This document shows positions 1 to 64,000 of a DNA stretch of 64,000 nucleotides, piece after piece; position 1 is the first letter of the stretch, and the number at the start of each line of letters is the position of its first letter. The notes beneath the pieces are model-generated. The model made no database searches. It worked only from the letters and a program-made list of their open reading frames with translations, and was not told where the DNA came from. Where the stretch lies: the IMG/VR virus record IMGVR_UViG_3300031555_003590, positions 228,120 to 292,119 of that record; one strand, given 5' to 3'. Source of the stretch: a virus. Lineage: Duplodnaviria; Caudoviricetes. The position numbers and the translations under genes were made by a program.

Positions 1-20
1 CAGTAAGTAGATAATTAATA

Positions 21-61
21 AAAAAAGAAATGGTGGGAACAAAACCCACCATTTCTTTTTT
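21..61. terminator. Bidirectional intrinsic terminator
   Basis: AAAAAAGAAATGGTGGG-aacaaaa-CCCACCATTTCTTTTTT inverted repeat with A/T tails. Confidence 0.85.
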
Positions 62-140
62 AATTTTTAATAATTGTTTCTTCCATTTCTTCTACTTCTT
101 CAATAACTATTTCAGTATCATAATAATCTCTATCACCCAT
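60..140 (-). CDS. 26-aa acidic peptide MGDRDYYDTEIVIEEVEEMEETIIKN (not in ORF track)
   Basis: RBS GAAAGGAGG upstream of ATG at 140; early-type promoter at 207-237; terminator right after the stop. Confidence 0.55.
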   Translation of the reverse strand: MGDRDYYDTEIVIEEVEEMEETIIKN

Positions 141-206
141 TAATATCAATCCTCCTTTCTTATTCAGTATATAGAAAGATTATCAATTACCTTTCTATAT
201 ACTAAT

Positions 207-237
207 ATAATATATAAATCAATATAGTTTATATACG
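207..237 (-). promoter_or_regulatory. Putative early promoter CGTAT-N16-TATATATTAT
   Basis: Same bipartite motif at 7798-7828(-), 19750-19781(-), 26499-26529, 31107-31137, 32139-32169, 33094-33123. Confidence 0.7.
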
Positions 238-284
238 GTATAATATGAGGAATGGTCCTTAATCAGGACCTCCTCATATTATTT

Positions 285-419
285 TTATAATCCTATTGTA
301 AATGTATTTAATATAATTTTATCCATTCGATGTTTAATTTTTAAAATTTTTAAATTTCTACAAATAACATTAATAACCATAATTACAAGTAATGAAAATA
401 TTAACAAAAACTCTAGCAT
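285..419 (-). CDS. 44-aa putative single-pass membrane peptide MLEFLLIFSLLVIMVINVICRNLK...
   Basis: Open frame with hydrophobic N-terminus then basic residues; hairpin at 241-281 follows; weak RBS. Confidence 0.35.
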   Translation of the reverse strand: MLEFLLIFSLLVIMVINVICRNLKILKIKHRMDKIILNTFTIGL

Positions 420-730
420 CCCATTTTCACCAACCCCTATCAAAAATATTAAAATATTATAAAATTAATAATATCTTATCACTATGTAAATTTTATTAAA
501 AAGTATAACATATATCTAATCGTGATTATAAAAATATAGGAATGTTTAGGAATATTAAAAATATTGATTGTAAACTATAATCTGGGTTAAATAAAAACCC
601 AGTTAATATAGATGGCGAAAGCCACCAAACTCCTTTTTAACCCAGATTATATGGGATTACATAAAATATTAAACTTTATTCCATTTTGACAACCTCATTT
701 CTTTTGTTTCATGTGAACCATCCTTTCTGT

Positions 731-772
731 GATATAATACATTGGTCCAAAAATGGACCAATGTATTATATC
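731..772. terminator. Terminator hairpin after the 937-aa gene
   Basis: GATATAATACATTGGTCCA-aaaa-TGGACCAATGTATTATATC. Confidence 0.75.
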
Positions 773-779
773 CATTTAT

Positions 780-3593
780 TTACCAAATAAAATTATTATA
801 AAAATTTACTGATTCTTCAATTGGACCATTTAGAATATCACCTTTATTAATCATATTTTGAATATAAATATCAAATGTATCTCCTAACATTTCATGAAGT
901 TGAATAGTTCCACCTTCATCAGTACCTCTATAAACTTTTTTATCTTTCTTATTGAATACTCGTAAATCAGTTGGAGTAGCAGCAAATATCATCATTTCAT
1001 CTAATTGTTTATTTTTAGAATTGATTTTTGTTAATTCTGCTACTGGGAAGAAGGTTAAATCTCCTGCTAATACACATAACATTGGATTAGCTAATCTATA
1101 AAAATACCTCATTTCATCAGCTACAAATGGATATGTAACTTTAAAAGCATCTTTATCAAAAATACTACCAAAAGTATTTCTACTATTATATTCTTTGCAC
1201 CATTCAATGAATGCAATATAAAGTTTCTTTCTTCTAACTCCATTTTTATCTGATTCTAATCTATCAACTTGTTTAGGACGAGATTCAATTTCAGGAGGAG
1301 TTTCTTGTTTAACAGGTTCTTCTTTAACCTCTTCTTGTGGTATTTCTTTATTTTCAATAGATTGATCTTCTAATGGAATATTTTCTTCTGGTGGAGCTTC
1401 TAATTCAGGAGGTTCATCAGTATCAACTTCATCTTCTATAGGTTGAGTTTCTTCAGATGGGTTCTCTTGATCAGAGATTTCTTCTGGATTAGGAAGTTCT
1501 GGAGGTTCATCATCAAAAGATTCTTCAGCTTCTTTATAATAAAATTTTTCTTCAAATACACTTTCATAGAAATTAGTAGGTAAATTATTAATATCTAATT
1601 GCTTTTGGCTATGTGCATAATCAAGATACTGTTGACATGTAATTCCATATATAGGAGGATTATGTAACCATGATACATATACAGGAGATGTTTTATCATT
1701 ACATTCAGCTTGATGTTTTAATACTACATCAATAATCAATGATCTTAAATCATCATATTTACGAATACCTTGTTGATTTCCCCATGCATTTTCAAACCAC
1801 CAATATGCATCATTCATATGATATGCTAAAAATGTATGAGTAGGAGTAGCAGCCCCATCTTGTAGTTCAATATAAAATACTCCATGTTCAATACCATGTT
1901 TACCAAACCATTGACGTTGCAATTCAACTTGATCCCAACATGTACCTACTCTAGTTTGAGTTAATCTAGTAGGAGATTGTAATCTAAAATATTGATAAAA
2001 ATATTGAGCATCATCATTAGATCCAGTACCATGAGTTTTATTATCCTCACTAGATTTCCATCCATATCTAATATTACTACGCATCCAAGTTAATAATTCA
2101 TATGGAGTTTTTAAATCAATCATAGTATTATAAGCACTTTCACGAAATTCTTCATCATGAACGAACCTATCAATCCAATCTAAGGATTCTTTAATATATT
2201 CAGATATTGATTCATTATAAATAGGAGAATTTCTTAAAGTTGGATCTTTTAATGCTCTAGATCTACGAATAGTCTCACTATTTAAAATAATATTTAATTT
2301 TTTTAATTTATCAATCATTTCACTTTCTGAAACTTTCTTTTTCTTACGTTTTTCATATTCATCTAATTTACCTTTCTTTTCTAACTTAATTTTCAAATTT
2401 TTATTATATGCTTCTATTTGATCATTTCGTAATTTAGTAAATGTTTTTAATTTACCTGCATTTTTCATTATTTCAATAATAGCTTTTCTTAAATCTTTTT
2501 CAGAAGTTCTATTAGCAGCATATCTATCAGCTTCAATTTCATCAAAAGTTAGATGAGTATTTTTAGGATCTTTTCCTTTAAGATATTTATCAGCAGCTAT
2601 TTCTGCATCTTTTCTATGAAGTGATATATTTTTAGAATCTGTATTATCAATCATTTGATCAATAATACTAAGCAGATCATTAGCATCTTTAGCAGCACTA
2701 AGTTGTTTGCTAATTACATCAGATCGTTGTTTATCATCATTCATAAATTTCATATTAAATAATTTTGATTTATCAAAATCTTCTTGTCGATGCATTTTTA
2801 GATGACCAATTTCATGTTGTAATATAGCATCTCTACGTTTTTGATTTTTTGTTTTAAAGAAATCATTACCAGTAATGAGCATATCATCCCCAACAATAGT
2901 AGACATAGTTGCTCTAGGAGTATACTCACCATCTAATTGAATTAATCTACTATTACCAATATCAACTTTTATTCTTTTACCATCTACTTCGATAGTACTA
3001 TCTTTTGGATCATATTTATATTTCTTTTTAAATTTTTCTCTAGCATATTGCTCTCTTGTTTTCTTTTCTTCAAACACTTCAGAATTAAATAAATTAATTC
3101 CAGTTCTTTCCATTATAAATTCATAAATATCATCAAAATTATTTTCAATAGTTTCTTGAAAATTAACTAATTCACCCAGATCTTTTATATGGCGTTCTAA
3201 ATGAGATTTAATTTCTCCACTATATACTCCTTGTTGTTTAGCTCTAGCATATGCAGCTTTAACACCAGGAACTGATAAAACTAATTTATTATTTCGAATT
3301 TCATGATGAGGATATTTACATCCAGATCTACTGAATGGAGTAACTCCATATGGACTATTTTTAATATCTTTAATTGGAGCAATTAAATATGCTTCTTTTA
3401 AGAAATCATTCCATTGTAAATATTTTCCGCTTTTAATTTTCTTTTCTAATTCTTTAGCATCTTCTGGTACATTATCTTTACAATAGAAACTATTCAATAG
3501 TTTATCATAAAAAGAAGCACCAGGATTACTCCATTTACCACTTTTAATAGCACTATCAATACTATTATCAATTTCTAAATGATGTAAACTCAT
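780..3593 (-). CDS. Multidomain probable internal head protein with HExxH Zn-peptidase domain, transglutaminase/papain-like domain and acidic Pro-rich linker
   Basis: ILQHEIGH...EIEADRYA; LLTWMRSNIRYG...VGTCWDQVE...THTFL...WFENAWG; many hydrophobic-x-E-S/A motifs between domains; RBS GAAAGGAG. Confidence 0.65.
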   Translation of the reverse strand: MSLHHLEIDNSIDSAIKSGKWSNPGASFYDKLLNSFYCKDNVPEDAKELEKKIKSGKYLQWNDFLKEAYLIAPIKDIKNSPYGVTPFSRSGCKYPHHEIRNNKLVLSVPGVKAAYARAKQQGVYSGEIKSHLERHIKDLGELVNFQETIENNFDDIYEFIMERTGINLFNSEVFEEKKTREQYAREKFKKKYKYDPKDSTIEVDGKRIKVDIGNSRLIQLDGEYTPRATMSTIVGDDMLITGNDFFKTKNQKRRDAILQHEIGHLKMHRQEDFDKSKLFNMKFMNDDKQRSDVISKQLSAAKDANDLLSIIDQMIDNTDSKNISLHRKDAEIAADKYLKGKDPKNTHLTFDEIEADRYAANRTSEKDLRKAIIEIMKNAGKLKTFTKLRNDQIEAYNKNLKIKLEKKGKLDEYEKRKKKKVSESEMIDKLKKLNIILNSETIRRSRALKDPTLRNSPIYNESISEYIKESLDWIDRFVHDEEFRESAYNTMIDLKTPYELLTWMRSNIRYGWKSSEDNKTHGTGSNDDAQYFYQYFRLQSPTRLTQTRVGTCWDQVELQRQWFGKHGIEHGVFYIELQDGAATPTHTFLAYHMNDAYWWFENAWGNQQGIRKYDDLRSLIIDVVLKHQAECNDKTSPVYVSWLHNPPIYGITCQQYLDYAHSQKQLDINNLPTNFYESVFEEKFYYKEAEESFDDEPPELPNPEEISDQENPSEETQPIEDEVDTDEPPELEAPPEENIPLEDQSIENKEIPQEEVKEEPVKQETPPEIESRPKQVDRLESDKNGVRRKKLYIAFIEWCKEYNSRNTFGSIFDKDAFKVTYPFVADEMRYFYRLANPMLCVLAGDLTFFPVAELTKINSKNKQLDEMMIFAATPTDLRVFNKKDKKVYRGTDEGGTIQLHEMLGDTFDIYIQNMINKGDILNGPIEESVNFYNNFIW

Positions 3594-3804
3594 TTAACAT
3601 ATTCTCCTTTCTATATCAAATATTGTAAATAATTTTTAATATGCGGTACCAATATTACTAAGGTTATATTTAATTACATTATATTAATCTATATTATTAA
3701 TTATATTATAAAGGGGAATTATAATTAATTAATAATTATAGAATTTATATTTATTACCTCCTATTTTATTCCATGGCTCACTCCACAATCCCTCCTTTTG
3801 GAAA

Positions 3805-3842
3805 GTATTAATAGGTGACCTTAATTGGTCACCTATTAATAC
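3805..3842. terminator. Intergenic hairpin between divergent genes
   Basis: GTATTAATAGGTGACC-ttaatt-GGTCACCTATTAATAC. Confidence 0.6.
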
Positions 3843-3864
3843 CGTTTTATTTAAATAATCATCA

Positions 3865-3876
3865 AACGTTTGATTA
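3865..3876 (+). promoter_or_regulatory. Putative late promoter AACG-N6-TA
   Basis: Motif recurs upstream of capsid, sheath, fibre and holin genes; resembles the AR9 late consensus AACA-N6-TA. Confidence 0.5.
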
Positions 3877-3928
3877 ATAATGGTGTATATAAAATAAATA
3901 ATCTTGAGTAAGGGAGTGTTTATATAAT

Positions 3929-5809
3929 ATGAAAATAATTAAAGAACGAACACGTTTAATGTTTACTGAATATAATGAAACAGAAGAAAGAATGTTAGAT
4001 GATTTAGTTGGTACAATGGATAAAGTATTTGCATATAAAGACCCTGATGGAAAAATGATTGGATTTCCTACTGGAATGGAAGATAGTGTTAAACGATTAT
4101 TTCCTAAAATTCCTATTGAAGATAGATCTAAACAATATTGGGATTATGCTGCTATTACTCCAGTGCAACATAATGCACAACCTAGAAATCAATTACAAAT
4201 TGACTTCATTAAATTTACTTTAGAAGAAGCTAATAAAAAGAGAAATGTTGCAGGAATCCTTTCACCTGGTACCGGTAAAGCAAATCCATTATCTACTAAA
4301 ATTAAAACTGAACATGGATTTATTAGAATGGGTGATATTAAAATTGGTGATTCTATCATTGGTACTAATGGAAATACTATTGTAACTGGTGTATATCCTC
4401 AAGGAGTTAAAGATATATTTAAAGTAACTTTAATTGATGGACGAACAACATTATGTACTGCAGAACACTTATGGCAAGTAAAAAATATTATTACAGATAA
4501 AATTGAAATAATTAGTCTAGCAAGATTGATGAGAAGGCATTATAGTCTATATGCTATTCCAGTAGGATATAATATAATTCATTATGTGCCTATTAAAAGT
4601 ATATCATATTCTCATCAAGAAGAAGCTCAATGTATTATGGTAGATGCAGATGATCATCTATATATGATAGATAATGATATTTATACTCATAATACATTTA
4701 TGGCTTGTTATTGTGCTATTAAAGTTGGATTAAAAACTTTAATTATTACCCCAACTAGCAGTATTAAAGGTCAATGGGCTGAAACTCTAATTAAAATGTT
4801 TAATGTTCCAGAAGAAAAAGTTAAATTAATTAATTCACCTAAAGACTTTATTAATAGTAAAGCTGATTTTGTTATTACCACTCAAGCATCTTTGGCATCA
4901 TTAAATAAAACTTATGATTTAGAAAAAATTATGAAAGCTAATAAGTTTGGAATTAAAGTCACTGATGAAGTACAAATGTGGTTTCAGAATATTATCAATG
5001 TAGATGCTAATTGTAATATTGCAAATAACTGGTATCTTACTGGTACATTTGGTAGATCTGGTGATGATGAAAATAAATTATTCCAAGAAATGTTTAGTGA
5101 TTTGGCAATATTTAGAGAAAAAGAAAAAGAACCTACATTACTTAATAGAAAGCCTGGTAATGTATATGGAATGAAACCTCATATGCATGTGAAAATGATG
5201 TGGACTCATTCTGGATTATCTAAAAAAGAAATAGCATCTGTTAGTTCTACTATGAGATATGCTGAAAGAGCTGGTAAATGGATGAGGTATGGTATTAGTA
5301 TACCTGCATATACAGAATTGGTTATTCCTTCAGATGGCACTATGACTAAATTTCTTAAAAATGTTCTTACAGTTATTAAATCAGCTGAAAAAGAAGTTAA
5401 ATATGGTAGAACTTTAATTTTGACATCTACTGTAGCTTCTTGTAATGTGTTACTTGATTATGTATCTAAAATGTTTCCAGATAAAACTGTAGGAACAGTT
5501 AATTCTAAAAATAGTAAAGATCATAATGATAAAGTAAAGGCTGAATATGATATTATAATTTCAACTGATAAATCTGCTGGTACTGGATTTGATGCTAAAG
5601 GTTTAGCTAAACTAATTGTAGTAACACAATATAAATCATGGATTTTAGCAGACCAGATTTCAGGTAGGCTACGAAGAAGAGACGATGGCCGCGATACATA
5701 TATGTGGGATATAGTTGATGCTCAAGTTCCACAGTTACGAGCTTGGGCAAATGCTAGAGCAGATGTATTGCGTAGAAAATCAAAATCATTTAAAGTAGTT
5801 GATTTATAA
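3929..5809 (+). CDS. Superfamily 2 (UvsW-like) DNA helicase containing an intein
   Basis: Walker A SPGTGK/T split by intein, DEVQ, LTGT, QISGRLRR motifs. Confidence 0.85.
   Translation: MKIIKERTRLMFTEYNETEERMLDDLVGTMDKVFAYKDPDGKMIGFPTGMEDSVKRLFPKIPIEDRSKQYWDYAAITPVQHNAQPRNQLQIDFIKFTLEEANKKRNVAGILSPGTGKANPLSTKIKTEHGFIRMGDIKIGDSIIGTNGNTIVTGVYPQGVKDIFKVTLIDGRTTLCTAEHLWQVKNIITDKIEIISLARLMRRHYSLYAIPVGYNIIHYVPIKSISYSHQEEAQCIMVDADDHLYMIDNDIYTHNTFMACYCAIKVGLKTLIITPTSSIKGQWAETLIKMFNVPEEKVKLINSPKDFINSKADFVITTQASLASLNKTYDLEKIMKANKFGIKVTDEVQMWFQNIINVDANCNIANNWYLTGTFGRSGDDENKLFQEMFSDLAIFREKEKEPTLLNRKPGNVYGMKPHMHVKMMWTHSGLSKKEIASVSSTMRYAERAGKWMRYGISIPAYTELVIPSDGTMTKFLKNVLTVIKSAEKEVKYGRTLILTSTVASCNVLLDYVSKMFPDKTVGTVNSKNSKDHNDKVKAEYDIIISTDKSAGTGFDAKGLAKLIVVTQYKSWILADQISGRLRRRDDGRDTYMWDIVDAQVPQLRAWANARADVLRRKSKSFKVVDL
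4280..4693 (+). mobile_element. 138-aa class-3 mini-intein in the helicase P-loop
   Basis: Starts with Ala (ANPL), block B TAEHLW, block F AQCI, block G YTHN then Thr+1, giving the WCT triplet; no endonuclease domain. Confidence 0.9.
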
Positions 5810-5846
5810 TTTATATATTCTATTTGTATAGAAAGGAGTTGTTTAT

Positions 5847-6146
5847 ATGCATGAACAAGATGGAAAAATTCCACTAGGATTATGTAAACAAGCGGTAATG
5901 AAACTAGATTCATTCATTACAGATGTAAAAGAAATTATTGAAGATCCTGATTTAGAAACTGATGATAAACAAGATTTTGAAACTATGGCAGAAATGGCTG
6001 GTACAATGTTAGCAACTATTGTTAATATTGTAAATAAAGAATGTGAAGAACATGTTTTCTTAGGTGAAAAAATTCCAATGGATGGAATTGATGCATATCC
6101 TGATGAAATAGATGATACTGATTTATTAGATACTCCAATTGAATAA
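5847..6146 (+). CDS. Small highly acidic hypothetical protein
   Basis: RBS GAAAGGAG; TATATATTCT element at 5812-5821; roughly 27% Asp/Glu. Confidence 0.8.
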   Translation: MHEQDGKIPLGLCKQAVMKLDSFITDVKEIIEDPDLETDDKQDFETMAEMAGTMLATIVNIVNKECEEHVFLGEKIPMDGIDAYPDEIDDTDLLDTPIE

Positions 6147-6183
6147 AAAATAATGGGGTGGATTATACCACCCCATTATTTTT
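6146..6183. terminator. Bidirectional terminator between convergent genes
   Basis: AAAAATAATGGGGTGG-attata-CCACCCCATTATTTTT. Confidence 0.85.
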
Positions 6184-6189
6184 GTTTTG

Positions 6190-6732
6190 TTACGGCATAT
6201 CACAATAATATGCTTTAATCAATCCACAAAGATATTGTAGATCAACTTCACTAATATTAAAACGCTTATTAATTTTTTCTTTCAATAAATGGATGAAAAT
6301 TGTATCAATACCTTTGCAAATATTACCATAATACTTCCTATATAACTCTACCATTTTCTCTCCATTAGTTTCAGTAGAGATTCTAAGATCATGGTATACT
6401 TTATCGAAGAAATGCCAAGTTTTAATATACATAGTATTTTCATCAATTTCAGGAATTTTATATGTACTATTATCAGTCTGATGAACATCTAGCATATCCA
6501 GCAAAGCAAAGTATACTGCTGAACGAAGCTTATTATAAAAGTAACGTTCATCAATTTCTTCGCCATCATTGGATTTAATATAACTTAGATTTTCAAAAGT
6601 TTTATACACCTCTAGCGTATCAACAATCATATTTCCAACTTTAGAAATAGATTGTTGAATATCTTTTGTTGTTGGAATAGAAAATTTTGGAAGTTCAACA
6701 TTATCTTTATCATGTTGAACTTCACTATCAAC
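6190..6732 (-). CDS. In-frame continuation of the MazF-like gene beyond a single TAA (or a separate 146-aa ORF from 6630)
   Basis: Frame is open from 6732 to 6190, in phase with 6733-7734; no strong RBS before ATG 6630. Confidence 0.6.
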   Translation of the reverse strand, partial: VDSEVQHDKDNVELPKFSIPTTKDIQQSISKVGNMIVDTLEVYKTFENLSYIKSNDGEEIDERYFYNKLRSAVYFALLDMLDVHQTDNSTYKIPEIDENTMYIKTWHFFDKVYHDLRISTETNGEKMVELYRKYYGNICKGIDTIFIHLLKEKINKRFNISEVDLQYLCGLIKAYYCDMP

Positions 6733-7734
6733 TTATTGTTTTTCTTTCATCTTAAAATATTTCTCAATTTTATAAAATTTAGAAACTACACTAGAAATTG
6801 TCAAATCATATTCTTTTGCAGTAGCAACTTTTCCATTAGTCTTATAGAATTCAAGGAACTTTATTTTTTCTTCATCAGAATATCTCCTGCCTTTCTTTTT
6901 ATCAGTCATTTCAGTAGACTTTTTCATTTTAATTGGTTTTGAATCTGGTATAACTGACTCAGCATTAGTTAAATTAGAAGGTTTAAATGCCCAGTCAACA
7001 AACTCAATCTTTCTCAGATTAGTAACATTGCCAGAATATTTTTGTTTAAGAATCAATTGATTGACCAGATCAATGAATTCCATATCTTTAAGATAGGATT
7101 CCATATCATGATCTTTACAGTATTTATCATATGCACATTTTAGATCATAACCAGTTATCCTACTACCATTTTCTTTATATACACATTGAGTAATAAAATC
7201 TCTAATATTAGAAATTTCATCATATGCATAAGTTTGACAGTTATTATTACTAGTATCAGATTCTGTTTTTGATTCAGTTGATTCATTGGTATCAACTTTA
7301 TTATCAAGATCAATACCAGTAATATTTTTTATGTCATGATGATTAACCATCTCTACAATAGTAGGAGTTAATAGTTTCATGACTTCTGCTTCAATTTTTA
7401 ACATAGATTCTTCAGATAGTGTACAGATATATCTGGTTAAAGATTTTGGATTTGCTGGGAATATAGAACGAATTTTTGCATATGAATAATTTTCATTAAA
7501 CAGATGCATGAGATGAATTTTAACATCATTTGGATCATTGTTAGTAGAAGAGCAAGGAATAACAAGGATCATATTATTTGTAATCGTTTTTGTTGTTTGT
7601 GCAATGATGCAATATCGATTATATCTCATATTTACATCATTATTTGGTACATTAATACCAAATTCTTTTTTGCCACAGATTGGATCTTCCCAGTACCATA
7701 CTTGACCACGAATAAACATAGTCGAACGTTCCAT
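6733..7734 (-). CDS. PemK/MazF-like domain fused to winged-helix and HTH-like domains
   Basis: N-terminal RGQVWYWED...RYCIIAQ...ILVIPCSS pattern; C-terminal RRYSDEEKIKFL...ATAKEYDLTISSV HTH; early promoter at 7798-7828. Confidence 0.65.
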   Translation of the reverse strand: MERSTMFIRGQVWYWEDPICGKKEFGINVPNNDVNMRYNRYCIIAQTTKTITNNMILVIPCSSTNNDPNDVKIHLMHLFNENYSYAKIRSIFPANPKSLTRYICTLSEESMLKIEAEVMKLLTPTIVEMVNHHDIKNITGIDLDNKVDTNESTESKTESDTSNNNCQTYAYDEISNIRDFITQCVYKENGSRITGYDLKCAYDKYCKDHDMESYLKDMEFIDLVNQLILKQKYSGNVTNLRKIEFVDWAFKPSNLTNAESVIPDSKPIKMKKSTEMTDKKKGRRYSDEEKIKFLEFYKTNGKVATAKEYDLTISSVVSKFYKIEKYFKMKEKQ

Positions 7735-7797
7735 TGATTCAAATCACTGCCTTTCATAAATTATTAATTTTGCTATGTAATTTGCTCTTCTATTATA

Positions 7798-7828
7798 ATA
7801 ATATATAAATAAAAATAAATAATATACT
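7798..7828 (-). promoter_or_regulatory. Putative early promoter AGTAT-N16-TATATATTAT
   Basis: Recurrent bipartite motif. Confidence 0.65.
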
Positions 7829-7831
7829 AAA

Positions 7832-7868
7832 AATAATGATGAGAGGTATAATACCTCTCATCATTATT
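7832..7868. terminator. Terminator after the helicase gene
   Basis: AATAATGATGAGAGGTA-taa-TACCTCTCATCATTATT. Confidence 0.8.
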
Positions 7869-10468
7869 AAATCATATCATCTTCATCATACTCCATAAAA
7901 TCTTGTTGTTCCATAGATTTTAATCTTGGAACTGCATTAGCTTTTTCTTTACCAACAACATCAATATCTGAAGATAAACTTTGTAATGATAATACTTTAT
8001 TTAAATTAATATCATCAATTAATCTTAAACCATTATTTTTTGCAAATGGATGGGCTAGATAAGTATATTTAGCAAACTCAGCTTCTGCCATATCAATACG
8101 TCTTCTTTTAACTACATTAAATGTCATATATTTTTCATCACTACCAGGTTTATATTCACTATTTATTACTGCAATCCAATCTCCACCTTCTATAACATTC
8201 CCTTAGATATATTACTATATATCTTGGACTATATCATCAATTAAATTCTATTAATAGAATTTAATTGTTTCGCACTTCACATTACCATGTAAACATTCCA
8301 CTTTTACATACCTAAACATATTAGGAGTTACTCTACTGACTATTAGTATCATATTTCTCGAATACTATAGTTGGTCGATAGTCTCTGAACATTTTAAGTG
8401 ACTATTATTATTTTAAATTAGATTTTTCCATTTTCTTAAATAATCTTCTACGGAATAATCCAACATATTCTCGTTCATGTTCAGTATCTGGTAAACCTAC
8501 TAGTTGAACGATTTCTCGATCCTTATGCCCTTCAAATATTAATTTAGTTATATGATCTTTTAATTCTTGTGATCGTATACGATTTATTGGCTTTGGAATA
8601 TTATAGTTGATTGCAATATCTTTCCATAATCTTCCTTCTTTAATTCCTTGAATAACATGGTCTGTTACTCCAACTATATTAATTATTTCACTTTAGATCA
8701 TATAAATATTTATCCAATAAATCTAACTCAGCAATTTGTAATTCATGCACAGGTTTATCAAATAATTCTAATGATCTTTTATTACGTTCTTCTTGAAGAG
8801 ATTCTAATACTTTCTCTTCTAAATTAGTAAGTTTTTACTCATAACTTACACCTCCTTTCATATTATGATATATAATTATTTTACCAGATATAATTTTTAG
8901 TCACTTAACTTGCTGCGGATTGTCTTATATACTAAACGATTTTACCATCCATAATCCATTACGATTACTGCTACATATTATATTACTATAATACTGCGGT
9001 TGTTTAGTACTTCAAGAGTTTCCCGCAATTCACGAAATTTTAGATTCGCAGAACGTTATGTTTACGAATCACCAACATTTTCTCTTCCAACTAATTTATT
9101 AGTATCTCCTTTTCCTTGACGTGCAGCAGCATCAACAGTAGCAGCAGCCGATCTATTCATTTGATGAGCAGTAATAACTGGAATATCATTAATAACTGAT
9201 AATGCTTTAAGTTCATCTATTATTCTGCCTAGTTCTAGTCTAGGATTATCAACTATGGGAATTGATGGTTCAATGCGTTTAATATAATCGAATACTAATG
9301 CACACACTTCTAAATTTTCATCTTTAAGATCTTGAATAATAGTAAATAAATCATCAGTATTAATAGATCGATAAGGATAATATTGCATTACAATTTCAAT
9401 ATTAGTTTTTTCATTATCTTTATCTTCATTAATTAATGAACTTAAATCAGATTTATTATATTCATTAATATTTTCATTTTTTAATAAATCAATTCCTAAT
9501 TCTTTACATAATTTTTCAATTGCTTCTTCTTCAGAATAATTTACAATAGGCTCATCAAATGACATACTCCAAATACGTTCAATAGTTTCAGTAAATGTAT
9601 TTTCCATAGTAATATAAAGAACTGCAGGTTTCATACCAGGAGTTTTAGGTTTAAAGTCTGGATTATATTTTCTGATATCTAAAGCGGATTTTAAAAGTAT
9701 TAGACTTTTGCCGGAACCAGGTAGACCAAGATATATGTAAATTCTACCATTCATATATCCTGGAGACAAAAGTGTATTTAATCTTCTAATACCAGTTTTG
9801 AAAATATTATTTGATGATTTTAAAGAGTCTATTGTTTGACTTATGGATTCTTTAACAGAATCCATATCAGCTGTATTGAATTCTACTTTATTTGCAACCA
9901 TATTAGTACTATGCTTAATATCTAATAATGATTGTGATACTAAGAATAATCTATCTACTAATGTTCTAAATGCTCCAGGTTCATCTAAACTAATATCATC
10001 TAGTAGATTAATATATTCTTCTTTCATTGCAGTTACATATCCATATTGCAATGCTTCACTAATTAAATCAAATATCATCTTTGCTTCAATAGATGTGATA
10101 ATATTTGGATCATTCATACACGTTGTAATAATGTCACCTTTTATATTATCATAATCAGGTTGACGTTTAGCCATTTCTACAATTATTTCTGGATCAATCA
10201 CTCCTGATAACCATTGTTTTGAAATGTAATTTATACACCAAATGTATGATAACAATTCATGATTATTTTGATATTTCGTTGTATCAATATTTGAAAACAA
10301 TCTGTTTATATTTTTAACTGATTTGAATGTTCTAAAACCAGCATGTTCCATTGTAAGAATCTTAACAATAGATTTTAATATGGACTTTTTAAAGAATACT
10401 CCAATCTTACCAGTATTTATATCTTTGATTTTAGTTAATTCAGATTTTTTCTTATTTTGTTTTGCCAT
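7867..10468 (-). CDS. dnaB: DnaB-like replicative helicase in two exons (10468-9064 and 8201-7867)
   Basis: GLPGSGKS Walker A, YITMEN, FDYI, TAHQMNR; splicing restores VGRENVGDS-W-NVIEGGDWIAVIN in frame (T + GG = TGG). Confidence 0.9.
8202..9063 (-). ncRNA. Group I self-splicing intron (862 nt)
   Basis: Exon ends in U; P1 GAUUCGU pairs with GCGAAUC (U-G wobble); P AAUUGCGGGAAA, Q AAUCCGCAGC, R GUUCAGAGACUA, S GAUAUAGUCC; terminal G at 8202. Confidence 0.95.
8408..8842 (-). pseudogene. Remnant of an intron-encoded homing endonuclease (internal deletion/frameshift)
   Basis: RBS GAAAGGAGG, about 50 codons then TGA; a second frame gives VIQGIKEGRLWKDI HTH-like C-terminus; no catalytic motif. 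Confidence 0.6.
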
Positions 10469-10542
10469 TTATGTTACTCTCCTTCACACCAACTAATAAT
10501 CTTGTAATTAAAATCTTTTTAGAAAAGAGGTTAGAATGAGTT

Positions 10543-13500
10543 ATGAAAGATATTAAATCTTTATATCTCACTGCTAAATCCAGTGGGAGAAAAGCAGATA
10601 TTACTGCTTACACTGAAGCCATTCAGGATTTAATTGAAAATAATCCTATTGGTTATATGACACAATTAGAATATATCATTCAATCTGATATTGGATTAAA
10701 AACAGTAAAACTATTTATTGAAAAGAATGGATTTCCAATTGCATGCTATGATCAAATGATTGATACTCTAAATGAGTGTATTCGTAAATGTGAAGTATAT
10801 AATAAAGATAATTCTTTATATACTGAAATGATTGAATACTTTGAATCATTTAGAAAAAATCATATTCATTGTTTTATGATGTTTGAAAATTATAATTTAG
10901 AATTAGATAAAGATAATTATATTAAAACTTATTATGGAAAGACAGATGGCACTCATCAAAATCGTAAAATTATTTCTGGTATGATTAAAACATTTGGTGA
11001 AGCTGCTATTCCGGATGCATTAATTACTGCAAAATCAATTAATGAAGATGCAGTACATACGGTATTAGAATTTATTTCTAATAATTATAATGAAAATAAT
11101 AATGTAATCTATGAATGGATGCTCACAGCTTGTAAAGATATTTCATATGGAGAAAAATCTAATAATATTATTAATCATATGACAGAAAATTGTTTATCTA
11201 CTATTGTAAAAAATGTTAAAAATAGGGAGCATCAATTATATCGTGAAGCAGTAATCATGGATCGAAATGATTTAATGATGGAATATTCTGAAGATGAAAT
11301 TAATGCTATTCAAGAAATGATTTCATTTAAAGAATATCAAATGACTTGGATGGATGAATTAAATGAATCATCTAATAATTTACAATCTGATATTTATGAT
11401 CTATATGAAATGTTAGATGGTGTTATTGAAGAAGATGTAGCTAATAGTGTTATACCAATGCTACCTAGTATTCATAATACAAAATTTGTTAAAGAAGCTA
11501 TGTGGATGGTAAATACTAGAAATAAGAAGACTGGTGAAATTCCTAGATATATTTCTGCTAATCATGATCTTGATTATGGTGAAGAAGATTCTAATAAAAA
11601 GAAAAATGATGATAAAGAACCTACATTAGATGATTATCGGCGTCCTTCTGCTTCTAATAATGATGATGAAAAACCTGCATCACCATTATTCCCATCTGCA
11701 TATAATAATTCCGATGACAAACCTGAAGTAAGTAAATCTAATGATACTGGATTATCCGATCATGATAAGGCTGTCATTAATAATTACTATTATAATTATA
11801 CGAATTCTATGAATAAAAATCATAATATAAATTCTTATAATAAAAATAGTAGTCTTAGTGATGATCATCATACAGATAATTCAAAAGTAACTCATATTAA
11901 TAGTCATAATAAAAACAATGGATACAGTTTAATTCCTGATGAAAAAGTTGAAGAAGAATCTACTGAAGAAAATGTAAATGATGAATTAATTAAAGAAGAA
12001 TCTTCTAAACCTTGGGAATTAAATATTTTTGATTCTAATAATCAGATATTTGAGGAGGGCCTTAAAGATTTTTTTAAGAAAGTCGCCAATAAAGTTAGAG
12101 GATTTATTGGCGTCAAAAAATCATTAGCCAATTTACAGAATATGGGAACTCCTGCAAATATTACAAAAAATATTCCAATGACTGTTATTGGTACTAATAT
12201 TCCTCTTAATCTAAATAATACTAAAACAGAATCAGTTGAAGAGAATGATGATTTAATTGAAGAATCAATTAAGCCTATTAAGACTATTAAATCAATTAAA
12301 TCATTTTTTAAAGGTCCTTTAAGTGAAAAGGATATCATTCATACAATTGAAAAATTAAGATCTAAATTTAATGCTGATATTATTTTTGTAAATCCATATG
12401 GAGATAATCAATTGATTATTCAACAGATTGGTCCTGCTTCTTGTGTTAGAACTGATAGATCTATTATCAAGAAACTACAAGCTGGAGAATCAATTGATAG
12501 ATTTACTAGTGATTTATATGGTGATAGTGGTGAATTCCAAACTGTTATTTTAGTCAATTCATCCATTTTGGAATCTTATCAGATTAAAAATAAAGATGAT
12601 CTTGAATTGATTATTTCTCATGAACATGGTCATGCTTTAACATATGATCAATTATCACTCAATGATTGGTTAGAATATTCTATTAAACGTCAAGTAATAA
12701 CTTCATTAGTTTCAGAAATCTATAGTATGTTCGATCAGCAAGCTATTGCTGAAGCTAACTTTGCATATTATAAATTAAAACCAGAAAGACTAGCTAATGA
12801 AGCTGCTCATATTGATCCTATGAAATTAGCAAAAGCAGTATTTAAAACTAAACCTACTGGTCATTTAGATAAAATCGATCTTAATATTATTTTGAATTGG
12901 AGTGTTCCTCCTGTAATTATGCAAATGACTGAAAAGGCCGCTAAAGGAAATACTAATTTTACAAATGCTGAAATGATTGCTAATCTAACATTAAGCTTAG
13001 ATCTCTATAAGAAGTGTATTAAAGATCAAGAGTATCTAAAGAAAACTACAGAAATAATGGAAACAAGTATTAATATTTATAAGACTAGAGGAGAGACAAC
13101 TTTTGCTGAAGCTGTTGGGGATGCCGATGATAATAAACCTAAATCAGATCATCCTGTTAAAGATATCTTAACTGATATTGATCGTAAGACCACTAAAAAA
13201 CAGCAAGAGACAAAAAGAAAAGTTCAGAATATTCAAAATGTTGGTAGAGCTGCAATGAAACCAATTAATAGAACTAAAGGTTGGCTAACTAAAATGTTAG
13301 TTGACTGGAAAGATGCAGATGAAAATAAAATTAAAGAAAGAATGACTGATCCCAATGTTCGTAATAATTTATTTGCAGCTATTAAAGAATTTATTGTTGC
13401 TGGATCATTATTTAAAGCTGGTATTTTACTAAATCCTGTTTTCTTATTCTTATCACTTGCTAGAGGATATGGTAAAAATAAACAACAGTTCCGTCTTAGA

Positions 13501-13674
13501 AATGAGATAATTGGTGAGCTTAAAACTGAAATGGAAGTCATTGATGAGAAAATTAGAGATGCTGATTATAAAGGTGATAAATCTGAGAAATATAAGCTCA
13601 TGAGATTTAAGAACGAATTAAATAAGAAGCTAATTCGTGTTGGTGGAACTAGAGCTATGAAAAAGATGATCTAA
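10543..13674 (+). CDS. Large probable head/virion protein with an inserted HExxH domain
   Basis: Upstream of capsid gene; many x-E-S/A motifs; IISHEHGHALT...PERLANEAA; Asn-rich linker. Confidence 0.6.
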   Translation: MKDIKSLYLTAKSSGRKADITAYTEAIQDLIENNPIGYMTQLEYIIQSDIGLKTVKLFIEKNGFPIACYDQMIDTLNECIRKCEVYNKDNSLYTEMIEYFESFRKNHIHCFMMFENYNLELDKDNYIKTYYGKTDGTHQNRKIISGMIKTFGEAAIPDALITAKSINEDAVHTVLEFISNNYNENNNVIYEWMLTACKDISYGEKSNNIINHMTENCLSTIVKNVKNREHQLYREAVIMDRNDLMMEYSEDEINAIQEMISFKEYQMTWMDELNESSNNLQSDIYDLYEMLDGVIEEDVANSVIPMLPSIHNTKFVKEAMWMVNTRNKKTGEIPRYISANHDLDYGEEDSNKKKNDDKEPTLDDYRRPSASNNDDEKPASPLFPSAYNNSDDKPEVSKSNDTGLSDHDKAVINNYYYNYTNSMNKNHNINSYNKNSSLSDDHHTDNSKVTHINSHNKNNGYSLIPDEKVEEESTEENVNDELIKEESSKPWELNIFDSNNQIFEEGLKDFFKKVANKVRGFIGVKKSLANLQNMGTPANITKNIPMTVIGTNIPLNLNNTKTESVEENDDLIEESIKPIKTIKSIKSFFKGPLSEKDIIHTIEKLRSKFNADIIFVNPYGDNQLIIQQIGPASCVRTDRSIIKKLQAGESIDRFTSDLYGDSGEFQTVILVNSSILESYQIKNKDDLELIISHEHGHALTYDQLSLNDWLEYSIKRQVITSLVSEIYSMFDQQAIAEANFAYYKLKPERLANEAAHIDPMKLAKAVFKTKPTGHLDKIDLNIILNWSVPPVIMQMTEKAAKGNTNFTNAEMIANLTLSLDLYKKCIKDQEYLKKTTEIMETSINIYKTRGETTFAEAVGDADDNKPKSDHPVKDILTDIDRKTTKKQQETKRKVQNIQNVGRAAMKPINRTKGWLTKMLVDWKDADENKIKERMTDPNVRNNLFAAIKEFIVAGSLFKAGILLNPVFLFLSLARGYGKNKQQFRLRNEIIGELKTEMEVIDEKIRDADYKGDKSEKYKLMRFKNELNKKLIRVGGTRAMKKMI

Positions 13675-13714
13675 AGCTTCTTTAGTTCAATGGAAAGGAG
13701 GCATCTATTAGTGG

Positions 13715-14317
13715 ATGATGAATAAACCAAATATATTTGAACAATTTTTATTTGAAGCACCAGGGGATGAAGTTCCACCAGATATGGTTAATAACCAACC
13801 TGAAGTTCCAGTTGGTGCAGAAAATGATAATGGGCCCCCTGATCTTCCAGAAAATCTTGGAACTGATACAGATAGTGATCAAACAACTGACGATGGACCT
13901 CCAGATATGCCTGAAGAATTTGGTGAAGATGAATTTGGTATGGAAGATGATATGGGAACTGATGGAGCTGAAAATCCAGATGATCCAATGCAAAATCTAG
14001 GACTAGATGATAAGATATCTGCAATCATGAATATGAATCTATATCAACGATATCTTGCACTTCTAAATACTATCGGTGGTCAACTTACTATGATAAAAAA
14101 TAATAGTGATATGTTATATACACTATCTGCAGAATCATTAGAGATTATAGAATCTCTGAAAAAATTAGATGAAAATATTCGTCTATATATTAAAAATTCT
14201 TTTCTTAATGAGAACTACAGTAAAAACCTACTATTCTTTAATAAGTGCTTGAATTTACTGAAGTTGCTTAATGATGTTTTTGATAGTGAAATTAAGAAAG
14301 GACTTAAAGCAATATAG
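13715..14317 (+). CDS. Acidic head-associated (scaffold/core-like) protein
   Basis: FLFEA then Asp/Glu/Pro-rich segment and helical C-terminus; directly upstream of capsid gene. Confidence 0.55.
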   Translation: MMNKPNIFEQFLFEAPGDEVPPDMVNNQPEVPVGAENDNGPPDLPENLGTDTDSDQTTDDGPPDMPEEFGEDEFGMEDDMGTDGAENPDDPMQNLGLDDKISAIMNMNLYQRYLALLNTIGGQLTMIKNNSDMLYTLSAESLEIIESLKKLDENIRLYIKNSFLNENYSKNLLFFNKCLNLLKLLNDVFDSEIKKGLKAI

Positions 14318-14318
14318 T

Positions 14319-14330
14319 AACCATCAAGTA
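14319..14330 (+). promoter_or_regulatory. Putative late promoter AACC-N6-TA
   Basis: Recurrent motif upstream of structural genes. Confidence 0.55.
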
Positions 14331-14395
14331 AATCTACAAATACTATTTATCAAATGTAGAAATTAAAAATTATAAAGTAAAGGAGATATGCTACT

Positions 14396-16246
14396 ATGGC
14401 TAGAAACAATGTTAGCTGGTTCTATGAGTCAGCCAGCGAACGCAAAAACACTGGGTATCAGCCCCAAAGAAGTTCTTTTGGAGTCTATCGTGAGGATAAT
14501 ACTAAGAGCTTTGATGAACGGTTTAATGATCTTTATGAGTCTTATAAGGAATTACATGGTATTGACATTAAACGTGATATGAAAGCTATGATGGGTGACC
14601 GTTCTTTCATGGAGCAGTATAAGGCTGACCTGATGGAGCCTGTATTTGAAGCTTTCCGTGAAATGTCTCCTAATGATCCTCATATCCAGGGTGTAATTGA
14701 TAATGTCAATACTTTCTGGGATACTAAGGTTAAATCTTATACTGAGTCTGCTTCTCTTGCTGGATTCCTTCCTATTGCAACTCTTGAATTCCCTGTTCTT
14801 GTTAAGCAGTTCTTTAGCTCTATCCTTAAAGATATTATTGAGGTAGAGGCTGTTAAAACTCCTAATATCACCAAGCATATTCGTACTACCTATATGGTAG
14901 ATAATCAGACTGGTGATGAATATGAGTATCCTAAGTGTCTATTTGATGGTACTTGGGAGAAACTCTGGAATGCTTCTAAGGGTCATAAGATCCGTGAGCA
15001 GGTAGTTGATTTCACTGATGGTCGTCTTTGGAAATATGATATCATTGGCGGTCTCACTGATGGTACTCCTGGTGTTGATAAACTTTCCTTCCAGTTTAAG
15101 ATTATTGGCGTTAAGGTTGGTGCTGAGGTTATTCGTCTACCTGGCAATGGTATCACTGTTGAGTTCTCCACCAATGGCACTCTTGTAAATGGTGATCTTA
15201 ATTTCACCACTGAGCAGGGTACTGTAGTTGAGGATACTCTTTCTGGTCAGGTTGACTTTAAGAATGGTACTATCTCCATGTCTTCTGCTTCTGGCCAGGT
15301 TGAGGGTGTTGTATTCTCTGGTTATCTCTCTAATGAGAAGAACCTTCGTAGTATTTCCGTTCGTGAGAAGCGCGACATTCTTCGTTTCGTAATCGAAGAT
15401 GGTGCTCGTTGGAATATGCCTTTCTCTATTGAAGAGATTGAAGATGCTGCTGCTCTACTTGATATGAACTACTACAACCGCATGGTTGATGAAATTGTTC
15501 GTACTCAGGAAATGCAGGAGTGTATGACTGTTATTAAGTTCCTGAATGATGAGTTTGCTAAGTATAATGGTATCCAGACTGATATTTATAAGCTCGAGTC
15601 TACTGCTCAGACTTATACTGTTGATCTTAATCCTCCTGCTTACTTTGCTGGTGACCCCTTCAAGTATGTAAGCACTGCTATTCAGTTCCGTCTGAAGAGT
15701 ATTGTTCATCAGATCCTTGAGCTCACTAAGTTGGAAGATCTGTCCTTCGTAATCGTTGGTAACCCAATGGCTACTCAGCTAATTTCTGAGTTTGTTAATT
15801 GGAAGGCACAGAATGGTGCTAGCATTGGTGGTATTTCTGTAAACAACTCTTATGGTTTTGCTACTGATCTTGGTGCAAATGTTCGTGTTGTTGCTACTAA
15901 CCTTTATGATGCTTACACTGTTGATCCAATGGATGCTACTGGTGTACGTGAGCTTATTCTCCATATTTATGGATATCCTACTTCTGCTGAGCATATTTCT
16001 TATCGTCATCTGAAGTATACTTCTCATCTACTCACTAGCCAGTCTCAGACTGCTTATCAGTCTACTACTGCTCCTGGTGGTGCTTACAACATCGTAACTG
16101 CCACTAGCCGTTTCCATACTATGGCAGTTCAGGGTATTCAGGCTAACCTTATTATGCTTAATTCTAATCGTGTATACGGTGATGCTCCTGTTCGTCCTCC
16201 TGTAACTGGTGCTCCTTGGTCTACTCCTGTATTCCCTGAGCCCTAA
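14396..16246 (+). CDS. Probable major capsid protein
   Basis: 616 aa, strongly high-expression codon bias, propeptide-like N-terminus (WFYESA...SYTESA), position among head genes before terminase. Confidence 0.7.
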   Translation: MARNNVSWFYESASERKNTGYQPQRSSFGVYREDNTKSFDERFNDLYESYKELHGIDIKRDMKAMMGDRSFMEQYKADLMEPVFEAFREMSPNDPHIQGVIDNVNTFWDTKVKSYTESASLAGFLPIATLEFPVLVKQFFSSILKDIIEVEAVKTPNITKHIRTTYMVDNQTGDEYEYPKCLFDGTWEKLWNASKGHKIREQVVDFTDGRLWKYDIIGGLTDGTPGVDKLSFQFKIIGVKVGAEVIRLPGNGITVEFSTNGTLVNGDLNFTTEQGTVVEDTLSGQVDFKNGTISMSSASGQVEGVVFSGYLSNEKNLRSISVREKRDILRFVIEDGARWNMPFSIEEIEDAAALLDMNYYNRMVDEIVRTQEMQECMTVIKFLNDEFAKYNGIQTDIYKLESTAQTYTVDLNPPAYFAGDPFKYVSTAIQFRLKSIVHQILELTKLEDLSFVIVGNPMATQLISEFVNWKAQNGASIGGISVNNSYGFATDLGANVRVVATNLYDAYTVDPMDATGVRELILHIYGYPTSAEHISYRHLKYTSHLLTSQSQTAYQSTTAPGGAYNIVTATSRFHTMAVQGIQANLIMLNSNRVYGDAPVRPPVTGAPWSTPVFPEP

Positions 16247-16335
16247 TAATTAATTAATATTTTATAATCCATCTTGTAGCAGCATTGGATATATAAATGT
16301 ATCCTATGTATCCAATGTCTTATTATGAAATCTAT

Positions 16336-16380
16336 ATGGATAATAGTAGCTGGGTATAATACCCAGCTACTATTATCCAT
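16336..16380. terminator. Terminator after the capsid gene
   Basis: ATGGATAATAGTAGCTGGGTA-taa-TACCCAGCTACTATTATCCAT. Confidence 0.8.
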
Positions 16381-16443
16381 TTTTGATGACTAGTTAATAA
16401 CGTGTATTGATAAATTATTATTCGAATGGAGATGAAATAGATT

Positions 16444-18222
16444 ATGGCTAAAAATAAATCTTTAGTTAGAGATGGATTCTTAGGTGATTTACCTGAAGAG
16501 CTTCGTCTTAAAATTATGAATATTCATAAGATGGTAGTAACTACTTGTGATGAAGTATGGAAAGATTCTGCTTATGATCCTATTCGTGAACAAGAATGGG
16601 CTAAAACTGCTATTGAAGAATTTTGTACTGAACCTACTGACAATAGTCAAATCGGTTCAGTAAGAGTATATCAACAAGGAAAACGTTATAGTTGTATGAT
16701 TCAGCTTACTGGTCATTTTATGAATCATCGTAATGATATCGATCATGAATTATTACATGATTTCATTCGTCATGTTCATTATGATATGAAAACTAAAGTA
16801 CGTAAACAATATGACATGAGACTAACTTGTGAAAGTGAACATGGTGAACCATTTGAAGGTTTTGATGTATGGCCATCTTCTAAAGTTGCTAAAGTAGTTT
16901 GGGAATTATTTGAAGATAAGAAAACAAAACCAATCAAACCTATGAAAGAAAGTATTAATAATGATAATCAAATCATATTTGATCCTTTCATGGAAGCTAA
17001 TAATGAAAAGCCTGAATATAATACTGATATGAGTGAAGCAGAAGCTAAACGTACTCTTAGAGCTTTATCTCAGGATATTATTACTTCTATTAAAGAAGAT
17101 GAAAATTATAAAGTAACTCAATATAAAGCAAATACATATGCTAATATTATTACTAAGAATTTACTTCCATTATGGAGTAATGGCTTCCGTAAAGTAACTA
17201 TTACTTTAGATTCTTATCAATCTTTTAATACTTTTGAATTTAAAATTCCTAAGATGACTCAAGATTTTGTATATCGTTTTATTAATGGTAGAGAAACTAT
17301 TAATGGACTAATTCATCGTACTCCTGAAATTAATATTAAAATGTCTCCTAGAATTTTCCATACCATGAATAATCCTGATGATGCTTTCAATTTCTTTAGA
17401 GCTGCTATTAAATATTATAATTCTGGATTAGAAAAATATAGTCATAAATTAATGGCCGAAACTATGAGATTAAATAAAGAAATGAAACATCTAATTTCTA
17501 CTACTAAACTCAGCGGTGTTGTAACTTTACCTATGCAACTATTATTTGTTTTTGATGATGTTAAGATGGATAACAAAGATACATTTAAAATTTCTACATC
17601 TGATATCAAAACAGTAAATCAATTCATTAGAAATATTTATACACGATATGCTGCTCCTGAAAAAGAAAAGAAACAAATTGTAGATGATGTAAATGAAATG
17701 ATTAAAGAATTAAGAGAAGCTTGTGATATTACTGATGAAAATATTCGTGAACTTTCATATTTACCTGAAGCAGTTGATAAATATTTAAATAATGGCTTTG
17801 ATAATGAAATTAATCAGTTTAATGAAAGATGGATGATGGAACAGTTTGATATGGATTGGATTCATAAACAAAAGAATCCTGAAATAAAATATTTACAAGA
17901 AAAATTTGGAGTAAAGAAACTCAAGAAAATTCCATCTGATCTTGTAGCATATATTACTATTGAAACTGAAGCTATTAGAGATGCTAATGATAAAATGATG
18001 ATTGCTTCATATACTATTGGTAAAATAGAAATTGTAGAATGGTATCTCGAATTATTAACTGTTGGAAGTAAAAAATATATTGTTCCTCATACTAAGCCTT
18101 ATTTAGAAACATTAAGAACTCAACTTCTTCAATGTTTAGATAATATTATGAAAGTTAAAATTGTTAATCCTACTACCCGTCCAATTATTGATATTCAGTA
18201 TCCTAAGGGTTATGAAGGTTAA
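16444..18222 (+). CDS. Probable head/virion protein
   Basis: Long ORF with PMKES, PFMEA, YLQE motifs; head-gene neighbourhood. Confidence 0.6.
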   Translation: MAKNKSLVRDGFLGDLPEELRLKIMNIHKMVVTTCDEVWKDSAYDPIREQEWAKTAIEEFCTEPTDNSQIGSVRVYQQGKRYSCMIQLTGHFMNHRNDIDHELLHDFIRHVHYDMKTKVRKQYDMRLTCESEHGEPFEGFDVWPSSKVAKVVWELFEDKKTKPIKPMKESINNDNQIIFDPFMEANNEKPEYNTDMSEAEAKRTLRALSQDIITSIKEDENYKVTQYKANTYANIITKNLLPLWSNGFRKVTITLDSYQSFNTFEFKIPKMTQDFVYRFINGRETINGLIHRTPEINIKMSPRIFHTMNNPDDAFNFFRAAIKYYNSGLEKYSHKLMAETMRLNKEMKHLISTTKLSGVVTLPMQLLFVFDDVKMDNKDTFKISTSDIKTVNQFIRNIYTRYAAPEKEKKQIVDDVNEMIKELREACDITDENIRELSYLPEAVDKYLNNGFDNEINQFNERWMMEQFDMDWIHKQKNPEIKYLQEKFGVKKLKKIPSDLVAYITIETEAIRDANDKMMIASYTIGKIEIVEWYLELLTVGSKKYIVPHTKPYLETLRTQLLQCLDNIMKVKIVNPTTRPIIDIQYPKGYEG

Positions 18223-18231
18223 ATGAATAAA

Positions 18232-18265
18232 AAATAACAGGAGGGATATAATCCCTCCTGTTATT
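18232..18265. terminator. Bidirectional terminator
   Basis: AAATAACAGGAGGGAT-ata-ATCCCTCCTGTTATTT between convergent genes. Confidence 0.85.
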
Positions 18266-18682
18266 TCATTCTATATATTCGTAAACATAGCCATCATCAC
18301 CAGTGTAATATACATGTCTAATACCGAGATCTTTTATTAGTTTCATACATGAATTACATGGTTTAGCCATACCAAATGGACGATCTTTAAGTTTACGATA
18401 AATATAAACTGATACTTTTCTCCAATCTATATCAAGATCAATAATATGACGAATAGCATCAGTTTCTGCATGAAGTTTATGAGGACTCCAATCAGGAATT
18501 TGTCTAGCTTCATTATAAGTTTTTTGAAGTGGATGAGTTTGATCTTTATTGCATCCAGTAGAAATAATCTTATTATGGTATACAATCACACAGCCAACTT
18601 TTTGTCTTTTATATGTAGCTAAATTAGCCATATGTGCTGCTGCATTAAAGAACCTTTTATCTCGACGAGTTATCATATTCAT
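18266..18682 (-). CDS. Cytidine/deoxycytidylate deaminase family protein
   Basis: KVGCVIV, LHAETDAI, KPCNSC zinc motifs. Confidence 0.85.
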   Translation of the reverse strand: MNMITRRDKRFFNAAAHMANLATYKRQKVGCVIVYHNKIISTGCNKDQTHPLQKTYNEARQIPDWSPHKLHAETDAIRHIIDLDIDWRKVSVYIYRKLKDRPFGMAKPCNSCMKLIKDLGIRHVYYTGDDGYVYEYIE

Positions 18683-19688
18683 ATCCTTTATTCATATGAT
18701 TAATAAGAATATCAATGATTTGATCTCTTAATTCATCAGGAAGTGGAGCTCCTGAACTTTTTGCGTGTCCGCCTCCTCCTATAGGTAGTGCAACATCTCT
18801 ACCAATATCAAGATCATCTCTAATAGCTCTAAAACTAAAAGTACCACCACTCCAGAAATCAAAGATAGCAAACATATCAAATTCAGGATATTTTTTAAGA
18901 AATTGATATGCTAATTCTGATCCATTAACACCAAATCCTCCGATACTAAATGCAGTATTTAAACCTCTAACATTAATATGATATACATCATCAGGAGTAA
19001 CAGTATCAATGATATTTTGTTCTCTTTCAAGTTTAGCATCAACAAACTTAAGATCTTCAAGGAGAATAATATCATCAGATTTAATGTTACTAAGTCTCTT
19101 TACATACTGATCACAAAATCTTTCCATTCCTAATAAACTAAATAAAGTTTGCAACTTTTTAGCATTCAAATTATTTGTACTTTTCCACTCATATGTATCA
19201 TATGACCGAATAGTATCAACAAACTCTGCTAAGAATCTTTGACTAGTATCTGTTCCAGAAACAAATTTGGCTCTAGGATCATCAGGAAAATCAATTGCTA
19301 ATGCACAATAATGTTGATAAATTAAACTAGTACCAGACTGCATTATTCCAAGTTCATTTTCAGGAATAATAACTGCACTAGGAACTATATGTGTTGCAAA
19401 GAAATTTGTACGATGATGATCCCAAATTCTAGGAGTATTAAAATTCTTAACAATGTATTCCAATGTTTCTCTACTAGCCACAATATCAGCAAAACAAATC
19501 TCAGTATCTTTATTAACAATACCTGATTTTAATACTTCCATAACTTCATTATCAATACCAGAATTTGTACAATTAATAACTTTATATTCAACATTTTTTT
19601 CCAAATGTTGATGTGCTAATTCATACACAATTCTGCTACCTGCTCCGTCCAAATCATCATGTGTAAACAAAATTGTTTTAAGACTCAT
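18657..19688 (-). CDS. DHH/DHHA1 phosphoesterase
   Basis: THDDLDG, FADI, WDHH, GGGGHAKSSG; start refined to ATG 19688 (RBS GGAGGT). Confidence 0.9.
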   Translation of the reverse strand: MSLKTILFTHDDLDGAGSRIVYELAHQHLEKNVEYKVINCTNSGIDNEVMEVLKSGIVNKDTEICFADIVASRETLEYIVKNFNTPRIWDHHRTNFFATHIVPSAVIIPENELGIMQSGTSLIYQHYCALAIDFPDDPRAKFVSGTDTSQRFLAEFVDTIRSYDTYEWKSTNNLNAKKLQTLFSLLGMERFCDQYVKRLSNIKSDDIILLEDLKFVDAKLEREQNIIDTVTPDDVYHINVRGLNTAFSIGGFGVNGSELAYQFLKKYPEFDMFAIFDFWSGGTFSFRAIRDDLDIGRDVALPIGGGGHAKSSGAPLPDELRDQIIDILINHMNKGYEYDNSSR

Positions 19689-19749
19689 TAATTTTACCTC
19701 CATTTTCAAGTAATAATTTTCAATTTTAGTTTATTCGTTCATTATATAA

Positions 19750-19781
19750 ATAATATATAATTTTATATCATGATATATACG
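19750..19781 (-). promoter_or_regulatory. Putative early promoter CGTAT-N17-TATATATTAT
   Basis: Recurrent motif upstream of the DHH-deaminase operon. Confidence 0.6.
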
Positions 19782-19833
19782 AACTTTCTTAGTAAAATTT
19801 ATATTACTAAAATAAAGGAGGTGATATGGGTTT

Positions 19834-21990
19834 ATGGCAGATATAAAACAAATTAATGGCCGTTTTTATGATTTTACTCCAACAAAAAATCCAAGTTTCT
19901 TATTGACAGCTAAAGAACTTAAAACTCTAGGTATTAAGAATTATTATTTTATGTTAAGAATTAACAATCCTAGAGTTGCTGACATTGACCCATTTAAACC
20001 AGATATAACTCCTCAAGAAGTTAATGCATTATTACATGAATATCGTAATAATATGTGGTATTTTGCTCGCACAGCTGTACGTATGCGTACTGATAAAGGT
20101 GTTGTACCTTATGGACTTCATAGAGGATTAGCAGCTGCATTATGGTGTTTTGAAAGATCTCAAGATTTTTGTTTAAATGAACCACGTCAGACATGGAAAA
20201 CAACTGGTACTATTGGTGGTCCTGTATGTTGGGCTGTGCAATTATCTAAAAACTTACATGTTCATTTCTTTGGTAAAGAAACTGATAATACAAAACGAAA
20301 CTTAGCTCATTTAAAAAATAATATTGAATTATTACCTGAATGGCTTCAGTTTCGTAAATATATGGCTGAAGATGGTAAGATTAAGAAATCAAGACAAGCA
20401 ACTGAAAAATTAGAAAATAATTTACTTCATAATAGTGTTGAAATTCATCCTAAACCAACTAGTTTGTCTCATGCTCAAGGTATGGGACGTGGTGGATCTG
20501 GTGCTATTTTATATTTTGATGAGATTGAACATACTCCATTCTTTGGTGAAATACTTTCAAACTCTGCTCCTTTATATAAAACTGCATCTGAAAACGCAGC
20601 AGCAGCTGGTCGCCCACATTGCCGAATATTTACGACTACGCCTGGAAATTTAGATACTCGAGAAGGACGTGATGCACTTCCGATAATTCAATCGATGATT
20701 CCATGGACTGAAAAAATTTATGATATGACTGAAGAAGAAATTACTAATTATAAATCAGCATTTCAAGAAGAATATCACAACAGTGAAGAAAAACGAACTC
20801 GTGAAGTTGTTGATATTTTTTATATGGAGTATCAATATTTTCAAGTCCGAAAAACATATGATTGGGTATTAGAACAGTATAAACTATCTGGTGATAAGAT
20901 GGCTATTAGAAGAGAAATCTTATTACAAAGATTACGTGGTTCTAATGCATCTCCATTTAGTCCAGAAGATATTGAATATCTAATTTCCAATATGAAAAAA
21001 TCTACAAGAGAACTTTTAGTATGTGGAAAATGGTTATTCCGTTTGTATGATCATGGGGCTGGATTTCAATTTGGTAAACCAAAAGATTTAGATGAAAATA
21101 TTCCATACTTAGTTGGCATTGATCCTGCATCAGGCGGCGGTGGAGATAATTTTGCTATCACGATTGTAAATCCATTTAATTTACAAATTGCAGCTGAATT
21201 TAAATCTCCATATATTTCTGGACCAAATGCAGTTAAAATGTTAATTGAATTAGTAAGTAATTATATTCCTCATGCAGTATTAATTCCTGAAAAGAATAGT
21301 ATGGGTATTTATCTAATTCAAATGTTATTAGAAACTTCTATTAGAGATAATTTATATTGGTCTGAATCAGCTAGACAGTTGGAAGAAATGGTTGAAGAAT
21401 CAGCTGAAGATAATCAACTTAAATCAATGGCTGCTCAATATAAAAAGTATGGAACTTATCTATCTAAAAAAGTTCGAGATGCAATGTTTGAATTATTATT
21501 CCAACATGTAGATGGACATAAAGAATTACTTAATACTGAATATTTAGTAGATGATATGTGTAAACTAATTAAAACGTCTACTGGTAAAATTCAAGCTGAT
21601 CAAGGTGAACATGATGACTGTGTAATGAGTTATCTTCATACTATTTATATTTACTATACTGGAGATAATTTAGAACATTTTGGAATTATTAAAGAATTAC
21701 ATCCAATTGCTGGAACTATTACTACATTAGAAGATAATACTGATCAGAAGTTATTGGAAAAAGATAATATGAGTAGCTACTTCACACAAAGTGAAGCAAC
21801 TAGATCATATGATGAAATAGTAATAGAAGATGCAATTAGAATTGAAGGTGAAATTAAAGAATTAGTAAATACATTTAAATTTATGCATGATGATGTATAT
21901 TCTAGAATTAGAGATAATTCTACTGGTCAAAATGATGAAAATATTTCTATAGGTGCTCATTTTTTTGATACAATAAATAGTGTATATTGA
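19834..21990 (+). CDS. terL: Terminase large subunit
   Basis: PRQTWKTT Walker A, YFDE Walker B, TTTPG, VGIDPASG nuclease Asp, GEHDD. Confidence 0.9.
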   Translation: MADIKQINGRFYDFTPTKNPSFLLTAKELKTLGIKNYYFMLRINNPRVADIDPFKPDITPQEVNALLHEYRNNMWYFARTAVRMRTDKGVVPYGLHRGLAAALWCFERSQDFCLNEPRQTWKTTGTIGGPVCWAVQLSKNLHVHFFGKETDNTKRNLAHLKNNIELLPEWLQFRKYMAEDGKIKKSRQATEKLENNLLHNSVEIHPKPTSLSHAQGMGRGGSGAILYFDEIEHTPFFGEILSNSAPLYKTASENAAAAGRPHCRIFTTTPGNLDTREGRDALPIIQSMIPWTEKIYDMTEEEITNYKSAFQEEYHNSEEKRTREVVDIFYMEYQYFQVRKTYDWVLEQYKLSGDKMAIRREILLQRLRGSNASPFSPEDIEYLISNMKKSTRELLVCGKWLFRLYDHGAGFQFGKPKDLDENIPYLVGIDPASGGGGDNFAITIVNPFNLQIAAEFKSPYISGPNAVKMLIELVSNYIPHAVLIPEKNSMGIYLIQMLLETSIRDNLYWSESARQLEEMVEESAEDNQLKSMAAQYKKYGTYLSKKVRDAMFELLFQHVDGHKELLNTEYLVDDMCKLIKTSTGKIQADQGEHDDCVMSYLHTIYIYYTGDNLEHFGIIKELHPIAGTITTLEDNTDQKLLEKDNMSSYFTQSEATRSYDEIVIEDAIRIEGEIKELVNTFKFMHDDVYSRIRDNSTGQNDENISIGAHFFDTINSVY

Positions 21991-22009
21991 AGTATAATTA
22001 ATTAATGAT

Positions 22010-22021
22010 AACCCAAATGTA
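22010..22021 (+). promoter_or_regulatory. Putative late promoter AACC-N6-TA
   Basis: Recurrent motif. Confidence 0.5.
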
Positions 22022-22057
22022 ATCAGCTTCAATAAAGATTGGAGGGATAAATAATAA

Positions 22058-22771
22058 ATGGGAGTTTTATATGCAAATAAAGGTAAAATTTATTGCAATG
22101 AATATATGGAAATTTATATTCCAATGGAATATTTCAATAATAAAATTGCAATTAATAAGGGATCTATGATTGAAACACTTGGACTTGTATATGTAAGATC
22201 ATTTAAGAATGGTGAGGAAGGACCATTACAATTAATGAATCTTCCTACTGTAGTACATTTTATGGTTTATGAATTTAAACAAGAATCAATTAAAATTAAT
22301 AATGATATTATCGATGTTATGACTCTTGAATATTTAAAAGATTCATATGTATTACATCAAACAATTGCTAAAGGTAGAGATGTTGCTAATGCGTTCCTCA
22401 ATATGATGTTAGCAGGTAAACTTCCTACTACATTAAATTATACTAAAATTATTGATATCTGGTGGAAGAATTTGGAGATTTCTGGTGTTTCTTATAAAGT
22501 ACCATCTAAAATTTTTGAAATGATTATTGCTACCATATATAGAAATTCTCATAATACAAAAGAACGTTATGGTCAATATTATGGCAAACAAACCAATCCA
22601 TCAGGATATGACTATACTACTGGTAATGTTAGAGATGTTGTAAAAGATTTGTCAACATTCAGTGGTATGGTATTTGAGGATATTGGTACAATGATTTCTA
22701 ATGGTATTAATAATTCAATTGACAATATTGATGAACCTATATCTCCTTTAGAAAAAATTATTCACTACTAG
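22058..22771 (+). CDS. Probable C-terminal fragment of an RNA polymerase beta-prime subunit
   Basis: GVSYKVPSKIFEMIIATIYR...STFSGMVFEDIGTMI resembles beta-prime GVKINDKHIEVIVRQMLR...SFISAASFQETTRVL. Confidence 0.5.
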   Translation: MGVLYANKGKIYCNEYMEIYIPMEYFNNKIAINKGSMIETLGLVYVRSFKNGEEGPLQLMNLPTVVHFMVYEFKQESIKINNDIIDVMTLEYLKDSYVLHQTIAKGRDVANAFLNMMLAGKLPTTLNYTKIIDIWWKNLEISGVSYKVPSKIFEMIIATIYRNSHNTKERYGQYYGKQTNPSGYDYTTGNVRDVVKDLSTFSGMVFEDIGTMISNGINNSIDNIDEPISPLEKIIHY

Positions 22772-22787
22772 TACGCTATTGTTTAGT

Positions 22788-22799
22788 AACACTCTATTA
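22788..22799 (+). promoter_or_regulatory. Putative late promoter AACA-N6-TA
   Basis: Matches the AR9-type late consensus, upstream of sheath. Confidence 0.6.
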
Positions 22800-22847
22800 A
22801 AGAGGTAATCCCTTCTGATTTTACAATTAAAAATAACTAGTAAAGGA

Positions 22848-25340
22848 GTGTCTGAAAATATGGATAATATGGAATCCACTGTTCAAATCATACCTTATTA
22901 TGCTCATCCTCATGTTCATACAGTTATTCAGGATAATACTTGGTATGATGAAACCGTTGCTACTCCTGTCAGTGCTGATGATATGCCATTTGCAACTTGT
23001 GTTGTAACTGGTGCTGATCAGGGTATCGACAACACCTTTGTCCGTTTAAATGATCTTGCTACTAAGGAAGCTTTATTCGGCAAAGGTAATTTCCAGAAGT
23101 ATGGACAGCCTTCTATCCAAGCAGATGTACTTTTTAATGGAAGTACTAATGTTTGGTTCTGTCGTGTACTTCCTGACAATGCTACATATTCAAATGTAGT
23201 AATTCTAGCTCATTATCGTAAAGGTAATATTCTTGATGATCTTGGTCAAGAAACTGGTAAGGTTCGTCTTGAAGTTAAATATTCTCTTGCATATGCTAAC
23301 AAACCTTATCTTACTGAGGGTGCTAAGAGTGAAGATGATATCGAGGAGTTTGCTCGTAGTCTAGCTTCTTCTACTGCTGATCCTCAAACTGGTTATATGA
23401 CCGTACCTCTTTGCTATATCAGAAGCATTGGTCGTGGCCAGTATGGTAATAATTATTCTATTTCTATTACTAGAGATACTGATGCTGAGAAAGAATATGA
23501 TCTCAAGATGTATCGTTTTAATCTTATCAGCAATAGTACAGTTACTCGTGTAATCAATATGTTCTCTGGTTCTCTACATCAGACTGTGCGTTATGATATG
23601 TCTACAATGATATCTGACGTAATTGATCAATTCTCTACTGGTTCTTCACCTATTCGTATTCAGTCCTTTGAAGATAGTTTCCAGACTATTTATAATTTCT
23701 ATAAGAATAATATTGTTGCAGCTAATAAAGAGTATGTTATGAACTCTGGTATGAATGCTGATGATGTGGCTGAACTAGAAGAAGCTCTTAAAGTTGTTGA
23801 GGATTCTTTCGATCCCATTTTTGGTATGAAACTTAATACTCGTACTAGTGAACAAATTCCTTATTACCGTAACTATACTGTCAAGTCTACTGGTGCTTAT
23901 GTTGCTCCAGATCTTGAAGTACCTAATACTGGCGGTGCATCTAAGCCTCTGAATATTGCTGATTGGAGTACTGCTTATGTAGGTGCTCGTGTTCTTGTAG
24001 TTGCTGATCCTCTCAATGATGGTTATCGTTGGATGTATAATGTTACTAATATTGATCCTGATACTGGTAATATTATTTATGACGAAGGTGTTGAGTGTGC
24101 TATCGATGATGATCAGTATGATGGTGTAAATCTTGGTATTTCTACTGGTAATATGCTCAGCGGTGGTCATGATGGTGACTTCGAAGAAATTACTGTAAAT
24201 GGTGAAACTCGTGCTCCTAATGAGAGTGAAATGAAGGTTCTATTATCTCGTGAATTCGTAAAGGCATTCCGTGGTACAAAGGACCGTAAGATTTTATCTC
24301 CTGCTCGTGTAAATCTTGACTTTATTTTTGATGCCAACTATAATATGACTAATGATCTTGATACTAGTGGTATTCAGGATAGTACTATTACTATGTACAA
24401 TAATTCTACCATTCTTACTGATAAGGATGCTCAGAAGTTAGCTGTTCTTGGTACTAGTGGTCTTGGTCTTGACTTTGCTGATCTTAATGTTAAGAAAGCA
24501 ATGTATGATCTTAATGAGTTCCGTAATCGTAATGGTATGACTATTAATCCTGACATGGGTGCTGGTTGTAGTTTATATCTTGATTGTGGACTTGTTGGAA
24601 TGAAGAACGTTGGTCTCAATTATGAACTCATGGATGTCATTAATATGATGGAAGAGTTTGAAGGTAGAGCTTGTTCTGTTGATCTTGGTTATTATGAGAT
24701 CTTTGATCCTACTTCTCGTAAGCGTATCAAGGTTACTGTAGGTTATTATCTTGCTAAGAATCTAATTCCTCATATTATGATGTATGGTCTTAATAAACCT
24801 TTCGTTTATAACTTTGCTACTCTTAGGGCTATTCAACGCGATGCTTCTATGGTAACTAGTGGTGATATGATTCGTGATACTTTTATGCCTGACATCGATC
24901 TTATTGATTGGGATGTTAAGGAGATGCTTTATAACTCTCGTATTAACTACTATCTTACTACAGATGAAGGTCGTCAGGTTCAACGTGCTACTCAGAATAC
25001 ACGTCAAATGGATGCTTCTGCTCTACTTGAAGAGAATAATGTTCGTGTTCTTAATACTCTTAAGAAGGGCCTTGAGAAAGCTTGTCGTGGTTATCTATAT
25101 GAGTGGAATGAACCTGAAGTTCGTAAAGGTTATACCCAAGCTCAGATGGAAGTATATCGTCCATGGATTGGTACTATGGTACAGGATCTTGACATCAAGT
25201 TCACTGCCAATGAGTGGGAACAGGAGCGTATGATTATGCACTGCTATGTTGAAGTCAAGTTCCGTGATATTGTTAAGAGAATTATTCTGGAGATTAATAT
25301 CCAAAGACCTACTTATTCTACTACAGGAGGTGAAGAATAA
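22848..25340 (+). CDS. Tail sheath protein
   Basis: 830 aa; FGKGNFQKYGQP and FCRV N-terminus; NSRINY...EENNVRVL...YLYEWNE C-terminal sheath domain; translationally coupled to the next gene. Confidence 0.85.
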   Translation: MSENMDNMESTVQIIPYYAHPHVHTVIQDNTWYDETVATPVSADDMPFATCVVTGADQGIDNTFVRLNDLATKEALFGKGNFQKYGQPSIQADVLFNGSTNVWFCRVLPDNATYSNVVILAHYRKGNILDDLGQETGKVRLEVKYSLAYANKPYLTEGAKSEDDIEEFARSLASSTADPQTGYMTVPLCYIRSIGRGQYGNNYSISITRDTDAEKEYDLKMYRFNLISNSTVTRVINMFSGSLHQTVRYDMSTMISDVIDQFSTGSSPIRIQSFEDSFQTIYNFYKNNIVAANKEYVMNSGMNADDVAELEEALKVVEDSFDPIFGMKLNTRTSEQIPYYRNYTVKSTGAYVAPDLEVPNTGGASKPLNIADWSTAYVGARVLVVADPLNDGYRWMYNVTNIDPDTGNIIYDEGVECAIDDDQYDGVNLGISTGNMLSGGHDGDFEEITVNGETRAPNESEMKVLLSREFVKAFRGTKDRKILSPARVNLDFIFDANYNMTNDLDTSGIQDSTITMYNNSTILTDKDAQKLAVLGTSGLGLDFADLNVKKAMYDLNEFRNRNGMTINPDMGAGCSLYLDCGLVGMKNVGLNYELMDVINMMEEFEGRACSVDLGYYEIFDPTSRKRIKVTVGYYLAKNLIPHIMMYGLNKPFVYNFATLRAIQRDASMVTSGDMIRDTFMPDIDLIDWDVKEMLYNSRINYYLTTDEGRQVQRATQNTRQMDASALLEENNVRVLNTLKKGLEKACRGYLYEWNEPEVRKGYTQAQMEVYRPWIGTMVQDLDIKFTANEWEQERMIMHCYVEVKFRDIVKRIILEINIQRPTYSTTGGEE

Positions 25341-26422
25341 TGGCTATTCCTGGCGTAATTACTGCTCAGACTGGCGGTAGACAATTTGATGCTCCTGATC
25401 TGACTAAGTATTCTATGTTTGTCGGTGGTACCAATGCAACTCATCATGCATTGCGTAACTATTCTCCGATGCTAAATGGGTTTGGACGTCTATTTATGGT
25501 TCGCCCTCCTTATGCTATTCTAAAAATGTTTGCAGGTACAGATGATAAGCTTTATAGCTCTGACTCTTTATTTATTCAATTTAAGCATATGCTTGAATAC
25601 ATGAATAGATCTGTAAGTGGATTCGCTGAAAAGACTCTTGAGAATGCTAGTACTGCAATTCAAGGTGGTTTTGCTGGTCGTTCATTTAATACTCCTACTG
25701 TTACTAAGGAAACTACTAATGAAATTACTATTGGTTTATATGAAATGGTAGGTGCTCCTGTTTATACAGTTATTGATGGTTGGATGAATGCCATTGGCGA
25801 TGAGAACTCTGGTTTAGCTACTTATGGTGGCTATATTTCTGGTGGCTATGATGAAGTTACTAAGAAAGAAAAACGTCTATATATGCGTGCTGGTGAATCT
25901 GAAGATGGTATTCCTTTTAATGAGGCAAATCATACTGCAGAATTTATTTATGTAATGCATGATCGTTCCGGTTCTCAAGTTGAGCGTGCAGTTCTATTAG
26001 CTGACTGCTATCCTAAGGGTATTGCTCAAGGTAATATTCTTAATATGGAAGCTGGAGGCGGCCATGATAATGTTACTTATGATATTACATTTAACTGTGT
26101 CATGTATCGCTCTCCTATTATTACTGCAATTGCTAATGATTTACTGAAACAGTATCGTATTGTATCTAATTCACTGAACTTCAATCCTGAACTTGGTGAC
26201 GCTGTTTACGCAGATAATAATACTAACCTATTCCAGAGATCTCTTGGTCCAGTTCCTGTTGATAGTGCTACTGGTACTAACATTGGCAACGTTCCTGTAT
26301 TCCATCCTTCTAATAGTCCTAAGACTGTTCTTACTCAAGAGAAGGATATGAATATAGCTAAACTTTCTGGTCAGGCTGGTTATAAAGCTTCTCCTAGCTG
26401 GAATGGATTTGCTAGTGAATAA
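25340..26422 (+). CDS. Tail tube protein
   Basis: Follows sheath; WMNAIGD...ADCYPKG...YDITF tube-like pattern; high-expression codons. Confidence 0.7.
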   Translation: MAIPGVITAQTGGRQFDAPDLTKYSMFVGGTNATHHALRNYSPMLNGFGRLFMVRPPYAILKMFAGTDDKLYSSDSLFIQFKHMLEYMNRSVSGFAEKTLENASTAIQGGFAGRSFNTPTVTKETTNEITIGLYEMVGAPVYTVIDGWMNAIGDENSGLATYGGYISGGYDEVTKKEKRLYMRAGESEDGIPFNEANHTAEFIYVMHDRSGSQVERAVLLADCYPKGIAQGNILNMEAGGGHDNVTYDITFNCVMYRSPIITAIANDLLKQYRIVSNSLNFNPELGDAVYADNNTNLFQRSLGPVPVDSATGTNIGNVPVFHPSNSPKTVLTQEKDMNIAKLSGQAGYKASPSWNGFASE

Positions 26423-26458
26423 TTTATAATTTACTCCTTTACTTCTTTTCATATTAAT

Positions 26459-26495
26459 ATGATATGCAGGGGAGTTAAACTCCCCTGTATATCAT
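26459..26495. terminator. Terminator after the tube gene
   Basis: ATGATATGCAGGGGAG-ttaaa-CTCCCCTGTATATCAT. Confidence 0.8.
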
Positions 26496-26498
26496 TAT

Positions 26499-26529
26499 CG
26501 TATATTTTTATAAAATATTTATATATTAT
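26499..26529 (+). promoter_or_regulatory. Putative early promoter CGTAT-N16-TATATATTAT
   Basis: Recurrent motif. Confidence 0.7.
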
Positions 26530-26598
26530 TTATTTGAATAGAAGATTGAAATATATCTGACATTTAAAAAATTGATTGTAAAACGGAGGAATTACAAA

Positions 26599-27045
26599 AT
26601 GGAGAAATATACTTACAATGATTTAGTGAAAGCTGTATCCACAATAAAATCAATTGTCACTGATATAAAGTACAATGGTGAAGTTACTGATGATTTAGCT
26701 TTTGAATTTAGATGCAGTATACGCCGTATTGAACAGGTAATGAAAAAGAAAGAAATTTTGGATTCCAAGCTAAAAGATCTTGAAATCCTGGCAAAGTTGA
26801 AGTTGGATATCATCCAAAATGGTAAAATTCGTCAAGAAGATATAAATGATCCTGATGGAATTGAATATCCTTATCCTTGTAAACAAGATCAAGATAGAGT
26901 CAAAGCTTTGGAATCTATTCAAGAAAAATATACCTATGGATGGTACATTGCAACAGAAACTCTTGAAGAACAACTATCCAGTATTACCAAGTTCGAGCAA
27001 TATATCCTGGACTACAATGGAGATAAGGAGAGGAGTGGTACTTAA
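26599..27045 (+). CDS. Hypothetical early protein
   Basis: RBS GGAGGA before ATG 26599; own promoter and terminator (27029-27060). Confidence 0.75.
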   Translation: MEKYTYNDLVKAVSTIKSIVTDIKYNGEVTDDLAFEFRCSIRRIEQVMKKKEILDSKLKDLEILAKLKLDIIQNGKIRQEDINDPDGIEYPYPCKQDQDRVKALESIQEKYTYGWYIATETLEEQLSSITKFEQYILDYNGDKERSGT

Positions 27046-27160
27046 TTGTACCACTCCTCTTTTTTATTTTTTTATTTTAAAAAATACTTATATATTCTTG
27101 AAGTAACATGTAATCAAAGGATTTTCATGTTTAAGATTATATTAAATAGGAGGTAATTAG

Positions 27161-29518
27161 ATGCGTGAAAAATATAATCTAATACAAGAATTACAAAAGA
27201 AAAGTGAAGAATTAAAAGGTAAAAAGAAATTATCATTAGTAGGACAAGGTGACTTCGCTGGCGGTAATAACGTAATGCGTGGTACAATGAATATTAAACA
27301 TCATATTCAACATTTAGCAATTGATAATCCAGAATTTCCATTCTTCTATGATGGTAAAGAGAATTTAACAGGTGAACATTCTTCTGCATATAGTAGAACG
27401 AATAAAGAATATAAAGTAATTAATATAATAAAGAAATACAATGAGTTATTAAAAGGAAAATGTAATACTGCATTATATTTTCTATACTGTAAAGAAGATG
27501 ATTCTTATACAGTAATAGAACGTAAAGAAGTAGAAAATTTAACTGAACATTTTGGTTTCAATTACAAAAATGATTATTTAGATAATGCTGAAATTGGAGA
27601 AATAATTCCTAAAAATACAGTATTATATTCTTCTACATCATATGATGATAATATGAATGTATCAATTGGCGTTAATGGTAGAATATTATATGCAGTACAT
27701 CCTGGTGTACAAGATGATGCTATTATTGTGTCTGAATCATTTGCAAAAAGAATGGTAGCTGCTAATATTACATCAAAAACTATTCCAATTAATGAAAATA
27801 CTATTTTGTTAAATTTATATGGAAAAGATGGAGAATATAAAGGATTACCTGATATTGGTGATGTAATTCATGATGGTATATTAGCTGCTAGTAGAACGGT
27901 TAAAGAATCTAGAATGTTTTCTGATCTAAGGGATTCTTCTTTAACTACTATAAATCAACAAGGTGATTCTATTTACTATTGTGATGGAGAATCTGAAGTA
28001 ATTGATATTAATATTTATTGCAATAATCCTAATATTAAAGCAAATAAAGTTAATAAACAAATAGTGCAATATTACAATGATGCTAGATGGTTCTATACTG
28101 ATGTATATAAAGTATGTAATCAAATATTAAAATCTGGATCTAAAAATATTGATAAAGAAATTAATCGTTGGAAAAGAAGAGCTATGAATTATCTAGATAC
28201 ACAAGCTCAATGGGCTTTCAATGATAATGTATTTTCTAATATCATGGTAGAAATATTATTAAGAAAAAGAGAACCTATTAAAGTAGGAAGAAAAATCGTC
28301 GGACGTCATGGAAATAAAACAGTTGTAAGTGCAATATGGCCAGATGAAGAAATGCCATATTTAACTACTGAAAGTTATACTGATAAATATGGAGTAGTTC
28401 ATCCTAAAGGGGTTAGAGAAAGGGTAGAATTAATAACTAATCCGTTAGCAATTATTAATAGAACAATACCAATGGTTATGTTTGAAGGTAGTGTTACTTT
28501 CATTTTAGATAAAATGCGCAAACATATGACAACAATGGATAATATTGATGATCAAAAAGATTTTATGTTTGATGTATTAAACATACTTAATCCTAGTGAA
28601 GCAAAAAAATTAGTTAAATTATATAATGGATTAACTGATAAACAGAAAAAGAGATTTATTAATGATTGTATTTCTATTAATAGAGATGGAACATTAGGTA
28701 CTAATAATGGTGTATATTTAAAATGGGAAGCATTTAATGATGAATACAGTCTACGAGATTGTATTAGTCAAGTATATGATAAATATCCTGATATATTTAC
28801 TCCTTATAATATTTTCATTCCTAAACCTAAATGGGGTAGAGATATATTTATTGGAAAAGATTATGTTGGATATCAATATATACTAATGCTAAAACAATCT
28901 GGTGAAAGTGGTTTCTCTGTTAGAAGTTCTGGATCGGTTAGCGAAGAAAATTTACCTGAGAAAAGTAATGCTAATAAAATTGCAAGAGCTCCATTTTCTA
29001 GTAAACCAATAAGATTCGGCGAATATGAAACTCCTAACTATCTTATTATCGTAAATCCAGAAGATTTCGCTCTAGTTAGTGCATTATATAGAACTTCAGT
29101 TGATGGTAGAAGATTTATGTATGAAGCTATACTGTCTGAAGATGGTAATTATGAAATTCCTGCTAAATTTAATTCTAGAACTGCAGAAATTATGCAAGTA
29201 TATTTAAAGTCATTAGGTGTTAGAATGGAAACAGTTATAGATGAAGATGAATATATTGGAGAACCAGAACATCTAACTGATATAATTGGATATGAAATAG
29301 GTAATACTACTATATTCTGTACTCCTGATGAAATGTATTATTTAAAGAAACTCCATAAAGTATATAAGAAATATATTAAAGAAAATCCAAATCAAATTGA
29401 TGACGTTGATGAAGTATGGGATTATATAATGGAGAATCTTCCTTTCAAAAAGAAACATTTAACTGAAAATATCATTAATATATTTAAAGATAATTTAGAA
29501 GCATTTAGTAAATATTAA
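27161..29518 (+). CDS. Phage multisubunit RNA polymerase beta subunit, C-terminal part (probably the non-virion RNAP)
   Basis: QDDAIIVSE, KIVGRHGNK, NPLAIINR, YILMLKQ, RFGEYE, YLKSLG beta motifs; TATATATTCT at 27089-27098. Confidence 0.9.
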   Translation: MREKYNLIQELQKKSEELKGKKKLSLVGQGDFAGGNNVMRGTMNIKHHIQHLAIDNPEFPFFYDGKENLTGEHSSAYSRTNKEYKVINIIKKYNELLKGKCNTALYFLYCKEDDSYTVIERKEVENLTEHFGFNYKNDYLDNAEIGEIIPKNTVLYSSTSYDDNMNVSIGVNGRILYAVHPGVQDDAIIVSESFAKRMVAANITSKTIPINENTILLNLYGKDGEYKGLPDIGDVIHDGILAASRTVKESRMFSDLRDSSLTTINQQGDSIYYCDGESEVIDINIYCNNPNIKANKVNKQIVQYYNDARWFYTDVYKVCNQILKSGSKNIDKEINRWKRRAMNYLDTQAQWAFNDNVFSNIMVEILLRKREPIKVGRKIVGRHGNKTVVSAIWPDEEMPYLTTESYTDKYGVVHPKGVRERVELITNPLAIINRTIPMVMFEGSVTFILDKMRKHMTTMDNIDDQKDFMFDVLNILNPSEAKKLVKLYNGLTDKQKKRFINDCISINRDGTLGTNNGVYLKWEAFNDEYSLRDCISQVYDKYPDIFTPYNIFIPKPKWGRDIFIGKDYVGYQYILMLKQSGESGFSVRSSGSVSEENLPEKSNANKIARAPFSSKPIRFGEYETPNYLIIVNPEDFALVSALYRTSVDGRRFMYEAILSEDGNYEIPAKFNSRTAEIMQVYLKSLGVRMETVIDEDEYIGEPEHLTDIIGYEIGNTTIFCTPDEMYYLKKLHKVYKKYIKENPNQIDDVDEVWDYIMENLPFKKKHLTENIINIFKDNLEAFSKY

Positions 29519-29535
29519 AAAGAGGAGGTAACTAT

Positions 29536-29973
29536 GTGGATTATAATTTAATAACATACTGTCTAATTATTATAGTATCAGCAATATGTTTAATAAATAT
29601 TATAACATGTATTAAACTTATTAATCAAGAAAAGAAACTATCTGAATTAAGATTACAGATTCAATCTGATAATCATAATACTGCAACTGAATATTCTGAA
29701 AAGATGTTAGATTTTGTTAAGATGTTAACTAGTCAAATAGCAGTATTAAGATTTAGAACATTTGTTGATACACATGAACTTGATAAGATTACTAAAGCTA
29801 ATGTGCAAAAATTAGTTACTGATGTAGCTGAAACAGTTCATAATTCAATTAATATTGATAATATTGATTTCGAAGATATGTTATTTAATAAAGAATTTTT
29901 CGAAAAATATATTATTGAAACATCTTTAATTACAATTAAAAGTTTATTAGATAAAGCTGTTAATGAAGAATAA
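29536..29973 (+). CDS. Membrane-anchored hypothetical protein
   Basis: N-terminal hydrophobic helix; RBS GAGGAGG. Confidence 0.7.
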   Translation: MDYNLITYCLIIIVSAICLINIITCIKLINQEKKLSELRLQIQSDNHNTATEYSEKMLDFVKMLTSQIAVLRFRTFVDTHELDKITKANVQKLVTDVAETVHNSINIDNIDFEDMLFNKEFFEKYIIETSLITIKSLLDKAVNEE

Positions 29974-29991
29974 ATAGGAGGAATTATTACA

Positions 29992-31059
29992 ATGGATGAA
30001 ATGAATGTTATGAATGAATCTAATGTTGAATCAGTAGAGGCTGAAGTAGTTGGTATTACTAATACTACTGAAGAAGTGGTAGATGTAGAAGTTAGTGAAG
30101 TAGAACCTTCTAAAGCTATTGAAGATGAAGAAAATCCTATAAATGAAGTTTCCATTAAACAAATTACTCAACTTTTAAAACAGGTTGAAGAAATGGTACG
30201 TATAATGGAAGCTAACTGGAATACTTCTAAACGTGAATTAAAACTTACTGATACTCATATGAAACAATTATATCAGTATAATGAAGAAAATCGTACTGAA
30301 ATGCCTGATGATTTAAGTGAAGAAGAACAAGAGAAATGGGATCGTTTTAATGGTCTCAATAATATTACTGAAGAAAAAGTTATTGAAATCTTTGGCGAAA
30401 ATCATCCTATTATTGGAGTAGAATATACTGTAACTGTTGATCGAATTAAAGATGCTACTGAAGATTTCTTTAATTGGTTATCTGCTTTACAAGAGTATCG
30501 TCAAATTCATGATGCCTATCTTCAACTAATTGAATTAGAAGAAGAGAAGAATATTGAAATTTTAAAAACTACTACTGAAAAAGAAGAAGATTCTGAAAAG
30601 AAAGCTAAGATGCAAGAATCTATTGATATGTATTATAATCGTAAATATTTAGGATTCTTAGCTGAAAAGATGGATGATAAAGATCGAGATCGTATTATAA
30701 AAGCATTTTCTGATCAAAAGAAAATTGAATATTGGCTACAGCGTACTCGTGATAAACTAAAACAAATTAAAGTAGCTGAAAAGTTTATTCTAGAAATTTC
30801 TCAATTTGAGAAACGTTTCTTAGATGAAAAGTACGAGAAGTGCAGTAATATCCTATTACTATATTTTATGCAACTAATTATTTATTCTGATTTATATGAT
30901 ACAAAGAATAATGGTCGAAATAAAGTAGTTGCAATGGTAGTTGGTTTGGATGGATTTATTCGTAAGACTCAACCTAAAGAGGTTCGTGAAAAGATTCTAA
31001 ATAATGTTATTGCACTATTAGATCAATTCATTGATTTTATTCCTAATAAAGTAGAATAA
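29992..31059 (+). CDS. Hypothetical helical protein with acidic N-terminus
   Basis: Long ORF; RBS AGGAGG. Confidence 0.75.
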   Translation: MDEMNVMNESNVESVEAEVVGITNTTEEVVDVEVSEVEPSKAIEDEENPINEVSIKQITQLLKQVEEMVRIMEANWNTSKRELKLTDTHMKQLYQYNEENRTEMPDDLSEEEQEKWDRFNGLNNITEEKVIEIFGENHPIIGVEYTVTVDRIKDATEDFFNWLSALQEYRQIHDAYLQLIELEEEKNIEILKTTTEKEEDSEKKAKMQESIDMYYNRKYLGFLAEKMDDKDRDRIIKAFSDQKKIEYWLQRTRDKLKQIKVAEKFILEISQFEKRFLDEKYEKCSNILLLYFMQLIIYSDLYDTKNNGRNKVVAMVVGLDGFIRKTQPKEVREKILNNVIALLDQFIDFIPNKVE

Positions 31060-31065
31060 TAAAAA

Positions 31066-31102
31066 TAAATAAAGGAGAGGGAATATTCCCTCTCCTTTAT
31101 TT
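31066..31102. terminator. Terminator, near-identical to the one at 48342-48376
   Basis: AAATAAAGGAGAGGGAATATTCCCTCTCCTTTATTT. Confidence 0.8.
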
Positions 31103-31106
31103 ATAT

Positions 31107-31137
31107 CGTATTTTCTATAATAAAAATTATATATTAT
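31107..31137 (+). promoter_or_regulatory. Putative early promoter CGTAT-N16-TATATATTAT
   Basis: Recurrent motif followed by a 5' leader hairpin. Confidence 0.7.
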
Positions 31138-31206
31138 TATTTTAGAATATAGAATAATAAATTATTCTATATATCAAAAAATGATTATAAAATGGAGGAA
31201 AATAAA

Positions 31207-31374
31207 ATGTATAATAGTAAAATTTTTGAAGGAAGTTTCTTACATGCAAATAATAGCACTGCTGATGAAAAATTTAATGAATGGATTAAAAGTAATCCTA
31301 ATATTGAAATTTTAAGTTTCCAGTATCAATAATCTGATCATGGCAATCATTCTATTTGTATTCTATATAAATAA
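31207..31374 (+). pseudogene. Small early gene with an in-frame TAA (MYNSKIF...SFQYQ*SDHGNHSICILYK)
   Basis: RBS GGAGG; TAA at 31330-31332; frame continues to a stop overlapping the next RBS. Confidence 0.55.
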
Positions 31375-31387
31375 GGAGATAAATAAT

Positions 31388-31819
31388 ATGGAAACTATTG
31401 AATCTGCAAAATATAATGGTTATGCAGCAACTGATTCTGAAAATGCATTTAGAATTCTCTTTGATAATAAATATCATACTTGTATTATATTTGATACTAA
31501 TAATATTGTAGTTGATAATATTATCAAAGAAGTTCTAAGAAAACTCAAATCTCATAATGCAACAATTTCAAACATTAATGATCAAATGCTTCCTTCTGTA
31601 TATAGATGGATAGCTCAAGATGATGATGGTAATAATTGTTACTATGCTGCTGAAATTAGTATGGATAGATTTGAAAAGAAAGCTCAACTACTTCATATGT
31701 TTAATGAACCTGTTTATTGGGTTTTAACAGATCCAAATGCAAGGAAACCAATGACATCAAAAGCAATGAAAACATTAGTAATGCTAACTTATAATATGAT
31801 GACTAAAAATAAGGAGTAA
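31388..31819 (+). CDS. Hypothetical early protein
   Basis: RBS AAGGAG before ATG 31388. Confidence 0.75.
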   Translation: METIESAKYNGYAATDSENAFRILFDNKYHTCIIFDTNNIVVDNIIKEVLRKLKSHNATISNINDQMLPSVYRWIAQDDDGNNCYYAAEISMDRFEKKAQLLHMFNEPVYWVLTDPNARKPMTSKAMKTLVMLTYNMMTKNKE

Positions 31820-31825
31820 TAATAA

Positions 31826-32098
31826 ATGATTAAAAATAAAAATCTTGTAATCACAATTATATCAATTATCATTGCAATTATCATTGGTACATTATTCAGT
31901 GGATGTAATAAACAAGTTATTGATCTTAATTATAATTTCAAATATGCTATTATTGAAACTGGAATTGGTATCATTGAAGGAGAAGTTCAGTCATGGAAGG
32001 ATTATGATGAAAGTGATCAGATTCAAGTAAAAATTGATGATACTACATATTTGGTTCATTCTTCTAGAATTACTCTTATGACTAATAAACCTCAATAA
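31826..32098 (+). CDS. Small lipoprotein
   Basis: Signal peptide with lipobox LFSGC. Confidence 0.75.
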   Translation: MIKNKNLVITIISIIIAIIIGTLFSGCNKQVIDLNYNFKYAIIETGIGIIEGEVQSWKDYDESDQIQVKIDDTTYLVHSSRITLMTNKPQ

Positions 32099-32138
32099 AA
32101 ATTAAATTGAGTGAGTATACTCACTCAATTTTTTATAT

Positions 32139-32169
32139 AGTATTTACCAATATCCTACGTATATATTAT
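32139..32169 (+). promoter_or_regulatory. Putative early promoter AGTAT-N16-TATATATTAT
   Basis: Follows palindrome 32104-32131. Confidence 0.65.
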
Positions 32170-32228
32170 AATAATGAATAGATAATAATATTTATCTATA
32201 TCTTATAATAGAAAGAAGGATTGATAGT

Positions 32229-32471
32229 ATGACATTAGCTCAATATCAACTCAAGATTATTAGTATTTTAGACAAATTTGAAGAAGGTGAATATGAAGAT
32301 GATTGTGATGCTCATTTAATTGCCTTAAATGAGTTATCTGAAACTATTCATAATGCATTAAAAGAATATAACGATGAATCATTAAACAAACTCAACAAAC
32401 ATGTTACACTTTCCATTATGATAATGGAATTAGCAATTGATTCAGGAATAATAACATTAAAAACAACATAA
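32229..32471 (+). CDS. Small helical early protein, paralog of 32487-32738
   Basis: Shared ALNE..E.I.NAL..Y.DESL..L.....LSI.IMELA...G.IT. Confidence 0.8.
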   Translation: MTLAQYQLKIISILDKFEEGEYEDDCDAHLIALNELSETIHNALKEYNDESLNKLNKHVTLSIMIMELAIDSGIITLKTT

Positions 32472-32486
32472 AAGGAGAAATTTAAA

Positions 32487-32738
32487 ATGACACGTGCAGA
32501 AATTAAAACTAACATTGAAAACAAACTTCAGGATCTTGAAGTACATAATCATGGACAGGTTAAATCAAAATCTGTTTATGAAAAAAGAAAGGTTGCTCTT
32601 AATGAGATGATTGAAATTATTGATAATGCCCTGCAGGATTATCAAGATGAGTCACTGGTACAATTAAAAAATAGAATTAACCTTTCTATTAGAATCATGG
32701 AACTTGCAAATGAATGTGGATTAATTACTGAACCCTAA
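32487..32738 (+). CDS. Small helical early protein, paralog of 32229-32471
   Basis: Same shared motif; RBS AAGGAG. Confidence 0.8.
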   Translation: MTRAEIKTNIENKLQDLEVHNHGQVKSKSVYEKRKVALNEMIEIIDNALQDYQDESLVQLKNRINLSIRIMELANECGLITEP

Positions 32739-32751
32739 AGGAGAAACCTCA

Positions 32752-33042
32752 ATGAGAAATTTAATTGCTATTATGAAAAGGAGGACATCAAAAGAATCAG
32801 CTCAAACTAAAATTGCATCATTGCTAGAAGAATTCATTGATGTTTATAATCGTTATCCAAATTTCCAACATAATCAAGAAGATTGGCAAAAGCATTATAA
32901 TGTTGCCACTGAAATAGTTCAAGTATATAATGAACATGCAGTAGAATTAAATGCAATGAAAGTTTCAACTGTTGTATTTCTTGGAACTGTTAGAGATCAT
33001 ATTTCTAGATTGGAAGAGATAAGAGATTATAGAAATATGTAG
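32752..33042 (+). CDS. Hypothetical early protein
   Basis: RBS AAGGAG; terminator at 33059-33083. Confidence 0.75.
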   Translation: MRNLIAIMKRRTSKESAQTKIASLLEEFIDVYNRYPNFQHNQEDWQKHYNVATEIVQVYNEHAVELNAMKVSTVVFLGTVRDHISRLEEIRDYRNM

Positions 33043-33093
33043 TAATAAAAATCATATTAAGGGTACCCATAGTGGGTACCCTTTTCTTTTTAT

Positions 33094-33123
33094 CGTATAT
33101 TCTCAATTTCAATTATATATTAT
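33094..33123 (+). promoter_or_regulatory. Putative early promoter CGTAT-N15-TATATATTAT
   Basis: Recurrent motif. Confidence 0.65.
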
Positions 33124-33188
33124 TATAATAGATATAGGCTAACATGAATATTCTCCTATATACTTTTTGGGAAAGGAGGAATATCATT

Positions 33189-33503
33189 ATGGGTAAATCT
33201 GCTCACTCATTACATTTATTAAATACTACTGATGAATTATATGCAGCTATTGATGCATTGAATGAATGGGATTTTATTAAGAAAGCTGCTAGAACATTTA
33301 GAAATTCTTGTAGTGACTCAACTTATGAATCTATTAGCGAGTTAGTCAAAATATTTAATAAGAATTTAATTTCCAATGGAAAACTTGCAAAACATAACGA
33401 AATTAAAACTTCATATGATAAATATGAGTTATTAAAATATATCGAGTCTCGTTATGATATAGATTTCATAATAAGACATTGGATCCATAATGCTACAAGA
33501 TAG
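33189..33503 (+). CDS. Hypothetical early protein
   Basis: RBS GAAAGGAGG before ATG 33189; terminator at about 33510-33545. Confidence 0.75.
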   Translation: MGKSAHSLHLLNTTDELYAAIDALNEWDFIKKAARTFRNSCSDSTYESISELVKIFNKNLISNGKLAKHNEIKTSYDKYELLKYIESRYDIDFIIRHWIHNATR

Positions 33504-33605
33504 TAACAGAAAGAAAGGATGTTTAGTTGCATCCTTTCTTTTTTTATTAATTTTTACCGCTTTATAAAAGATTTTAATTTTATAATGAAAGGAGTTAATT
33601 TATAT

Positions 33606-34829
33606 ATGTCTGGACAATTGATTTTTAATGAAGAAAGTATGATCAATGGTAATATTTTTAAATTTGAACAACGTCTTCAAAGTCAAGTAAATAAATATGT
33701 TGAAAATGGTGCCATTTTAACTACATATTATTCACAAAGAGAAAATAGCATTACTGTAGATAGAGGTCTACAAGATATTGATCAGTTATTTGGAAAGAAA
33801 TCTCCATTGAGATATAATAAAATTAAAAATTTACCATTATATGGGTTTGGTCAAGCTAATCCGGAAAATACTGATGAAAATCAAATAGAAGATATTAATG
33901 TAGAAGGAGATTGTTTAATTCTACCAACAACTATTGTACCTAAACAATCTGATTTCTTTCAAGTTAATCATTTAAAAATGAATGCACTATTTCAGGTTAC
34001 TTCAGTAACATACGATAGTATGAAACCTGATGGATATTATAAAATTCATTATAGATTAATTAGTACTTCTTTAGAAACATTACAAGGTATTCAAGAACAA
34101 GTAGTAGAAACTTATTCTACTGAATTAAATGCTTTAGGTACAGATACAAATCCAATTATTAGAGAAGATGATTTCCATTATCGTAATCAAGTACATCAAA
34201 TGGTAAATCAAATGATTACAAATTATAGAGCATTGTATTATAATAGTAGACATAATTGTTTTTTATATCATGATAATGATAGTGGATTAGAATGGTTTGA
34301 TATGTGTGGTCATAGTTTTATTGGTAAATTTAGTTTAATGAATATGGAGAATTCAGGTAATGTAATTGTATTAAGTGATAAATTACAAGATAGACAAATG
34401 TTACTTCGATATACTAATTCAGTTTATAATTGGATTGAATTGGGAGCACCTGCTCGTCTACTTAGAAATTTCTTTTTTGAATTAGTATATGCTGAAGGAT
34501 ATCCTTATTCTTCTTTTGTTAGATGGGAAGAAGGGGATATTATCCAAGTAATACATCCATTATCAAATAATCAAGAAAATATTAATAATAGACAATATTC
34601 AATATTTGATAATGATACATTAAATGCATTATTAAATAATAGATATGAACCTGTTAATGAATATGAAAAACTAATATGGAAATATATTTATAAACCAAAT
34701 CAATTAACAATTAAAGATGTATCATTATATACTGGAGATGCACTAATTAATTCTATTAGAAATATTGATACATTTTTATATACTCCTATTATTATATTTA
34801 TTATTCGACGTATCCTTGGAATGAATTAA
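33606..34829 (+). CDS. Probable virion structural protein
   Basis: RBS GAAAGGAG before ATG 33606; begins the tail/fibre block. Confidence 0.55.
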   Translation: MSGQLIFNEESMINGNIFKFEQRLQSQVNKYVENGAILTTYYSQRENSITVDRGLQDIDQLFGKKSPLRYNKIKNLPLYGFGQANPENTDENQIEDINVEGDCLILPTTIVPKQSDFFQVNHLKMNALFQVTSVTYDSMKPDGYYKIHYRLISTSLETLQGIQEQVVETYSTELNALGTDTNPIIREDDFHYRNQVHQMVNQMITNYRALYYNSRHNCFLYHDNDSGLEWFDMCGHSFIGKFSLMNMENSGNVIVLSDKLQDRQMLLRYTNSVYNWIELGAPARLLRNFFFELVYAEGYPYSSFVRWEEGDIIQVIHPLSNNQENINNRQYSIFDNDTLNALLNNRYEPVNEYEKLIWKYIYKPNQLTIKDVSLYTGDALINSIRNIDTFLYTPIIIFIIRRILGMN

Positions 34830-34833
34830 TCGA

Positions 34834-34845
34834 AACAAATTTGTA
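34834..34845 (+). promoter_or_regulatory. Putative late promoter AACA-N6-TA
   Basis: Recurrent motif. Confidence 0.55.
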
Positions 34846-34889
34846 ATACCATTAAAAGGTAAAATACATAAGAAAGGAGAGATATTATT

Positions 34890-36380
34890 ATGTATACTTG
34901 TAATTGTGGATCTAATAATACTAGTAATAACAGTAGTAATATTGATAGTAATCATGTAAATGCATTTGTTGATATGAATGGAGTTCCATATTTAGTAGCA
35001 GAATATCTTGATACAAACAATTTCCAGCAAATAGATAGATCTCTGATTAAAAGTGAGGTTTTTGTTGATCAGAGTGAAGCTATGCGTGCTGTAGTTGATA
35101 TTAGTATTGATGATATTGGCAAGAGAGCTAGTGATGGTCTTCCTGCAATTGTTGGAAATAATACTAAACAAAAGAATCTACTAAAAATGATTTCTGATAA
35201 TTGTGCAATTTTAGGTAGAAATATTAATGTATTAAGACGTGGAATTGTTGTTCGAGTTGATTATCAATTAGAAAATTATCGTACTGGTCAGGTCATTCGT
35301 TCTATGACTGAAAAGTTTAGAATTACTGATAGAAATTATTTTTTAGATATTAATCCTCGCGAAGTTAATGATAATGCAATTATTGTAAACTTCTGCAATA
35401 CATTAGTATCTACTATTAATGAATTTACTCATGGCCAAGATCCTATGATAATGAGAGTTACTAATCTTCATCTATCATATGAGATGGTAAATGTATCTCC
35501 TAAGATGCCTCGTATTAAACAATCTATGTCTTATACTGGTAATGATGCATATCTACCTACTCATTATGGCATGGAACAAGAAATGTATTATTATCATAAG
35601 ATGATGCAAAATCAACATTGCATGCCTGGATGTAATCCATATTATCCTTATACATATTATCCTTATAATTGTACATGTTATGGTAATGAACCAGTTAGTA
35701 TGATTTCACCTGCTGCATGGGCTGCATTTAATAGATTCTATCATTTTGATAATGATAATAATGATATCATTATCCACAGTCAGGAAGTTAATGATCCAAT
35801 GACTAAGATTACACTAGTTCCTTGTGGAACTGTACGAGTCAATCGTGTATTCAAAATTAATCCTGGTCATCGTATCATTTTCAAATTCTGTATTTGGAAA
35901 AATGATTTAACTGTAGTAAATGATACTACTGAAATTGCTAAACTTCTTGGTGTTCCTGTTCTAGATAATTCTACTACTGAAGATAGTTCTTCTACATCAA
36001 ATTCAACTAATTGTAATTGTAATACTGATCTTAGTTACGATACTATGATGAATATGATTAAACGAACTATGGATATGGATTGTAAACAGAATCAAATCAT
36101 TAATAATCTAACTGATAGAATTGATGAATTAATGATTAAGATTGATAATCTACATCCAATTGAAATTCCTGAAGAAGATTCTAGTAATACAGATGGTGAG
36201 ATTTCAGATGATACTGTATATTGTGAAGAATGTGCATCTGAACATGAACGTTTAGAAAATATGATTGAATCATCTATTCCTGAATATAATACAATGTCCA
36301 GTGATTTAATTGCAAAAATTGTTGCTGAGAATAGTATTATAACGACGGAAGAAGTGGAATCTAATGAGACAACTTTCTAA
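34890..36380 (+). CDS. Hypothetical late protein with Cys/Tyr-rich segments and a coiled coil
   Basis: Long ORF; RBS GAAAGGAG. Confidence 0.7.
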   Translation: MYTCNCGSNNTSNNSSNIDSNHVNAFVDMNGVPYLVAEYLDTNNFQQIDRSLIKSEVFVDQSEAMRAVVDISIDDIGKRASDGLPAIVGNNTKQKNLLKMISDNCAILGRNINVLRRGIVVRVDYQLENYRTGQVIRSMTEKFRITDRNYFLDINPREVNDNAIIVNFCNTLVSTINEFTHGQDPMIMRVTNLHLSYEMVNVSPKMPRIKQSMSYTGNDAYLPTHYGMEQEMYYYHKMMQNQHCMPGCNPYYPYTYYPYNCTCYGNEPVSMISPAAWAAFNRFYHFDNDNNDIIIHSQEVNDPMTKITLVPCGTVRVNRVFKINPGHRIIFKFCIWKNDLTVVNDTTEIAKLLGVPVLDNSTTEDSSSTSNSTNCNCNTDLSYDTMMNMIKRTMDMDCKQNQIINNLTDRIDELMIKIDNLHPIEIPEEDSSNTDGEISDDTVYCEECASEHERLENMIESSIPEYNTMSSDLIAKIVAENSIITTEEVESNETTF

Positions 36381-36419
36381 TAATGATTAATATTAGATAG
36401 AAAAGGAGTGTGTTAATAA

Positions 36420-37394
36420 ATGCCTGATACTACTGTAACTGATGTTGTATATGAATTTTTAGGTAAGCCTGGTGTTACTAATCTTAGTAAAGCTATTCTT
36501 ACTAAAGTAAACTCTCGTATTGAAGACAGAATTGTTACTTCTATTGATGATGCATCAGATGATAGTCATGTACCTTCTGCATTAGCAGTATATACTGCTA
36601 TTAACAGAATGAGTCATATTAAATTTAAGACTCATTTAGGTGCAATTGAAGATGTTGCTGAACCTAATACTAGTTATATTTATCTACAGAGAGATACATC
36701 AGAAGATACAACCTGGATGATGTATGTATATGATACTGAAATTGGTTGGATTAATATCGGTGATACTGAAGTAGATTTAAGTAACTATTGGTCCAGAGAT
36801 CCTTCTGATGTAGAAGCTCTTAAGATTGCACTTGGTCTTCCTGACGAAATTGAACGTCTTGATACTAAGATTGATGAATCTGTTGAAGTACTTAATGAGA
36901 CAATTAAGAATCTTCCTGCAAATCTCTTATTTAATGAGAATGGTGACTTTGCTATTAAGCTAATGGCAGCTGCCAATACCTCTTTAGTAGATTATGTGTT
37001 TACTTTAGAGAGACCTGGTATGTATACTGTTTATGCTGAGAGAGGTTGCCCTGATAACCCTGTAAGTCCTTCTAATTCTTCTTATCGTGGTCTTTGTCAT
37101 ATTACCCAGTTAGAGGATCAGTCTATTCCTAATGCTACTACTGAATATCAGAGATTATATGGTTGGATCATGTTATTCGACCAGGATGCTAATGTATATG
37201 TAAATTATATTCGTAGAAGTGTTGCTTCTGGATGGGTTGATCTTGGTAATAAAACTTTAGTAACTACTGAGATTGAAAGACTTGAAACTGAATTAGTTGA
37301 AAAAGTAGATAATACTCAATTAGTTAAATTAACTGAAGAGGAAATTTTATCTGCGGTTGATGAGGCTTATACTGCAACTGAGCCTACATTATAA
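36420..37394 (+). CDS. Fibre/appendage family protein A
   Basis: Shares KVNxRIxxRIV...VPSA and LQRD...WMxYVY...WINxGDTEVDLSNYWS modules with 37437 and 39312. Confidence 0.7.
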   Translation: MPDTTVTDVVYEFLGKPGVTNLSKAILTKVNSRIEDRIVTSIDDASDDSHVPSALAVYTAINRMSHIKFKTHLGAIEDVAEPNTSYIYLQRDTSEDTTWMMYVYDTEIGWINIGDTEVDLSNYWSRDPSDVEALKIALGLPDEIERLDTKIDESVEVLNETIKNLPANLLFNENGDFAIKLMAAANTSLVDYVFTLERPGMYTVYAERGCPDNPVSPSNSSYRGLCHITQLEDQSIPNATTEYQRLYGWIMLFDQDANVYVNYIRRSVASGWVDLGNKTLVTTEIERLETELVEKVDNTQLVKLTEEEILSAVDEAYTATEPTL

Positions 37395-37436
37395 TCAACA
37401 TTAAAGTAATTAAAAATTGAAAGGAGACTATAAAAT

Positions 37437-38411
37437 ATGGCTATTGAAACTTATCAATTTCTAAATCAAGCTGGCGTAGAAAAGCTGGCAACTGAACTTT
37501 TAGGCAAGGTTAATCTTCGTATTGCTGAGCGTATTGTTACTGAGGTATCTGAAACTTCTAGTGATAAGGTAGTTCCTTCTGCTAAGACTGTATATGATCT
37601 TCTTGCAGCTGCTAATGCTGCTTCTGCTGATCTTAAGACTCGTGTAGATGGTCATGATACTACTCTTGGTGAGCATGGTGATTCTATTTCTGCTCTTCAG
37701 ACTTCTCAGGGTGAGCAGGATACTAAGATTGGTACTCTTGAGACTGATCTAGCTGCTCTATCTAAAACTGTTGATGATTTAACTCACCTTACCATTGAGA
37801 CTGTAACTGGTAGCATTGATACTGTAACTACTCCTGCTACTGATAAGCTGTATCTACAGCGTGATAATGAGTCTGATAAGACTTGGATGCTGTATGTATA
37901 TCAGGAATCTGCAAATCCTGATGCTTATGATGCTTCTAAATATTTCACCACTGATGGTGCTGGTACTATCACTGGTTTAACTGATGAAGCTAAGGCTGCT
38001 ACTGAACTAATTATTCCAACTGAGATTAGTGGCGTAGCTGTTACTGCTATTGCTGATAATGTATTTGCTGATGCTGCTTCTCTAACTACTGTTAACTTTG
38101 TTGGTACTGAGGAACAGTGGAATGCTATTACTGTTGGCACTACTGGCAATGATCCTCTAACTGCAGCTACTAAGACTTATGAGTATACTCTACCTGCTGC
38201 TACTGTTGGTACTTGGATCAATGTAGGCGATACTGAAGTTGACCTTTCTAACTACTGGAGCAAAGATAGTATCGATGAGATGAAGGAAGCTCTTGGCATG
38301 CATGATGCTGAGCCTATTCCTGATGAGACTGTAGTTTCTTCTGTTGAGGCTGCATTTACTGCTACTGCAGTTGATCTCACTGATTCTACTGAAGAGGAAG
38401 AGACTGTATAA
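37437..38411 (+). CDS. Fibre/appendage family protein B with coiled coil and inserted minimal BspA-like LRR
   Basis: Same modules; ELIIPTEISGVAVTAIADNVF...TVNFVGTEEQWNAI insert; high-expression codons. Confidence 0.7.
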   Translation: MAIETYQFLNQAGVEKLATELLGKVNLRIAERIVTEVSETSSDKVVPSAKTVYDLLAAANAASADLKTRVDGHDTTLGEHGDSISALQTSQGEQDTKIGTLETDLAALSKTVDDLTHLTIETVTGSIDTVTTPATDKLYLQRDNESDKTWMLYVYQESANPDAYDASKYFTTDGAGTITGLTDEAKAATELIIPTEISGVAVTAIADNVFADAASLTTVNFVGTEEQWNAITVGTTGNDPLTAATKTYEYTLPAATVGTWINVGDTEVDLSNYWSKDSIDEMKEALGMHDAEPIPDETVVSSVEAAFTATAVDLTDSTEEEETV

Positions 38412-38517
38412 TTTATTTAATTAAAAATGTAAAATAATAAATGGAATCCATGGGTCCATTTATTTGGACCCATGGATTTTAATAACTGAAAAATATTATG
38501 AAAGGATTGATATTAAT

Positions 38518-39243
38518 ATGACAACTGTATTAAAGAATTTAACAGCTAAATGGAAATTCGACCCTATTAATTTAGAAAAGTTTCATCCAGTAGAAGGTAA
38601 TATTAACCTAGACGTAGTACAAACTGAACCAACTCCATTTACTTTAACTTCTAGTAATATAAGTGAAATCGGATATACAGATACTACTACTGATTTAGTA
38701 ATTCCAGAAACATTTATTGGAACTGATGGAGTATTATATAAAGTAACTAGTATTGATAACCAAACATTCCATTCTGATACTAACTTAATTAGTATTTCTA
38801 TACCAGATACTGTTACTAGTATTGGTGCTGGTGCATTTGTTGGTTGTACTAATTTAAAAACTGCTACTATATCAAATAATGTAACTAATATTGGAAGTAT
38901 GGCATTTGGAAATTGTACTAATCTAACTAGTGTAAATATTCCTAATAGTATGACTATCCTTAATAATAGTATATTCATGAATTGTTCTAGTTTAACAAAT
39001 ATTATTATACCTGACAGTGTAACTACTATATATGGTTATGCATTTGAAAAATGTATTAAACTAAGTAGTATTACTATTCCTAATAGTGTAACTAGTATTG
39101 GAAACTATACATTTGATGGTTGTATTGCACTTAATACAGTAAACTACACTGGTACTGAAGAAGAATGGAATGCCATTGAAATTGATATTACTGGTAATGA
39201 TTCATTACTTAATGCTACTAAAGTATACAATTATGGATCATAA
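38518..39243 (+). CDS. BspA-type LRR protein with an N-terminal half-Ig plug
   Basis: IPDSVTxIGxxAFxxCxxL repeats; N-terminus WKFDP...FHPVEGNINLDVV; start refined to ATG 38518. Confidence 0.8.
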   Translation: MTTVLKNLTAKWKFDPINLEKFHPVEGNINLDVVQTEPTPFTLTSSNISEIGYTDTTTDLVIPETFIGTDGVLYKVTSIDNQTFHSDTNLISISIPDTVTSIGAGAFVGCTNLKTATISNNVTNIGSMAFGNCTNLTSVNIPNSMTILNNSIFMNCSSLTNIIIPDSVTTIYGYAFEKCIKLSSITIPNSVTSIGNYTFDGCIALNTVNYTGTEEEWNAIEIDITGNDSLLNATKVYNYGS

Positions 39244-39311
39244 TATTCACTAAAATATAATGTGATATGATTATATCATTATAAAATAATATAAGGAGGA
39301 TATAATAAATT

Positions 39312-40142
39312 ATGGCTATTGAACTATATCAACTTCTAGACCAACAGGGTATGACTACTCTGGCAACTCAATTACTTACTAAGACTAATGTTCGTATTCA
39401 AGAGCGTATTGTAACCATTATTGATGAGAATGCTACTTCTAAACAAGTTGCTTCTGCTAAGGCTCTATATACAATGCTTCAAGCAATTCAGACCAATAAT
39501 GATGGTATTGCTGAATATCTTGATGAGCATGATGTTCAGTTAGAGAACCAGGCTACTAGTATTGGTGACCTAGAGACTACTCAAGATGCTCAGGATGGAA
39601 AACTTACTGATGTTGAGTCCGGTCTTGCTAATTTAACTACTAAGATTGGTGATCTTGTTCACCTTACTATTGAGACTGTAACCGGTGATATTTCTACCGT
39701 AGCTGATCCTCGTGATGATGTACTTTACTTCCAGAGAGATAATGAAGCAGACACTATGTGGATGCTTTATATTTATCAACCATCTGCAGTTGAAGGCGAA
39801 GATGGTACTTGGGTTAATATTGGTGATACCGAGGTAGATCTATCTGGTATTTGGTCTAAAGATGAGACTGAGGAACTTAAGGAAGCACTTGGTATTCATA
39901 ATGTTGAAACTCTTTCTGATGAGACTCTAGTAACTGTCGCAGATGCTGCTTATGAAGCAAATGCTGTTGAACTTAGAGCTACTCCTACTGGTGAACCTAC
40001 TGTAGCTTCCGAAGTTGAAGTTGGTACTGCTCTAAGTGATGTTCCTATTAGTGGTACTATGATGTATGGTAATGTTGAAGTACCAGGTACATTTAGTTGG
40101 GTTACTACTGATGAAGAGTTTGATGCAATGGTTAATGCATAA
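39312..40142 (+). CDS. Fibre/appendage family protein C, ending in an incomplete Ig-like domain
   Basis: Paralog of 37437; ends ATP...GTALSD...VPGTFSWVTTDEEFDAMVNA*. Confidence 0.75.
   Translation: MAIELYQLLDQQGMTTLATQLLTKTNVRIQERIVTIIDENATSKQVASAKALYTMLQAIQTNNDGIAEYLDEHDVQLENQATSIGDLETTQDAQDGKLTDVESGLANLTTKIGDLVHLTIETVTGDISTVADPRDDVLYFQRDNEADTMWMLYIYQPSAVEGEDGTWVNIGDTEVDLSGIWSKDETEELKEALGIHNVETLSDETLVTVADAAYEANAVELRATPTGEPTVASEVEVGTALSDVPISGTMMYGNVEVPGTFSWVTTDEEFDAMVNA
40080..40117 (+). repeat. 38-bp repeat, inverted copy at 57398-57435
   Basis: GTACCAGGTACATTTAGTTGGGTTACTACTGATGAAGA identical in both genes and in the same reading frame. Confidence 0.9.
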
Positions 40143-40228
40143 TTAATAAATATATAATTTATTAATCATAAAATATAAAGGAGGGTATTATACCCTCCTT
40201 TATATTTCTTTTTCACTTATTTGACTCA

Positions 40229-40240
40229 AACCCTTCTTTA
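40229..40240 (+). promoter_or_regulatory. Putative late promoter AACC-N6-TA
   Basis: Follows terminator 40171-40207, upstream of the long fibre gene. Confidence 0.55.
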
Positions 40241-40279
40241 ATATTGTATAAAAATCTATAGAGAAGGAGTTGATTATAA

Positions 40280-43200
40280 ATGGGACTAATTGGTCATGAA
40301 ATTATTCAATCCCGAATTTGGGTTGATCCTAATAATCCGCCGCCCCCGAATTTGAATTATAAATTTACATTTCCTATTACTGTATTCGATGCTGTGCGTC
40401 GTGATATGGCTAATGATCAAAGTGAAACATTAACTCAAGTTCTGGATAGAATTAATTTAGCAATTCAGTCTAAGCAAACATTAATTCCTGCTAAACCTGC
40501 TAATTATCTAGTAACATATGGTGGAGTAGCAGGTGCTGTTGGATCAATACAAATTTCAAATGAAATTCCTTGGGAAGAAGCTGATCAAAGTCATACTAGA
40601 ATTCCATCTGAAAAAGCTGTTGGTGATTTAATTAGATTATTAGGCGTTAATCCAAGTGATCCTAGTTCTGGTTATAATATCAGATGGTCTGACATCATTG
40701 GTAGACCAAATATCTATAGTTCATTTGGTTCTAATGAATTTGGATTACTTAGTCAAAAATTTTTATCTGAAGAATTAAATAAATTATCTTCAAGAATTAC
40801 TGAAAATAATGATGTATTTCTTAGTACTATAGATTCATTAAAATTAAAAGTAGATACTCATACTAATAGTCAAAATAATCCTCATAATGTTACACTTGCT
40901 CAAATAGGTGCTGCATCAGAAGATGTTTTAAATCAACATCTCAATGCTGATAATCCTCATGGTATTACTAGAGAATATTTAGGTATTGAAAATGTTGACA
41001 ATACATCTGACTTAGATAAACCAATGTCAAATGAAACCAGACAAGCCATTGATCGACTCAATGAATTGTTTGATAATATGACTGATGGTGTTGGTGATTT
41101 AACTTTTATAACTAAGATTGAATATAATGCACCTAATAGTACTCTAGATTTAGTATATAGAGACGGATCTATTATTTCAGTAGATCTTCCTATTGGTAGA
41201 GCTGTTGATAATATATATTATGATCCTACTACAAAAGAATTAGTAGTTGTTGATAATATTGGTAATGAAGATCGAGTTAATATTCAAGAATTATATATAC
41301 GATATAATGGTTCTAATGGTGAGCAAATTACAGTATCAATTGATGATAAAAATAATATCAATGCGATAATTAATTCAAAATCAATTACTAATTCTCATAT
41401 CCAAGATGGTACTATTAATAATAGATTATTAGAAAATGAATCAATAACTGCTGCTAAAATTAGAGATGAAACAATTACATCTGCTAAATTAGCTGATAAA
41501 AGTATTACTTCTAAAAAGATTGATGATAAAGCAGTTACTATTGAAAAACTTGATAATCGTGCAGTAACTGGTGCTAAATTATTTACTACTACTGATGACA
41601 ATAGAATTTTAGCAGTATTAAAAGGTAATAGTAATCCAGTATGGACTCAAATAACTGCAGGAATGATTGGATCTAATGCTATTCAATCTACTAATATTCA
41701 AAAAGATGCAGTTACATATGATAAAGTTGCACCAGAGTCTATTGGTAGTATTCATATTCAAAATACATCTATTACTACTGATAAACTTGATAATGCTTCA
41801 GTAACAACTACTAAGCTTGCTGATGGATCAGTAACTTCTTCTAAATTAGCTAATAGTTTAATGTTAGAAGGAAATCCAACTATTAGAAATACTCCTGAAG
41901 CAGATGCTAATAATAATCAGATTGTTGATACTAGATGGGTACGTGCATTTGCAAAATATCAATTACTTATTACATCTTCTAATATTGAAAAAAGATCTAT
42001 AACTGCAGATAAATTATTCTCATCTCAAGAAAAGAATAAAGTTTTAGCAGTATTAAAATCAAATCAAGATCCAGAATGGACTACCATCAACAATGATATG
42101 ATGGAAGATAATTCTGTTGATACTCGTAATATTATTGATCTATCCATTACTAAAGATAAATTATCTGATAAATCTATTGAAATTCGTCATCTAAATAAAT
42201 CCATCATTAATGATTTTCATATTATAGAATCAGCTATTACTTCTGAAAAGATTTATCCTTCTCATGAGGCTAATAGAGTTCTTGCTGCACTAACTGAAGA
42301 AGGACATCCTACATATTCACAAGTAACTCAAGAAATGCTTGCTCCTAATTCAGTTGGAACTAAACAACTTATTGATGGAACTATTACTCTTTCTAAATTA
42401 GTATCTTCTAATGAAGGTCAACAAGTTCTAACAGTTGGTCTAAGTGGTGCTATTCCTCAATGGAGTAAGATCATGAATAAGATGATCGCTGATAGAGCTG
42501 TTGATGGATCTAAACTATTCTCTTCAGATCATGATAATATGATTCTTACAGTAACTAATGCTGGTCAAAATCCAACATGGACTAAAGTTACTGGTCAAAT
42601 GATTGGATATCATGAAATTGAAGCAAGAAATATTAAAGAAGATGCAATTGGAACTGAACATATCCAAGATGGATCTATTATCGCTGCTCACATTCAAGAT
42701 AATTCACTTGAAGGTAAAAATTTTGCTTATGGATCAATTGATCCTGATAAAATTAAACCTTCTGACACTCCTGAAAGAGTTTTAGCTACTACTGAACTTC
42801 CTTATAGTAATCCCAAGTGGGTTCAAATTAGTACTGGTATGATTGAGGATGGTGCAGTTACTGGTGATAAGATCTTTAAATCTGAATATCCTTATCATGT
42901 ACTAGGTGTTACTCAGGCAGGGAAGCCTCCTGAGTATACAATGATCTCTCATCAATTTATTGTTGATAATACTATTACTCCTCAAAAACTTAATAAAAAC
43001 TTTGCACTGATTGGTACTCCTTCTTTGACAATTCCTCCATCAGTTGATGCAGATGATTATACTTTAGCAAATACAAGTTGGGTTAGAAGTACAATCAAAG
43101 AAATGGTTAAAGGAATTGATATTCCAGGAGGTTATATTGATATTCCTGACCATAGTATTGATGGTACAAAATTATTTACTCATCCATATGGACCTAGAGT

Positions 43201-44506
43201 TCTTGGTATTACTGAAGCTAATGGAGATGTTGAATTCCTTCTTATTGAAGAAAATTTAATTGCTAATGGCGCTATTACAACTGATAAGATTGAACGTAGT
43301 ATTCATTTACTTGGAACTCCAACCATTGAAGTTAGACCATCTGCATATGCATGTGATGATAATGGAGACGGCCATCAAATCCCAGATTGTCAATGGGTAT
43401 TAGATCGAATCAAAGAATATATTGAATTAAATGCTAAAAATCTAACTTACAATGATAAATTATGGGTTATTAATCAGATTGATTCAGCTTTTGCAGCTGT
43501 AGGAATTGATTTATCAGGATCAACAGCTGGATTTGAAAATATTCCTGATGTTGATATGGATCAATTAGAAACTTTAATAACTTTAACTGCTGCAGATAGA
43601 AAATGGGTTCTTGACACAATTAATGCAGAATTTACTAAAGCGGGTTATTATTTAGAAAATGAAGAATTTAGTACTGATATAGATGTATCTACTTCTGAAG
43701 TAACTTTAAGTGAAGCTGCTAAGATGTGGGTAATTGAAACAATTGATTCTGCATTTACAGCAGTTGCTATTAAGATTACTGACCCAACTGCTACTAATCC
43801 AAATGAACCAAGTCTTCCTGATGAATCTGAAACTGGTGGAGCACTTGCATCTGTACAACCTGGTTCTATTGCAACAATTTATTTACAAGATAGAGCTGTT
43901 ACTGGTCAAAAACTATTTACTAGTGCATTTGATAATAGAATTCTTGCTGTTACTGATGCTAATTCTGATCCTCAATACATGCAGGCTATTAATGAAATGA
44001 TTTCAGATAGAGCTATTGATGGTAGAACTTTATTTACATCTAGTGAATCTAACAGAGTTCTAGCTGTTTATAGTAGTGATACTGACCCTGTATGGAGTCA
44101 AGTTACTTCTTCAATGATTGGAGATAGTGAAGTTCAGACTAATAATATTTCTAATGAAGCAATAACTGAAGATAAAATTAAACTTAGAAGTATCAGTAAT
44201 AAACATTTAGTTGATGAACCCATTATCAATGAAAATCAACTTATGTCAGAAAGTGTAACTACTCCTAAGATTAAAGATGGATCTATAACTAATGCTAAAC
44301 TTGCAGATGATTCAATTACTGGAGATAAGATTGCAGAAAAATCTATTAATGGTAATAAATTATCAGATGATTTAGTATTACATGAAAATACATCTGTACA
44401 AAGTTCTAGTGTTAATTATGAACAAAGAGTAGTTCGTAATATCATTATTTCTCCCAATAGTCCTACTGGTGGTAAAAATGGTGATATCTGGTTTAGATTT
44501 TCATAA
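40280..44506 (+). CDS. Long tail fibre protein
   Basis: NPHNVT/NPHGIT repeats, many ITxxKL/AVTGxKLF...VLAV...PxW repeats, C-terminal PTGGKNGDIWF. Confidence 0.8.
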   Translation: MGLIGHEIIQSRIWVDPNNPPPPNLNYKFTFPITVFDAVRRDMANDQSETLTQVLDRINLAIQSKQTLIPAKPANYLVTYGGVAGAVGSIQISNEIPWEEADQSHTRIPSEKAVGDLIRLLGVNPSDPSSGYNIRWSDIIGRPNIYSSFGSNEFGLLSQKFLSEELNKLSSRITENNDVFLSTIDSLKLKVDTHTNSQNNPHNVTLAQIGAASEDVLNQHLNADNPHGITREYLGIENVDNTSDLDKPMSNETRQAIDRLNELFDNMTDGVGDLTFITKIEYNAPNSTLDLVYRDGSIISVDLPIGRAVDNIYYDPTTKELVVVDNIGNEDRVNIQELYIRYNGSNGEQITVSIDDKNNINAIINSKSITNSHIQDGTINNRLLENESITAAKIRDETITSAKLADKSITSKKIDDKAVTIEKLDNRAVTGAKLFTTTDDNRILAVLKGNSNPVWTQITAGMIGSNAIQSTNIQKDAVTYDKVAPESIGSIHIQNTSITTDKLDNASVTTTKLADGSVTSSKLANSLMLEGNPTIRNTPEADANNNQIVDTRWVRAFAKYQLLITSSNIEKRSITADKLFSSQEKNKVLAVLKSNQDPEWTTINNDMMEDNSVDTRNIIDLSITKDKLSDKSIEIRHLNKSIINDFHIIESAITSEKIYPSHEANRVLAALTEEGHPTYSQVTQEMLAPNSVGTKQLIDGTITLSKLVSSNEGQQVLTVGLSGAIPQWSKIMNKMIADRAVDGSKLFSSDHDNMILTVTNAGQNPTWTKVTGQMIGYHEIEARNIKEDAIGTEHIQDGSIIAAHIQDNSLEGKNFAYGSIDPDKIKPSDTPERVLATTELPYSNPKWVQISTGMIEDGAVTGDKIFKSEYPYHVLGVTQAGKPPEYTMISHQFIVDNTITPQKLNKNFALIGTPSLTIPPSVDADDYTLANTSWVRSTIKEMVKGIDIPGGYIDIPDHSIDGTKLFTHPYGPRVLGITEANGDVEFLLIEENLIANGAITTDKIERSIHLLGTPTIEVRPSAYACDDNGDGHQIPDCQWVLDRIKEYIELNAKNLTYNDKLWVINQIDSAFAAVGIDLSGSTAGFENIPDVDMDQLETLITLTAADRKWVLDTINAEFTKAGYYLENEEFSTDIDVSTSEVTLSEAAKMWVIETIDSAFTAVAIKITDPTATNPNEPSLPDESETGGALASVQPGSIATIYLQDRAVTGQKLFTSAFDNRILAVTDANSDPQYMQAINEMISDRAIDGRTLFTSSESNRVLAVYSSDTDPVWSQVTSSMIGDSEVQTNNISNEAITEDKIKLRSISNKHLVDEPIINENQLMSESVTTPKIKDGSITNAKLADDSITGDKIAEKSINGNKLSDDLVLHENTSVQSSSVNYEQRVVRNIIISPNSPTGGKNGDIWFRFS

Positions 44507-44527
44507 TTGATAAAGGAGGAATAATAT

Positions 44528-44926
44528 ATGATTCTGGAATTTGTAGATAAATCACAGATTGAAGTTATAACTATTTTAGGCGGTCCAGCTAATATCAATG
44601 GAATTATTCGAGATGTATTAACAATTGAAATTAGTAAATCTACAACTTATTTAGATAAATTAAAAGAAATATTTGAAAATATTGATAATTTAGCTAGACT
44701 ATATAGTTATGAAGAAGAGCGAAATGAGAATGATGATATTTTAATGAATAGAATTGAAATTGGTGAAGGATATACAATTGTAGTAGGAATTGAAGAAATA
44801 AGTCGAAAAGTAATTCCATTTCCAGGTAAAATTGTACCAGATACATATGAAACAATTTATCAAGTACAATTAGCACAGATGACATATGATGAATGGATTG
44901 CATCTGGATATAATCTCACTGAATAA
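44528..44926 (+). CDS. Fibre-associated protein, paralog of 62236-62661
   Basis: RDVLT, GY, QxTYxE motifs shared. Confidence 0.7.
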   Translation: MILEFVDKSQIEVITILGGPANINGIIRDVLTIEISKSTTYLDKLKEIFENIDNLARLYSYEEERNENDDILMNRIEIGEGYTIVVGIEEISRKVIPFPGKIVPDTYETIYQVQLAQMTYDEWIASGYNLTE

Positions 44927-44940
44927 GGAGGTATATCTAT

Positions 44941-45768
44941 ATGCCTATGGGAAATAAAATCAACTGTGTATGGAGAGATACAATTACTTCTTCATCTAAA
45001 ATTAATAATGTATGGAGAAATAATATAAATGGTTGGTCACGTATAAATTGTGTATGGAGATCTACACATCAACAATTATCATTTGATCCTAAAAATGTAA
45101 TTGGCTTTAAATTGATCTATACTCTAAATGCAAATAGAATACATCATGATATTCCTCATTTGAAATACAATCCAAATATTCCATATGTATTTAAATTAAC
45201 TGGAGATACATTAGGTAATTTAGATTATAATAGAAAAGGTGTTGTGTTTGAATACAAACGCGATGATCCTGAAGAGGAAGGTATTATTATATATGAGGGC
45301 AGATTATATGCAATGATGGTTAGTGGCGAATTGATAAATGTGTGTCAGATGTCAGGAAATAATAATGGTAAAGAATCTGAAGATGAAATGGTTAGTGAAT
45401 TTACTAATATATATGAATCCAGTATAGTTCATGATGTTGATATTAAATTACATGGATATGTATTATTTGAAGATTATGGATATTATTTTGCTGGATGGAA
45501 TAATTTATTTAATACAAAGCCATTTATTGACCAAACCATTTATCCTGATAAAATTGAATACAAAAAATTATTACAAATAGATGATTACATAATTCAACCA
45601 ATGATATCACGAGATGAATACTTTGATTCAGTTGCCACTATTGGTGTTGCAAGAGATATGCATAGTGATAATTTTAATATGAATGGTGCATATGGTGTTC
45701 TAGATCATACCATAAATAGAATCACAATGAATGATAAAGATTATCCATTTATTATTGAAATTAAATAA
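44941..45768 (+). CDS. Putative fibre-tip protein
   Basis: N-terminal triple INxVWR repeat. Confidence 0.6.
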   Translation: MPMGNKINCVWRDTITSSSKINNVWRNNINGWSRINCVWRSTHQQLSFDPKNVIGFKLIYTLNANRIHHDIPHLKYNPNIPYVFKLTGDTLGNLDYNRKGVVFEYKRDDPEEEGIIIYEGRLYAMMVSGELINVCQMSGNNNGKESEDEMVSEFTNIYESSIVHDVDIKLHGYVLFEDYGYYFAGWNNLFNTKPFIDQTIYPDKIEYKKLLQIDDYIIQPMISRDEYFDSVATIGVARDMHSDNFNMNGAYGVLDHTINRITMNDKDYPFIIEIK

Positions 45769-45860
45769 TTATATAGAGAGGGAGAATTCTCCCTCTCTAT
45801 ATTCATTTTAAGTTTATATATTCTATTAACGTGTAAACTAAAAGTATTTAATGAAAGGAT

Positions 45861-46802
45861 ATGATATTTATGAATGATAAAAAACTTATATTGGCAATTG
45901 ACTTTAATAACTTTATATTTGCTAATTATTACAGCCAAAAACTCTTTAATCGAAATGGGAAAAATATAAATGCCATAAAGGGTACATTTTTTAAATTAAA
46001 GATGTTAAAAGAAATGTTTAATCCTGATTATATTGTATTTGCATCAGATCTTAGTAGAGAAAAAACTTTTAGGAGAAAGTTGTATAAAAAATATAAAGCG
46101 CAAAGAAAACCTACTGATGAAGATATTATATTTCAAATGAAATATATTAGTCAACTAATAGCATTATTAGGATATAAGATTCTAAATAATGAAACATATG
46201 AAGCAGATGATATTTTAGGTATGATTAGTAAATATGGAACCGATAATAATATGGAAACTGTTATTGTATCATCTGATAGAGATTTATATCAGTTAATAAA
46301 TGATAATACATTTATTATGTCTCCTCGTGGTAAAAATGAAGTAGTTGATATTGCATATTTAGTTGAAAAATATAAACTAATGCCATATCAATGGGTTGAT
46401 TTAAAAACATTACAAGGAGATCCATCTGATAATATTCCAGGAATTCCTGGTATTGGTGAAATAACTGCATTAAAATTAATGCAAGAATATGATTCTATTG
46501 ATGGTATCTATGATAGTATTAAAGAAATGAAACCTTCTGTACAAAAACTACTCAGAGCTGGAATTGATACTATTGATTTAACAAAACAATTAGTTACAAT
46601 TATAACTGATTATAATTTAATTGGATTAAATGAAGATATGTTAATTCGTGAAGAATGTTATCCTAAAGAATGTATTGATACTATTTTAGAATTAGAAATT
46701 CCATCTTTGATTAATATATTCAATTATTCACTGTTTGATAAACCGATTTATATTGACCAGAGTAGTATAGCTGGAAGTAATGAAACATTTATGTTACCAT
46801 AA
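45861..46802 (+). CDS. 5'-3' exonuclease/flap endonuclease (PolA N-terminal, T4 RNase H-like)
   Basis: YKAQR, YEADD, SSDRDLYQL, GDPSDNIPGIPGIGEITA. Confidence 0.92.
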   Translation: MIFMNDKKLILAIDFNNFIFANYYSQKLFNRNGKNINAIKGTFFKLKMLKEMFNPDYIVFASDLSREKTFRRKLYKKYKAQRKPTDEDIIFQMKYISQLIALLGYKILNNETYEADDILGMISKYGTDNNMETVIVSSDRDLYQLINDNTFIMSPRGKNEVVDIAYLVEKYKLMPYQWVDLKTLQGDPSDNIPGIPGIGEITALKLMQEYDSIDGIYDSIKEMKPSVQKLLRAGIDTIDLTKQLVTIITDYNLIGLNEDMLIREECYPKECIDTILELEIPSLINIFNYSLFDKPIYIDQSSIAGSNETFMLP

Positions 46803-46817
46803 AGGAGAAACAAATCA

Positions 46818-47015
46818 ATGAAAGAAATTAAAATTATTAAAGGTAAAACTACTGATATTATTGAACGAGATGTAAATGAATTTATTAGAACTGAAGGAAA
46901 TTATAATTGTTATCATAATCAAATATTTGAATTAGAAGATGTAAAATTTATTTACAATGCAATAGAAAATATTTATATTGCTATGGTTATTTATAGTATA
47001 ACCAATTTCGGTTGA
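46818..47015 (+). CDS. Small hypothetical protein (possibly Cse60-like)
   Basis: RBS AAGGAG; IExxVNEF...DVKF...AMVIY pattern. Confidence 0.6.
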   Translation: MKEIKIIKGKTTDIIERDVNEFIRTEGNYNCYHNQIFELEDVKFIYNAIENIYIAMVIYSITNFG

Positions 47016-47050
47016 CCAGATTTTAACAATAGAAAGGAGTTGTTTATAAA

Positions 47051-48019
47051 ATGGCTATTACCGGATTCTATGAATCTTCTTTAACTACATCTGAAATATA
47101 TGCAGGAATAAATAATACCGGTGGACCTGATTCAGTAACTAAAAAAGCAATTAATTTAATTAAGACTGCTAAAAAACTTACGAATGAAGATATTGAAGCA
47201 GCATATATTTCTGTAAAACAAATTTCAGATACTTTAACTAGAGAAGCAGTTAGAGCATTTGATGAAGAAAGAACTGTATTAGTATACAATAATGTACCAT
47301 CATTAGCAGTTACTCAAGCATTACCTTTTATTACATTTAAAACTAAAAATGGTTATGTGACATATGTATTTGTAGATAAATACATTAGTATTAGTCGTGA
47401 TGGTGTGATGAATATGCAAGCACCCGTACTTAGGGATCTACTCACTGGTGCATTAATTGCAAATGGTTTAAAACGAAATTATGATATTTTAGCTTCTAAT
47501 CAATATTTACAAAAGGTAATGATGGAAGTATATACAAAATTTGTCATTAGAATTATCAATAAAGAATTTTCTGTAATTGCAGATAAGATTGTATTTGACA
47601 CTCTTCAGTATTGGATTAATCGTTTCTTCTTAACTCAGATTCTAAGTTCTAATGATACTCCTCAAAATATTGAAACTAATGCCAAGAAACATTTTAAATT
47701 TATTGATGAACTTAAATATGATGAAATTAAACAGCAATATGATTCTATTAATCCTCAAAAAATTAGTGAATTGTTAGAATTATTAAAATTAGCATCTCCT
47801 AGAATGAAAGCTTTAAATTTAGCTAAATTCTTATCTAGTTGGATTAATTATTATTATATTCCATCTATGCTAGCAGTAGATAATATTGAATATTTAATCT
47901 TTATGATGATTACTCTATTGAATGGTAATAATATAATTAGTATTGCTGCATCTGATATGGTTAAAGAAGCTAAAAATATTAAAAGCTTCAAAGGAGAACT
48001 TTTAAAGTTAATCGTATAA
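47051..48019 (+). CDS. Hypothetical protein, possibly virion-associated
   Basis: RBS GAAAGGAG; N-terminal FYES motif. Confidence 0.7.
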   Translation: MAITGFYESSLTTSEIYAGINNTGGPDSVTKKAINLIKTAKKLTNEDIEAAYISVKQISDTLTREAVRAFDEERTVLVYNNVPSLAVTQALPFITFKTKNGYVTYVFVDKYISISRDGVMNMQAPVLRDLLTGALIANGLKRNYDILASNQYLQKVMMEVYTKFVIRIINKEFSVIADKIVFDTLQYWINRFFLTQILSSNDTPQNIETNAKKHFKFIDELKYDEIKQQYDSINPQKISELLELLKLASPRMKALNLAKFLSSWINYYYIPSMLAVDNIEYLIFMMITLLNGNNIISIAASDMVKEAKNIKSFKGELLKLIV

Positions 48020-48040
48020 TAAAAGGAGGATTAACTTATT

Positions 48041-48343
48041 ATGAATGAACAAATTATTGTAGGATCATTTACTATTCCTGAAGAATTAGCTAAAGAGCTT
48101 TCTGAATTACTTACTAAACAAACTATTCGTGAAAGACTTCTACTTCAGCTAATTGAAGATCCTGTTAAATATGAACAGACAGAAAAAATGCTAATTCCTG
48201 TTACTTCTAAAATTGAAGCAATTAAAGTTAAAATTACTAATGAATATGTACCAGAAGAATTCCAATCTTCTAAATATGTTTGGAATTATGATGGTTGGGA
48301 AGTTGCTGAAAATAAAGTTAATGTATTAACTAGTGTAAATTAA
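48041..48343 (+). CDS. Small helical hypothetical protein
   Basis: RBS AAGGAGG; terminator at 48342-48376. Confidence 0.75.
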   Translation: MNEQIIVGSFTIPEELAKELSELLTKQTIRERLLLQLIEDPVKYEQTEKMLIPVTSKIEAIKVKITNEYVPEEFQSSKYVWNYDGWEVAENKVNVLTSVN

Positions 48344-48466
48344 ATAAAGGAGAGGGAATATTCCCTCTCCTTTATTTTTAATTATATATTATAATATTAA
48401 GATATAGAGAAATTAACATTAATCTACATACTCTATATAAAATATTTTATATAAGGAGAATCTAAA

Positions 48467-49159
48467 ATGAGTAAGTTTGATATTAATGAAAAGGTAACGG
48501 TTAAACGTTTAGGTGATATTGATTTTAATACTCCAGCTACGATTAAATCTATTTCTAAATTAAACGGACTAGATTTATACAAGGTTGAGTATAAATCAGG
48601 TATTATTGAAAATTATGATGAATCTAGAATTGAGAGTTTAGATGATATCACTTATGTTGAAGAAAATGAAATGGAACCATTTGTAGAAATGGCTACTATT
48701 GCAACAGTTGAAAATTATAAAATCAAGATAGCAGTAAATCCAGATACTAAACGTAAAGGTAGTCCATACTTTAAGGCATATAATTCTATATCTCCTAGAA
48801 AAGGATCAAGTAAAGTTGCTAGATTTCATTTCTTAGATGAAGGTATGGAATATCATTCTGGTGATGGCTATCTTAATTGGAAGATCACCCAAGATATAAT
48901 TGATGATATTAGAGAGATTCTACAAATGAAAAATGATGATAATCCAAAATATACAAATTGGAATCATGCTTGTTATCATTGGAATCTTGAATTTAATTTA
49001 ATTCCTGTTGGAATTGATAAATTTATGAATGGAGATCATGATAAAATTGATCATCCTTCTTATGTTCCTTCCACAACTCCGATTCCCAAGACTTGGAATT
49101 ATGATCATAAAAGAGCAAAAGCTAAAAAATCTCACTTTAGTAATGATATTAAAATATAA
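48467..49159 (+). CDS. Two-domain hypothetical protein (small beta domain, then FVE/MATI and a C-terminal domain)
   Basis: RBS AAGGAG; TATATATTAT at 48383-48392. Confidence 0.75.
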   Translation: MSKFDINEKVTVKRLGDIDFNTPATIKSISKLNGLDLYKVEYKSGIIENYDESRIESLDDITYVEENEMEPFVEMATIATVENYKIKIAVNPDTKRKGSPYFKAYNSISPRKGSSKVARFHFLDEGMEYHSGDGYLNWKITQDIIDDIREILQMKNDDNPKYTNWNHACYHWNLEFNLIPVGIDKFMNGDHDKIDHPSYVPSTTPIPKTWNYDHKRAKAKKSHFSNDIKI

Positions 49160-49171
49160 TAAAATTAAATT

Positions 49172-49197
49172 GAGGAGAGGGTATATATCCTCTCCTC
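49172..49197. terminator. Bidirectional terminator at the strand convergence
   Basis: GAGGAGAGG-gtatatat-CCTCTCCTC. Confidence 0.75.
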
Positions 49198-49205
49198 TAT
49201 ATTTT

Positions 49206-49481
49206 TTAAATTTCGGTAATTAAAACAGCTTTATTTTTATGAGCGGATATTCCAAATATAGTAGTAAATACTTTTGGATTAATAATTTCACCACTTTTAA
49301 TAGCATTACCAATTAATGTATTTCGTAATTTAATTTGTTCTTCTTCATATTGTTCATATTCTTTTTGAAACATTTCATGATATTTTAATAAATTAAAATG
49401 ATAATGATATTTAGCAGCATCTTCCATACTACATACATTTGGATCAATCTCTTTATAAAATACTTCAGTTATTTTTCCCAT
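49206..49481 (-). CDS. Small accessory protein coupled to the Cys-rich gene
   Basis: Overlaps the end of 49469-52147; RBS GGAG. Confidence 0.7.
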   Translation of the reverse strand: MGKITEVFYKEIDPNVCSMEDAAKYHYHFNLLKYHEMFQKEYEQYEEEQIKLRNTLIGNAIKSGEIINPKVFTTIFGISAHKNKAVLITEI

Positions 49482-52147
49482 AAACTTTCTTCTCCTTCCA
49501 CTGGATATAAGAACTCATCCTTTTGTATAATAACTAATGAGTTACCATTTTTATCTTTGATTATTGGATGTAGTACAATTCCAAATGGAAGTTTATATGA
49601 AATATCTTCATCAGTAAATTGAATATCATCATTTTTAAAGAAGATAATAATATAAATACCGCCGCCATTATCAATATTAGGTTTATTAGATTCAATAATT
49701 CCAGGTAGCATATCTTCATCTATATGAATATTACCTTCTTCATCATATGTATATATTCCACCAGTAGTAACAGTTTGTTTGATGATATACTTTAATTCTT
49801 CAGGGCATGTAATAAATAAATTTCTATCATTATCTAGAGTAATAAAAATTAAACTAGATTTTTCTATATTATCTTCATAATTAGGCGATGGAATATCTCT
49901 AACTATTTTAAATGATTCTCGTTCTTGCCATCTATTTTCTGGATGTGGATAAATATATCCTTCAGAAGTAGGATCTCTTTCAGGGCCATTAGTAAATGTA
50001 GTTTTAGATTCTAAGTTTGATACACATGATCCCATACAAGTTTGAATACACATATTATCACAAGTACTAAAACATGCAGTACTACAAGTAGAATCACACC
50101 ACCAACCACATTGATTAGAACAACTTGTACAAGTAGATTCGCATCTCAAAGTGCATATACCAATGCACATTCCAGTACAAGAGTAACAAAGATTAGAACA
50201 ACCAGAACATTCTTCACTACATGAATGTACACAATTAGTTTCACAAGAATGTTCACAAGTTGCACTGCATGTAATATTACAATTTTGAGTACATCCAGAT
50301 GAACATGCAGATGAACACATGCCACATTGCCATCCACAACTATTAACACAAGTAGTACATTGATTAGAACATGCATCAGAACATTGAGCTGTACAAGATG
50401 TTCCGGTACAATTCATTCTACAGTTACCATCACAAGCATTTCCTCCATCACTACCACACATAGATTTACATCCATTACCCATGCAACTGCCATTACAATC
50501 TAATCTACATGTAGATGTACATCCGCCTTCAAATGAACAACCATTACATGCATGATGTGTTGATTCATCAGTACAACTACCACTACAATTATTTGTACAA
50601 CCTGTACAAGATTGTGTACAACCATTTGCACAACCATGACCACAATTAGTACTGCATTCGAAAGAACAATTATCAGAGCATTTTTGTTGACATGCATGCC
50701 AGCAAGTATGTACACAATATCCTTCACATGTACCTTCACATCTACCAATACAATTTAATGTACATCCTGCTTCACAACCTCTACCTTTTCCTGTTCTATA
50801 ACTATTACCAGTTTGAGGATCATTATCTACACATCCACCATAACATGAAGTAGAACAAGAATTAGTACAAGAAGTAAAACATTTGCCCATGCATCCAGAA
50901 TCCCAACATTCAGTTTTCTTATTAGGATAGAACTGGCAACTATATGAACATCCTTCACATGAATAAGTAGTATATTCTAATTTATTTTTTGCAGGCACTC
51001 CATTCTTACCACCAGTAGCAGTAATCTTTACTGTTTTAGCACCAGCAGTTACACATGAATAGCCAGTACTATTTTCACATTTAGTTTTACAAGATGAGAA
51101 ACATTGTGAACTACAACCAGTACAAGAAGTAGTACATGAATTAGTACAAGCATTACCACATCTACCCCAACAAGTAGTGGTACAATTTTGTGAACATTCA
51201 TTATCGCAAGTAAGATGGCAAAGCCCTGTACAGGAATTATTACAATTTGTAACTACTCCACCATATACTGGTTTTGATGGTAGTTCATCTCCTCGTTGTG
51301 GATTGCGAGGATTAGGTCCAAATCGTTTTGAAGCTAATCCACCACTTTTAATTCTAGTAAATACATTATTACGTTCATTATTTTGGTCATTCCAATTTCG
51401 ATGAATAATCGGAGTTACATATGGATTGTATGGATGGAAATTAGAATCACCTGGTTTAGCACCATAATCATCATAAAAATTATTAGGTCCTAATCCATCA
51501 TATTCATTTAATTCTTCTCCATCATATTCACCAGATGGCATTACATATTTACCATCTTCCATTGGATATGTAATATTTAATTTTTCATTTGGCCAATTAT
51601 CACTTTTATGTGTAGTAATACCACCATTAGGATCATTAATAGTTGGAAAATTATCTGATTCATGTAATAGTTTATTTAATACACTATTTTCTGCAGCAAT
51701 TAATGATTCTTCAATTCCAGAAGGATCTCTAAATGCGGTATTTGAAATTTCATCTCTTCCATAAAAAAGATTAATATCATTCATTTTAGCTAAACCAATT
51801 AACATATTTTTGAGTTCATCTACATTGAGAGCAGCTGCAGATGTATTTGGAATAGATGAATTATGTTCTGGAAGTTGTCCAGCAGGATTTTCTCCATGAG
51901 CAGGATAATTAATATTCTTAGTAGGTTCCAAAGATCCTTCAGAAGGATTATTGATAGTATAAGTTTTATCATCTACTAATACTCTATCACCATTATCAGG
52001 AATACTTAATGGAGAACTTTTATCTATACCTACTGTAGGAGTACATAATGGATTCCACCATTTATATGTTCCTCGTCGTTTAATTTCTTTATTAATTCTT
52101 TCTATTAATTCAGTAAATTCTATATTAGAATAAAAATTCTTATTCAA
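49469..52147 (-). CDS. 892-aa Cxxx-repeat Cys-rich protein, probable radical-SAM modification target
   Basis: About 88 Cys, mostly spaced Cx3C, in 50024-51244; TTG start with RBS GGAGGTG. Confidence 0.85.
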   Translation of the reverse strand: MNKNFYSNIEFTELIERINKEIKRRGTYKWWNPLCTPTVGIDKSSPLSIPDNGDRVLVDDKTYTINNPSEGSLEPTKNINYPAHGENPAGQLPEHNSSIPNTSAAALNVDELKNMLIGLAKMNDINLFYGRDEISNTAFRDPSGIEESLIAAENSVLNKLLHESDNFPTINDPNGGITTHKSDNWPNEKLNITYPMEDGKYVMPSGEYDGEELNEYDGLGPNNFYDDYGAKPGDSNFHPYNPYVTPIIHRNWNDQNNERNNVFTRIKSGGLASKRFGPNPRNPQRGDELPSKPVYGGVVTNCNNSCTGLCHLTCDNECSQNCTTTCWGRCGNACTNSCTTSCTGCSSQCFSSCKTKCENSTGYSCVTAGAKTVKITATGGKNGVPAKNKLEYTTYSCEGCSYSCQFYPNKKTECWDSGCMGKCFTSCTNSCSTSCYGGCVDNDPQTGNSYRTGKGRGCEAGCTLNCIGRCEGTCEGYCVHTCWHACQQKCSDNCSFECSTNCGHGCANGCTQSCTGCTNNCSGSCTDESTHHACNGCSFEGGCTSTCRLDCNGSCMGNGCKSMCGSDGGNACDGNCRMNCTGTSCTAQCSDACSNQCTTCVNSCGWQCGMCSSACSSGCTQNCNITCSATCEHSCETNCVHSCSEECSGCSNLCYSCTGMCIGICTLRCESTCTSCSNQCGWWCDSTCSTACFSTCDNMCIQTCMGSCVSNLESKTTFTNGPERDPTSEGYIYPHPENRWQERESFKIVRDIPSPNYEDNIEKSSLIFITLDNDRNLFITCPEELKYIIKQTVTTGGIYTYDEEGNIHIDEDMLPGIIESNKPNIDNGGGIYIIIFFKNDDIQFTDEDISYKLPFGIVLHPIIKDKNGNSLVIIQKDEFLYPVEGEESLWEK

Positions 52148-52182
52148 TTTAAATCACCTCCATATTATATTTGAATAAACAT

Positions 52183-52194
52183 TATTAAGTCGTT
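52183..52194 (-). promoter_or_regulatory. Putative late promoter AACG-N6-TA
   Basis: Directly after hairpin 52208-52245, upstream of the Cys-rich gene. Confidence 0.5.
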
Positions 52195-52247
52195 CCAAAT
52201 TAAAATAGATATTAGGATAGGGAAATGAATCCCTATCCTAATATATT

Positions 52248-53198
52248 TTAACTAATTAATTTATTATAAATATTCTCGCATTTTCTACATGAATTACAAT
52301 CACCAATAATACAAGTATTTTCTCTAAGTTTAATATATTCTAAAAATATATCATATTTATTATCAGGGATATAAATATTACCAAGCATCTTAGTTCTAGT
52401 ACTAGATGTCCAATTAGAAAGTATAGCATTTATATTTTCATTTGAAATCATTCTGGTAGCAAATTTTAAAATATCATAATCATGATATTGTAAATCTTCT
52501 TTATATAATTGAATTCTAGATAATTTCATCCATGGATATAATTCATATACTTTATTACATACTCGATTACATTTACTTCCTTTACATGTAAATGATTCAC
52601 ATCCTGGAAGATTATTATAATTATTTTCTCTACTAAATATACATCCTTCATTTACAATAATTTTGGTTTTCATTTCCATATCATGAATCATTTTTATCAC
52701 ATTATTATTGTTAAAATGTAATTCTCCAGATATATTTATTACATCTACTCCAGCCTGTTTAAGTTCAAATAACTTTTCACCAGGAGAAAATCTAATTGAT
52801 GGATCATTATCTATATTCCAATCCCAGTATCTTACAGATATATGAATTTCTAATTCAGGAAATTCTTTCTTTATCTTTACTGCAAATTGCGGATCAAGAA
52901 TAGTTACTGCATTAATTAAATTACTATTTAATGATAAAAGAATATATTCTATATAGTTTAAAGATGATCCAAATGTATTTAGTAATAAATTTCCTTTAAA
53001 TCCATATCTTTCGCAATTTTTTAATGTACTAAGTGTTTCATCTAGATCTATATGATTCATATGAACATCTTCTGTTAGTGAGAAGAAATATGAATGAATA
53101 TAATTTTTATATGGCAATAATGTATCAAAGAAATCTTGACCAGTAAAATTATATCCAACTGAAAAACTATTTGATTTTATTAATGATTTAATATCCAT
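52248..53198 (-). CDS. U32 peptidase-family-like Fe-S protein
   Basis: NLLLN, AVTILDP...IKKEFPELEIHISV, IIVNEGC, DILKFATR, C-terminal CxxCxxC. Confidence 0.65.
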   Translation of the reverse strand: MDIKSLIKSNSFSVGYNFTGQDFFDTLLPYKNYIHSYFFSLTEDVHMNHIDLDETLSTLKNCERYGFKGNLLLNTFGSSLNYIEYILLSLNSNLINAVTILDPQFAVKIKKEFPELEIHISVRYWDWNIDNDPSIRFSPGEKLFELKQAGVDVINISGELHFNNNNVIKMIHDMEMKTKIIVNEGCIFSRENNYNNLPGCESFTCKGSKCNRVCNKVYELYPWMKLSRIQLYKEDLQYHDYDILKFATRMISNENINAILSNWTSSTRTKMLGNIYIPDNKYDIFLEYIKLRENTCIIGDCNSCRKCENIYNKLIS

Positions 53199-53219
53199 AA
53201 ATATTTACTCCTAATATGA

Positions 53220-55499
53220 TTAATTATCAAATAATCCAATTTTAACAGCTATAGCTGTGCATTCTAATAGTTTTAAACTATTCAATTCTTCTTGATCAAT
53301 TACTAATAATGACCATTCATCTGGTAATACATTCTTTCGTATTGGTAAATCATATTCAGGATGTTTGACCAAAAGTTTATTCCAGTAATAAACATTTGCC
53401 AAGTGTTCCGCAAACATCATTAAACAAGTAAAAGTTCCTCTCTTATTAGGAGTTCCAAATATCGAATGACCATGAGCTAAACAATAAGCACAATCATTTG
53501 AAATTGGACATTCAAAACAAATATCATTGGCTGCACTTCTACGAGTAATTCTATCCATCATTTGTAAAACTTCAGAATCTTGTTCTCTGCCAATAATACC
53601 ACTTTCAATATTACCAATACAAAGATCTTTTACATCACTACCAACAGAACTAGGCATATACCTAATACAAGGATAAAATTGTCCATTAGGTCTTAATGAT
53701 AACATTGAACCTTGACCTCCACAAGGAGCTGAATCATTATACTTAGACATCATATCTTCTTGACGTTCATTAAAAATAGCAATATATAAATGCTCTAGAT
53801 TATTTTCTAATAAATAATCTGCCAGTTTCTTTAATTGTTGATATTCTATTAATGCAGTTTCTTGAGTCCATCCTTCTTCGAATACACAATTAATATTTAT
53901 ACAAGTCATTCCATTCTTAATAAAATTGACTACTGAATCATATAAATATTTGATATTAGAAGGAGCTAATGTCATTTTAGAATTTCTTTCAGGAGTATGA
54001 TATTTATTATAATGATTTAATGCAGCAATATCAATATCATAACTTCCTTCACCATTAGGTTGAACTCTACATGCATCATGTAATTCTTTATTACCATCAA
54101 TAGAAATATTAAAAGAAATATTTTGAGCATACTCTTTAAAAAAGTCTTGTACTTCTGGATCAAAATATGATAATCCATTAGAGCAAATAGAAACCCTATG
54201 TAAATTAAACCATGGATGATTTAATTCATAACATTGTTCTAAAAAATACTCGTAAATCTTTCTAGTTAATTTGATTTCTAATAGAGGTTCTCCACCAATA
54301 AATTCTAATATTAATGCTGGAGAATTATATCGATTAACATAACCATATTTATCATTTAGCATATTATCAATAAATGTTTTAGCAGTTTCAAATGACATTC
54401 TCATTGGAGTTTTATTGAATTGATAACAATAGGTACAATTATGGCATACTAAGTTACAAACAATAAAAGTATGTAATTCGGTTTCTAAATTATACACAGT
54501 TTCTACTTTAATATCATTTTCATTATATTTTAATTCAAATGAATTAACTGATGTTACATATTTATCTTCATTACAAAATATAAATCCGTGAGATGGATTA
54601 TTTGATTTCATAATTTCATCAATTGATAACCATTCTCTGCTAGGAGTTAGAAATGGATGATCTCTAGTTACTCTAAATCCATCATGATAATCTTTCCACC
54701 ATACTCCAACTGTTTCAGCTTCTCTTCTAAACAGATGAGTTACTTTAGTAGGAACAAAGTTCTTTCCATTATAAAAAGTTTCATTGTTATTATCTTTAAT
54801 AATATTTTCAGAACATGCTAAAACTAAATCTCCTAATTTAATATCTTTAATTGGTTTTTGTGATCCATTAGCCATTAAAACTAATGAATCTCCTGAAAAA
54901 CAATTTAATGAACAACGTTCGGAAGTTTGTAAAGTTACATTATGAACAAATACATCACTATCAGCACCTGTTCCTACTACATCCTGTTGTCTATTTTCAA
55001 ATAATTCTGGATATGCTTTAGCTACTCCATCATTATATGAATCAGTATAGAATCTGAAATATTCATTGGGATCAATATTATATACCTTATCTTCTGGAAT
55101 TTCATTATCAATATACTTTAAGAATTCTTTATTTTTAGAAATAATAATCATTTTAAATTTCACATAAGTTGTATCAATCTTTACATCTTGTGCTAATACA
55201 TCTTCTAAATCATCTAATTTAAATGGATCTGGAATTGTGATTACTTGTGCAATTAACATATATAAAAATTCACCAAATGATGAGTGTAATTGCCTAGCTT
55301 TATCAGTAAATTGATTTTGTAATTCTGGAATTTTATATAAATCTTTATTATTTTTTATCATGTATTTGATTCTAAATAATAGTCCATCTACATCCAATGA
55401 TAATCTATCTAATCTATATTCTTGAAATAAATTTAAACAAAAATTATCAAATTGAACTTTAAATAATTTAATATCTTTTTCTAATTTATATGCTTTCAT
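53220..55499 (-). CDS. Radical SAM/SPASM peptide maturase (Cxxx-repeat-target type) with intein
   Basis: CSLN/CTYC cluster motif, FIGGEPLL, SIDG..ELHDACR, CGG...YPCIRY...CFECPISNDCAYC SPASM. Confidence 0.9.
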   Translation of the reverse strand: MKAYKLEKDIKLFKVQFDNFCLNLFQEYRLDRLSLDVDGLLFRIKYMIKNNKDLYKIPELQNQFTDKARQLHSSFGEFLYMLIAQVITIPDPFKLDDLEDVLAQDVKIDTTYVKFKMIIISKNKEFLKYIDNEIPEDKVYNIDPNEYFRFYTDSYNDGVAKAYPELFENRQQDVVGTGADSDVFVHNVTLQTSERCSLNCFSGDSLVLMANGSQKPIKDIKLGDLVLACSENIIKDNNNETFYNGKNFVPTKVTHLFRREAETVGVWWKDYHDGFRVTRDHPFLTPSREWLSIDEIMKSNNPSHGFIFCNEDKYVTSVNSFELKYNENDIKVETVYNLETELHTFIVCNLVCHNCTYCYQFNKTPMRMSFETAKTFIDNMLNDKYGYVNRYNSPALILEFIGGEPLLEIKLTRKIYEYFLEQCYELNHPWFNLHRVSICSNGLSYFDPEVQDFFKEYAQNISFNISIDGNKELHDACRVQPNGEGSYDIDIAALNHYNKYHTPERNSKMTLAPSNIKYLYDSVVNFIKNGMTCININCVFEEGWTQETALIEYQQLKKLADYLLENNLEHLYIAIFNERQEDMMSKYNDSAPCGGQGSMLSLRPNGQFYPCIRYMPSSVGSDVKDLCIGNIESGIIGREQDSEVLQMMDRITRRSAANDICFECPISNDCAYCLAHGHSIFGTPNKRGTFTCLMMFAEHLANVYYWNKLLVKHPEYDLPIRKNVLPDEWSLLVIDQEELNSLKLLECTAIAVKIGLFDN
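54438..54902 (-). mobile_element. 155-aa mini-intein inside the CX3CX2C motif
   Basis: CFSGDSLV start, TRDHPF block B, VYNLE block F, VCHN end, Cys+1. Confidence 0.92.
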
Positions 55500-55557
55500 A
55501 TAATACCTCCTATAATATTTTATTTAAATATTCAAGTATTACTATTAACAAGAAAAT

Positions 55558-55586
55558 ACAAGGTAGGGTTTTAACCCTACCTTGTT
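55558..55586. terminator. Terminator hairpin
   Basis: ACAAGGTAGGGT-ttta-ACCCTACCTTGT. Confidence 0.75.
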
Positions 55587-55605
55587 ATTATAAAATTATA
55601 GATAT

Positions 55606-57858
55606 TTATACAACTAGTGGTTTACAAGAAGGAGATGCTCCAATATACCAACCTATGACATCTGATTTATCATAAAAATCGCAAGTAAAAATACCACAGA
55701 AAGTTTGATCGTTAACTCCGCAATATCCACCAAATGAAGCAACTCGTACATCATTATTAGTTGTAATATAAATCATATCACAGAAACCAGTAGTTCCAGT
55801 TGCAGTAGTAGTTTTTGGGAATATACCGTATTGATTAACATATACTGTAGATAGATATCCATACTTAGTAGGAATGTTACCAACTTTGATATATGTAGCA
55901 TTGGGGCTATCATAACCAATATAACCATCTCCAGTATTAGCAACAACTTTGGTATATAGAACTCCTGTATTATTGATTATACCTGCAGTGCGTCTACTAA
56001 TATTACCCCAAAGATTCTCAATACCAAATACTTTAACACCTTCATTATTAGAGGTGGATCCCCAGAATAATCCTTTAGTATTCATTGTACCTGTCTTCAG
56101 TACACCATTAGTACCAGAATTAGCATGAGGATTATTTAGTCCATTATAGTTACCATTACCAAATACAAGCTGACTATTAGTAGATTTACCAATTAGCATT
56201 AGTAGTAAGGTAATTAACATGCGGTCGCAGAATAAATCAATACTCCAAATTGTTTTATTGTAGTTATTATATGAATATACGAACTGATAATCCATTGCTT
56301 TATCGCCACTAGGAAGCTTGCCACTAATACTACGTAGTTTATTAGATGAGTCAATCCATCCATTATATGCAGATATATATGTATAAGGCATTATTTTATT
56401 ATTGGAATCAGTATGTGCATATGCATAATAGCTATTATCTAATTTCTTATTACTAAAATAGAATTTAGGTTTATCTTCAACAGTATAATCGATTTTAACC
56501 CATACAGTAGGAATACCAATCATAACATTACCAGCTATAGTATCACTATTAATGTTAGATGCAGTACCATCAACTTTTTTAGTATAATCATTTTTATCTA
56601 ACTCATATGCTACTGTACCATCATAATTTAATACTACTGGTTTAATATTTTTAATAAACCAAGCATTTGCCCAACTACCATAATCAAATACTCCTGCTGT
56701 ATAGTTCATTTTAGCTGAAGTATAATTCACATTAGATCCTAAATATGTAATCTTTTTAGTAGTATCAGATACAGTTTGATCCAATTGAAATGCGTACATT
56801 TCAACAGCCTGTACTATAGTTACAGAAACTTGTACTATATTAGATGTAGTATAGTTATCAGTTTCATTGACATTAATAGTGATTATACTACTACCTTCAT
56901 TATTACCTGTAACACTTACAACACCGGTAGTTTGGTTAATAGAAATAGTAATATTTGTATTATTAGCAGTTGCAATAATATTACCTGTATTATTTCTAGT
57001 TACTGTGAAAGTACCAATAGCACCAGTTTCAACATTTAAAGCAGCAGCAGATGTTGATATAACTCCAACAGCTTTACCGATACTCCATTGTACTTCTTTT
57101 GCAGTATTGGTTCCATCTTCCCATTGATAATTTTCATTAGGAGTAAATGTTGCAATATATGTACCAGCATTAGTAGCAGATGTAGTACCGCCAATAGTCA
57201 TATATGTAGAATTGTAATTATCCCAACCAGGATACTGTATAGTGCCATTATAAGTTAATGTAACATTCTGAACTGGTACTACAGGAATTTCAATATTATT
57301 AATAATGATAATTGTTTCACCAGTTATCTCATTATAGTTACTATTATCAGGAACAAATTTCCACTGTACCGTAGCAGGATCACTCATAGTAGCAAATTCT
57401 TCATCAGTAGTAACCCAACTAAATGTACCTGGTACATTAGAATCAACTGTTGCAATTATATCACTTAATGCAGTACCATAAACAATATCAGTAGGAGTTG
57501 TTACAGTAGTAACAATAGGAGTTGCTTTACTAATAGTCCATTCAATAGTAATAGGAGTTGCATCATTAGTTGTATCCCATGCATAACCATCTTTAGGAGT
57601 AAATGTTGCACTATATGATCCTACATCAACTCCAGTATTACCTGTAACATCCATTATATCCGGATTATACCAAGTAAAAATTGGTGATAATGTTTCACCA
57701 GTATATACTAAATCAGTAATAGCCAGTGAAGGAGGAGTGATTAAAGTAATACTTCTAATAATATCTAAATTGATATTACCTTCTACAGAATGAAATGCTT
57801 TTAAATTATCTGGAATAAATTTCCATAAAACATTTAATGTTTTAATTAAAGTACTCAT
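55606..57858 (-). CDS. Ig-repeat adhesin/fibre with N-terminal half-Ig plug and a C-type-lectin/FGE-like tip
   Basis: YNGT...TNAGTY.ATFTP..NYQWED Ig repeats; FGIENLWGN...GG...IGASPSCKP tip. Confidence 0.75.
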   Translation of the reverse strand: MSTLIKTLNVLWKFIPDNLKAFHSVEGNINLDIIRSITLITPPSLAITDLVYTGETLSPIFTWYNPDIMDVTGNTGVDVGSYSATFTPKDGYAWDTTNDATPITIEWTISKATPIVTTVTTPTDIVYGTALSDIIATVDSNVPGTFSWVTTDEEFATMSDPATVQWKFVPDNSNYNEITGETIIIINNIEIPVVPVQNVTLTYNGTIQYPGWDNYNSTYMTIGGTTSATNAGTYIATFTPNENYQWEDGTNTAKEVQWSIGKAVGVISTSAAALNVETGAIGTFTVTRNNTGNIIATANNTNITISINQTTGVVSVTGNNEGSSIITINVNETDNYTTSNIVQVSVTIVQAVEMYAFQLDQTVSDTTKKITYLGSNVNYTSAKMNYTAGVFDYGSWANAWFIKNIKPVVLNYDGTVAYELDKNDYTKKVDGTASNINSDTIAGNVMIGIPTVWVKIDYTVEDKPKFYFSNKKLDNSYYAYAHTDSNNKIMPYTYISAYNGWIDSSNKLRSISGKLPSGDKAMDYQFVYSYNNYNKTIWSIDLFCDRMLITLLLMLIGKSTNSQLVFGNGNYNGLNNPHANSGTNGVLKTGTMNTKGLFWGSTSNNEGVKVFGIENLWGNISRRTAGIINNTGVLYTKVVANTGDGYIGYDSPNATYIKVGNIPTKYGYLSTVYVNQYGIFPKTTTATGTTGFCDMIYITTNNDVRVASFGGYCGVNDQTFCGIFTCDFYDKSDVIGWYIGASPSCKPLVV
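57398..57435 (-). repeat. 38-bp repeat, inverted copy of 40080-40117
   Basis: Identical sequence encoding VPGTFSWVTTDE. Confidence 0.9.
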
Positions 57859-57913
57859 ATATTTATCATCCTTTTCAATATATCAGAATAATTTATAATG
57901 AGATTTTTAATAA

Positions 57914-59338
57914 TTATACTGTATAATTATATACTATATTAGCATTCTTGATAGGATCATTCATACCACTAATATTAATAGTAGAATATTGTTCTTTAGT
58001 ACCTTTATAATTGATAGTAGTTAAATTATTACAATACTGGAATGCAAAACTATTAATCTTAGTTAAAGATGTCGGTAAAGTAATTTCTTTTAGATTTTCA
58101 CAATATTGGAAAGTCCAACTACCAATCTCAGTTACTCCATCAGGAATTACAATATTTTCTAATGACTTACAATATTGGAATGTATAATTATCAATATTAG
58201 TAAGAGTATTAGGAAGATTTACTTCAGTTAAATTTTCACAATACTGGAAAGTATATTTACCCATATTAGTAGTACCTTCAGCAATATTTATAGTCTGAAG
58301 ATTAGTACAATTCTGGAATGAATATCCATCAATTTCTTTAACGGATTCAGGAATAGTTACACTTCTAAGATTAGTAGCATCGTTAAACATTCCACTATCA
58401 ATCTTAGTAACATTATATACATTACCATCAGTACCAACAAATAAAGTAGGAATTACTAAATCTTCATTATCTTCACCAGTATAACCAATGGTAGATAGAT
58501 TCATATAATTAATTTCACCATCGCCAGATATGGTTTTAATATATTCAGCAGTAATATTAAATTCAGTACCAATAGGATTACCAACTGCAGTCATACTAAT
58601 ATCATTGTCTACCTTCATTAATATACAATGATCAGATTCAGAAAATTGATAAGGTAGAGGTTTACAATTTACGCCATAATTGCCATACTGATGTACAAGT
58701 TTATCAATATTACCAGTTTCAGTAAGTTTTAAACCATCTGAAATAGTACCAGTAAATACTCTTCTAAAGAGAGGATTATTTAACCAAGTTCCAATAACAG
58801 TTTCTTCAGAAGAATAGACTTGTTTAACTTCAGATACTTTTACAGTTTTCTCTATAATGGTTTCCTTTGCAGGAAGTACAAAATCTAGTACTACATCATG
58901 TTCAGTACCACCATTAGTAACATTAGGAGTATCTCCTTCAGTTATGTTGCCAATATAAATAGTAGCTGATTTACCTGATTCTCCATCGATACCATTTCTT
59001 AGTTTAATTTCAGTAGATTCTCCATTAGTTAACTTAACAACCCAGATATTTTCAGCACCAGATTCTTCACTAGAAACACTCTGTTCAATTGATTCAATAC
59101 TAACTAATTTATTATTTTCAATTATAGAATCATTAGAAGAATTAGAATTATCAATTTTACTATTAATTTCATTAATGATTTCTGATAATGCTTTTACTGA
59201 TAGCACTTTATTATTAGCAGTATCATCAATAGATTGTACAATTATTTCATTAATACGAAGAGCAACATTCTTAAAGATTTCTTTAGTAAAAGTAGATATA
59301 AATTCTTCATTGAGTGTATAAATTGTATCATTTTCCAT
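57914..59338 (-). CDS. Fibre-family N-terminus plus BspA-type LRR adhesin
   Basis: VALRINEIIVQSIDD...VLSVKAL resembles the 36420 family; IPxxVxEIxxxTFQYCxNL repeats. Confidence 0.8.
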   Translation of the reverse strand: MENDTIYTLNEEFISTFTKEIFKNVALRINEIIVQSIDDTANNKVLSVKALSEIINEINSKIDNSNSSNDSIIENNKLVSIESIEQSVSSEESGAENIWVVKLTNGESTEIKLRNGIDGESGKSATIYIGNITEGDTPNVTNGGTEHDVVLDFVLPAKETIIEKTVKVSEVKQVYSSEETVIGTWLNNPLFRRVFTGTISDGLKLTETGNIDKLVHQYGNYGVNCKPLPYQFSESDHCILMKVDNDISMTAVGNPIGTEFNITAEYIKTISGDGEINYMNLSTIGYTGEDNEDLVIPTLFVGTDGNVYNVTKIDSGMFNDATNLRSVTIPESVKEIDGYSFQNCTNLQTINIAEGTTNMGKYTFQYCENLTEVNLPNTLTNIDNYTFQYCKSLENIVIPDGVTEIGSWTFQYCENLKEITLPTSLTKINSFAFQYCNNLTTINYKGTKEQYSTINISGMNDPIKNANIVYNYTV

Positions 59339-59370
59339 AATTTAATCAATCTCCTTTCTATTATTTATAT

Positions 59371-60180
59371 TTATACAACTATATTATTATTTTCATCTAT
59401 ACAAACACCTAGAGGAAGTATAAATGTAGGTCTTGCTCTCATAGAATTTCCAACCATTGATACTACTCCATTATAAAGTGAACCATTACTTCCGACTGAA
59501 AATGCCGTATAATAACCATCCTCATCATCAGTAACAACACCATTACTATTACTATACATAGTTCTTGTCCAATAAGGTTGTGCTGTTCCATTGGAATATG
59601 CTATTAGACCGCTTACTATAAATTGGGAACTTGATTGTTTAGGAAAATAATCCCACATACCTTCTCTTAATTCATAAAAAGATGGTGAAAATATTTTTCT
59701 AGATAAGCCATTAGTTAAAATATCATCACTAGCTTTTTCACTATCATATGGAATTTTAGCATTTATTATAGCATTTTGTACAGATGTATCAAGAAGTTTT
59801 AAATAAGTATTATTCAAATAATTATCTAATGCTCCACCAACATAAGTGGCTTGGTTATTTGAAAATTGATATGTATTAGCAGTTAAATCCTTTTGCATAA
59901 CCCATGTACCATTACAACTAGAATCATACTTACTAGTATCAGGATTTCCAACATGAACAATTATAAACTCTGTAGAAACTTCATTGACATTCATATATAC
60001 ACTATTTCCAACATTACTAGTTGTAGTAGGAGTACCATTCATATAAAACTGCCGTGATATCCCACTAACACCTATATATCCATTACTAACTATTCTATCT
60101 AATCCACTTACTCCTATATTGGGTTGTTTTATTTTTCTAGCTACACTAGATACTCCAATGTTTATAACTTTTGCCAACAT
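59371..60180 (-). CDS. Fibre-tip protein: IGVSG docking module plus DUF6273-like domain
   Basis: EFIIVH...Y..S...YLNNTY...YWTRT...RPTFILP; start refined to ATG 60180 (RBS GGAGG). Confidence 0.7.
   Translation of the reverse strand: MLAKVINIGVSSVARKIKQPNIGVSGLDRIVSNGYIGVSGISRQFYMNGTPTTTSNVGNSVYMNVNEVSTEFIIVHVGNPDTSKYDSSCNGTWVMQKDLTANTYQFSNNQATYVGGALDNYLNNTYLKLLDTSVQNAIINAKIPYDSEKASDDILTNGLSRKIFSPSFYELREGMWDYFPKQSSSQFIVSGLIAYSNGTAQPYWTRTMYSNSNGVVTDDEDGYYTAFSVGSNGSLYNGVVSMVGNSMRARPTFILPLGVCIDENNNIVV
60056..60156 (-). repeat. 101-bp exact direct repeat, copy at 61859-61959
   Basis: Encodes GVSSVARKIKQPNIGVSGLDRIVSNGYIGVSGIS in both genes. Confidence 0.92.
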
Positions 60181-60390
60181 CAACACCTCCCTCAATTAAA
60201 ATCTGATTGAGGTGCTGAATATTCAAATGTTTTATATTCAATTATAATGTGGGGGGGTGATTAAATATTTCATTATTTTATCCCTTCTTTCAATAATCTA
60301 ATATATAATAATACTTTACTATATCAGTTTTGATCGATAATATTATTGATAAAATACACAGGGTCCTATATAGGACCCTGTGATTATTAT

Positions 60391-60720
60391 TTATTCTACA
60401 TTAGTATCTTCTTCAAAACTCTTAGGCAATTTTAATACCCAAGCTTCAACCATTTCTTCTAACTGATCAAGATCTAATTTAATATTCTTAGCAGCTAACA
60501 TTTCCATTGCTTTTTGCTTACGCTCTTCAGGTTTAATTACACCAGACTTCATCAGTTGTTCTACAGCATTAACTGCAATCTGAGCATAAGTATTTGCTCT
60601 CTCTAGTTGTTCTTTAGTATATTTTTCACGTAAATAAGGAATTAGTTGAGTGGAAATAATACCACCGATAATAGTCAGAACAGCTAATACAATTTCAGTT
60701 AAGTCAATGGTCATATTCAT
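60391..60720 (-). CDS. Holin, LL-H family-like
   Basis: N-terminal TM helix, IPYL...AQIAVNAVEQL...KQKA...IE.V pattern; late motif at 60756-60767. Confidence 0.8.
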   Translation of the reverse strand: MNMTIDLTEIVLAVLTIIGGIISTQLIPYLREKYTKEQLERANTYAQIAVNAVEQLMKSGVIKPEERKQKAMEMLAAKNIKLDLDQLEEMVEAWVLKLPKSFEEDTNVE

Positions 60721-60858
60721 AAATAATATCTCCCTTCTTAATAATCTATATAGATTATTAAAATGTTATTACATATGAAAGTATATATTATTATAGTATA
60801 TAATATTATATACCAGAGGAGGGTAGATATCTCATACCCAATTTAATGATATTATTTT

Positions 60859-61992
60859 TTATAAACTATTTCCGTCTGCACTATATGTAAGATTAATAAT
60901 ATTATATGGTGTAGAAGCAATAGTTCCATATTCAGTGAATGGTGTAGATAATGAAGTAGTTGCATAACATGAAGTTTTTGAATTGGTACCATCATATATA
61001 GTAGTAAGATATTTTTCACCATCATATACTATTCGGCCTGCAGCATATGCTGATAATGATGTTATAGTCTTTGATGTAAAAGCACTACTAATACTTGTAG
61101 AATAATATAATTCTCTGCGTTGTCCAGCACTATTACCTTTAATAGCTGTATAATATCCATTTGCATATTGAGGTAATTGGAAATAATCATACATTGTTTG
61201 TGATGAACTTCCAGCAGCATTACCAACATTTGCAAGAGTTGGAATATTATTAGAATAATATGCTGTAGCATATGTTCCCTCTTCACTATCAACTCTAGTA
61301 ATTATAAAATATCCTCCAGTATATATTATTTTTATATCACTATAACTTGATCCAATAGAACCACCTTTTGCCCATGATTTACCTTTATCTTTACTATAAT
61401 AATAGTATTGATAAGTATAATATCCAGATACCAATGTAGTTCCATCATAAGCTAAAGTTGTACTAACCATTTCAGTTAAAGTATCTGATACTAATGTAAA
61501 TGTTGATCCACCATTTGAAGAATAATAAATTGTACCTCTGCCATCTGAATTATGATATGCAATAAAAACTTCATCTCCATATTTAACACATCCTAATCTT
61601 GTATAACTATAGAAATTTGCAGATGTTGTTATACAAACACTATTCCATTCAGCTCCAGTTTCTGAAGTCATAAAATATAACGAACCAGTATTAGTAGTTC
61701 TAACTCCATAAAAACATCCATTATATGCAATATCAATTGGTCCATTAGATACTGAAGACCATGATGCACCACCATCAAGTGAATAATATACGATGCTAGT
61801 TCCTCCAGAAGGATAGCAACATGCTAAAGCATTTTTATTAGAAGTATAAAATTCTCTAGATATCCCACTAACACCTATATATCCATTACTAACTATTCTA
61901 TCTAATCCACTTACTCCTATATTGGGTTGTTTTATTTTTCTAGCTACACTAGATACTCCCATATATGCATTCTTTTCCAATATAATCACCAA
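60859..61992 (-). CDS. Fibre-tip protein: IGVSG module plus Asp-box (BNR) beta-propeller
   Basis: YYSLDGGASW, YYSSNGGSTF, YYSKDKGKSW. Confidence 0.75.
   Translation of the reverse strand: MVIILEKNAYMGVSSVARKIKQPNIGVSGLDRIVSNGYIGVSGISREFYTSNKNALACCYPSGGTSIVYYSLDGGASWSSVSNGPIDIAYNGCFYGVRTTNTGSLYFMTSETGAEWNSVCITTSANFYSYTRLGCVKYGDEVFIAYHNSDGRGTIYYSSNGGSTFTLVSDTLTEMVSTTLAYDGTTLVSGYYTYQYYYYSKDKGKSWAKGGSIGSSYSDIKIIYTGGYFIITRVDSEEGTYATAYYSNNIPTLANVGNAAGSSSQTMYDYFQLPQYANGYYTAIKGNSAGQRRELYYSTSISSAFTSKTITSLSAYAAGRIVYDGEKYLTTIYDGTNSKTSCYATTSLSTPFTEYGTIASTPYNIINLTYSADGNSL
61859..61959 (-). repeat. 101-bp exact direct repeat, copy at 60056-60156
   Basis: Nucleotide identity. Confidence 0.92.
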
Positions 61993-61994
61993 CC

Positions 61995-62074
61995 TATTAT
62001 AAAGTATACATGTTTATTATAAACATGTATACTTTATAATAGAATAATCAGGAAGGGTTTAACCCTTCCTGATT
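61995..62074. terminator. Two tandem hairpins
   Basis: TATTATAAAGTATACATGTTTA-tta-TAAACATGTATACTTTATAATA and AATCAGGAAGGGT-tta-ACCCTTCCTGATT. Confidence 0.7.
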
Positions 62075-62105
62075 GAATTAAATATTTATGATATTATTTA
62101 ATATA

Positions 62106-62219
62106 TTAGTCGAGAATTTCTGCAGCTTGTGCTTCGGTAATCCAGCCTTTCTTAACTGCATTTTCTACAACAGATTTATTTCCAGTTTTCTTATAAAGTC
62201 TTTTAATAGTTTCAAACAT
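62106..62219 (-). CDS. 37-aa XkdX-like protein MFETIKRLYKKTGNKSVVENAVKKGWITEAQAAEILD (not in ORF track)
   Basis: RBS AAGGAGG; AVxKGWITxxQxxEI pattern typical of the small gene after fibre chaperones. Confidence 0.75.
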   Translation of the reverse strand: MFETIKRLYKKTGNKSVVENAVKKGWITEAQAAEILD

Positions 62220-62235
62220 ATTGATTACCTCCTTA

Positions 62236-62661
62236 TTACTCTGCTAATAAACTATCAAGAACAAGAGCATCAACAGTTTCAGTTAAATTCGCTACTTGAG
62301 ATTCTGAATATGTGCGCTGACCCATACTAATAGTTACACGATTTTCATATGTAGCAGCAGTATCAGTAGTAGCTGGTGTAATTTCAATAGGTTTACGAGC
62401 TAATTCTACACGAATTACATAACCTTTATGAATCCACTCAGTTTCAGAAACTGTATCATCTGCTTCCTCAATTGATTCAAAAATAGAAATTGATTCACAA
62501 TTTTCTGCACTAAATAAATTATCGATTTCATCAAGAGTATTACTTTCTGGAAATACAAATGTTAATACATCTCTGCTTGCTCCCTGTACATGTTTTGATG
62601 CACCTGTTGCAAGAATTGGTTTTAATTCAGTTCCATCTACAAGTTTAATTTTTGTAATCAT
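62236..62661 (-). CDS. Fibre-associated (XkdW-like) protein
   Basis: Paralog of 44528; C-terminal LTETVDALVLDSL; precedes the XkdX-like gene. Confidence 0.7.
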   Translation of the reverse strand: MITKIKLVDGTELKPILATGASKHVQGASRDVLTFVFPESNTLDEIDNLFSAENCESISIFESIEEADDTVSETEWIHKGYVIRVELARKPIEITPATTDTAATYENRVTISMGQRTYSESQVANLTETVDALVLDSLLAE

Positions 62662-62679
62662 AATTTCATTCCTCCTTAT

Positions 62680-63240
62680 TTAAAAGATAATAGTATCTCC
62701 AATTTTTATTGAATTAATATAGGCATAAATATCAATTGCACCTTTATTTCCATTATCTAATACAAGAATAATTTCTTCTGTTCCACTTACAATTGTATAG
62801 CTATGAGTACCAGTTGAAAGATCTCTATCTACATATAGAATTTCTTCCCAATCATATAAATTCATATTTATATCAAATCCTGAATATGCATAACTATCTG
62901 AATTTGTAGTAATATCAATTGTAATTGTTTGTCCTACATATTCAGAAACATCAAATGATGCAAACGCATATACTTGCATATTTTCTGCAATTGTATTACT
63001 TGAAAATTCAGCATAGCAATGCATTTGTATCATGCCATCTGCTATCTTAGAACTAAGATCATACACTGTTTTATTTTGAGGATTATTAGTCCAAAGATAA
63101 ATTTGATAACTTTCAAGAAATTGTTTAGCAATTGAATTTACACCGATATATCCAGTTTTGCATTTTCGTGATACCCCCCCCACTCCTTGATTAAAAGAAA
63201 TTATATTACGAGAGATACCGTTAACTCCTATGTATACCAT
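62680..63240 (-). CDS. Fibre-tip protein with IGVNG module
   Basis: YIGVNGISR...GVGGVSRK...GYIGVNSIAK then a beta-rich domain. Confidence 0.7.
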   Translation of the reverse strand: MVYIGVNGISRNIISFNQGVGGVSRKCKTGYIGVNSIAKQFLESYQIYLWTNNPQNKTVYDLSSKIADGMIQMHCYAEFSSNTIAENMQVYAFASFDVSEYVGQTITIDITTNSDSYAYSGFDINMNLYDWEEILYVDRDLSTGTHSYTIVSGTEEIILVLDNGNKGAIDIYAYINSIKIGDTIIF

Positions 63241-63252
63241 ATATTTATCTCC

Positions 63253-63876
63253 TTATTTTAAACCAAATTCATATATTCTAAATAAACTATGTGTCGGATT
63301 TTCATCATCATTACTATCATAGTATGAATATGTCATTAAATATGGATACATTTCTCCTGTAATAGATGATATATCAAGTTCATATGTTATTTTTGTTGTA
63401 CTTGTTGTAAATGTGGTATTGATATAACCTGTTATATTACTTGGATTCAGTGTACTTATATAAGGATATAATCCTATTCTTGGAAGTGAACCATTTCCAC
63501 CATTAGTAACTGCTGTTGTTGTTAATAATGTTATGAATAATATAGAATAATCTGTTATATCAATAGCATTTTCACTTATTAATGAACAATAAGGAATAGT
63601 ACTCTTTGATGCTGATAATGTTAAATAATCTCCAGCATCAGTAGGTGTTAATGTTCCTGAAATTGAAGTAGTATATGAAGTATAACTTTTACATATTAAT
63701 AGGTTATCATTATTTATATTTCCATCAAAAAGACTAAGACCTTGTTTTATAAATGGCCTACAAAGTCCTTCAACTCCAATAAATCCAGAATTAATATTTC
63801 TAGCTACAGCTGATACGCCAAGATTAATATATTTACAATATCTTGATATACTAGAAATACCAATATTTTGAGACAT
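63253..63876 (-). CDS. Fibre-tip protein with IGISS/IGVEG module
   Basis: NIGISSISR..NLGVSAVAR..GFIGVEGLCR; IDITDYS...LDISSITG domain; likely start ATG 63876. Confidence 0.7.
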   Translation of the reverse strand: MSQNIGISSISRYCKYINLGVSAVARNINSGFIGVEGLCRPFIKQGLSLFDGNINNDNLLICKSYTSYTTSISGTLTPTDAGDYLTLSASKSTIPYCSLISENAIDITDYSILFITLLTTTAVTNGGNGSLPRIGLYPYISTLNPSNITGYINTTFTTSTTKITYELDISSITGEMYPYLMTYSYYDSNDDENPTHSLFRIYEFGLK

Positions 63877-64000
63877 ATATTTATCACCTTCTTTTTGAGA
63901 CAATATAAAAATTATTGTCCAATTTAATTATTATAAAAAATAATTAACTCAATAATGATCTTCTCTATATTATTACTCCGGTACTCTAAGTATCAACATT

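Follow-up and report, generated by a model that had tools for sequence, protein, structure and literature searches.

Phage host range is set by the way receptor-binding proteins (RBPs) are mounted on the particle. In the branched systems known so far, a peptide is paired with a whole domain, and in one solved lactococcal case a hairpin completes a β-sandwich. In KP32, K11 and KP34, which are podophages of Klebsiella, the T4gp10-like branching domain of RBP1 takes the ~29-residue N-terminal 'conserved peptide' of RBP2 (PMC13352976; PMC6872550). In the baseplate tripod of Tuc2009, the C-terminal β-hairpin of BppU completes the sheet of BppA domain 2 to give a titin-like composite domain; neither fused relatives nor multiple interchangeable partners are described in that paper (PMC4742702). 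The KP32 docking peptide and the BppU hairpin that completes BppA are the closest arrangements in print to the one presented here, and our literature search found no paper describing split-Ig joints for large phages.

The 292-kb genome of an uncultured gut jumbo phage, whose host is probably a member of the Bacillota, encodes a split Ig-like domain that is shared between one fibre protein and four head proteins. On the evidence described below, the heads probably dock onto the fibre by completing its Ig-like fold. We refer to the truncated domain of the fibre as the socket and to the complementary segments of the heads as plugs. The window analysed, a stretch of 64,000 nucleotides of this genome, carries three genes of interest (39312-40142, plus strand; 38518-39243, plus strand; 55606-57858, minus strand). 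Every peptide quoted in an earlier note on this DNA was found in the translations where that note had placed it. The note had assigned the intact domain and the second plug to separate genes, at 55606-57858 and at 57858, and here its layout does not hold: both belong to a single 750-aa minus-strand gene, and so the window holds three such genes rather than four. The relevant features are as follows.

36420 to 38411, plus strand: two paralogous short fibres, 324 aa each
38518 to 39243, plus strand: plug-LRR gene, 241 aa, a 34-residue plug followed by a BspA-type leucine-rich-repeat (LRR) head (translation; PF13306, 4.7e-39)
38518 to 38619, plus strand: plug 1, MTTVLKNLTAKWKFDPINLEKFHPVEGNINLDVV (plug profile E 2.4e-19; alignment to the final two strands of intact domains)
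39312 to 40142, plus strand: socket fibre gene, 276 aa (translation)
39975 to 40139, plus strand: socket, residues 222-276, RATP...GTALSD...VPGTFSWVTTDEEFDAMVNA (domain profile, alignment, and strand map of the intact-domain model)
40171 to 40207, plus strand: terminator-like hairpin directly 3' of the socket gene, a 17-pair stem followed by a T-run
55606 to 57858, minus strand: plug-Ig-tip gene, 750 aa (translation; phrog_5302 'tail protein' at residues 200-748)
57304 to 57528, minus strand: intact domain copy, residues 111-185 of the 750-aa protein (profile positions 1-76 of 77, E 3.9e-23; model pLDDT 88.9)
57757 to 57858, minus strand: plug 2, residues 1-34, MSTLIKTLNVLWKFIPDNLKAFHSVEGNINLDII (plug profile E 3.8e-21; partner chain in the complex model)
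57914 to 59338, minus strand: 474-aa fibre to which an LRR head is joined directly; its gene lies just upstream of the plug-Ig-tip gene

Reading from its N-terminus, the socket fibre consists of an anchor-like region, a helical stretch that is probably a coiled-coil, a β-rich knob and the truncated Ig-like domain. The two short fibres share its N-terminal region and knob and have no socket, and the N-terminus of the 474-aa fibre bears a weak likeness to it. The fibre had no match in Pfam, and its only match in PHROG was one family of unknown function. No solved relative, and nothing meaningful, emerged when the fibre, the domain profile and the tip protein were compared by sequence with the PDB, and the DNA of the fibre region had no match among 50,697 phage records.

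The domain profile spans 77 positions and was derived from 46 sequences, mostly repeats of unrelated giant proteins. It recovers 2877 representative proteins, in which as many as 30 repeats occur per protein; some of these proteins match HYDIN/CFAP65/ASH-type Ig-like Pfam families, and the window's own intact copy had no match in Pfam. Giant surface proteins carry the widespread KATP..YGTALS..VPGTF..F.P.D..NY repeat whole on one chain, whereas here the halves reside on separate chains. The internal copy of the 750-aa protein gives a full-length profile match. The fibre C-terminus, by comparison, matches positions 2-47 only, and the N-termini of three of the four plug proteins matched positions 49/50-76, albeit weakly (domain E 0.019 to 3.7). 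By alignment, the socket (positions 2-47) and the plugs (50-76) appear as complementary portions of one domain, to an extent that far exceeds chance.

The plug module comprises 34 residues, is N-terminal and is common to four proteins. When the plug profile was run against the 292-kb genome, exactly four plugs were recovered (all N-terminal, E 4e-21 to 2e-17; the next match has E 0.24). The number of sockets in the genome is exactly one. The earlier note had counted two plugs, which is correct for the window and incomplete for the genome, as two further plug genes lie elsewhere. Relative to the socket gene, one plug gene is upstream, one is 17 kb away on the opposite strand and two are distant. 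The earlier note's statement that the plug genes have their own ribosome-binding sites extends to the full set, as is evident from the GAAAGGA site that precedes the first ATG of all four plug ORFs. For the plug-LRR gene this start is the ATG at 38518, and gene callers likewise give 241 aa; the mechanical ORF list begins this ORF at a TTG, 38464. Three of the four plugs are followed by LRR heads, and one by a large lectin-like tip. In the latter protein, the plug leads into an Ig-like domain, which is followed by the intact copy of the split domain, another Ig-like domain, a Big_2-like domain and a large receptor-binding tip; the tip is similar to tail proteins of Bacillota phages and to heads of the Mtd or collagen-fibre type. 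Residues 1-60 of this protein gave no match in a word-index search.

Structure prediction for the intact domain (pLDDT 88.9) yields a six-strand sandwich in which the cut falls after a helix. Mapped onto this model, the socket would correspond to strands 1-4 plus the short helix, and the plug would supply the two longest strands, of 9 and 10 residues. A complex model of the socket with plug 2 scored 0.84, compared with 0.00 for the best of three controls, and was computed from small custom alignments that include rows cut from intact domains, and therefore partly restates the evidence from fusions; moreover, split-domain halves tend to pass such tests. Of 80 solved complexes, 58 reach the mark applied to this score, as do 2 of 110 mismatched pairs. 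Runs agreed in at least 98% of contacts, with a partner pLDDT of at least 92. In the predicted complex, which is of the kind that the earlier note expected, the hairpin is inserted between two socket strands, with plug VLWKFIPD antiparallel to socket GTFSWVT and plug NLDII paired with the early socket strand EVEV. A pass that merely reflects memory of a similar complex is unlikely because there is no solved relative by sequence. Compared with the PDB by Foldseek, the intact-domain model had weak and generic Ig-like matches only, led by Listeria InlK (E 0.019). A single-sequence AlphaFold model of a fused homologue, P0020, was unusable (pLDDT 42).

Homologues of the socket fibre also bear on the cut. 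Among 45 such homologues, six end at the same point; on this test, which the earlier note had named, the split point is conserved, recurring in five other socket-ending cluster representatives that are 46-61% identical to the fibre. It is also shared by four other sets of metagenome contigs with fibres 46-50% identical (L016, L017/L018, L021 and L024), in each of which a plug stands at the start of the gene directly 3' of the socket gene. Spacers between socket and plug in these relatives are 56-95 nt, and L024 carries two plug genes in tandem with the spacer duplicated. A viral-contig scan found nothing with the fibre alone as query and one locus, L021, with the alignment as query. At L021 the LRR fibre comes first, followed by the socket gene, the plug-Ig-tip gene and a giant fibre; in our phage, by comparison, the LRR fibre and the plug-Ig-tip gene are on the opposite strand and, unlike in the relatives, no plug gene is directly 3' of the socket gene.

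Other homologues carry the domain whole. P0020 and P0200 carry fibre, whole domain and LRR head on a single chain, and P0030 and P0033 terminate with the whole domain. Over 98% of its length, the fibre shares 49% identity with the N-terminal part of P0020, and the plug-LRR protein is 47-54% identical to the C-terminal half of P0020, being colinear with P0020 residues 264-426 across the domain boundary (E 6e-29). The existence of fused and intact homologues indicates that the two halves represent one domain. Rather than the uniformly fused homologues that the earlier note had named as evidence against its reading, split, fused and intact forms were all found. In a phylogenetic tree the domain-bearing forms group together and the split forms constitute one subclade with long branches, and therefore the cut is old. 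This clade also contains seven fibres without the domain, of which six fall within the split subclade, implying either that sockets are easily lost or that those sequences are incomplete. These comparisons indicate that the cut is not a one-off scar.

We consider it likely that these elements form a natural split-domain joint within the jumbo phage's fibre set, wherein the socket is completed by hairpins from four host-recognition proteins. Beyond its stalk and knob, the socket fibre would present strands 1-4 together with the short helix, and the 34-residue N-terminal hairpin of each head protein would supply the two missing strands. Given that the modelled hairpin sits between socket strands, docking would rebuild the whole domain and tie the head to the fibre. 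With one socket type and several plug types, the same fibre could carry different heads, which may compete for or mix on the fibre and may thereby widen host recognition. The fibre is presumably a virion-anchored multimer, perhaps with a trimeric stalk. With four types of plug and only one type of socket, the stoichiometry is left without explanation.

Two other accounts of the split deserve consideration. The plug might be a docking peptide of general use whose target is another virion component, for instance a protein of the baseplate or neck, with the truncated domain of the fibre being a functionally unrelated, decayed or disordered tail. Short conserved N-terminal attachment peptides that bind folded domains are indeed known (KP32 RBP2; PMC13352976), and three of the four plug genes here do not adjoin the socket gene. 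We nevertheless regard this account as unlikely: the plug is homologous to exactly the strands that are missing, the socket sequence VPGTFSW.TT.EEF is nearly invariant among relatives with 46-61% identity, unlike a decaying tail, and a plug gene sits directly 3' of the socket gene in the four related contig sets. It is also quite improbable that the split is a neutral fission or rearrangement scar whose halves no longer meet, leaving plug proteins that are free or non-structural. Although the fibre region is clearly rearranged relative to its relatives (e.g. the L021 order), the same cut has been kept across lineages that are 0.2-0.6 changes per site apart, copies of the plug, each with its own start and ribosome-binding site, sit on four different heads, and the plug gene has been duplicated in L024. 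Furthermore, between two of the plug paralogs the plug is kept better than the domain that follows (18 of 34 residues identical by hand count, versus ~42% over residues 1-110). Several further mechanisms were rejected. Read-through or hopping from socket to plug does not fit genes that have their own starts and are not downstream here, an intron or trans-splicing does not fit spacers of merely 56-95 nt in the relatives, and the candidate Lys in WKF for a covalent isopeptide lock is not conserved among plugs.

The halves could instead be joined at the level of DNA, given the presence of an inverted repeat in both genes.

40080 to 40130, no strand assigned: left arm, encoding VPGTFSWVTTDEEF (51 nt, 92% complementary, first 38 nt exact)
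57385 to 57435, no strand assigned: right arm, within the part of the 750-aa gene that encodes the intact domain

Recombination between the exact 38-nt arms (40080-40117 and 57398-57435) would flip 17.3 kb and place fibre residues 1-270 in frame with tip-protein residues 156-750. Invertible tail-fibre segments are carried by phage Mu (G segment, Gin) and by phage P1 (C segment, Cin). As in those phages, there are alternative C-terminal parts for one constant N-terminal part of a fibre and an in-frame inverted repeat; unlike in those phages, an invertase gene is lacking and each alternative part has a start of its own. The contig look-ups described below, which are blind to fused forms, showed one orientation only. 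In favor of inversion, both genes carry the repeat in frame, with all 12 codons the same even at synonymous positions; in L021, by contrast, many synonymous positions differ between the two copies of this motif. In addition, one contig of run X3 matches 40080-40856 with only 777 of its 1162 letters. However, the 292-kb genome has no gene for a serine invertase (PF00239) or a tyrosine recombinase (PF00589). The exact socket fibre protein occurs in seven contigs, all of which have unchanged neighbours and continue into a 1408-aa gene, and the exact 750-aa tip protein likewise occurs in seven that all keep their neighbours, such that gene order is identical in the 14 look-ups, although queries with exact proteins are blind to fused forms. 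Contigs from Logan for four feces-metagenome runs are short (~4-5x depth) and broken at the 38-nt repeat, and the joints listed among them have sides of only 20-24 letters and appear spurious. Searches of metagenome contigs for junction patterns gave 0 matches for the inverted junction and also 0 for the reference junction that served as positive control, so the former count has no bearing either way. The relatives have the split without the inverted arrangement, the plugs have their own starts, and the most that a flip could contribute is a fused isoform, with three other plugs left unexplained. A flip at this repeat is therefore not supported, and we judge joining in the DNA to be highly improbable.

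If the split-domain joint is correct, it has elements of several known systems. As in the KP32 type, a primary fibre would take a separately encoded secondary RBP via a short conserved N-terminal peptide, and the peptide is portable between heads. There, however, one such protein binds a complete folded domain, whereas here peptide and site are halves of one Ig-like domain, and four plug proteins are present in a jumbo phage with a probable Bacillota host. Pfam and PHROG scans of the window proteins found no T4gp10-like domain. As in Tuc2009, a two-strand hairpin of one adhesion protein is predicted, here by the complex model only, to complete the β-sandwich of another, by which an accessory binding protein would be held in a composite Ig-like fold. 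The polarity is reversed, because in Tuc2009 the scaffold bears the hairpin and the accessory protein bears the incomplete sandwich, and no window protein scanned matched the BppU/BppA family (including BppU_N).

In chaperone-usher pili, a donor strand fills the groove of an incomplete Ig-like fold, displacing the chaperone as subunits polymerise head to tail. To our knowledge, no dedicated PapD-like chaperone would be expected in a phage of a Gram-positive host. Fibres such as TasA and BsaA are related to these donor-strand systems (PMC11580942). In common with donor-strand systems, the model has an N-terminal extension of one subunit filling the incomplete Ig-like fold of another. Pilus subunits lack one C-terminal strand and insert one, unlike the two central strands, the longest of six, that the plug is predicted to contribute, and the joint would link a stalk to terminal heads rather than build a polymer. 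The earlier note had proposed strand complementation in trans by analogy with pili. The complementation itself gains support from split conservation, fused forms and the complex model, but the analogy is loose because a two-strand hairpin would form the middle of the sheet in place of a single edge strand, and because neither a chaperone nor an exchange step is indicated.

This locus unites a conserved cut, fused forms that show the expected joint and four natural heads for one socket, and thus gives a testable model of modular head swapping in evolution. A natural connector of 34 plus ~55 residues is also a candidate for mounting foreign heads on fibres. Tentatively, and with some doubt, we raise the possibility that split Ig-like domains are a general snap-fit connector of jumbo phages, by which one multimeric stalk would carry mixed heads from four plug-bearing RBPs. 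If so, the connector would be nature's equivalent of engineered split-protein tags and could be reused in phage engineering, host recognition would be combinatorial, and new heads would be recruited by the gain of a 34-residue plug.

An Ig-like domain with the consensus KATP..YGTALS..VPGTF...F.P.D..NY is a very common repeat in giant surface proteins, where it is detected in 2877 representative proteins (E 0.001 or better) and occurs in up to 30 copies in some of them. We examined this phage with a profile of 77 positions built from 46 copies of the intact domain. The internal copy in the 750-aa protein covers profile positions 1-76 of 77, the end of the 276-aa fibre (the socket) covers positions 2-47 only, and three of the four N-terminal hairpin modules carried by separate head proteins (the plugs) give weak matches to positions 49/50-76. 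Therefore, the two halves adjoin and share no positions. Modelled with AlphaFold, the intact copy (pLDDT 88.9) has six strands and a short helix (DEEFA), and the split point falls directly after this helix. In this model, the socket retains four short strands, and the longest two (9 and 10 residues) belong to the plug. A Foldseek search with the same model returned weak matches only, nearly all of which are Ig-like sandwiches.

Socket and plug genes of the phage (window coordinates unless marked as genome)
39312-40142, plus strand: socket fibre, 276 aa; translation ends ...RATPTGEPTVASEVEVGTALSD...VPGTFSWVTTDEEFDAMVNA
38518-39243, plus strand: plug-LRR protein, 241 aa; N-terminus MTTVLKNLTAKWKFDPINLEKFHPVEGNINLDVV, then a BspA-type LRR (PF13306, 4.7e-39)
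57858-55606, minus strand: plug-Ig-tip protein, 750 aa; N-terminus MSTLIKTLNVLWKFIPDNLKAFHSVEGNINLDII; intact domain copy at residues 111-185
genome 12123-10510, minus strand: further plug gene with Ig-like repeats and an LRR head
genome 98211-100517, plus strand: further plug gene with Ig-like repeats and an LRR head

The peptides quoted in the earlier note are all present in the translations of the three window genes. Its 'intact domain gene' (55606-57858) and its gene 'starting at 57858' both exist, but they are one and the same minus-strand gene. Two plug genes outside the window add to those it described. Across the whole genome, the plug profile identifies exactly four plugs (E 4e-21 to 2e-17; next match E 0.24), all starting at the first ATG of their ORFs, and the domain profile identifies only one socket and one intact copy. 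A similar GAAAGGA ribosome-binding region precedes both window plug genes, and a strong terminator-like hairpin lies directly 3′ of the socket fibre gene. GC-rich hairpins adjoin socket or plug genes in several lineages (window 38445-38478 and 40171-40207; related metagenome contigs L016 7460-7554, L021 10835-10904 and L024 2392-2468), and these could govern how much fibre is expressed relative to the heads. A paralogous 324-aa fibre (37437-38411, plus strand) carries a short LRR-cap-like insert (...TVNFVGTEEQWNAITVGTTGNDPLTAATKTYEYT) within the knob, flanked there by the YVYQ motif on one side and GTWINVGDTEVDLS on the other.

The 292,119-base virus record, of which the window represents bases 228120-292119 (GC 26-37%), is complete by CheckV, and the runs containing the phage sequence are feces metagenomes. 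Fibre and tail genes occupy 34.9-48 kb (plus strand) and 49.5-64 kb (minus strand) of the window, a region that encodes a 1408-aa protein with many tail-fibre PHROG matches and the 750-aa protein, which matches phrog_5302 ('tail protein'). A Bacillota host is likely, because the tip of the 750-aa protein resembles tail proteins from phages of Butyrivibrio, Faecalibacterium, Clostridioides and Bacillus. By predicted structure, tip residues 346-750 (55606-56823, minus strand) resemble clusters with Mtd_N, collagen-fibre, BppU_N and tail-collar families, and by features they show a likeness to FGE-sulfatase. Just downstream of the tip gene is a gene for a 759-aa radical SAM/SPASM-like protein (53220-55499, minus strand), in which Hint (intein-like) matches near residues 198-231 are weak and below threshold. 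An 892-aa protein (49469-52147, minus strand) is encoded with periodic Cys-rich DNA repeats (families D5, D14 and D17), and its counterpart in a relative has a weak tSAM_targ_Cxxx_rpt match. Two neighbouring minus-strand genes share a 151-nt direct repeat (87% identical; 60042-60192 and 61845-61995) at their starts, and one of them (59371-60195) has a DUF6273 match in a contig annotation.

To model the complex, socket residues 214-276 were combined with residues 1-110 of the plug protein, each with a small alignment. The complex scored 0.84 and the best of three controls 0.00, a result to be read in light of the facts that the alignments contain rows cut from intact domains and that split halves generally do well in tests of this kind. 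Among solved complexes, 58 of 80 reach the mark for this score, as do 2 of 110 mismatched pairs. At least 98% of contacts are shared between runs, and the partner pLDDT is at least 92. In the predicted pairing, G-T-F-S-W-V-T of the socket runs antiparallel to V-L-W-K-F-I-P-D of the plug (F-F, W-W), and the second plug strand (NLDII) pairs with the early EVEV strand of the socket. From these strand contacts, we infer that the plug hairpin would lie between socket strands. A search by sequence found no solved relative. The model supports socket-plug binding as a prediction, and strand complementation in trans, as the earlier note had proposed, is supported in silico. We regard docking of plug and socket as quite probable.

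The split might have been a one-off rearrangement scar, with homologs always fused. However, split, fused and whole-ending forms were all found among relatives. Of 45 fibre homologs, five other cluster representatives (46-61% identical) terminate at the same point as the window fibre, with a near-invariant VPGTFSW.TT.EEF motif at their ends, and the cut is hence no one-off scar. In the relatives covered at the DNA level, a plug gene lies directly downstream of the socket gene, after a spacer of 56-95 nt with a ribosome-binding site. This gene encodes plug-LRR in L016, plug-Ig-LRR in L017/L018, and in L021 a plug-Ig-intact domain-Ig...tip protein that is the counterpart of the 750-aa protein. 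In L024, two plug-Ig-LRR genes stand in tandem; their plugs are identical and the hairpin-plus-RBS spacer is duplicated, and therefore several heads per socket recur. Spacer and first 32 residues are duplicated exactly (2392-2468 and 4017-4099), as if a plug cassette had recently been copied in front of two different LRR heads. Among the relatives of the fibre, P0020 (426 aa) and P0200 (498 aa) carry fibre, intact domain and LRR head on one chain, and P0030 and P0033 end just past the intact domain. In colinear alignments, the two halves of P0020 correspond to the window fibre and to the plug-LRR protein. A tree based on the common N-terminal part places all domain-bearing forms in one clade and the split forms in one long-branched subclade, a topology that fits a single old fission maintained since.

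The socket (40080-40130) and the intact copy of the 750-aa gene (57385-57435) are linked by an inverted repeat of 51 nt, the first 38 of which match exactly. Within the exact part (40080-40117 and 57398-57435), 12 of 12 codons are identical, all synonymous sites included, whereas the counterpart motif pair in L021 has diverged at many synonymous sites. This difference suggests recent recombination or gene conversion in this phage. A flip between the repeats would create an in-frame fusion of fibre and tip, but we found no support for this as the working mechanism. A profile search of the whole genome found no resolvase/integrase family gene, and relatives carry the split without the inverted layout. 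The reference neighbours are kept in every contig that encodes the exact fibre (seven) or the exact tip protein (seven), by look-ups of a kind that cannot detect a fused form. Separately, 777 of the 1162 letters of run X3 contig record 17 lie at 40080-40856 (minus strand), ending exactly at the repeat; the remaining 385 letters could reflect an alternative junction.

Full-text literature searches found nothing relevant that connects strand complementation to the fibres of phages. The closest described system in function is the branched RBP arrangement of KP32, K11 and KP34, wherein RBP1 has a T4gp10-like branching domain on which RBP2 docks through a conserved N-terminal peptide (~29 residues), and this peptide is able to carry foreign heads (PMC13352976). 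Closest in structure to the predicted joint is BppU-BppA of Tuc2009, in which BppU contributes a C-terminal hairpin that 'completes one of [the] beta-sheets' of BppA domain 2 to give a composite similar to a titin domain (PMC4742702). The likeness to pilus donor-strand complementation, of the kind drawn in the earlier note, is looser than either of these. Unlike the known systems, the joint proposed here derives its two halves from a single domain found intact in relatives, places the hairpin on the incoming heads, has one socket type common to four heads, and resides in an uncultured jumbo phage. The predicted plug-socket fibre joint is worth a bench test.

What the first reader, a model, noticed from the sequence alone, without database searches (positions are those of the whole stretch)
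49206..55499. Phage-encoded RiPP-like cluster: rSAM/SPASM, U32 Fe-S protein and a giant 88-Cys Cxxx-repeat target in the fibre region
Seen: four co-oriented genes, namely an rSAM/SPASM enzyme, a U32-like protein, an 892-aa protein with about 88 Cys (hand count) in Cx3C register over about 407 aa, and a coupled 91-aa ORF. The target gene has a late-type promoter and lies among tail-fibre genes. Known: TIGR04115-type rSAMs sit beside Cxxx-repeat targets, and SPASM maturases install thioether (sacti/ranthi) cross-links. U32 proteins (RlhA, TrhP, UbiU/V) are O2-independent Fe-S hydroxylases. Inference: this is not a secreted short peptide but a virion-sized protein, with ordinary N- and C-terminal domains, that may be stapled by dozens of thioethers and perhaps hydroxylated. 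That would give a rigid, disulfide-free fibre shaft for an anaerobic niche. I know of no characterised case of rSAM-modified virion proteins.
Basis: partly seen in the sequence, partly recalled or inferred. Interest (0 to 1): 0.9.

Follow-up and report, generated by a model that had tools for sequence, protein, structure and literature searches.

The report
Phage cysteine-ladder protein with radical-SAM maturase
A 292-kb phage from animal guts encodes an 892-residue late protein with 88 cysteines spaced four residues apart, together with a dedicated, intein-interrupted radical-SAM enzyme that most likely cross-links it; the pair is kept in every related phage examined, but neither the chemistry nor a place in the virus particle has been shown.

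Summary
Four co-oriented minus-strand genes are present:
- a 759-aa rSAM/SPASM protein, whose TIGR04115 match is by far its best and whose CX3CX2C motif is split by a 155-aa mini-intein;
- a 316-aa TIM-barrel protein, distantly U32-like, with eight invariant Cys;
- an 892-aa protein with 90 Cys, 88 of them in residues 302-708 (68 spacings of exactly 4, against a shuffle mean of 9);
- an overlapping 91-aa ORF.

- **Enzyme and target:** an rSAM orthologue is present in 14 of 14 related phage records that hold the target, and it is adjacent to the target in 11.
- **Target conservation:** 80 of the 90 Cys columns are invariant across 34 homologues, against 31 of 319 other columns.
- **Promoter:** the target has a conserved AR9-late-type AACG-N6-TA motif.
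- **U32-like gene:** it is optional, found in 4 of 15 records. Wherever it occurs it sits beside some rSAM gene.
- **Wider family:** more distant rSAM relatives in other, largely phage-like contigs also sit beside Cx3C proteins, which share a helix motif. Cultured SPN3US-like phages hold unannotated small versions.
- **Not shown:** thioether chemistry, virion location and hydroxylation.

The closest tested precedent is CrpC/CrpA in archaea (2026). This scan has already reported the same system on other DNA, in at least 37 genomes. I class it as a new variant of a known kind.

The parts
55558..55585 (-). Terminator-like hairpin closing the upstream tail-protein gene, just before the rSAM gene
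   Evidence: G+C-rich inverted repeat followed by a T-run, read. Equivalent hairpins precede most rSAM orthologues.
53220..55499 (-). rSAM/SPASM maturase gene (P0001, 759 aa as encoded; 604 aa after intein removal)
   Evidence: TIGR04115 at 334 bits, E 1.2e-99. phrog_1802 radical SAM, E 1e-47. Orthologues at 66-83% identity in 14 of 14 related records.
54930..55499 (-). N-terminal extension of the maturase (residues 1-190), outside the TIGR04115 model. Possible substrate-docking domain.
   Evidence: Conserved in the five close orthologues. No Pfam or NCBIfam family. hhalign against the small accessory proteins of other systems gave 3% probability.
54438..54902 (-). 155-aa mini-intein (residues 200-354) splitting the CX3CX2C radical-SAM cluster motif before its second Cys
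   Evidence: Hint module hits. Starts with Cys and ends HN followed by Cys. Exactly absent from orthologues L011 and L013, and its removal gives CSLNCTYCY.
53220..54437 (-). Radical-SAM core after the intein, plus the SPASM domain (auxiliary-cluster Cys at spliced positions 438, 456, 506, 509, 515, 518, 537)
   Evidence: Weak TIGR04119 'CXXX_matur' match, 33 bits, at window 53388-53972.
52248..53198 (-). U32-like TIM-barrel protein (P0002, 316 aa) with eight invariant Cys in two groups (186/205/210/214 and 296/301/304/307). Optional accessory.
   Evidence: PF01136 E 1.2e-3, and 8 of 22 homologues match it. AF2 pLDDT 91. Top PDB match is the U32 peptidase Mk0906, 5d88, E 2.7e-6. Atlas U32 clusters at TM 0.6-0.74. 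Cys columns.
52212..52240 (-). Terminator-like hairpin after the U32-like gene, separating the enzyme unit from the target unit
   Evidence: Inverted repeat plus T-rich tail. The same hairpin is seen in L026 and L023.
52183..52194 (-). AACG-N6-TA, a one-base variant of the AR9 late promoter consensus, 36 nt before the target's start
   Evidence: Present at the same distance before 8 of 12 orthologous targets, in otherwise diverged spacers. The AR9 late consensus is AACA-(6N)-TA/G (PMC5312081).
49469..52147 (-). Cys-ladder protein gene (P0003, 892 aa, 90 Cys), the presumed substrate
   Evidence: At least 170 homologous clusters, all carrying precomputed PF27846.
52067..52126 (-). N-terminal helix (residues 8-27) with the motif [IL]xx[LI]xxx[ILV]xxExx[RK]R, shared by all sampled Cx3C targets. 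Candidate recognition ('leader-like') element.
   Evidence: Alignment A8 of seven targets at 14-21% identity keeps E21 and R25. R24 and R25 are invariant in 34 orthologues. AF2 predicts a helix at 8-25.
50024..51244 (-). Cys ladder: residues 302-708, 88 Cys mostly in Cx3C register; the residues between are S/T/G/N-rich and variable
   Evidence: 80 of 90 Cys columns are invariant, against 31 of 319 other columns. AF2 pLDDT about 25.
49487..49855 (-). C-terminal beta-rich domain (residues 765-887); missing from some homologues
   Evidence: AF2 pLDDT 70-85. Best fold match is only Z 4.4. The homologues in L021, L022 and L024 end near residue 779.
49206..49481 (-). 91-aa ORF (P0004), translationally coupled to the target (13-nt overlap). 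Role unknown.
   Evidence: Directly downstream of the target in 12 of 14 related loci, even where the rSAM is far away. No family found. Alignment A6.
49173..49198 (-). Terminator-like hairpin ending the target and orf91 unit
   Evidence: Inverted repeat followed by a T-rich run.

Best explanation
This is a phage version of the catalogued but unstudied 'CXXX-repeat' radical-SAM maturation system, scaled up to a whole protein.

Proposed sequence of events:
1. The rSAM/SPASM enzyme is made with a mini-intein inside its CX3CX2C motif, so it can bind its catalytic cluster only after protein splicing.
2. It recognises the 892-aa late protein, probably through the conserved N-terminal ExxRR helix.
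3. It works along the 407-residue ladder and converts many of the 88 Cys thiols into cross-links. These are most likely thioethers (ranthionine or sactionine type) to neighbouring residues.
4. The result is a reduction-proof, protease-resistant rod or knot.

The gene's late-type promoter and its position among tail-fibre and virion genes make a virion appendage the most likely destination.

The coupled 91-aa protein is a fixed partner of the target (chaperone or docking helper). The U32-like Fe-S protein is an optional helper of rSAM enzymes, not a core part of the system.

Shown here: gene content, family assignment, the intein, co-inheritance, Cys conservation and the promoter motif.
Inferred: the substrate relationship (about 0.8), thioether chemistry (about 0.55) and virion location (about 0.5).
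For: - **Family:** TIGR04115 at 334 bits, far above the next family. The intein-less orthologue L013 scores 363, over the 350 cut-off.
- **Intact enzyme:** the radical-SAM motif is restored by removing the intein, and the full SPASM Cys set is present.
- **Co-inheritance:** the rSAM is in 14 of 14 related records with the target, including four complete genomes besides this one, and is adjacent in 11 of 14.
- **Selection on Cys:** 80 of 90 Cys columns are invariant in 34 homologues at 49-78% identity, against 31 of 319 other columns in the region.
- **Other contexts:** seven of eight contexts sampled for more distant rSAM relatives (37-47% identity) have a Cx3C protein of about 200-435+ aa next to the enzyme.
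- **Shared motif:** the six of these aligned with this target all carry the ExxRR helix motif.
- **Expression signal:** the late-type promoter motif is conserved before the target and is not seen before the rSAM.
- **Neighbourhood:** tail fibre, tail protein, virion structural and Hoc-like genes. Tail-fibre PHROGs also sit beside the system in L051.
- **Habitat:** animal faeces metagenomes, hence anoxic.
- **Precedent:** CrpC puts ranthionine cross-links on the 28.8-kDa Cys-rich protein CrpA (PMC13692751).
Against: - No member of TIGR04115 has a demonstrated reaction, as far as my literature searches found.
- The residues between the Cys are variable, with no fixed acceptor such as the Asp of PapA or the Q/D of CrpA. 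The acceptor, and even the type of modification, are open.
- Nothing shows virion incorporation. There is no fibre or structural fold and no PHROG structural family for the N- or C-terminal parts.
- In three related genomes the enzyme lies 44-90 kb from the target.
- The TIGR04114 and TIGR04116 models do not reach their cut-offs here.
Confidence: 0.5

Rival explanations
1. The enzyme-substrate pair is real, but the product is not part of the particle. It would be a late-made, cross-linked Cys-rich protein that acts inside the infected cell or after lysis, for example as a metal or redox sink, an adhesive or matrix protein, or a large bacteriocin-like or anti-defence factor.
For: - A late promoter also fits lysis-time products.
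- No structural fold or structural PHROG for the non-repeat domains.
- The archaeal analogue CrpA is suspected of metal binding, not of a structural role.
- An exonuclease-like gene lies in the same neighbourhood, so the region is not purely structural.
Against: - Recurrent placement beside tail-fibre or virion genes in this clade, in L051 and in SPN3US-like phages.
- No signal peptide or transmembrane segment is evident in the N-terminus.
- At 892 aa with folded end domains, it is unlike secreted RiPPs.
Confidence: 0.25
2. The Cys ladder is not extensively cross-linked. It would bind metals or Fe-S clusters, or form disulfides after release, and the rSAM would make only a few modifications or act on another substrate.
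For: - Only the Cys are conserved, with no fixed acceptor residue, as expected for metal ligands.
- The AF2 model gives no structure to argue from.
Against: - The best-matching family is defined by adjacency to CXXX targets, and every related genome keeps the pair.
- SPASM enzymes nearest in score (PapB, CcpM, QhpD, SCIFF maturase) all act on Cys-containing substrates.
- A regular i, i+4 spacing over 400 residues is not a known cluster-binding motif (my own knowledge).
Confidence: 0.12
3. One reading: the U32-like protein is an obligatory second tailoring enzyme that hydroxylates the cross-linked protein without O2.
For: - It is co-transcribed with the rSAM here and in G003.
- It has a U32-like fold with two groups of four invariant Cys.
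- Characterised U32 proteins (RlhA, TrhP, UbiU/UbiV) are O2-independent hydroxylases (my own knowledge).
Against: - Present in only 4 of 15 records, and absent from complete genomes G001 and G012 that keep the target and rSAM.
- In G002 and G005 it lies far from the target, next to other rSAM genes: a HemN-like one, and a pair of small rSAM and rSAM/SPASM genes.
- Only 25 homologous clusters, against at least 170 for the target.
- Known U32 hydroxylases act on RNA or quinones, not proteins.
Confidence: 0.1

Closest known systems
NCBIfam/TIGRFAMs 'CXXX-repeat' radical-SAM system (TIGR04115 maturase; TIGR04114/04117/04118 targets; TIGR04116 about 90-aa associated protein; TIGR04119)
   Same: - The maturase's best family by a wide margin is TIGR04115 (334 bits; the orthologue L013 scores 363, above the 350 cut-off).
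- The target has Cys at every fourth residue.
- The genes are adjacent.
- A small (about 90-100 aa) partner gene is present.
   Different: - The family is defined by genome context only; I found no experimental work on it.
- Here the target is 892 aa with 88 ladder Cys and folded end domains, against an 18-position repeat model and a 98-position target model.
- TIGR04114 reaches 14.2 bits (cut-off 20) and TIGR04116 finds nothing.
- The maturase carries a 190-aa N-terminal extension and an intein.
- The host is a jumbo phage, and the target has a late-type promoter.
CrpC/CrpA of Methanococcus voltae (TIGR04463 rSAM/SPASM; PMC13692751, 2026)
   Same: - An rSAM/SPASM enzyme modifies a whole Cys-rich repeat protein rather than a short peptide.
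- An N-terminal region of the substrate is used for engagement.
- A second small or paralogous protein (CrpB) improves modification.
- The AF model of the repeat region is unreliable in both cases.
   Different: - A different rSAM family: TIGR04463 scores only 47 bits here against a 525 cut-off.
- CrpA has ten 17-residue repeats with a C-x-x-Q/D acceptor. Here there are about 88 four-residue units with no fixed acceptor.
- CrpC/CrpA is archaeal and cellular, not viral.
PapB/PapA (freyrasin) and other ranthipeptide or sactipeptide maturases (NF047865, TIGR03974, TIGR04068)
   Same: Second-best family match (139-155 bits). SPASM architecture. Repeated short Cys motifs processed by one enzyme.
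   Different: PapA is a short leader-plus-core peptide with six CX3D motifs. Here the substrate is far larger, has no conserved Asp or Glu acceptor, and shows no sign of leader cleavage or export genes.
QhpD/QhpC (TIGR03906), the maturase of the quinohemoprotein amine dehydrogenase gamma subunit
   Same: An rSAM/SPASM enzyme installs intraprotein Cys thioethers in a structural subunit of a larger assembly (my own knowledge). Moderate family score of 85 bits.
   Different: QhpC has a few cross-links in a small (about 80-110 aa) subunit of a periplasmic enzyme. The family is different and there is no repeat ladder.
rSAM pair plus small Cx3C ORFs of SPN3US-like (Seoulvirus and relatives) jumbo phages of Salmonella and Erwinia
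   Same: - Phage-encoded.
- The rSAM's best family is again TIGR04115 (126 bits).
- It lies next to virion, tail-chaperone and DUF4376 genes.
- The targets have a leader followed by a Cx3C/Cx2C ladder.
   Different: - Only about 24% identity to this maturase.
- The targets are about 130 aa with about 20 Cys, in tandem copies, and are mostly unannotated or called in the wrong frame.
- There is a second, small rSAM gene and no U32-like gene.
U32 family (Mk0906 structure 5d88; RlhA, TrhP, UbiU/UbiV hydroxylases)
   Same: P0002 has a TIM-barrel fold whose best solved match is 5d88. Atlas U32 clusters align at TM 0.6-0.74. It has conserved Cys groups.
   Different: The sequence match is below Pfam's cut-off (18.6 against 22.4 bits). 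There is no U32 C-terminal domain. A profile search of PDB sequences finds nothing. Generic TIM barrels score almost as well in Foldseek.

Membership tests
TIGR04115 (rSAM peptide maturase, CXXX-repeat target family) | HMM score at or above the curated cut-off of 350 bits | tested here: inconclusive
   P0001 scores 334.2 bits with the first four model positions lost to the intein. The intein-less orthologues score 329 (L011) and 363 (L013). The clade straddles the cut-off, and the next family scores only 139-155 bits.
TIGR04115 (rSAM peptide maturase, CXXX-repeat target family) | CX3CX2C radical-SAM motif and a SPASM domain with auxiliary-cluster Cys | tested here: met
   After removal of residues 200-354 the motif reads CSLNCTYCY. 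SPASM Cys lie at spliced positions 438, 456, 506, 509, 515, 518 and 537. Pfam SPASM is weak, E 0.023.
TIGR04115 (rSAM peptide maturase, CXXX-repeat target family) | Encoded next to a protein with Cys at every fourth residue | tested here: met
   The target lies 1.1 kb downstream here. It is adjacent in 11 of 14 related loci and in 7 of 8 sampled distant contexts.
TIGR04114 / PF27846 (CXXX repeat target) | Match to the 18-position Cys-repeat model at 20 bits or more | tested here: not met
   The best stretch scores 14.2 bits, E 0.038, and hmmscan of the whole protein reports nothing. The collection's precomputed annotation gives PF27846 for P0003 and all its homologues, but that model is not in the local Pfam copy. 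The Cx3C periodicity itself is unmistakable.
TIGR04116 (CXXX-repeat associated protein, about 90 aa) | HMM match in a small gene of the cluster | tested here: not met
   No match in the whole genome at E <= 1. P0004 and the maturase N-terminus have no match. The about 100-aa accessory genes of other phage systems do not match the model either. hhalign of orf91 or the N-extension against those accessories gives 1.6% and 3.2% probability.
Intein (Hint domain) | N-terminal Cys, C-terminal His-Asn, +1 Cys; in-frame insertion at a conserved site; precise absence in orthologues | tested here: met
   The intein runs CFSGDS...VCHN and is followed by C. It is 155 aa with no endonuclease domain. L011 and L013 lack exactly this segment. 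Pfam Hint scores 25.8 bits, below the 29.7 cut-off. Splicing itself was not tested.
Peptidase_U32 (PF01136) | Pfam gathering score; U32 fold with conserved Cys | tested here: inconclusive
   18.6 bits against a 22.4 cut-off, and 8 of 22 homologues match at E < 0.1. The AF2 model (pLDDT 91) has 5d88 as its top PDB match (E 2.7e-6), but generic TIM barrels follow closely. Atlas U32 clusters align at TM 0.6-0.74.
Classical RiPP (ranthipeptide or sactipeptide) | Short precursor with a cleavable leader; protease and exporter in the cluster | tested here: not met
   The precursor is 892 aa. No protease or transporter gene lies in the two transcription units. A leader-like helix exists, but cleavage is not testable with these tools.
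TIGR04463 (CrpC-type maturase of large Cys-rich proteins) | HMM score of 525 bits or more | tested here: not met
   46.8 bits. It works like this family but is not a member.
Phage tail fibre or virion structural protein | Structural fold or family, or detection in particles | tested here: inconclusive
   There is no structural PHROG or Pfam match for the target. The only hit is phrog_6085, of unknown function, within the Cys region. The best fold match is Z 4.4. Only context and the late-type promoter point this way. Particle proteomics is not testable here.

The most novel reading that the evidence does not exclude
Tailed phages of anaerobes, and also cultured SPN3US-like jumbo phages, build part of their particle (a fibre tip or appendage) from a protein that a phage-encoded radical-SAM enzyme staples with dozens of thioether bridges. 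This would be an enzymatic, disulfide-independent way of hardening a virion protein. Here it would be carried to an extreme of about 88 sites in one chain, and gated by an intein in the enzyme's catalytic motif.
Probability: 0.35. Interest if true: 0.85.

Novelty: new variant of a known kind. Interest (0 to 1): 0.7.

Why it matters
- **Virus biology:** if the ladder is cross-linked and sits in the particle, this would be, as far as my searches show, the first radical-SAM post-translational modification of a virus structural protein. It would also be by far the largest substrate of a RiPP-type thioether maturase (about 88 sites; CrpA has ten repeats).
- **An unstudied family:** it would give a function to the TIGR04115 system, which is catalogued but unstudied. 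The sampled relatives here lie largely on phage-like contigs (311 rSAM clusters at 50% identity with E <= 1e-30).
- **A route to experiment:** SPN3US-like Salmonella and Erwinia phages are cultured, have published virion proteomes, and carry small Cx3C ORFs that current annotation misses.
- **Engineering:** a processive enzyme that staples a repetitive Cys scaffold could be useful for making protease- and reduction-resistant materials.

Tried and rejected
- **DNA and protein search in cultured or deposited phages:** no near-identical DNA and no tblastn match for the target.
- **Literature:** no paper discusses TIGR04115 function or 'CXXX repeat' with radical SAM. None links jumbo phages, radical SAM and cysteine-rich proteins.
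- **AF2 of the whole target:** mean pLDDT 42.6, and the ladder is unmodelled. The VIA wide search gave best Z 4.4, on the C-terminal domain only, so nothing usable. The Atlas had no usable hit for the target.
- **orf91:** no family in Pfam, NCBIfam or PHROGs. Atlas feature hits were below 0.9 and mixed. hhalign against the about 100-aa accessory proteins of other systems gave 1.6% probability.
- **Complex prediction of target plus orf91:** no verdict, score 0.00. This is not evidence either way.
- **Maturase N-terminal extension:** no family. hhalign against the accessory proteins gave 3.2%. The Atlas gave only weak matches with TM < 0.4. Some apparent 'extensions' in distant relatives turned out to be inteins.
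- **U32-like profile against PDB sequences:** no match.
- **Early-type promoter before the rSAM:** an ATATTAT-like motif appears in only 3 of 9 loci, so it is not convincing.
- **Fused forms:** longer proteins with the ladder exist (1564-1803 aa, some with PF09479 repeats), but they gave no tail-fibre PHROG. I could therefore not confirm earlier notes that the ladder is fused to tail fibres.
- **RNA evidence:** no RNA holder is listed among public runs.
- **Rejected reading, a simple tandem DNA repeat or low-complexity artefact:** only short 12-nt arrays are present, and the Cys columns are conserved across 34 diverged homologues.


Full report
**Setting.** The window is the last 64 kb of a 292,119-bp IMG/VR virus record that CheckV rates complete. 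It has about 28% G+C. It encodes terminase, tail sheath, an RNA polymerase beta-like subunit and tail-fibre proteins. Earlier notes on the same genome call it an AR9-like jumbo phage from animal guts. The studied stretch occurs in seven animal faeces metagenomes from 2018.

**Observation.** Terminator-like hairpins bracket two units:
- rSAM plus the U32-like gene, 55499-52248;
- the Cys protein plus orf91, 52147-49206.

The 892-aa protein has 90 Cys. 88 lie in residues 302-708, and 68 successive spacings equal 4. Shuffles of that stretch average 9.1 such spacings and never exceed 21. Other ORFs in the window average 1.06% Cys. The DNA shows only short 12-nt arrays, so the ladder is maintained at the protein level. 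Across 34 homologues at 49-78% identity, 80 of the 90 Cys columns are invariant, against 31 of 319 other columns in the same region. The residues in between are S/T/G/N-rich and vary freely, and no acceptor residue is fixed.

**The enzyme.** P0001 matches TIGR04115 at E 1.2e-99 (334 bits). The next families are PapB (139 bits), CcpM, QhpD, HxsB and the SCIFF maturase.
- The radical-SAM motif is interrupted. Residues 200-354 begin with Cys and end with His-Asn followed by Cys, and they match Hint models.
- These residues are exactly absent from two orthologues. Removing them gives CSLNCTYCY. This is a 155-aa mini-intein in the catalytic cluster motif, so the enzyme can be active only after splicing.
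- One orthologue (G001) has an intein three residues further on, before the third Cys. Several distant family members have inteins at this hotspot too.
- The intein-less orthologue L013 scores 363 bits, above the 350 cut-off, and L011 scores 329. The clade therefore sits at the edge of the curated family.
- A 190-aa N-terminal extension lies outside the model and has no recognisable family.

**Co-inheritance.** Searches with the target found 14 related IMG/VR loci.
- An rSAM orthologue (66-83% identity) is present in all 14 records. It lies immediately upstream of the target in 11 and 44-90 kb away in three.
- orf91 directly follows the target in 12 of 14, including genomes where the enzyme is distant.
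- The target family has at least 170 clusters at 90% identity, many on contigs of about 290 kb. Some members carry inteins of their own, and some lack the C-terminal domain.

**The U32-like gene.**
- Sequence evidence is weak: PF01136 E 1.2e-3, below the cut-off, although 8 of 22 homologues hit the same family.
- The AF2 model is confident (pLDDT 91). Its best solved match is the U32 peptidase Mk0906, with generic TIM barrels close behind. Atlas U32 clusters align at TM 0.6-0.74, including viral clusters and one that also carries a radical-SAM domain.
- Eight Cys are invariant, in two groups of four.
- The gene is found in only 4 of 15 records. It is missing from two complete genomes that keep enzyme and target, and it has only 25 homologous clusters.
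- In G002 it lies next to a HemN-like rSAM gene. In G005 it lies between a small rSAM gene and an rSAM/SPASM gene.
- Its steady companion is therefore 'an rSAM enzyme', not this target. I read it as an optional Fe-S helper or extra tailoring enzyme. Hydroxylation of the ladder is unsupported.

**Expression signals.** AACG-N6-TA lies 36 nt before the target's start. The same motif, at the same distance, precedes 8 of 12 orthologous targets in otherwise diverged spacers. The AR9 late consensus is AACA-(6N)-TA/G (PMC5312081). No such motif precedes the rSAM orthologues. This fits an enzyme made earlier or continuously and a substrate made late, but the transcription was not measured.

**Wider family.** An exhaustive search with the enzyme core found 311 clusters (at 50% identity) with E <= 1e-30. 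Many have inteins.
- In seven of eight sampled contexts, a Cx3C protein of about 200-435+ aa lies next to the enzyme. Several contigs are phage-like, from 72 to 238 kb, and two use recoded stop codons. Five of these contexts also hold an accessory gene of about 95-103 aa.
- In L051 the neighbours are tail-fibre and minor-tail PHROGs.
- The six of these targets aligned with the present one, at 14-21% identity, all share one helix motif, [IL]xx[LI]xxx[ILV]xxExx[RK]R. It is N-terminal in six of the seven aligned sequences and follows the ladder in one. I propose this as the recognition element; that is inference.
- The small accessory proteins, orf91 and the maturase's N-extension could not be linked by profile comparison.

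**Cultured relatives.** SPN3US-like jumbo phages carry two rSAM genes near virion, tail-chaperone and DUF4376 genes. The larger rSAM's best family is again TIGR04115, at 126 bits. Just upstream I found two tandem ORFs of about 130 aa, each a 50-aa leader followed by a ladder of about 20 Cys. RefSeq leaves one unannotated and calls the other in a different frame. The leader is conserved in 70 phage records, often with nothing annotated over it. This gives an experimental route.

**Mechanism and comparison.** The best-supported reading is an enzyme-substrate pair in which a SPASM maturase processes a Cys ladder. The closest tested analogue is CrpC/CrpA. There, a SPASM enzyme of another family installs ranthionine thioethers on a 28.8-kDa repeat protein, using N-terminal domain contacts and helped by a second small protein. 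PapB/PapA and QhpD/QhpC are further analogues. What differs here is the scale (about 88 sites), the lack of a fixed acceptor, the viral origin, the late-type promoter and structural-gene context, the intein gate and the extra N-terminal domain. Thioether chemistry and virion location remain inferences. Structure prediction gave nothing on the ladder, and the complex prediction gave no verdict.

**Earlier work in this scan.** The same system has been reported before on other DNA, in at least 37 genomes, including SPN3US-type phages and a closely similar giant phage with an 89-Cys, 749-aa protein. Another rSAM cluster next to tail-fibre genes is noted 23 kb upstream in this genome. I reached the SPN3US ORFs independently, before reading those notes. 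I could not confirm their claim that the ladder is fused to tail fibres.

**Verdict.** I class it as a new variant of a known kind (a CXXX-repeat rSAM system acting on a protein-scale substrate) in a phage late and structural gene context. Interest is 0.7.

Noticed in passing
window 54438-54902 (-); L014:1489-3810 (-); P0177, P0203, P0214, P0236: Inteins have entered the CX3CX2C motif of this maturase family at two or more sites three residues apart: before the second Cys here and in G002, and before the third Cys in G001 and several distant relatives. rSAM ORF lengths of 610-1149 aa in relatives suggest larger or multiple inteins. Some target homologues (about 1250 aa, and 1631-1636 aa) also carry Hint/LAGLIDADG inteins.
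   Followed up: partly
L001:5085-5477 (+) and L001:5488-5892 (+) (Salmonella phage SPN3US, NC_027402.1 around 143.4-144.2 kb): Two tandem Cx3C/Cx2C-ladder ORFs of about 130 aa (21 and 20 Cys), each with a 50-aa leader, lie just upstream of the phage's two rSAM genes. One is unannotated. The annotated gp100 overlaps the other in a different frame and translates to an implausible Ala/Val-rich product. The leader is conserved in 70 Salmonella, Erwinia, Escherichia and Proteus jumbo-phage records.
   Followed up: partly
L016:1495-2508 (G002) and L043:1498-2418 (G005): Where the U32-like gene is not next to the CXXX maturase, it is next to other radical-SAM genes: a HemN-like one in G002, and a small rSAM plus an rSAM/SPASM gene in G005. 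An Atlas cluster of 622-aa proteins annotated with radical-SAM domains aligns with the U32-like model over nearly its whole length. This suggests a general U32-like/rSAM partnership.
   Followed up: partly
G000:C1:199556-204143 (about 24-29 kb before the window); L028:3668-9898 (G012): The genome has a second group of three rSAM genes and a 420-aa protein with weak TIGR04114-like Cys repeats. In G012 the paralogous rSAM genes lie directly upstream of the CXXX maturase, so the two clusters may be functionally related.
   Followed up: no
L053 (238-kb contig) and L055 (98-kb contig): Two phage-like contigs carrying the same maturase and Cx3C-target pair are translated correctly only with TGA=W and TAG=Q respectively. 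The system therefore also occurs in stop-codon-recoded phages.
   Followed up: no
L021, L022, L024 (target match ends at residue about 779): A subgroup of target homologues (about 750-767 aa) lacks the C-terminal beta domain yet keeps orf91, which then overlaps the shortened gene's end.
   Followed up: no
G000:C1:170248-170703 (+): A further Radical_SAM match (27 bits) with one in-frame TGA inside the match. In this intron-rich genome it might be a split or interrupted gene.
   Followed up: no
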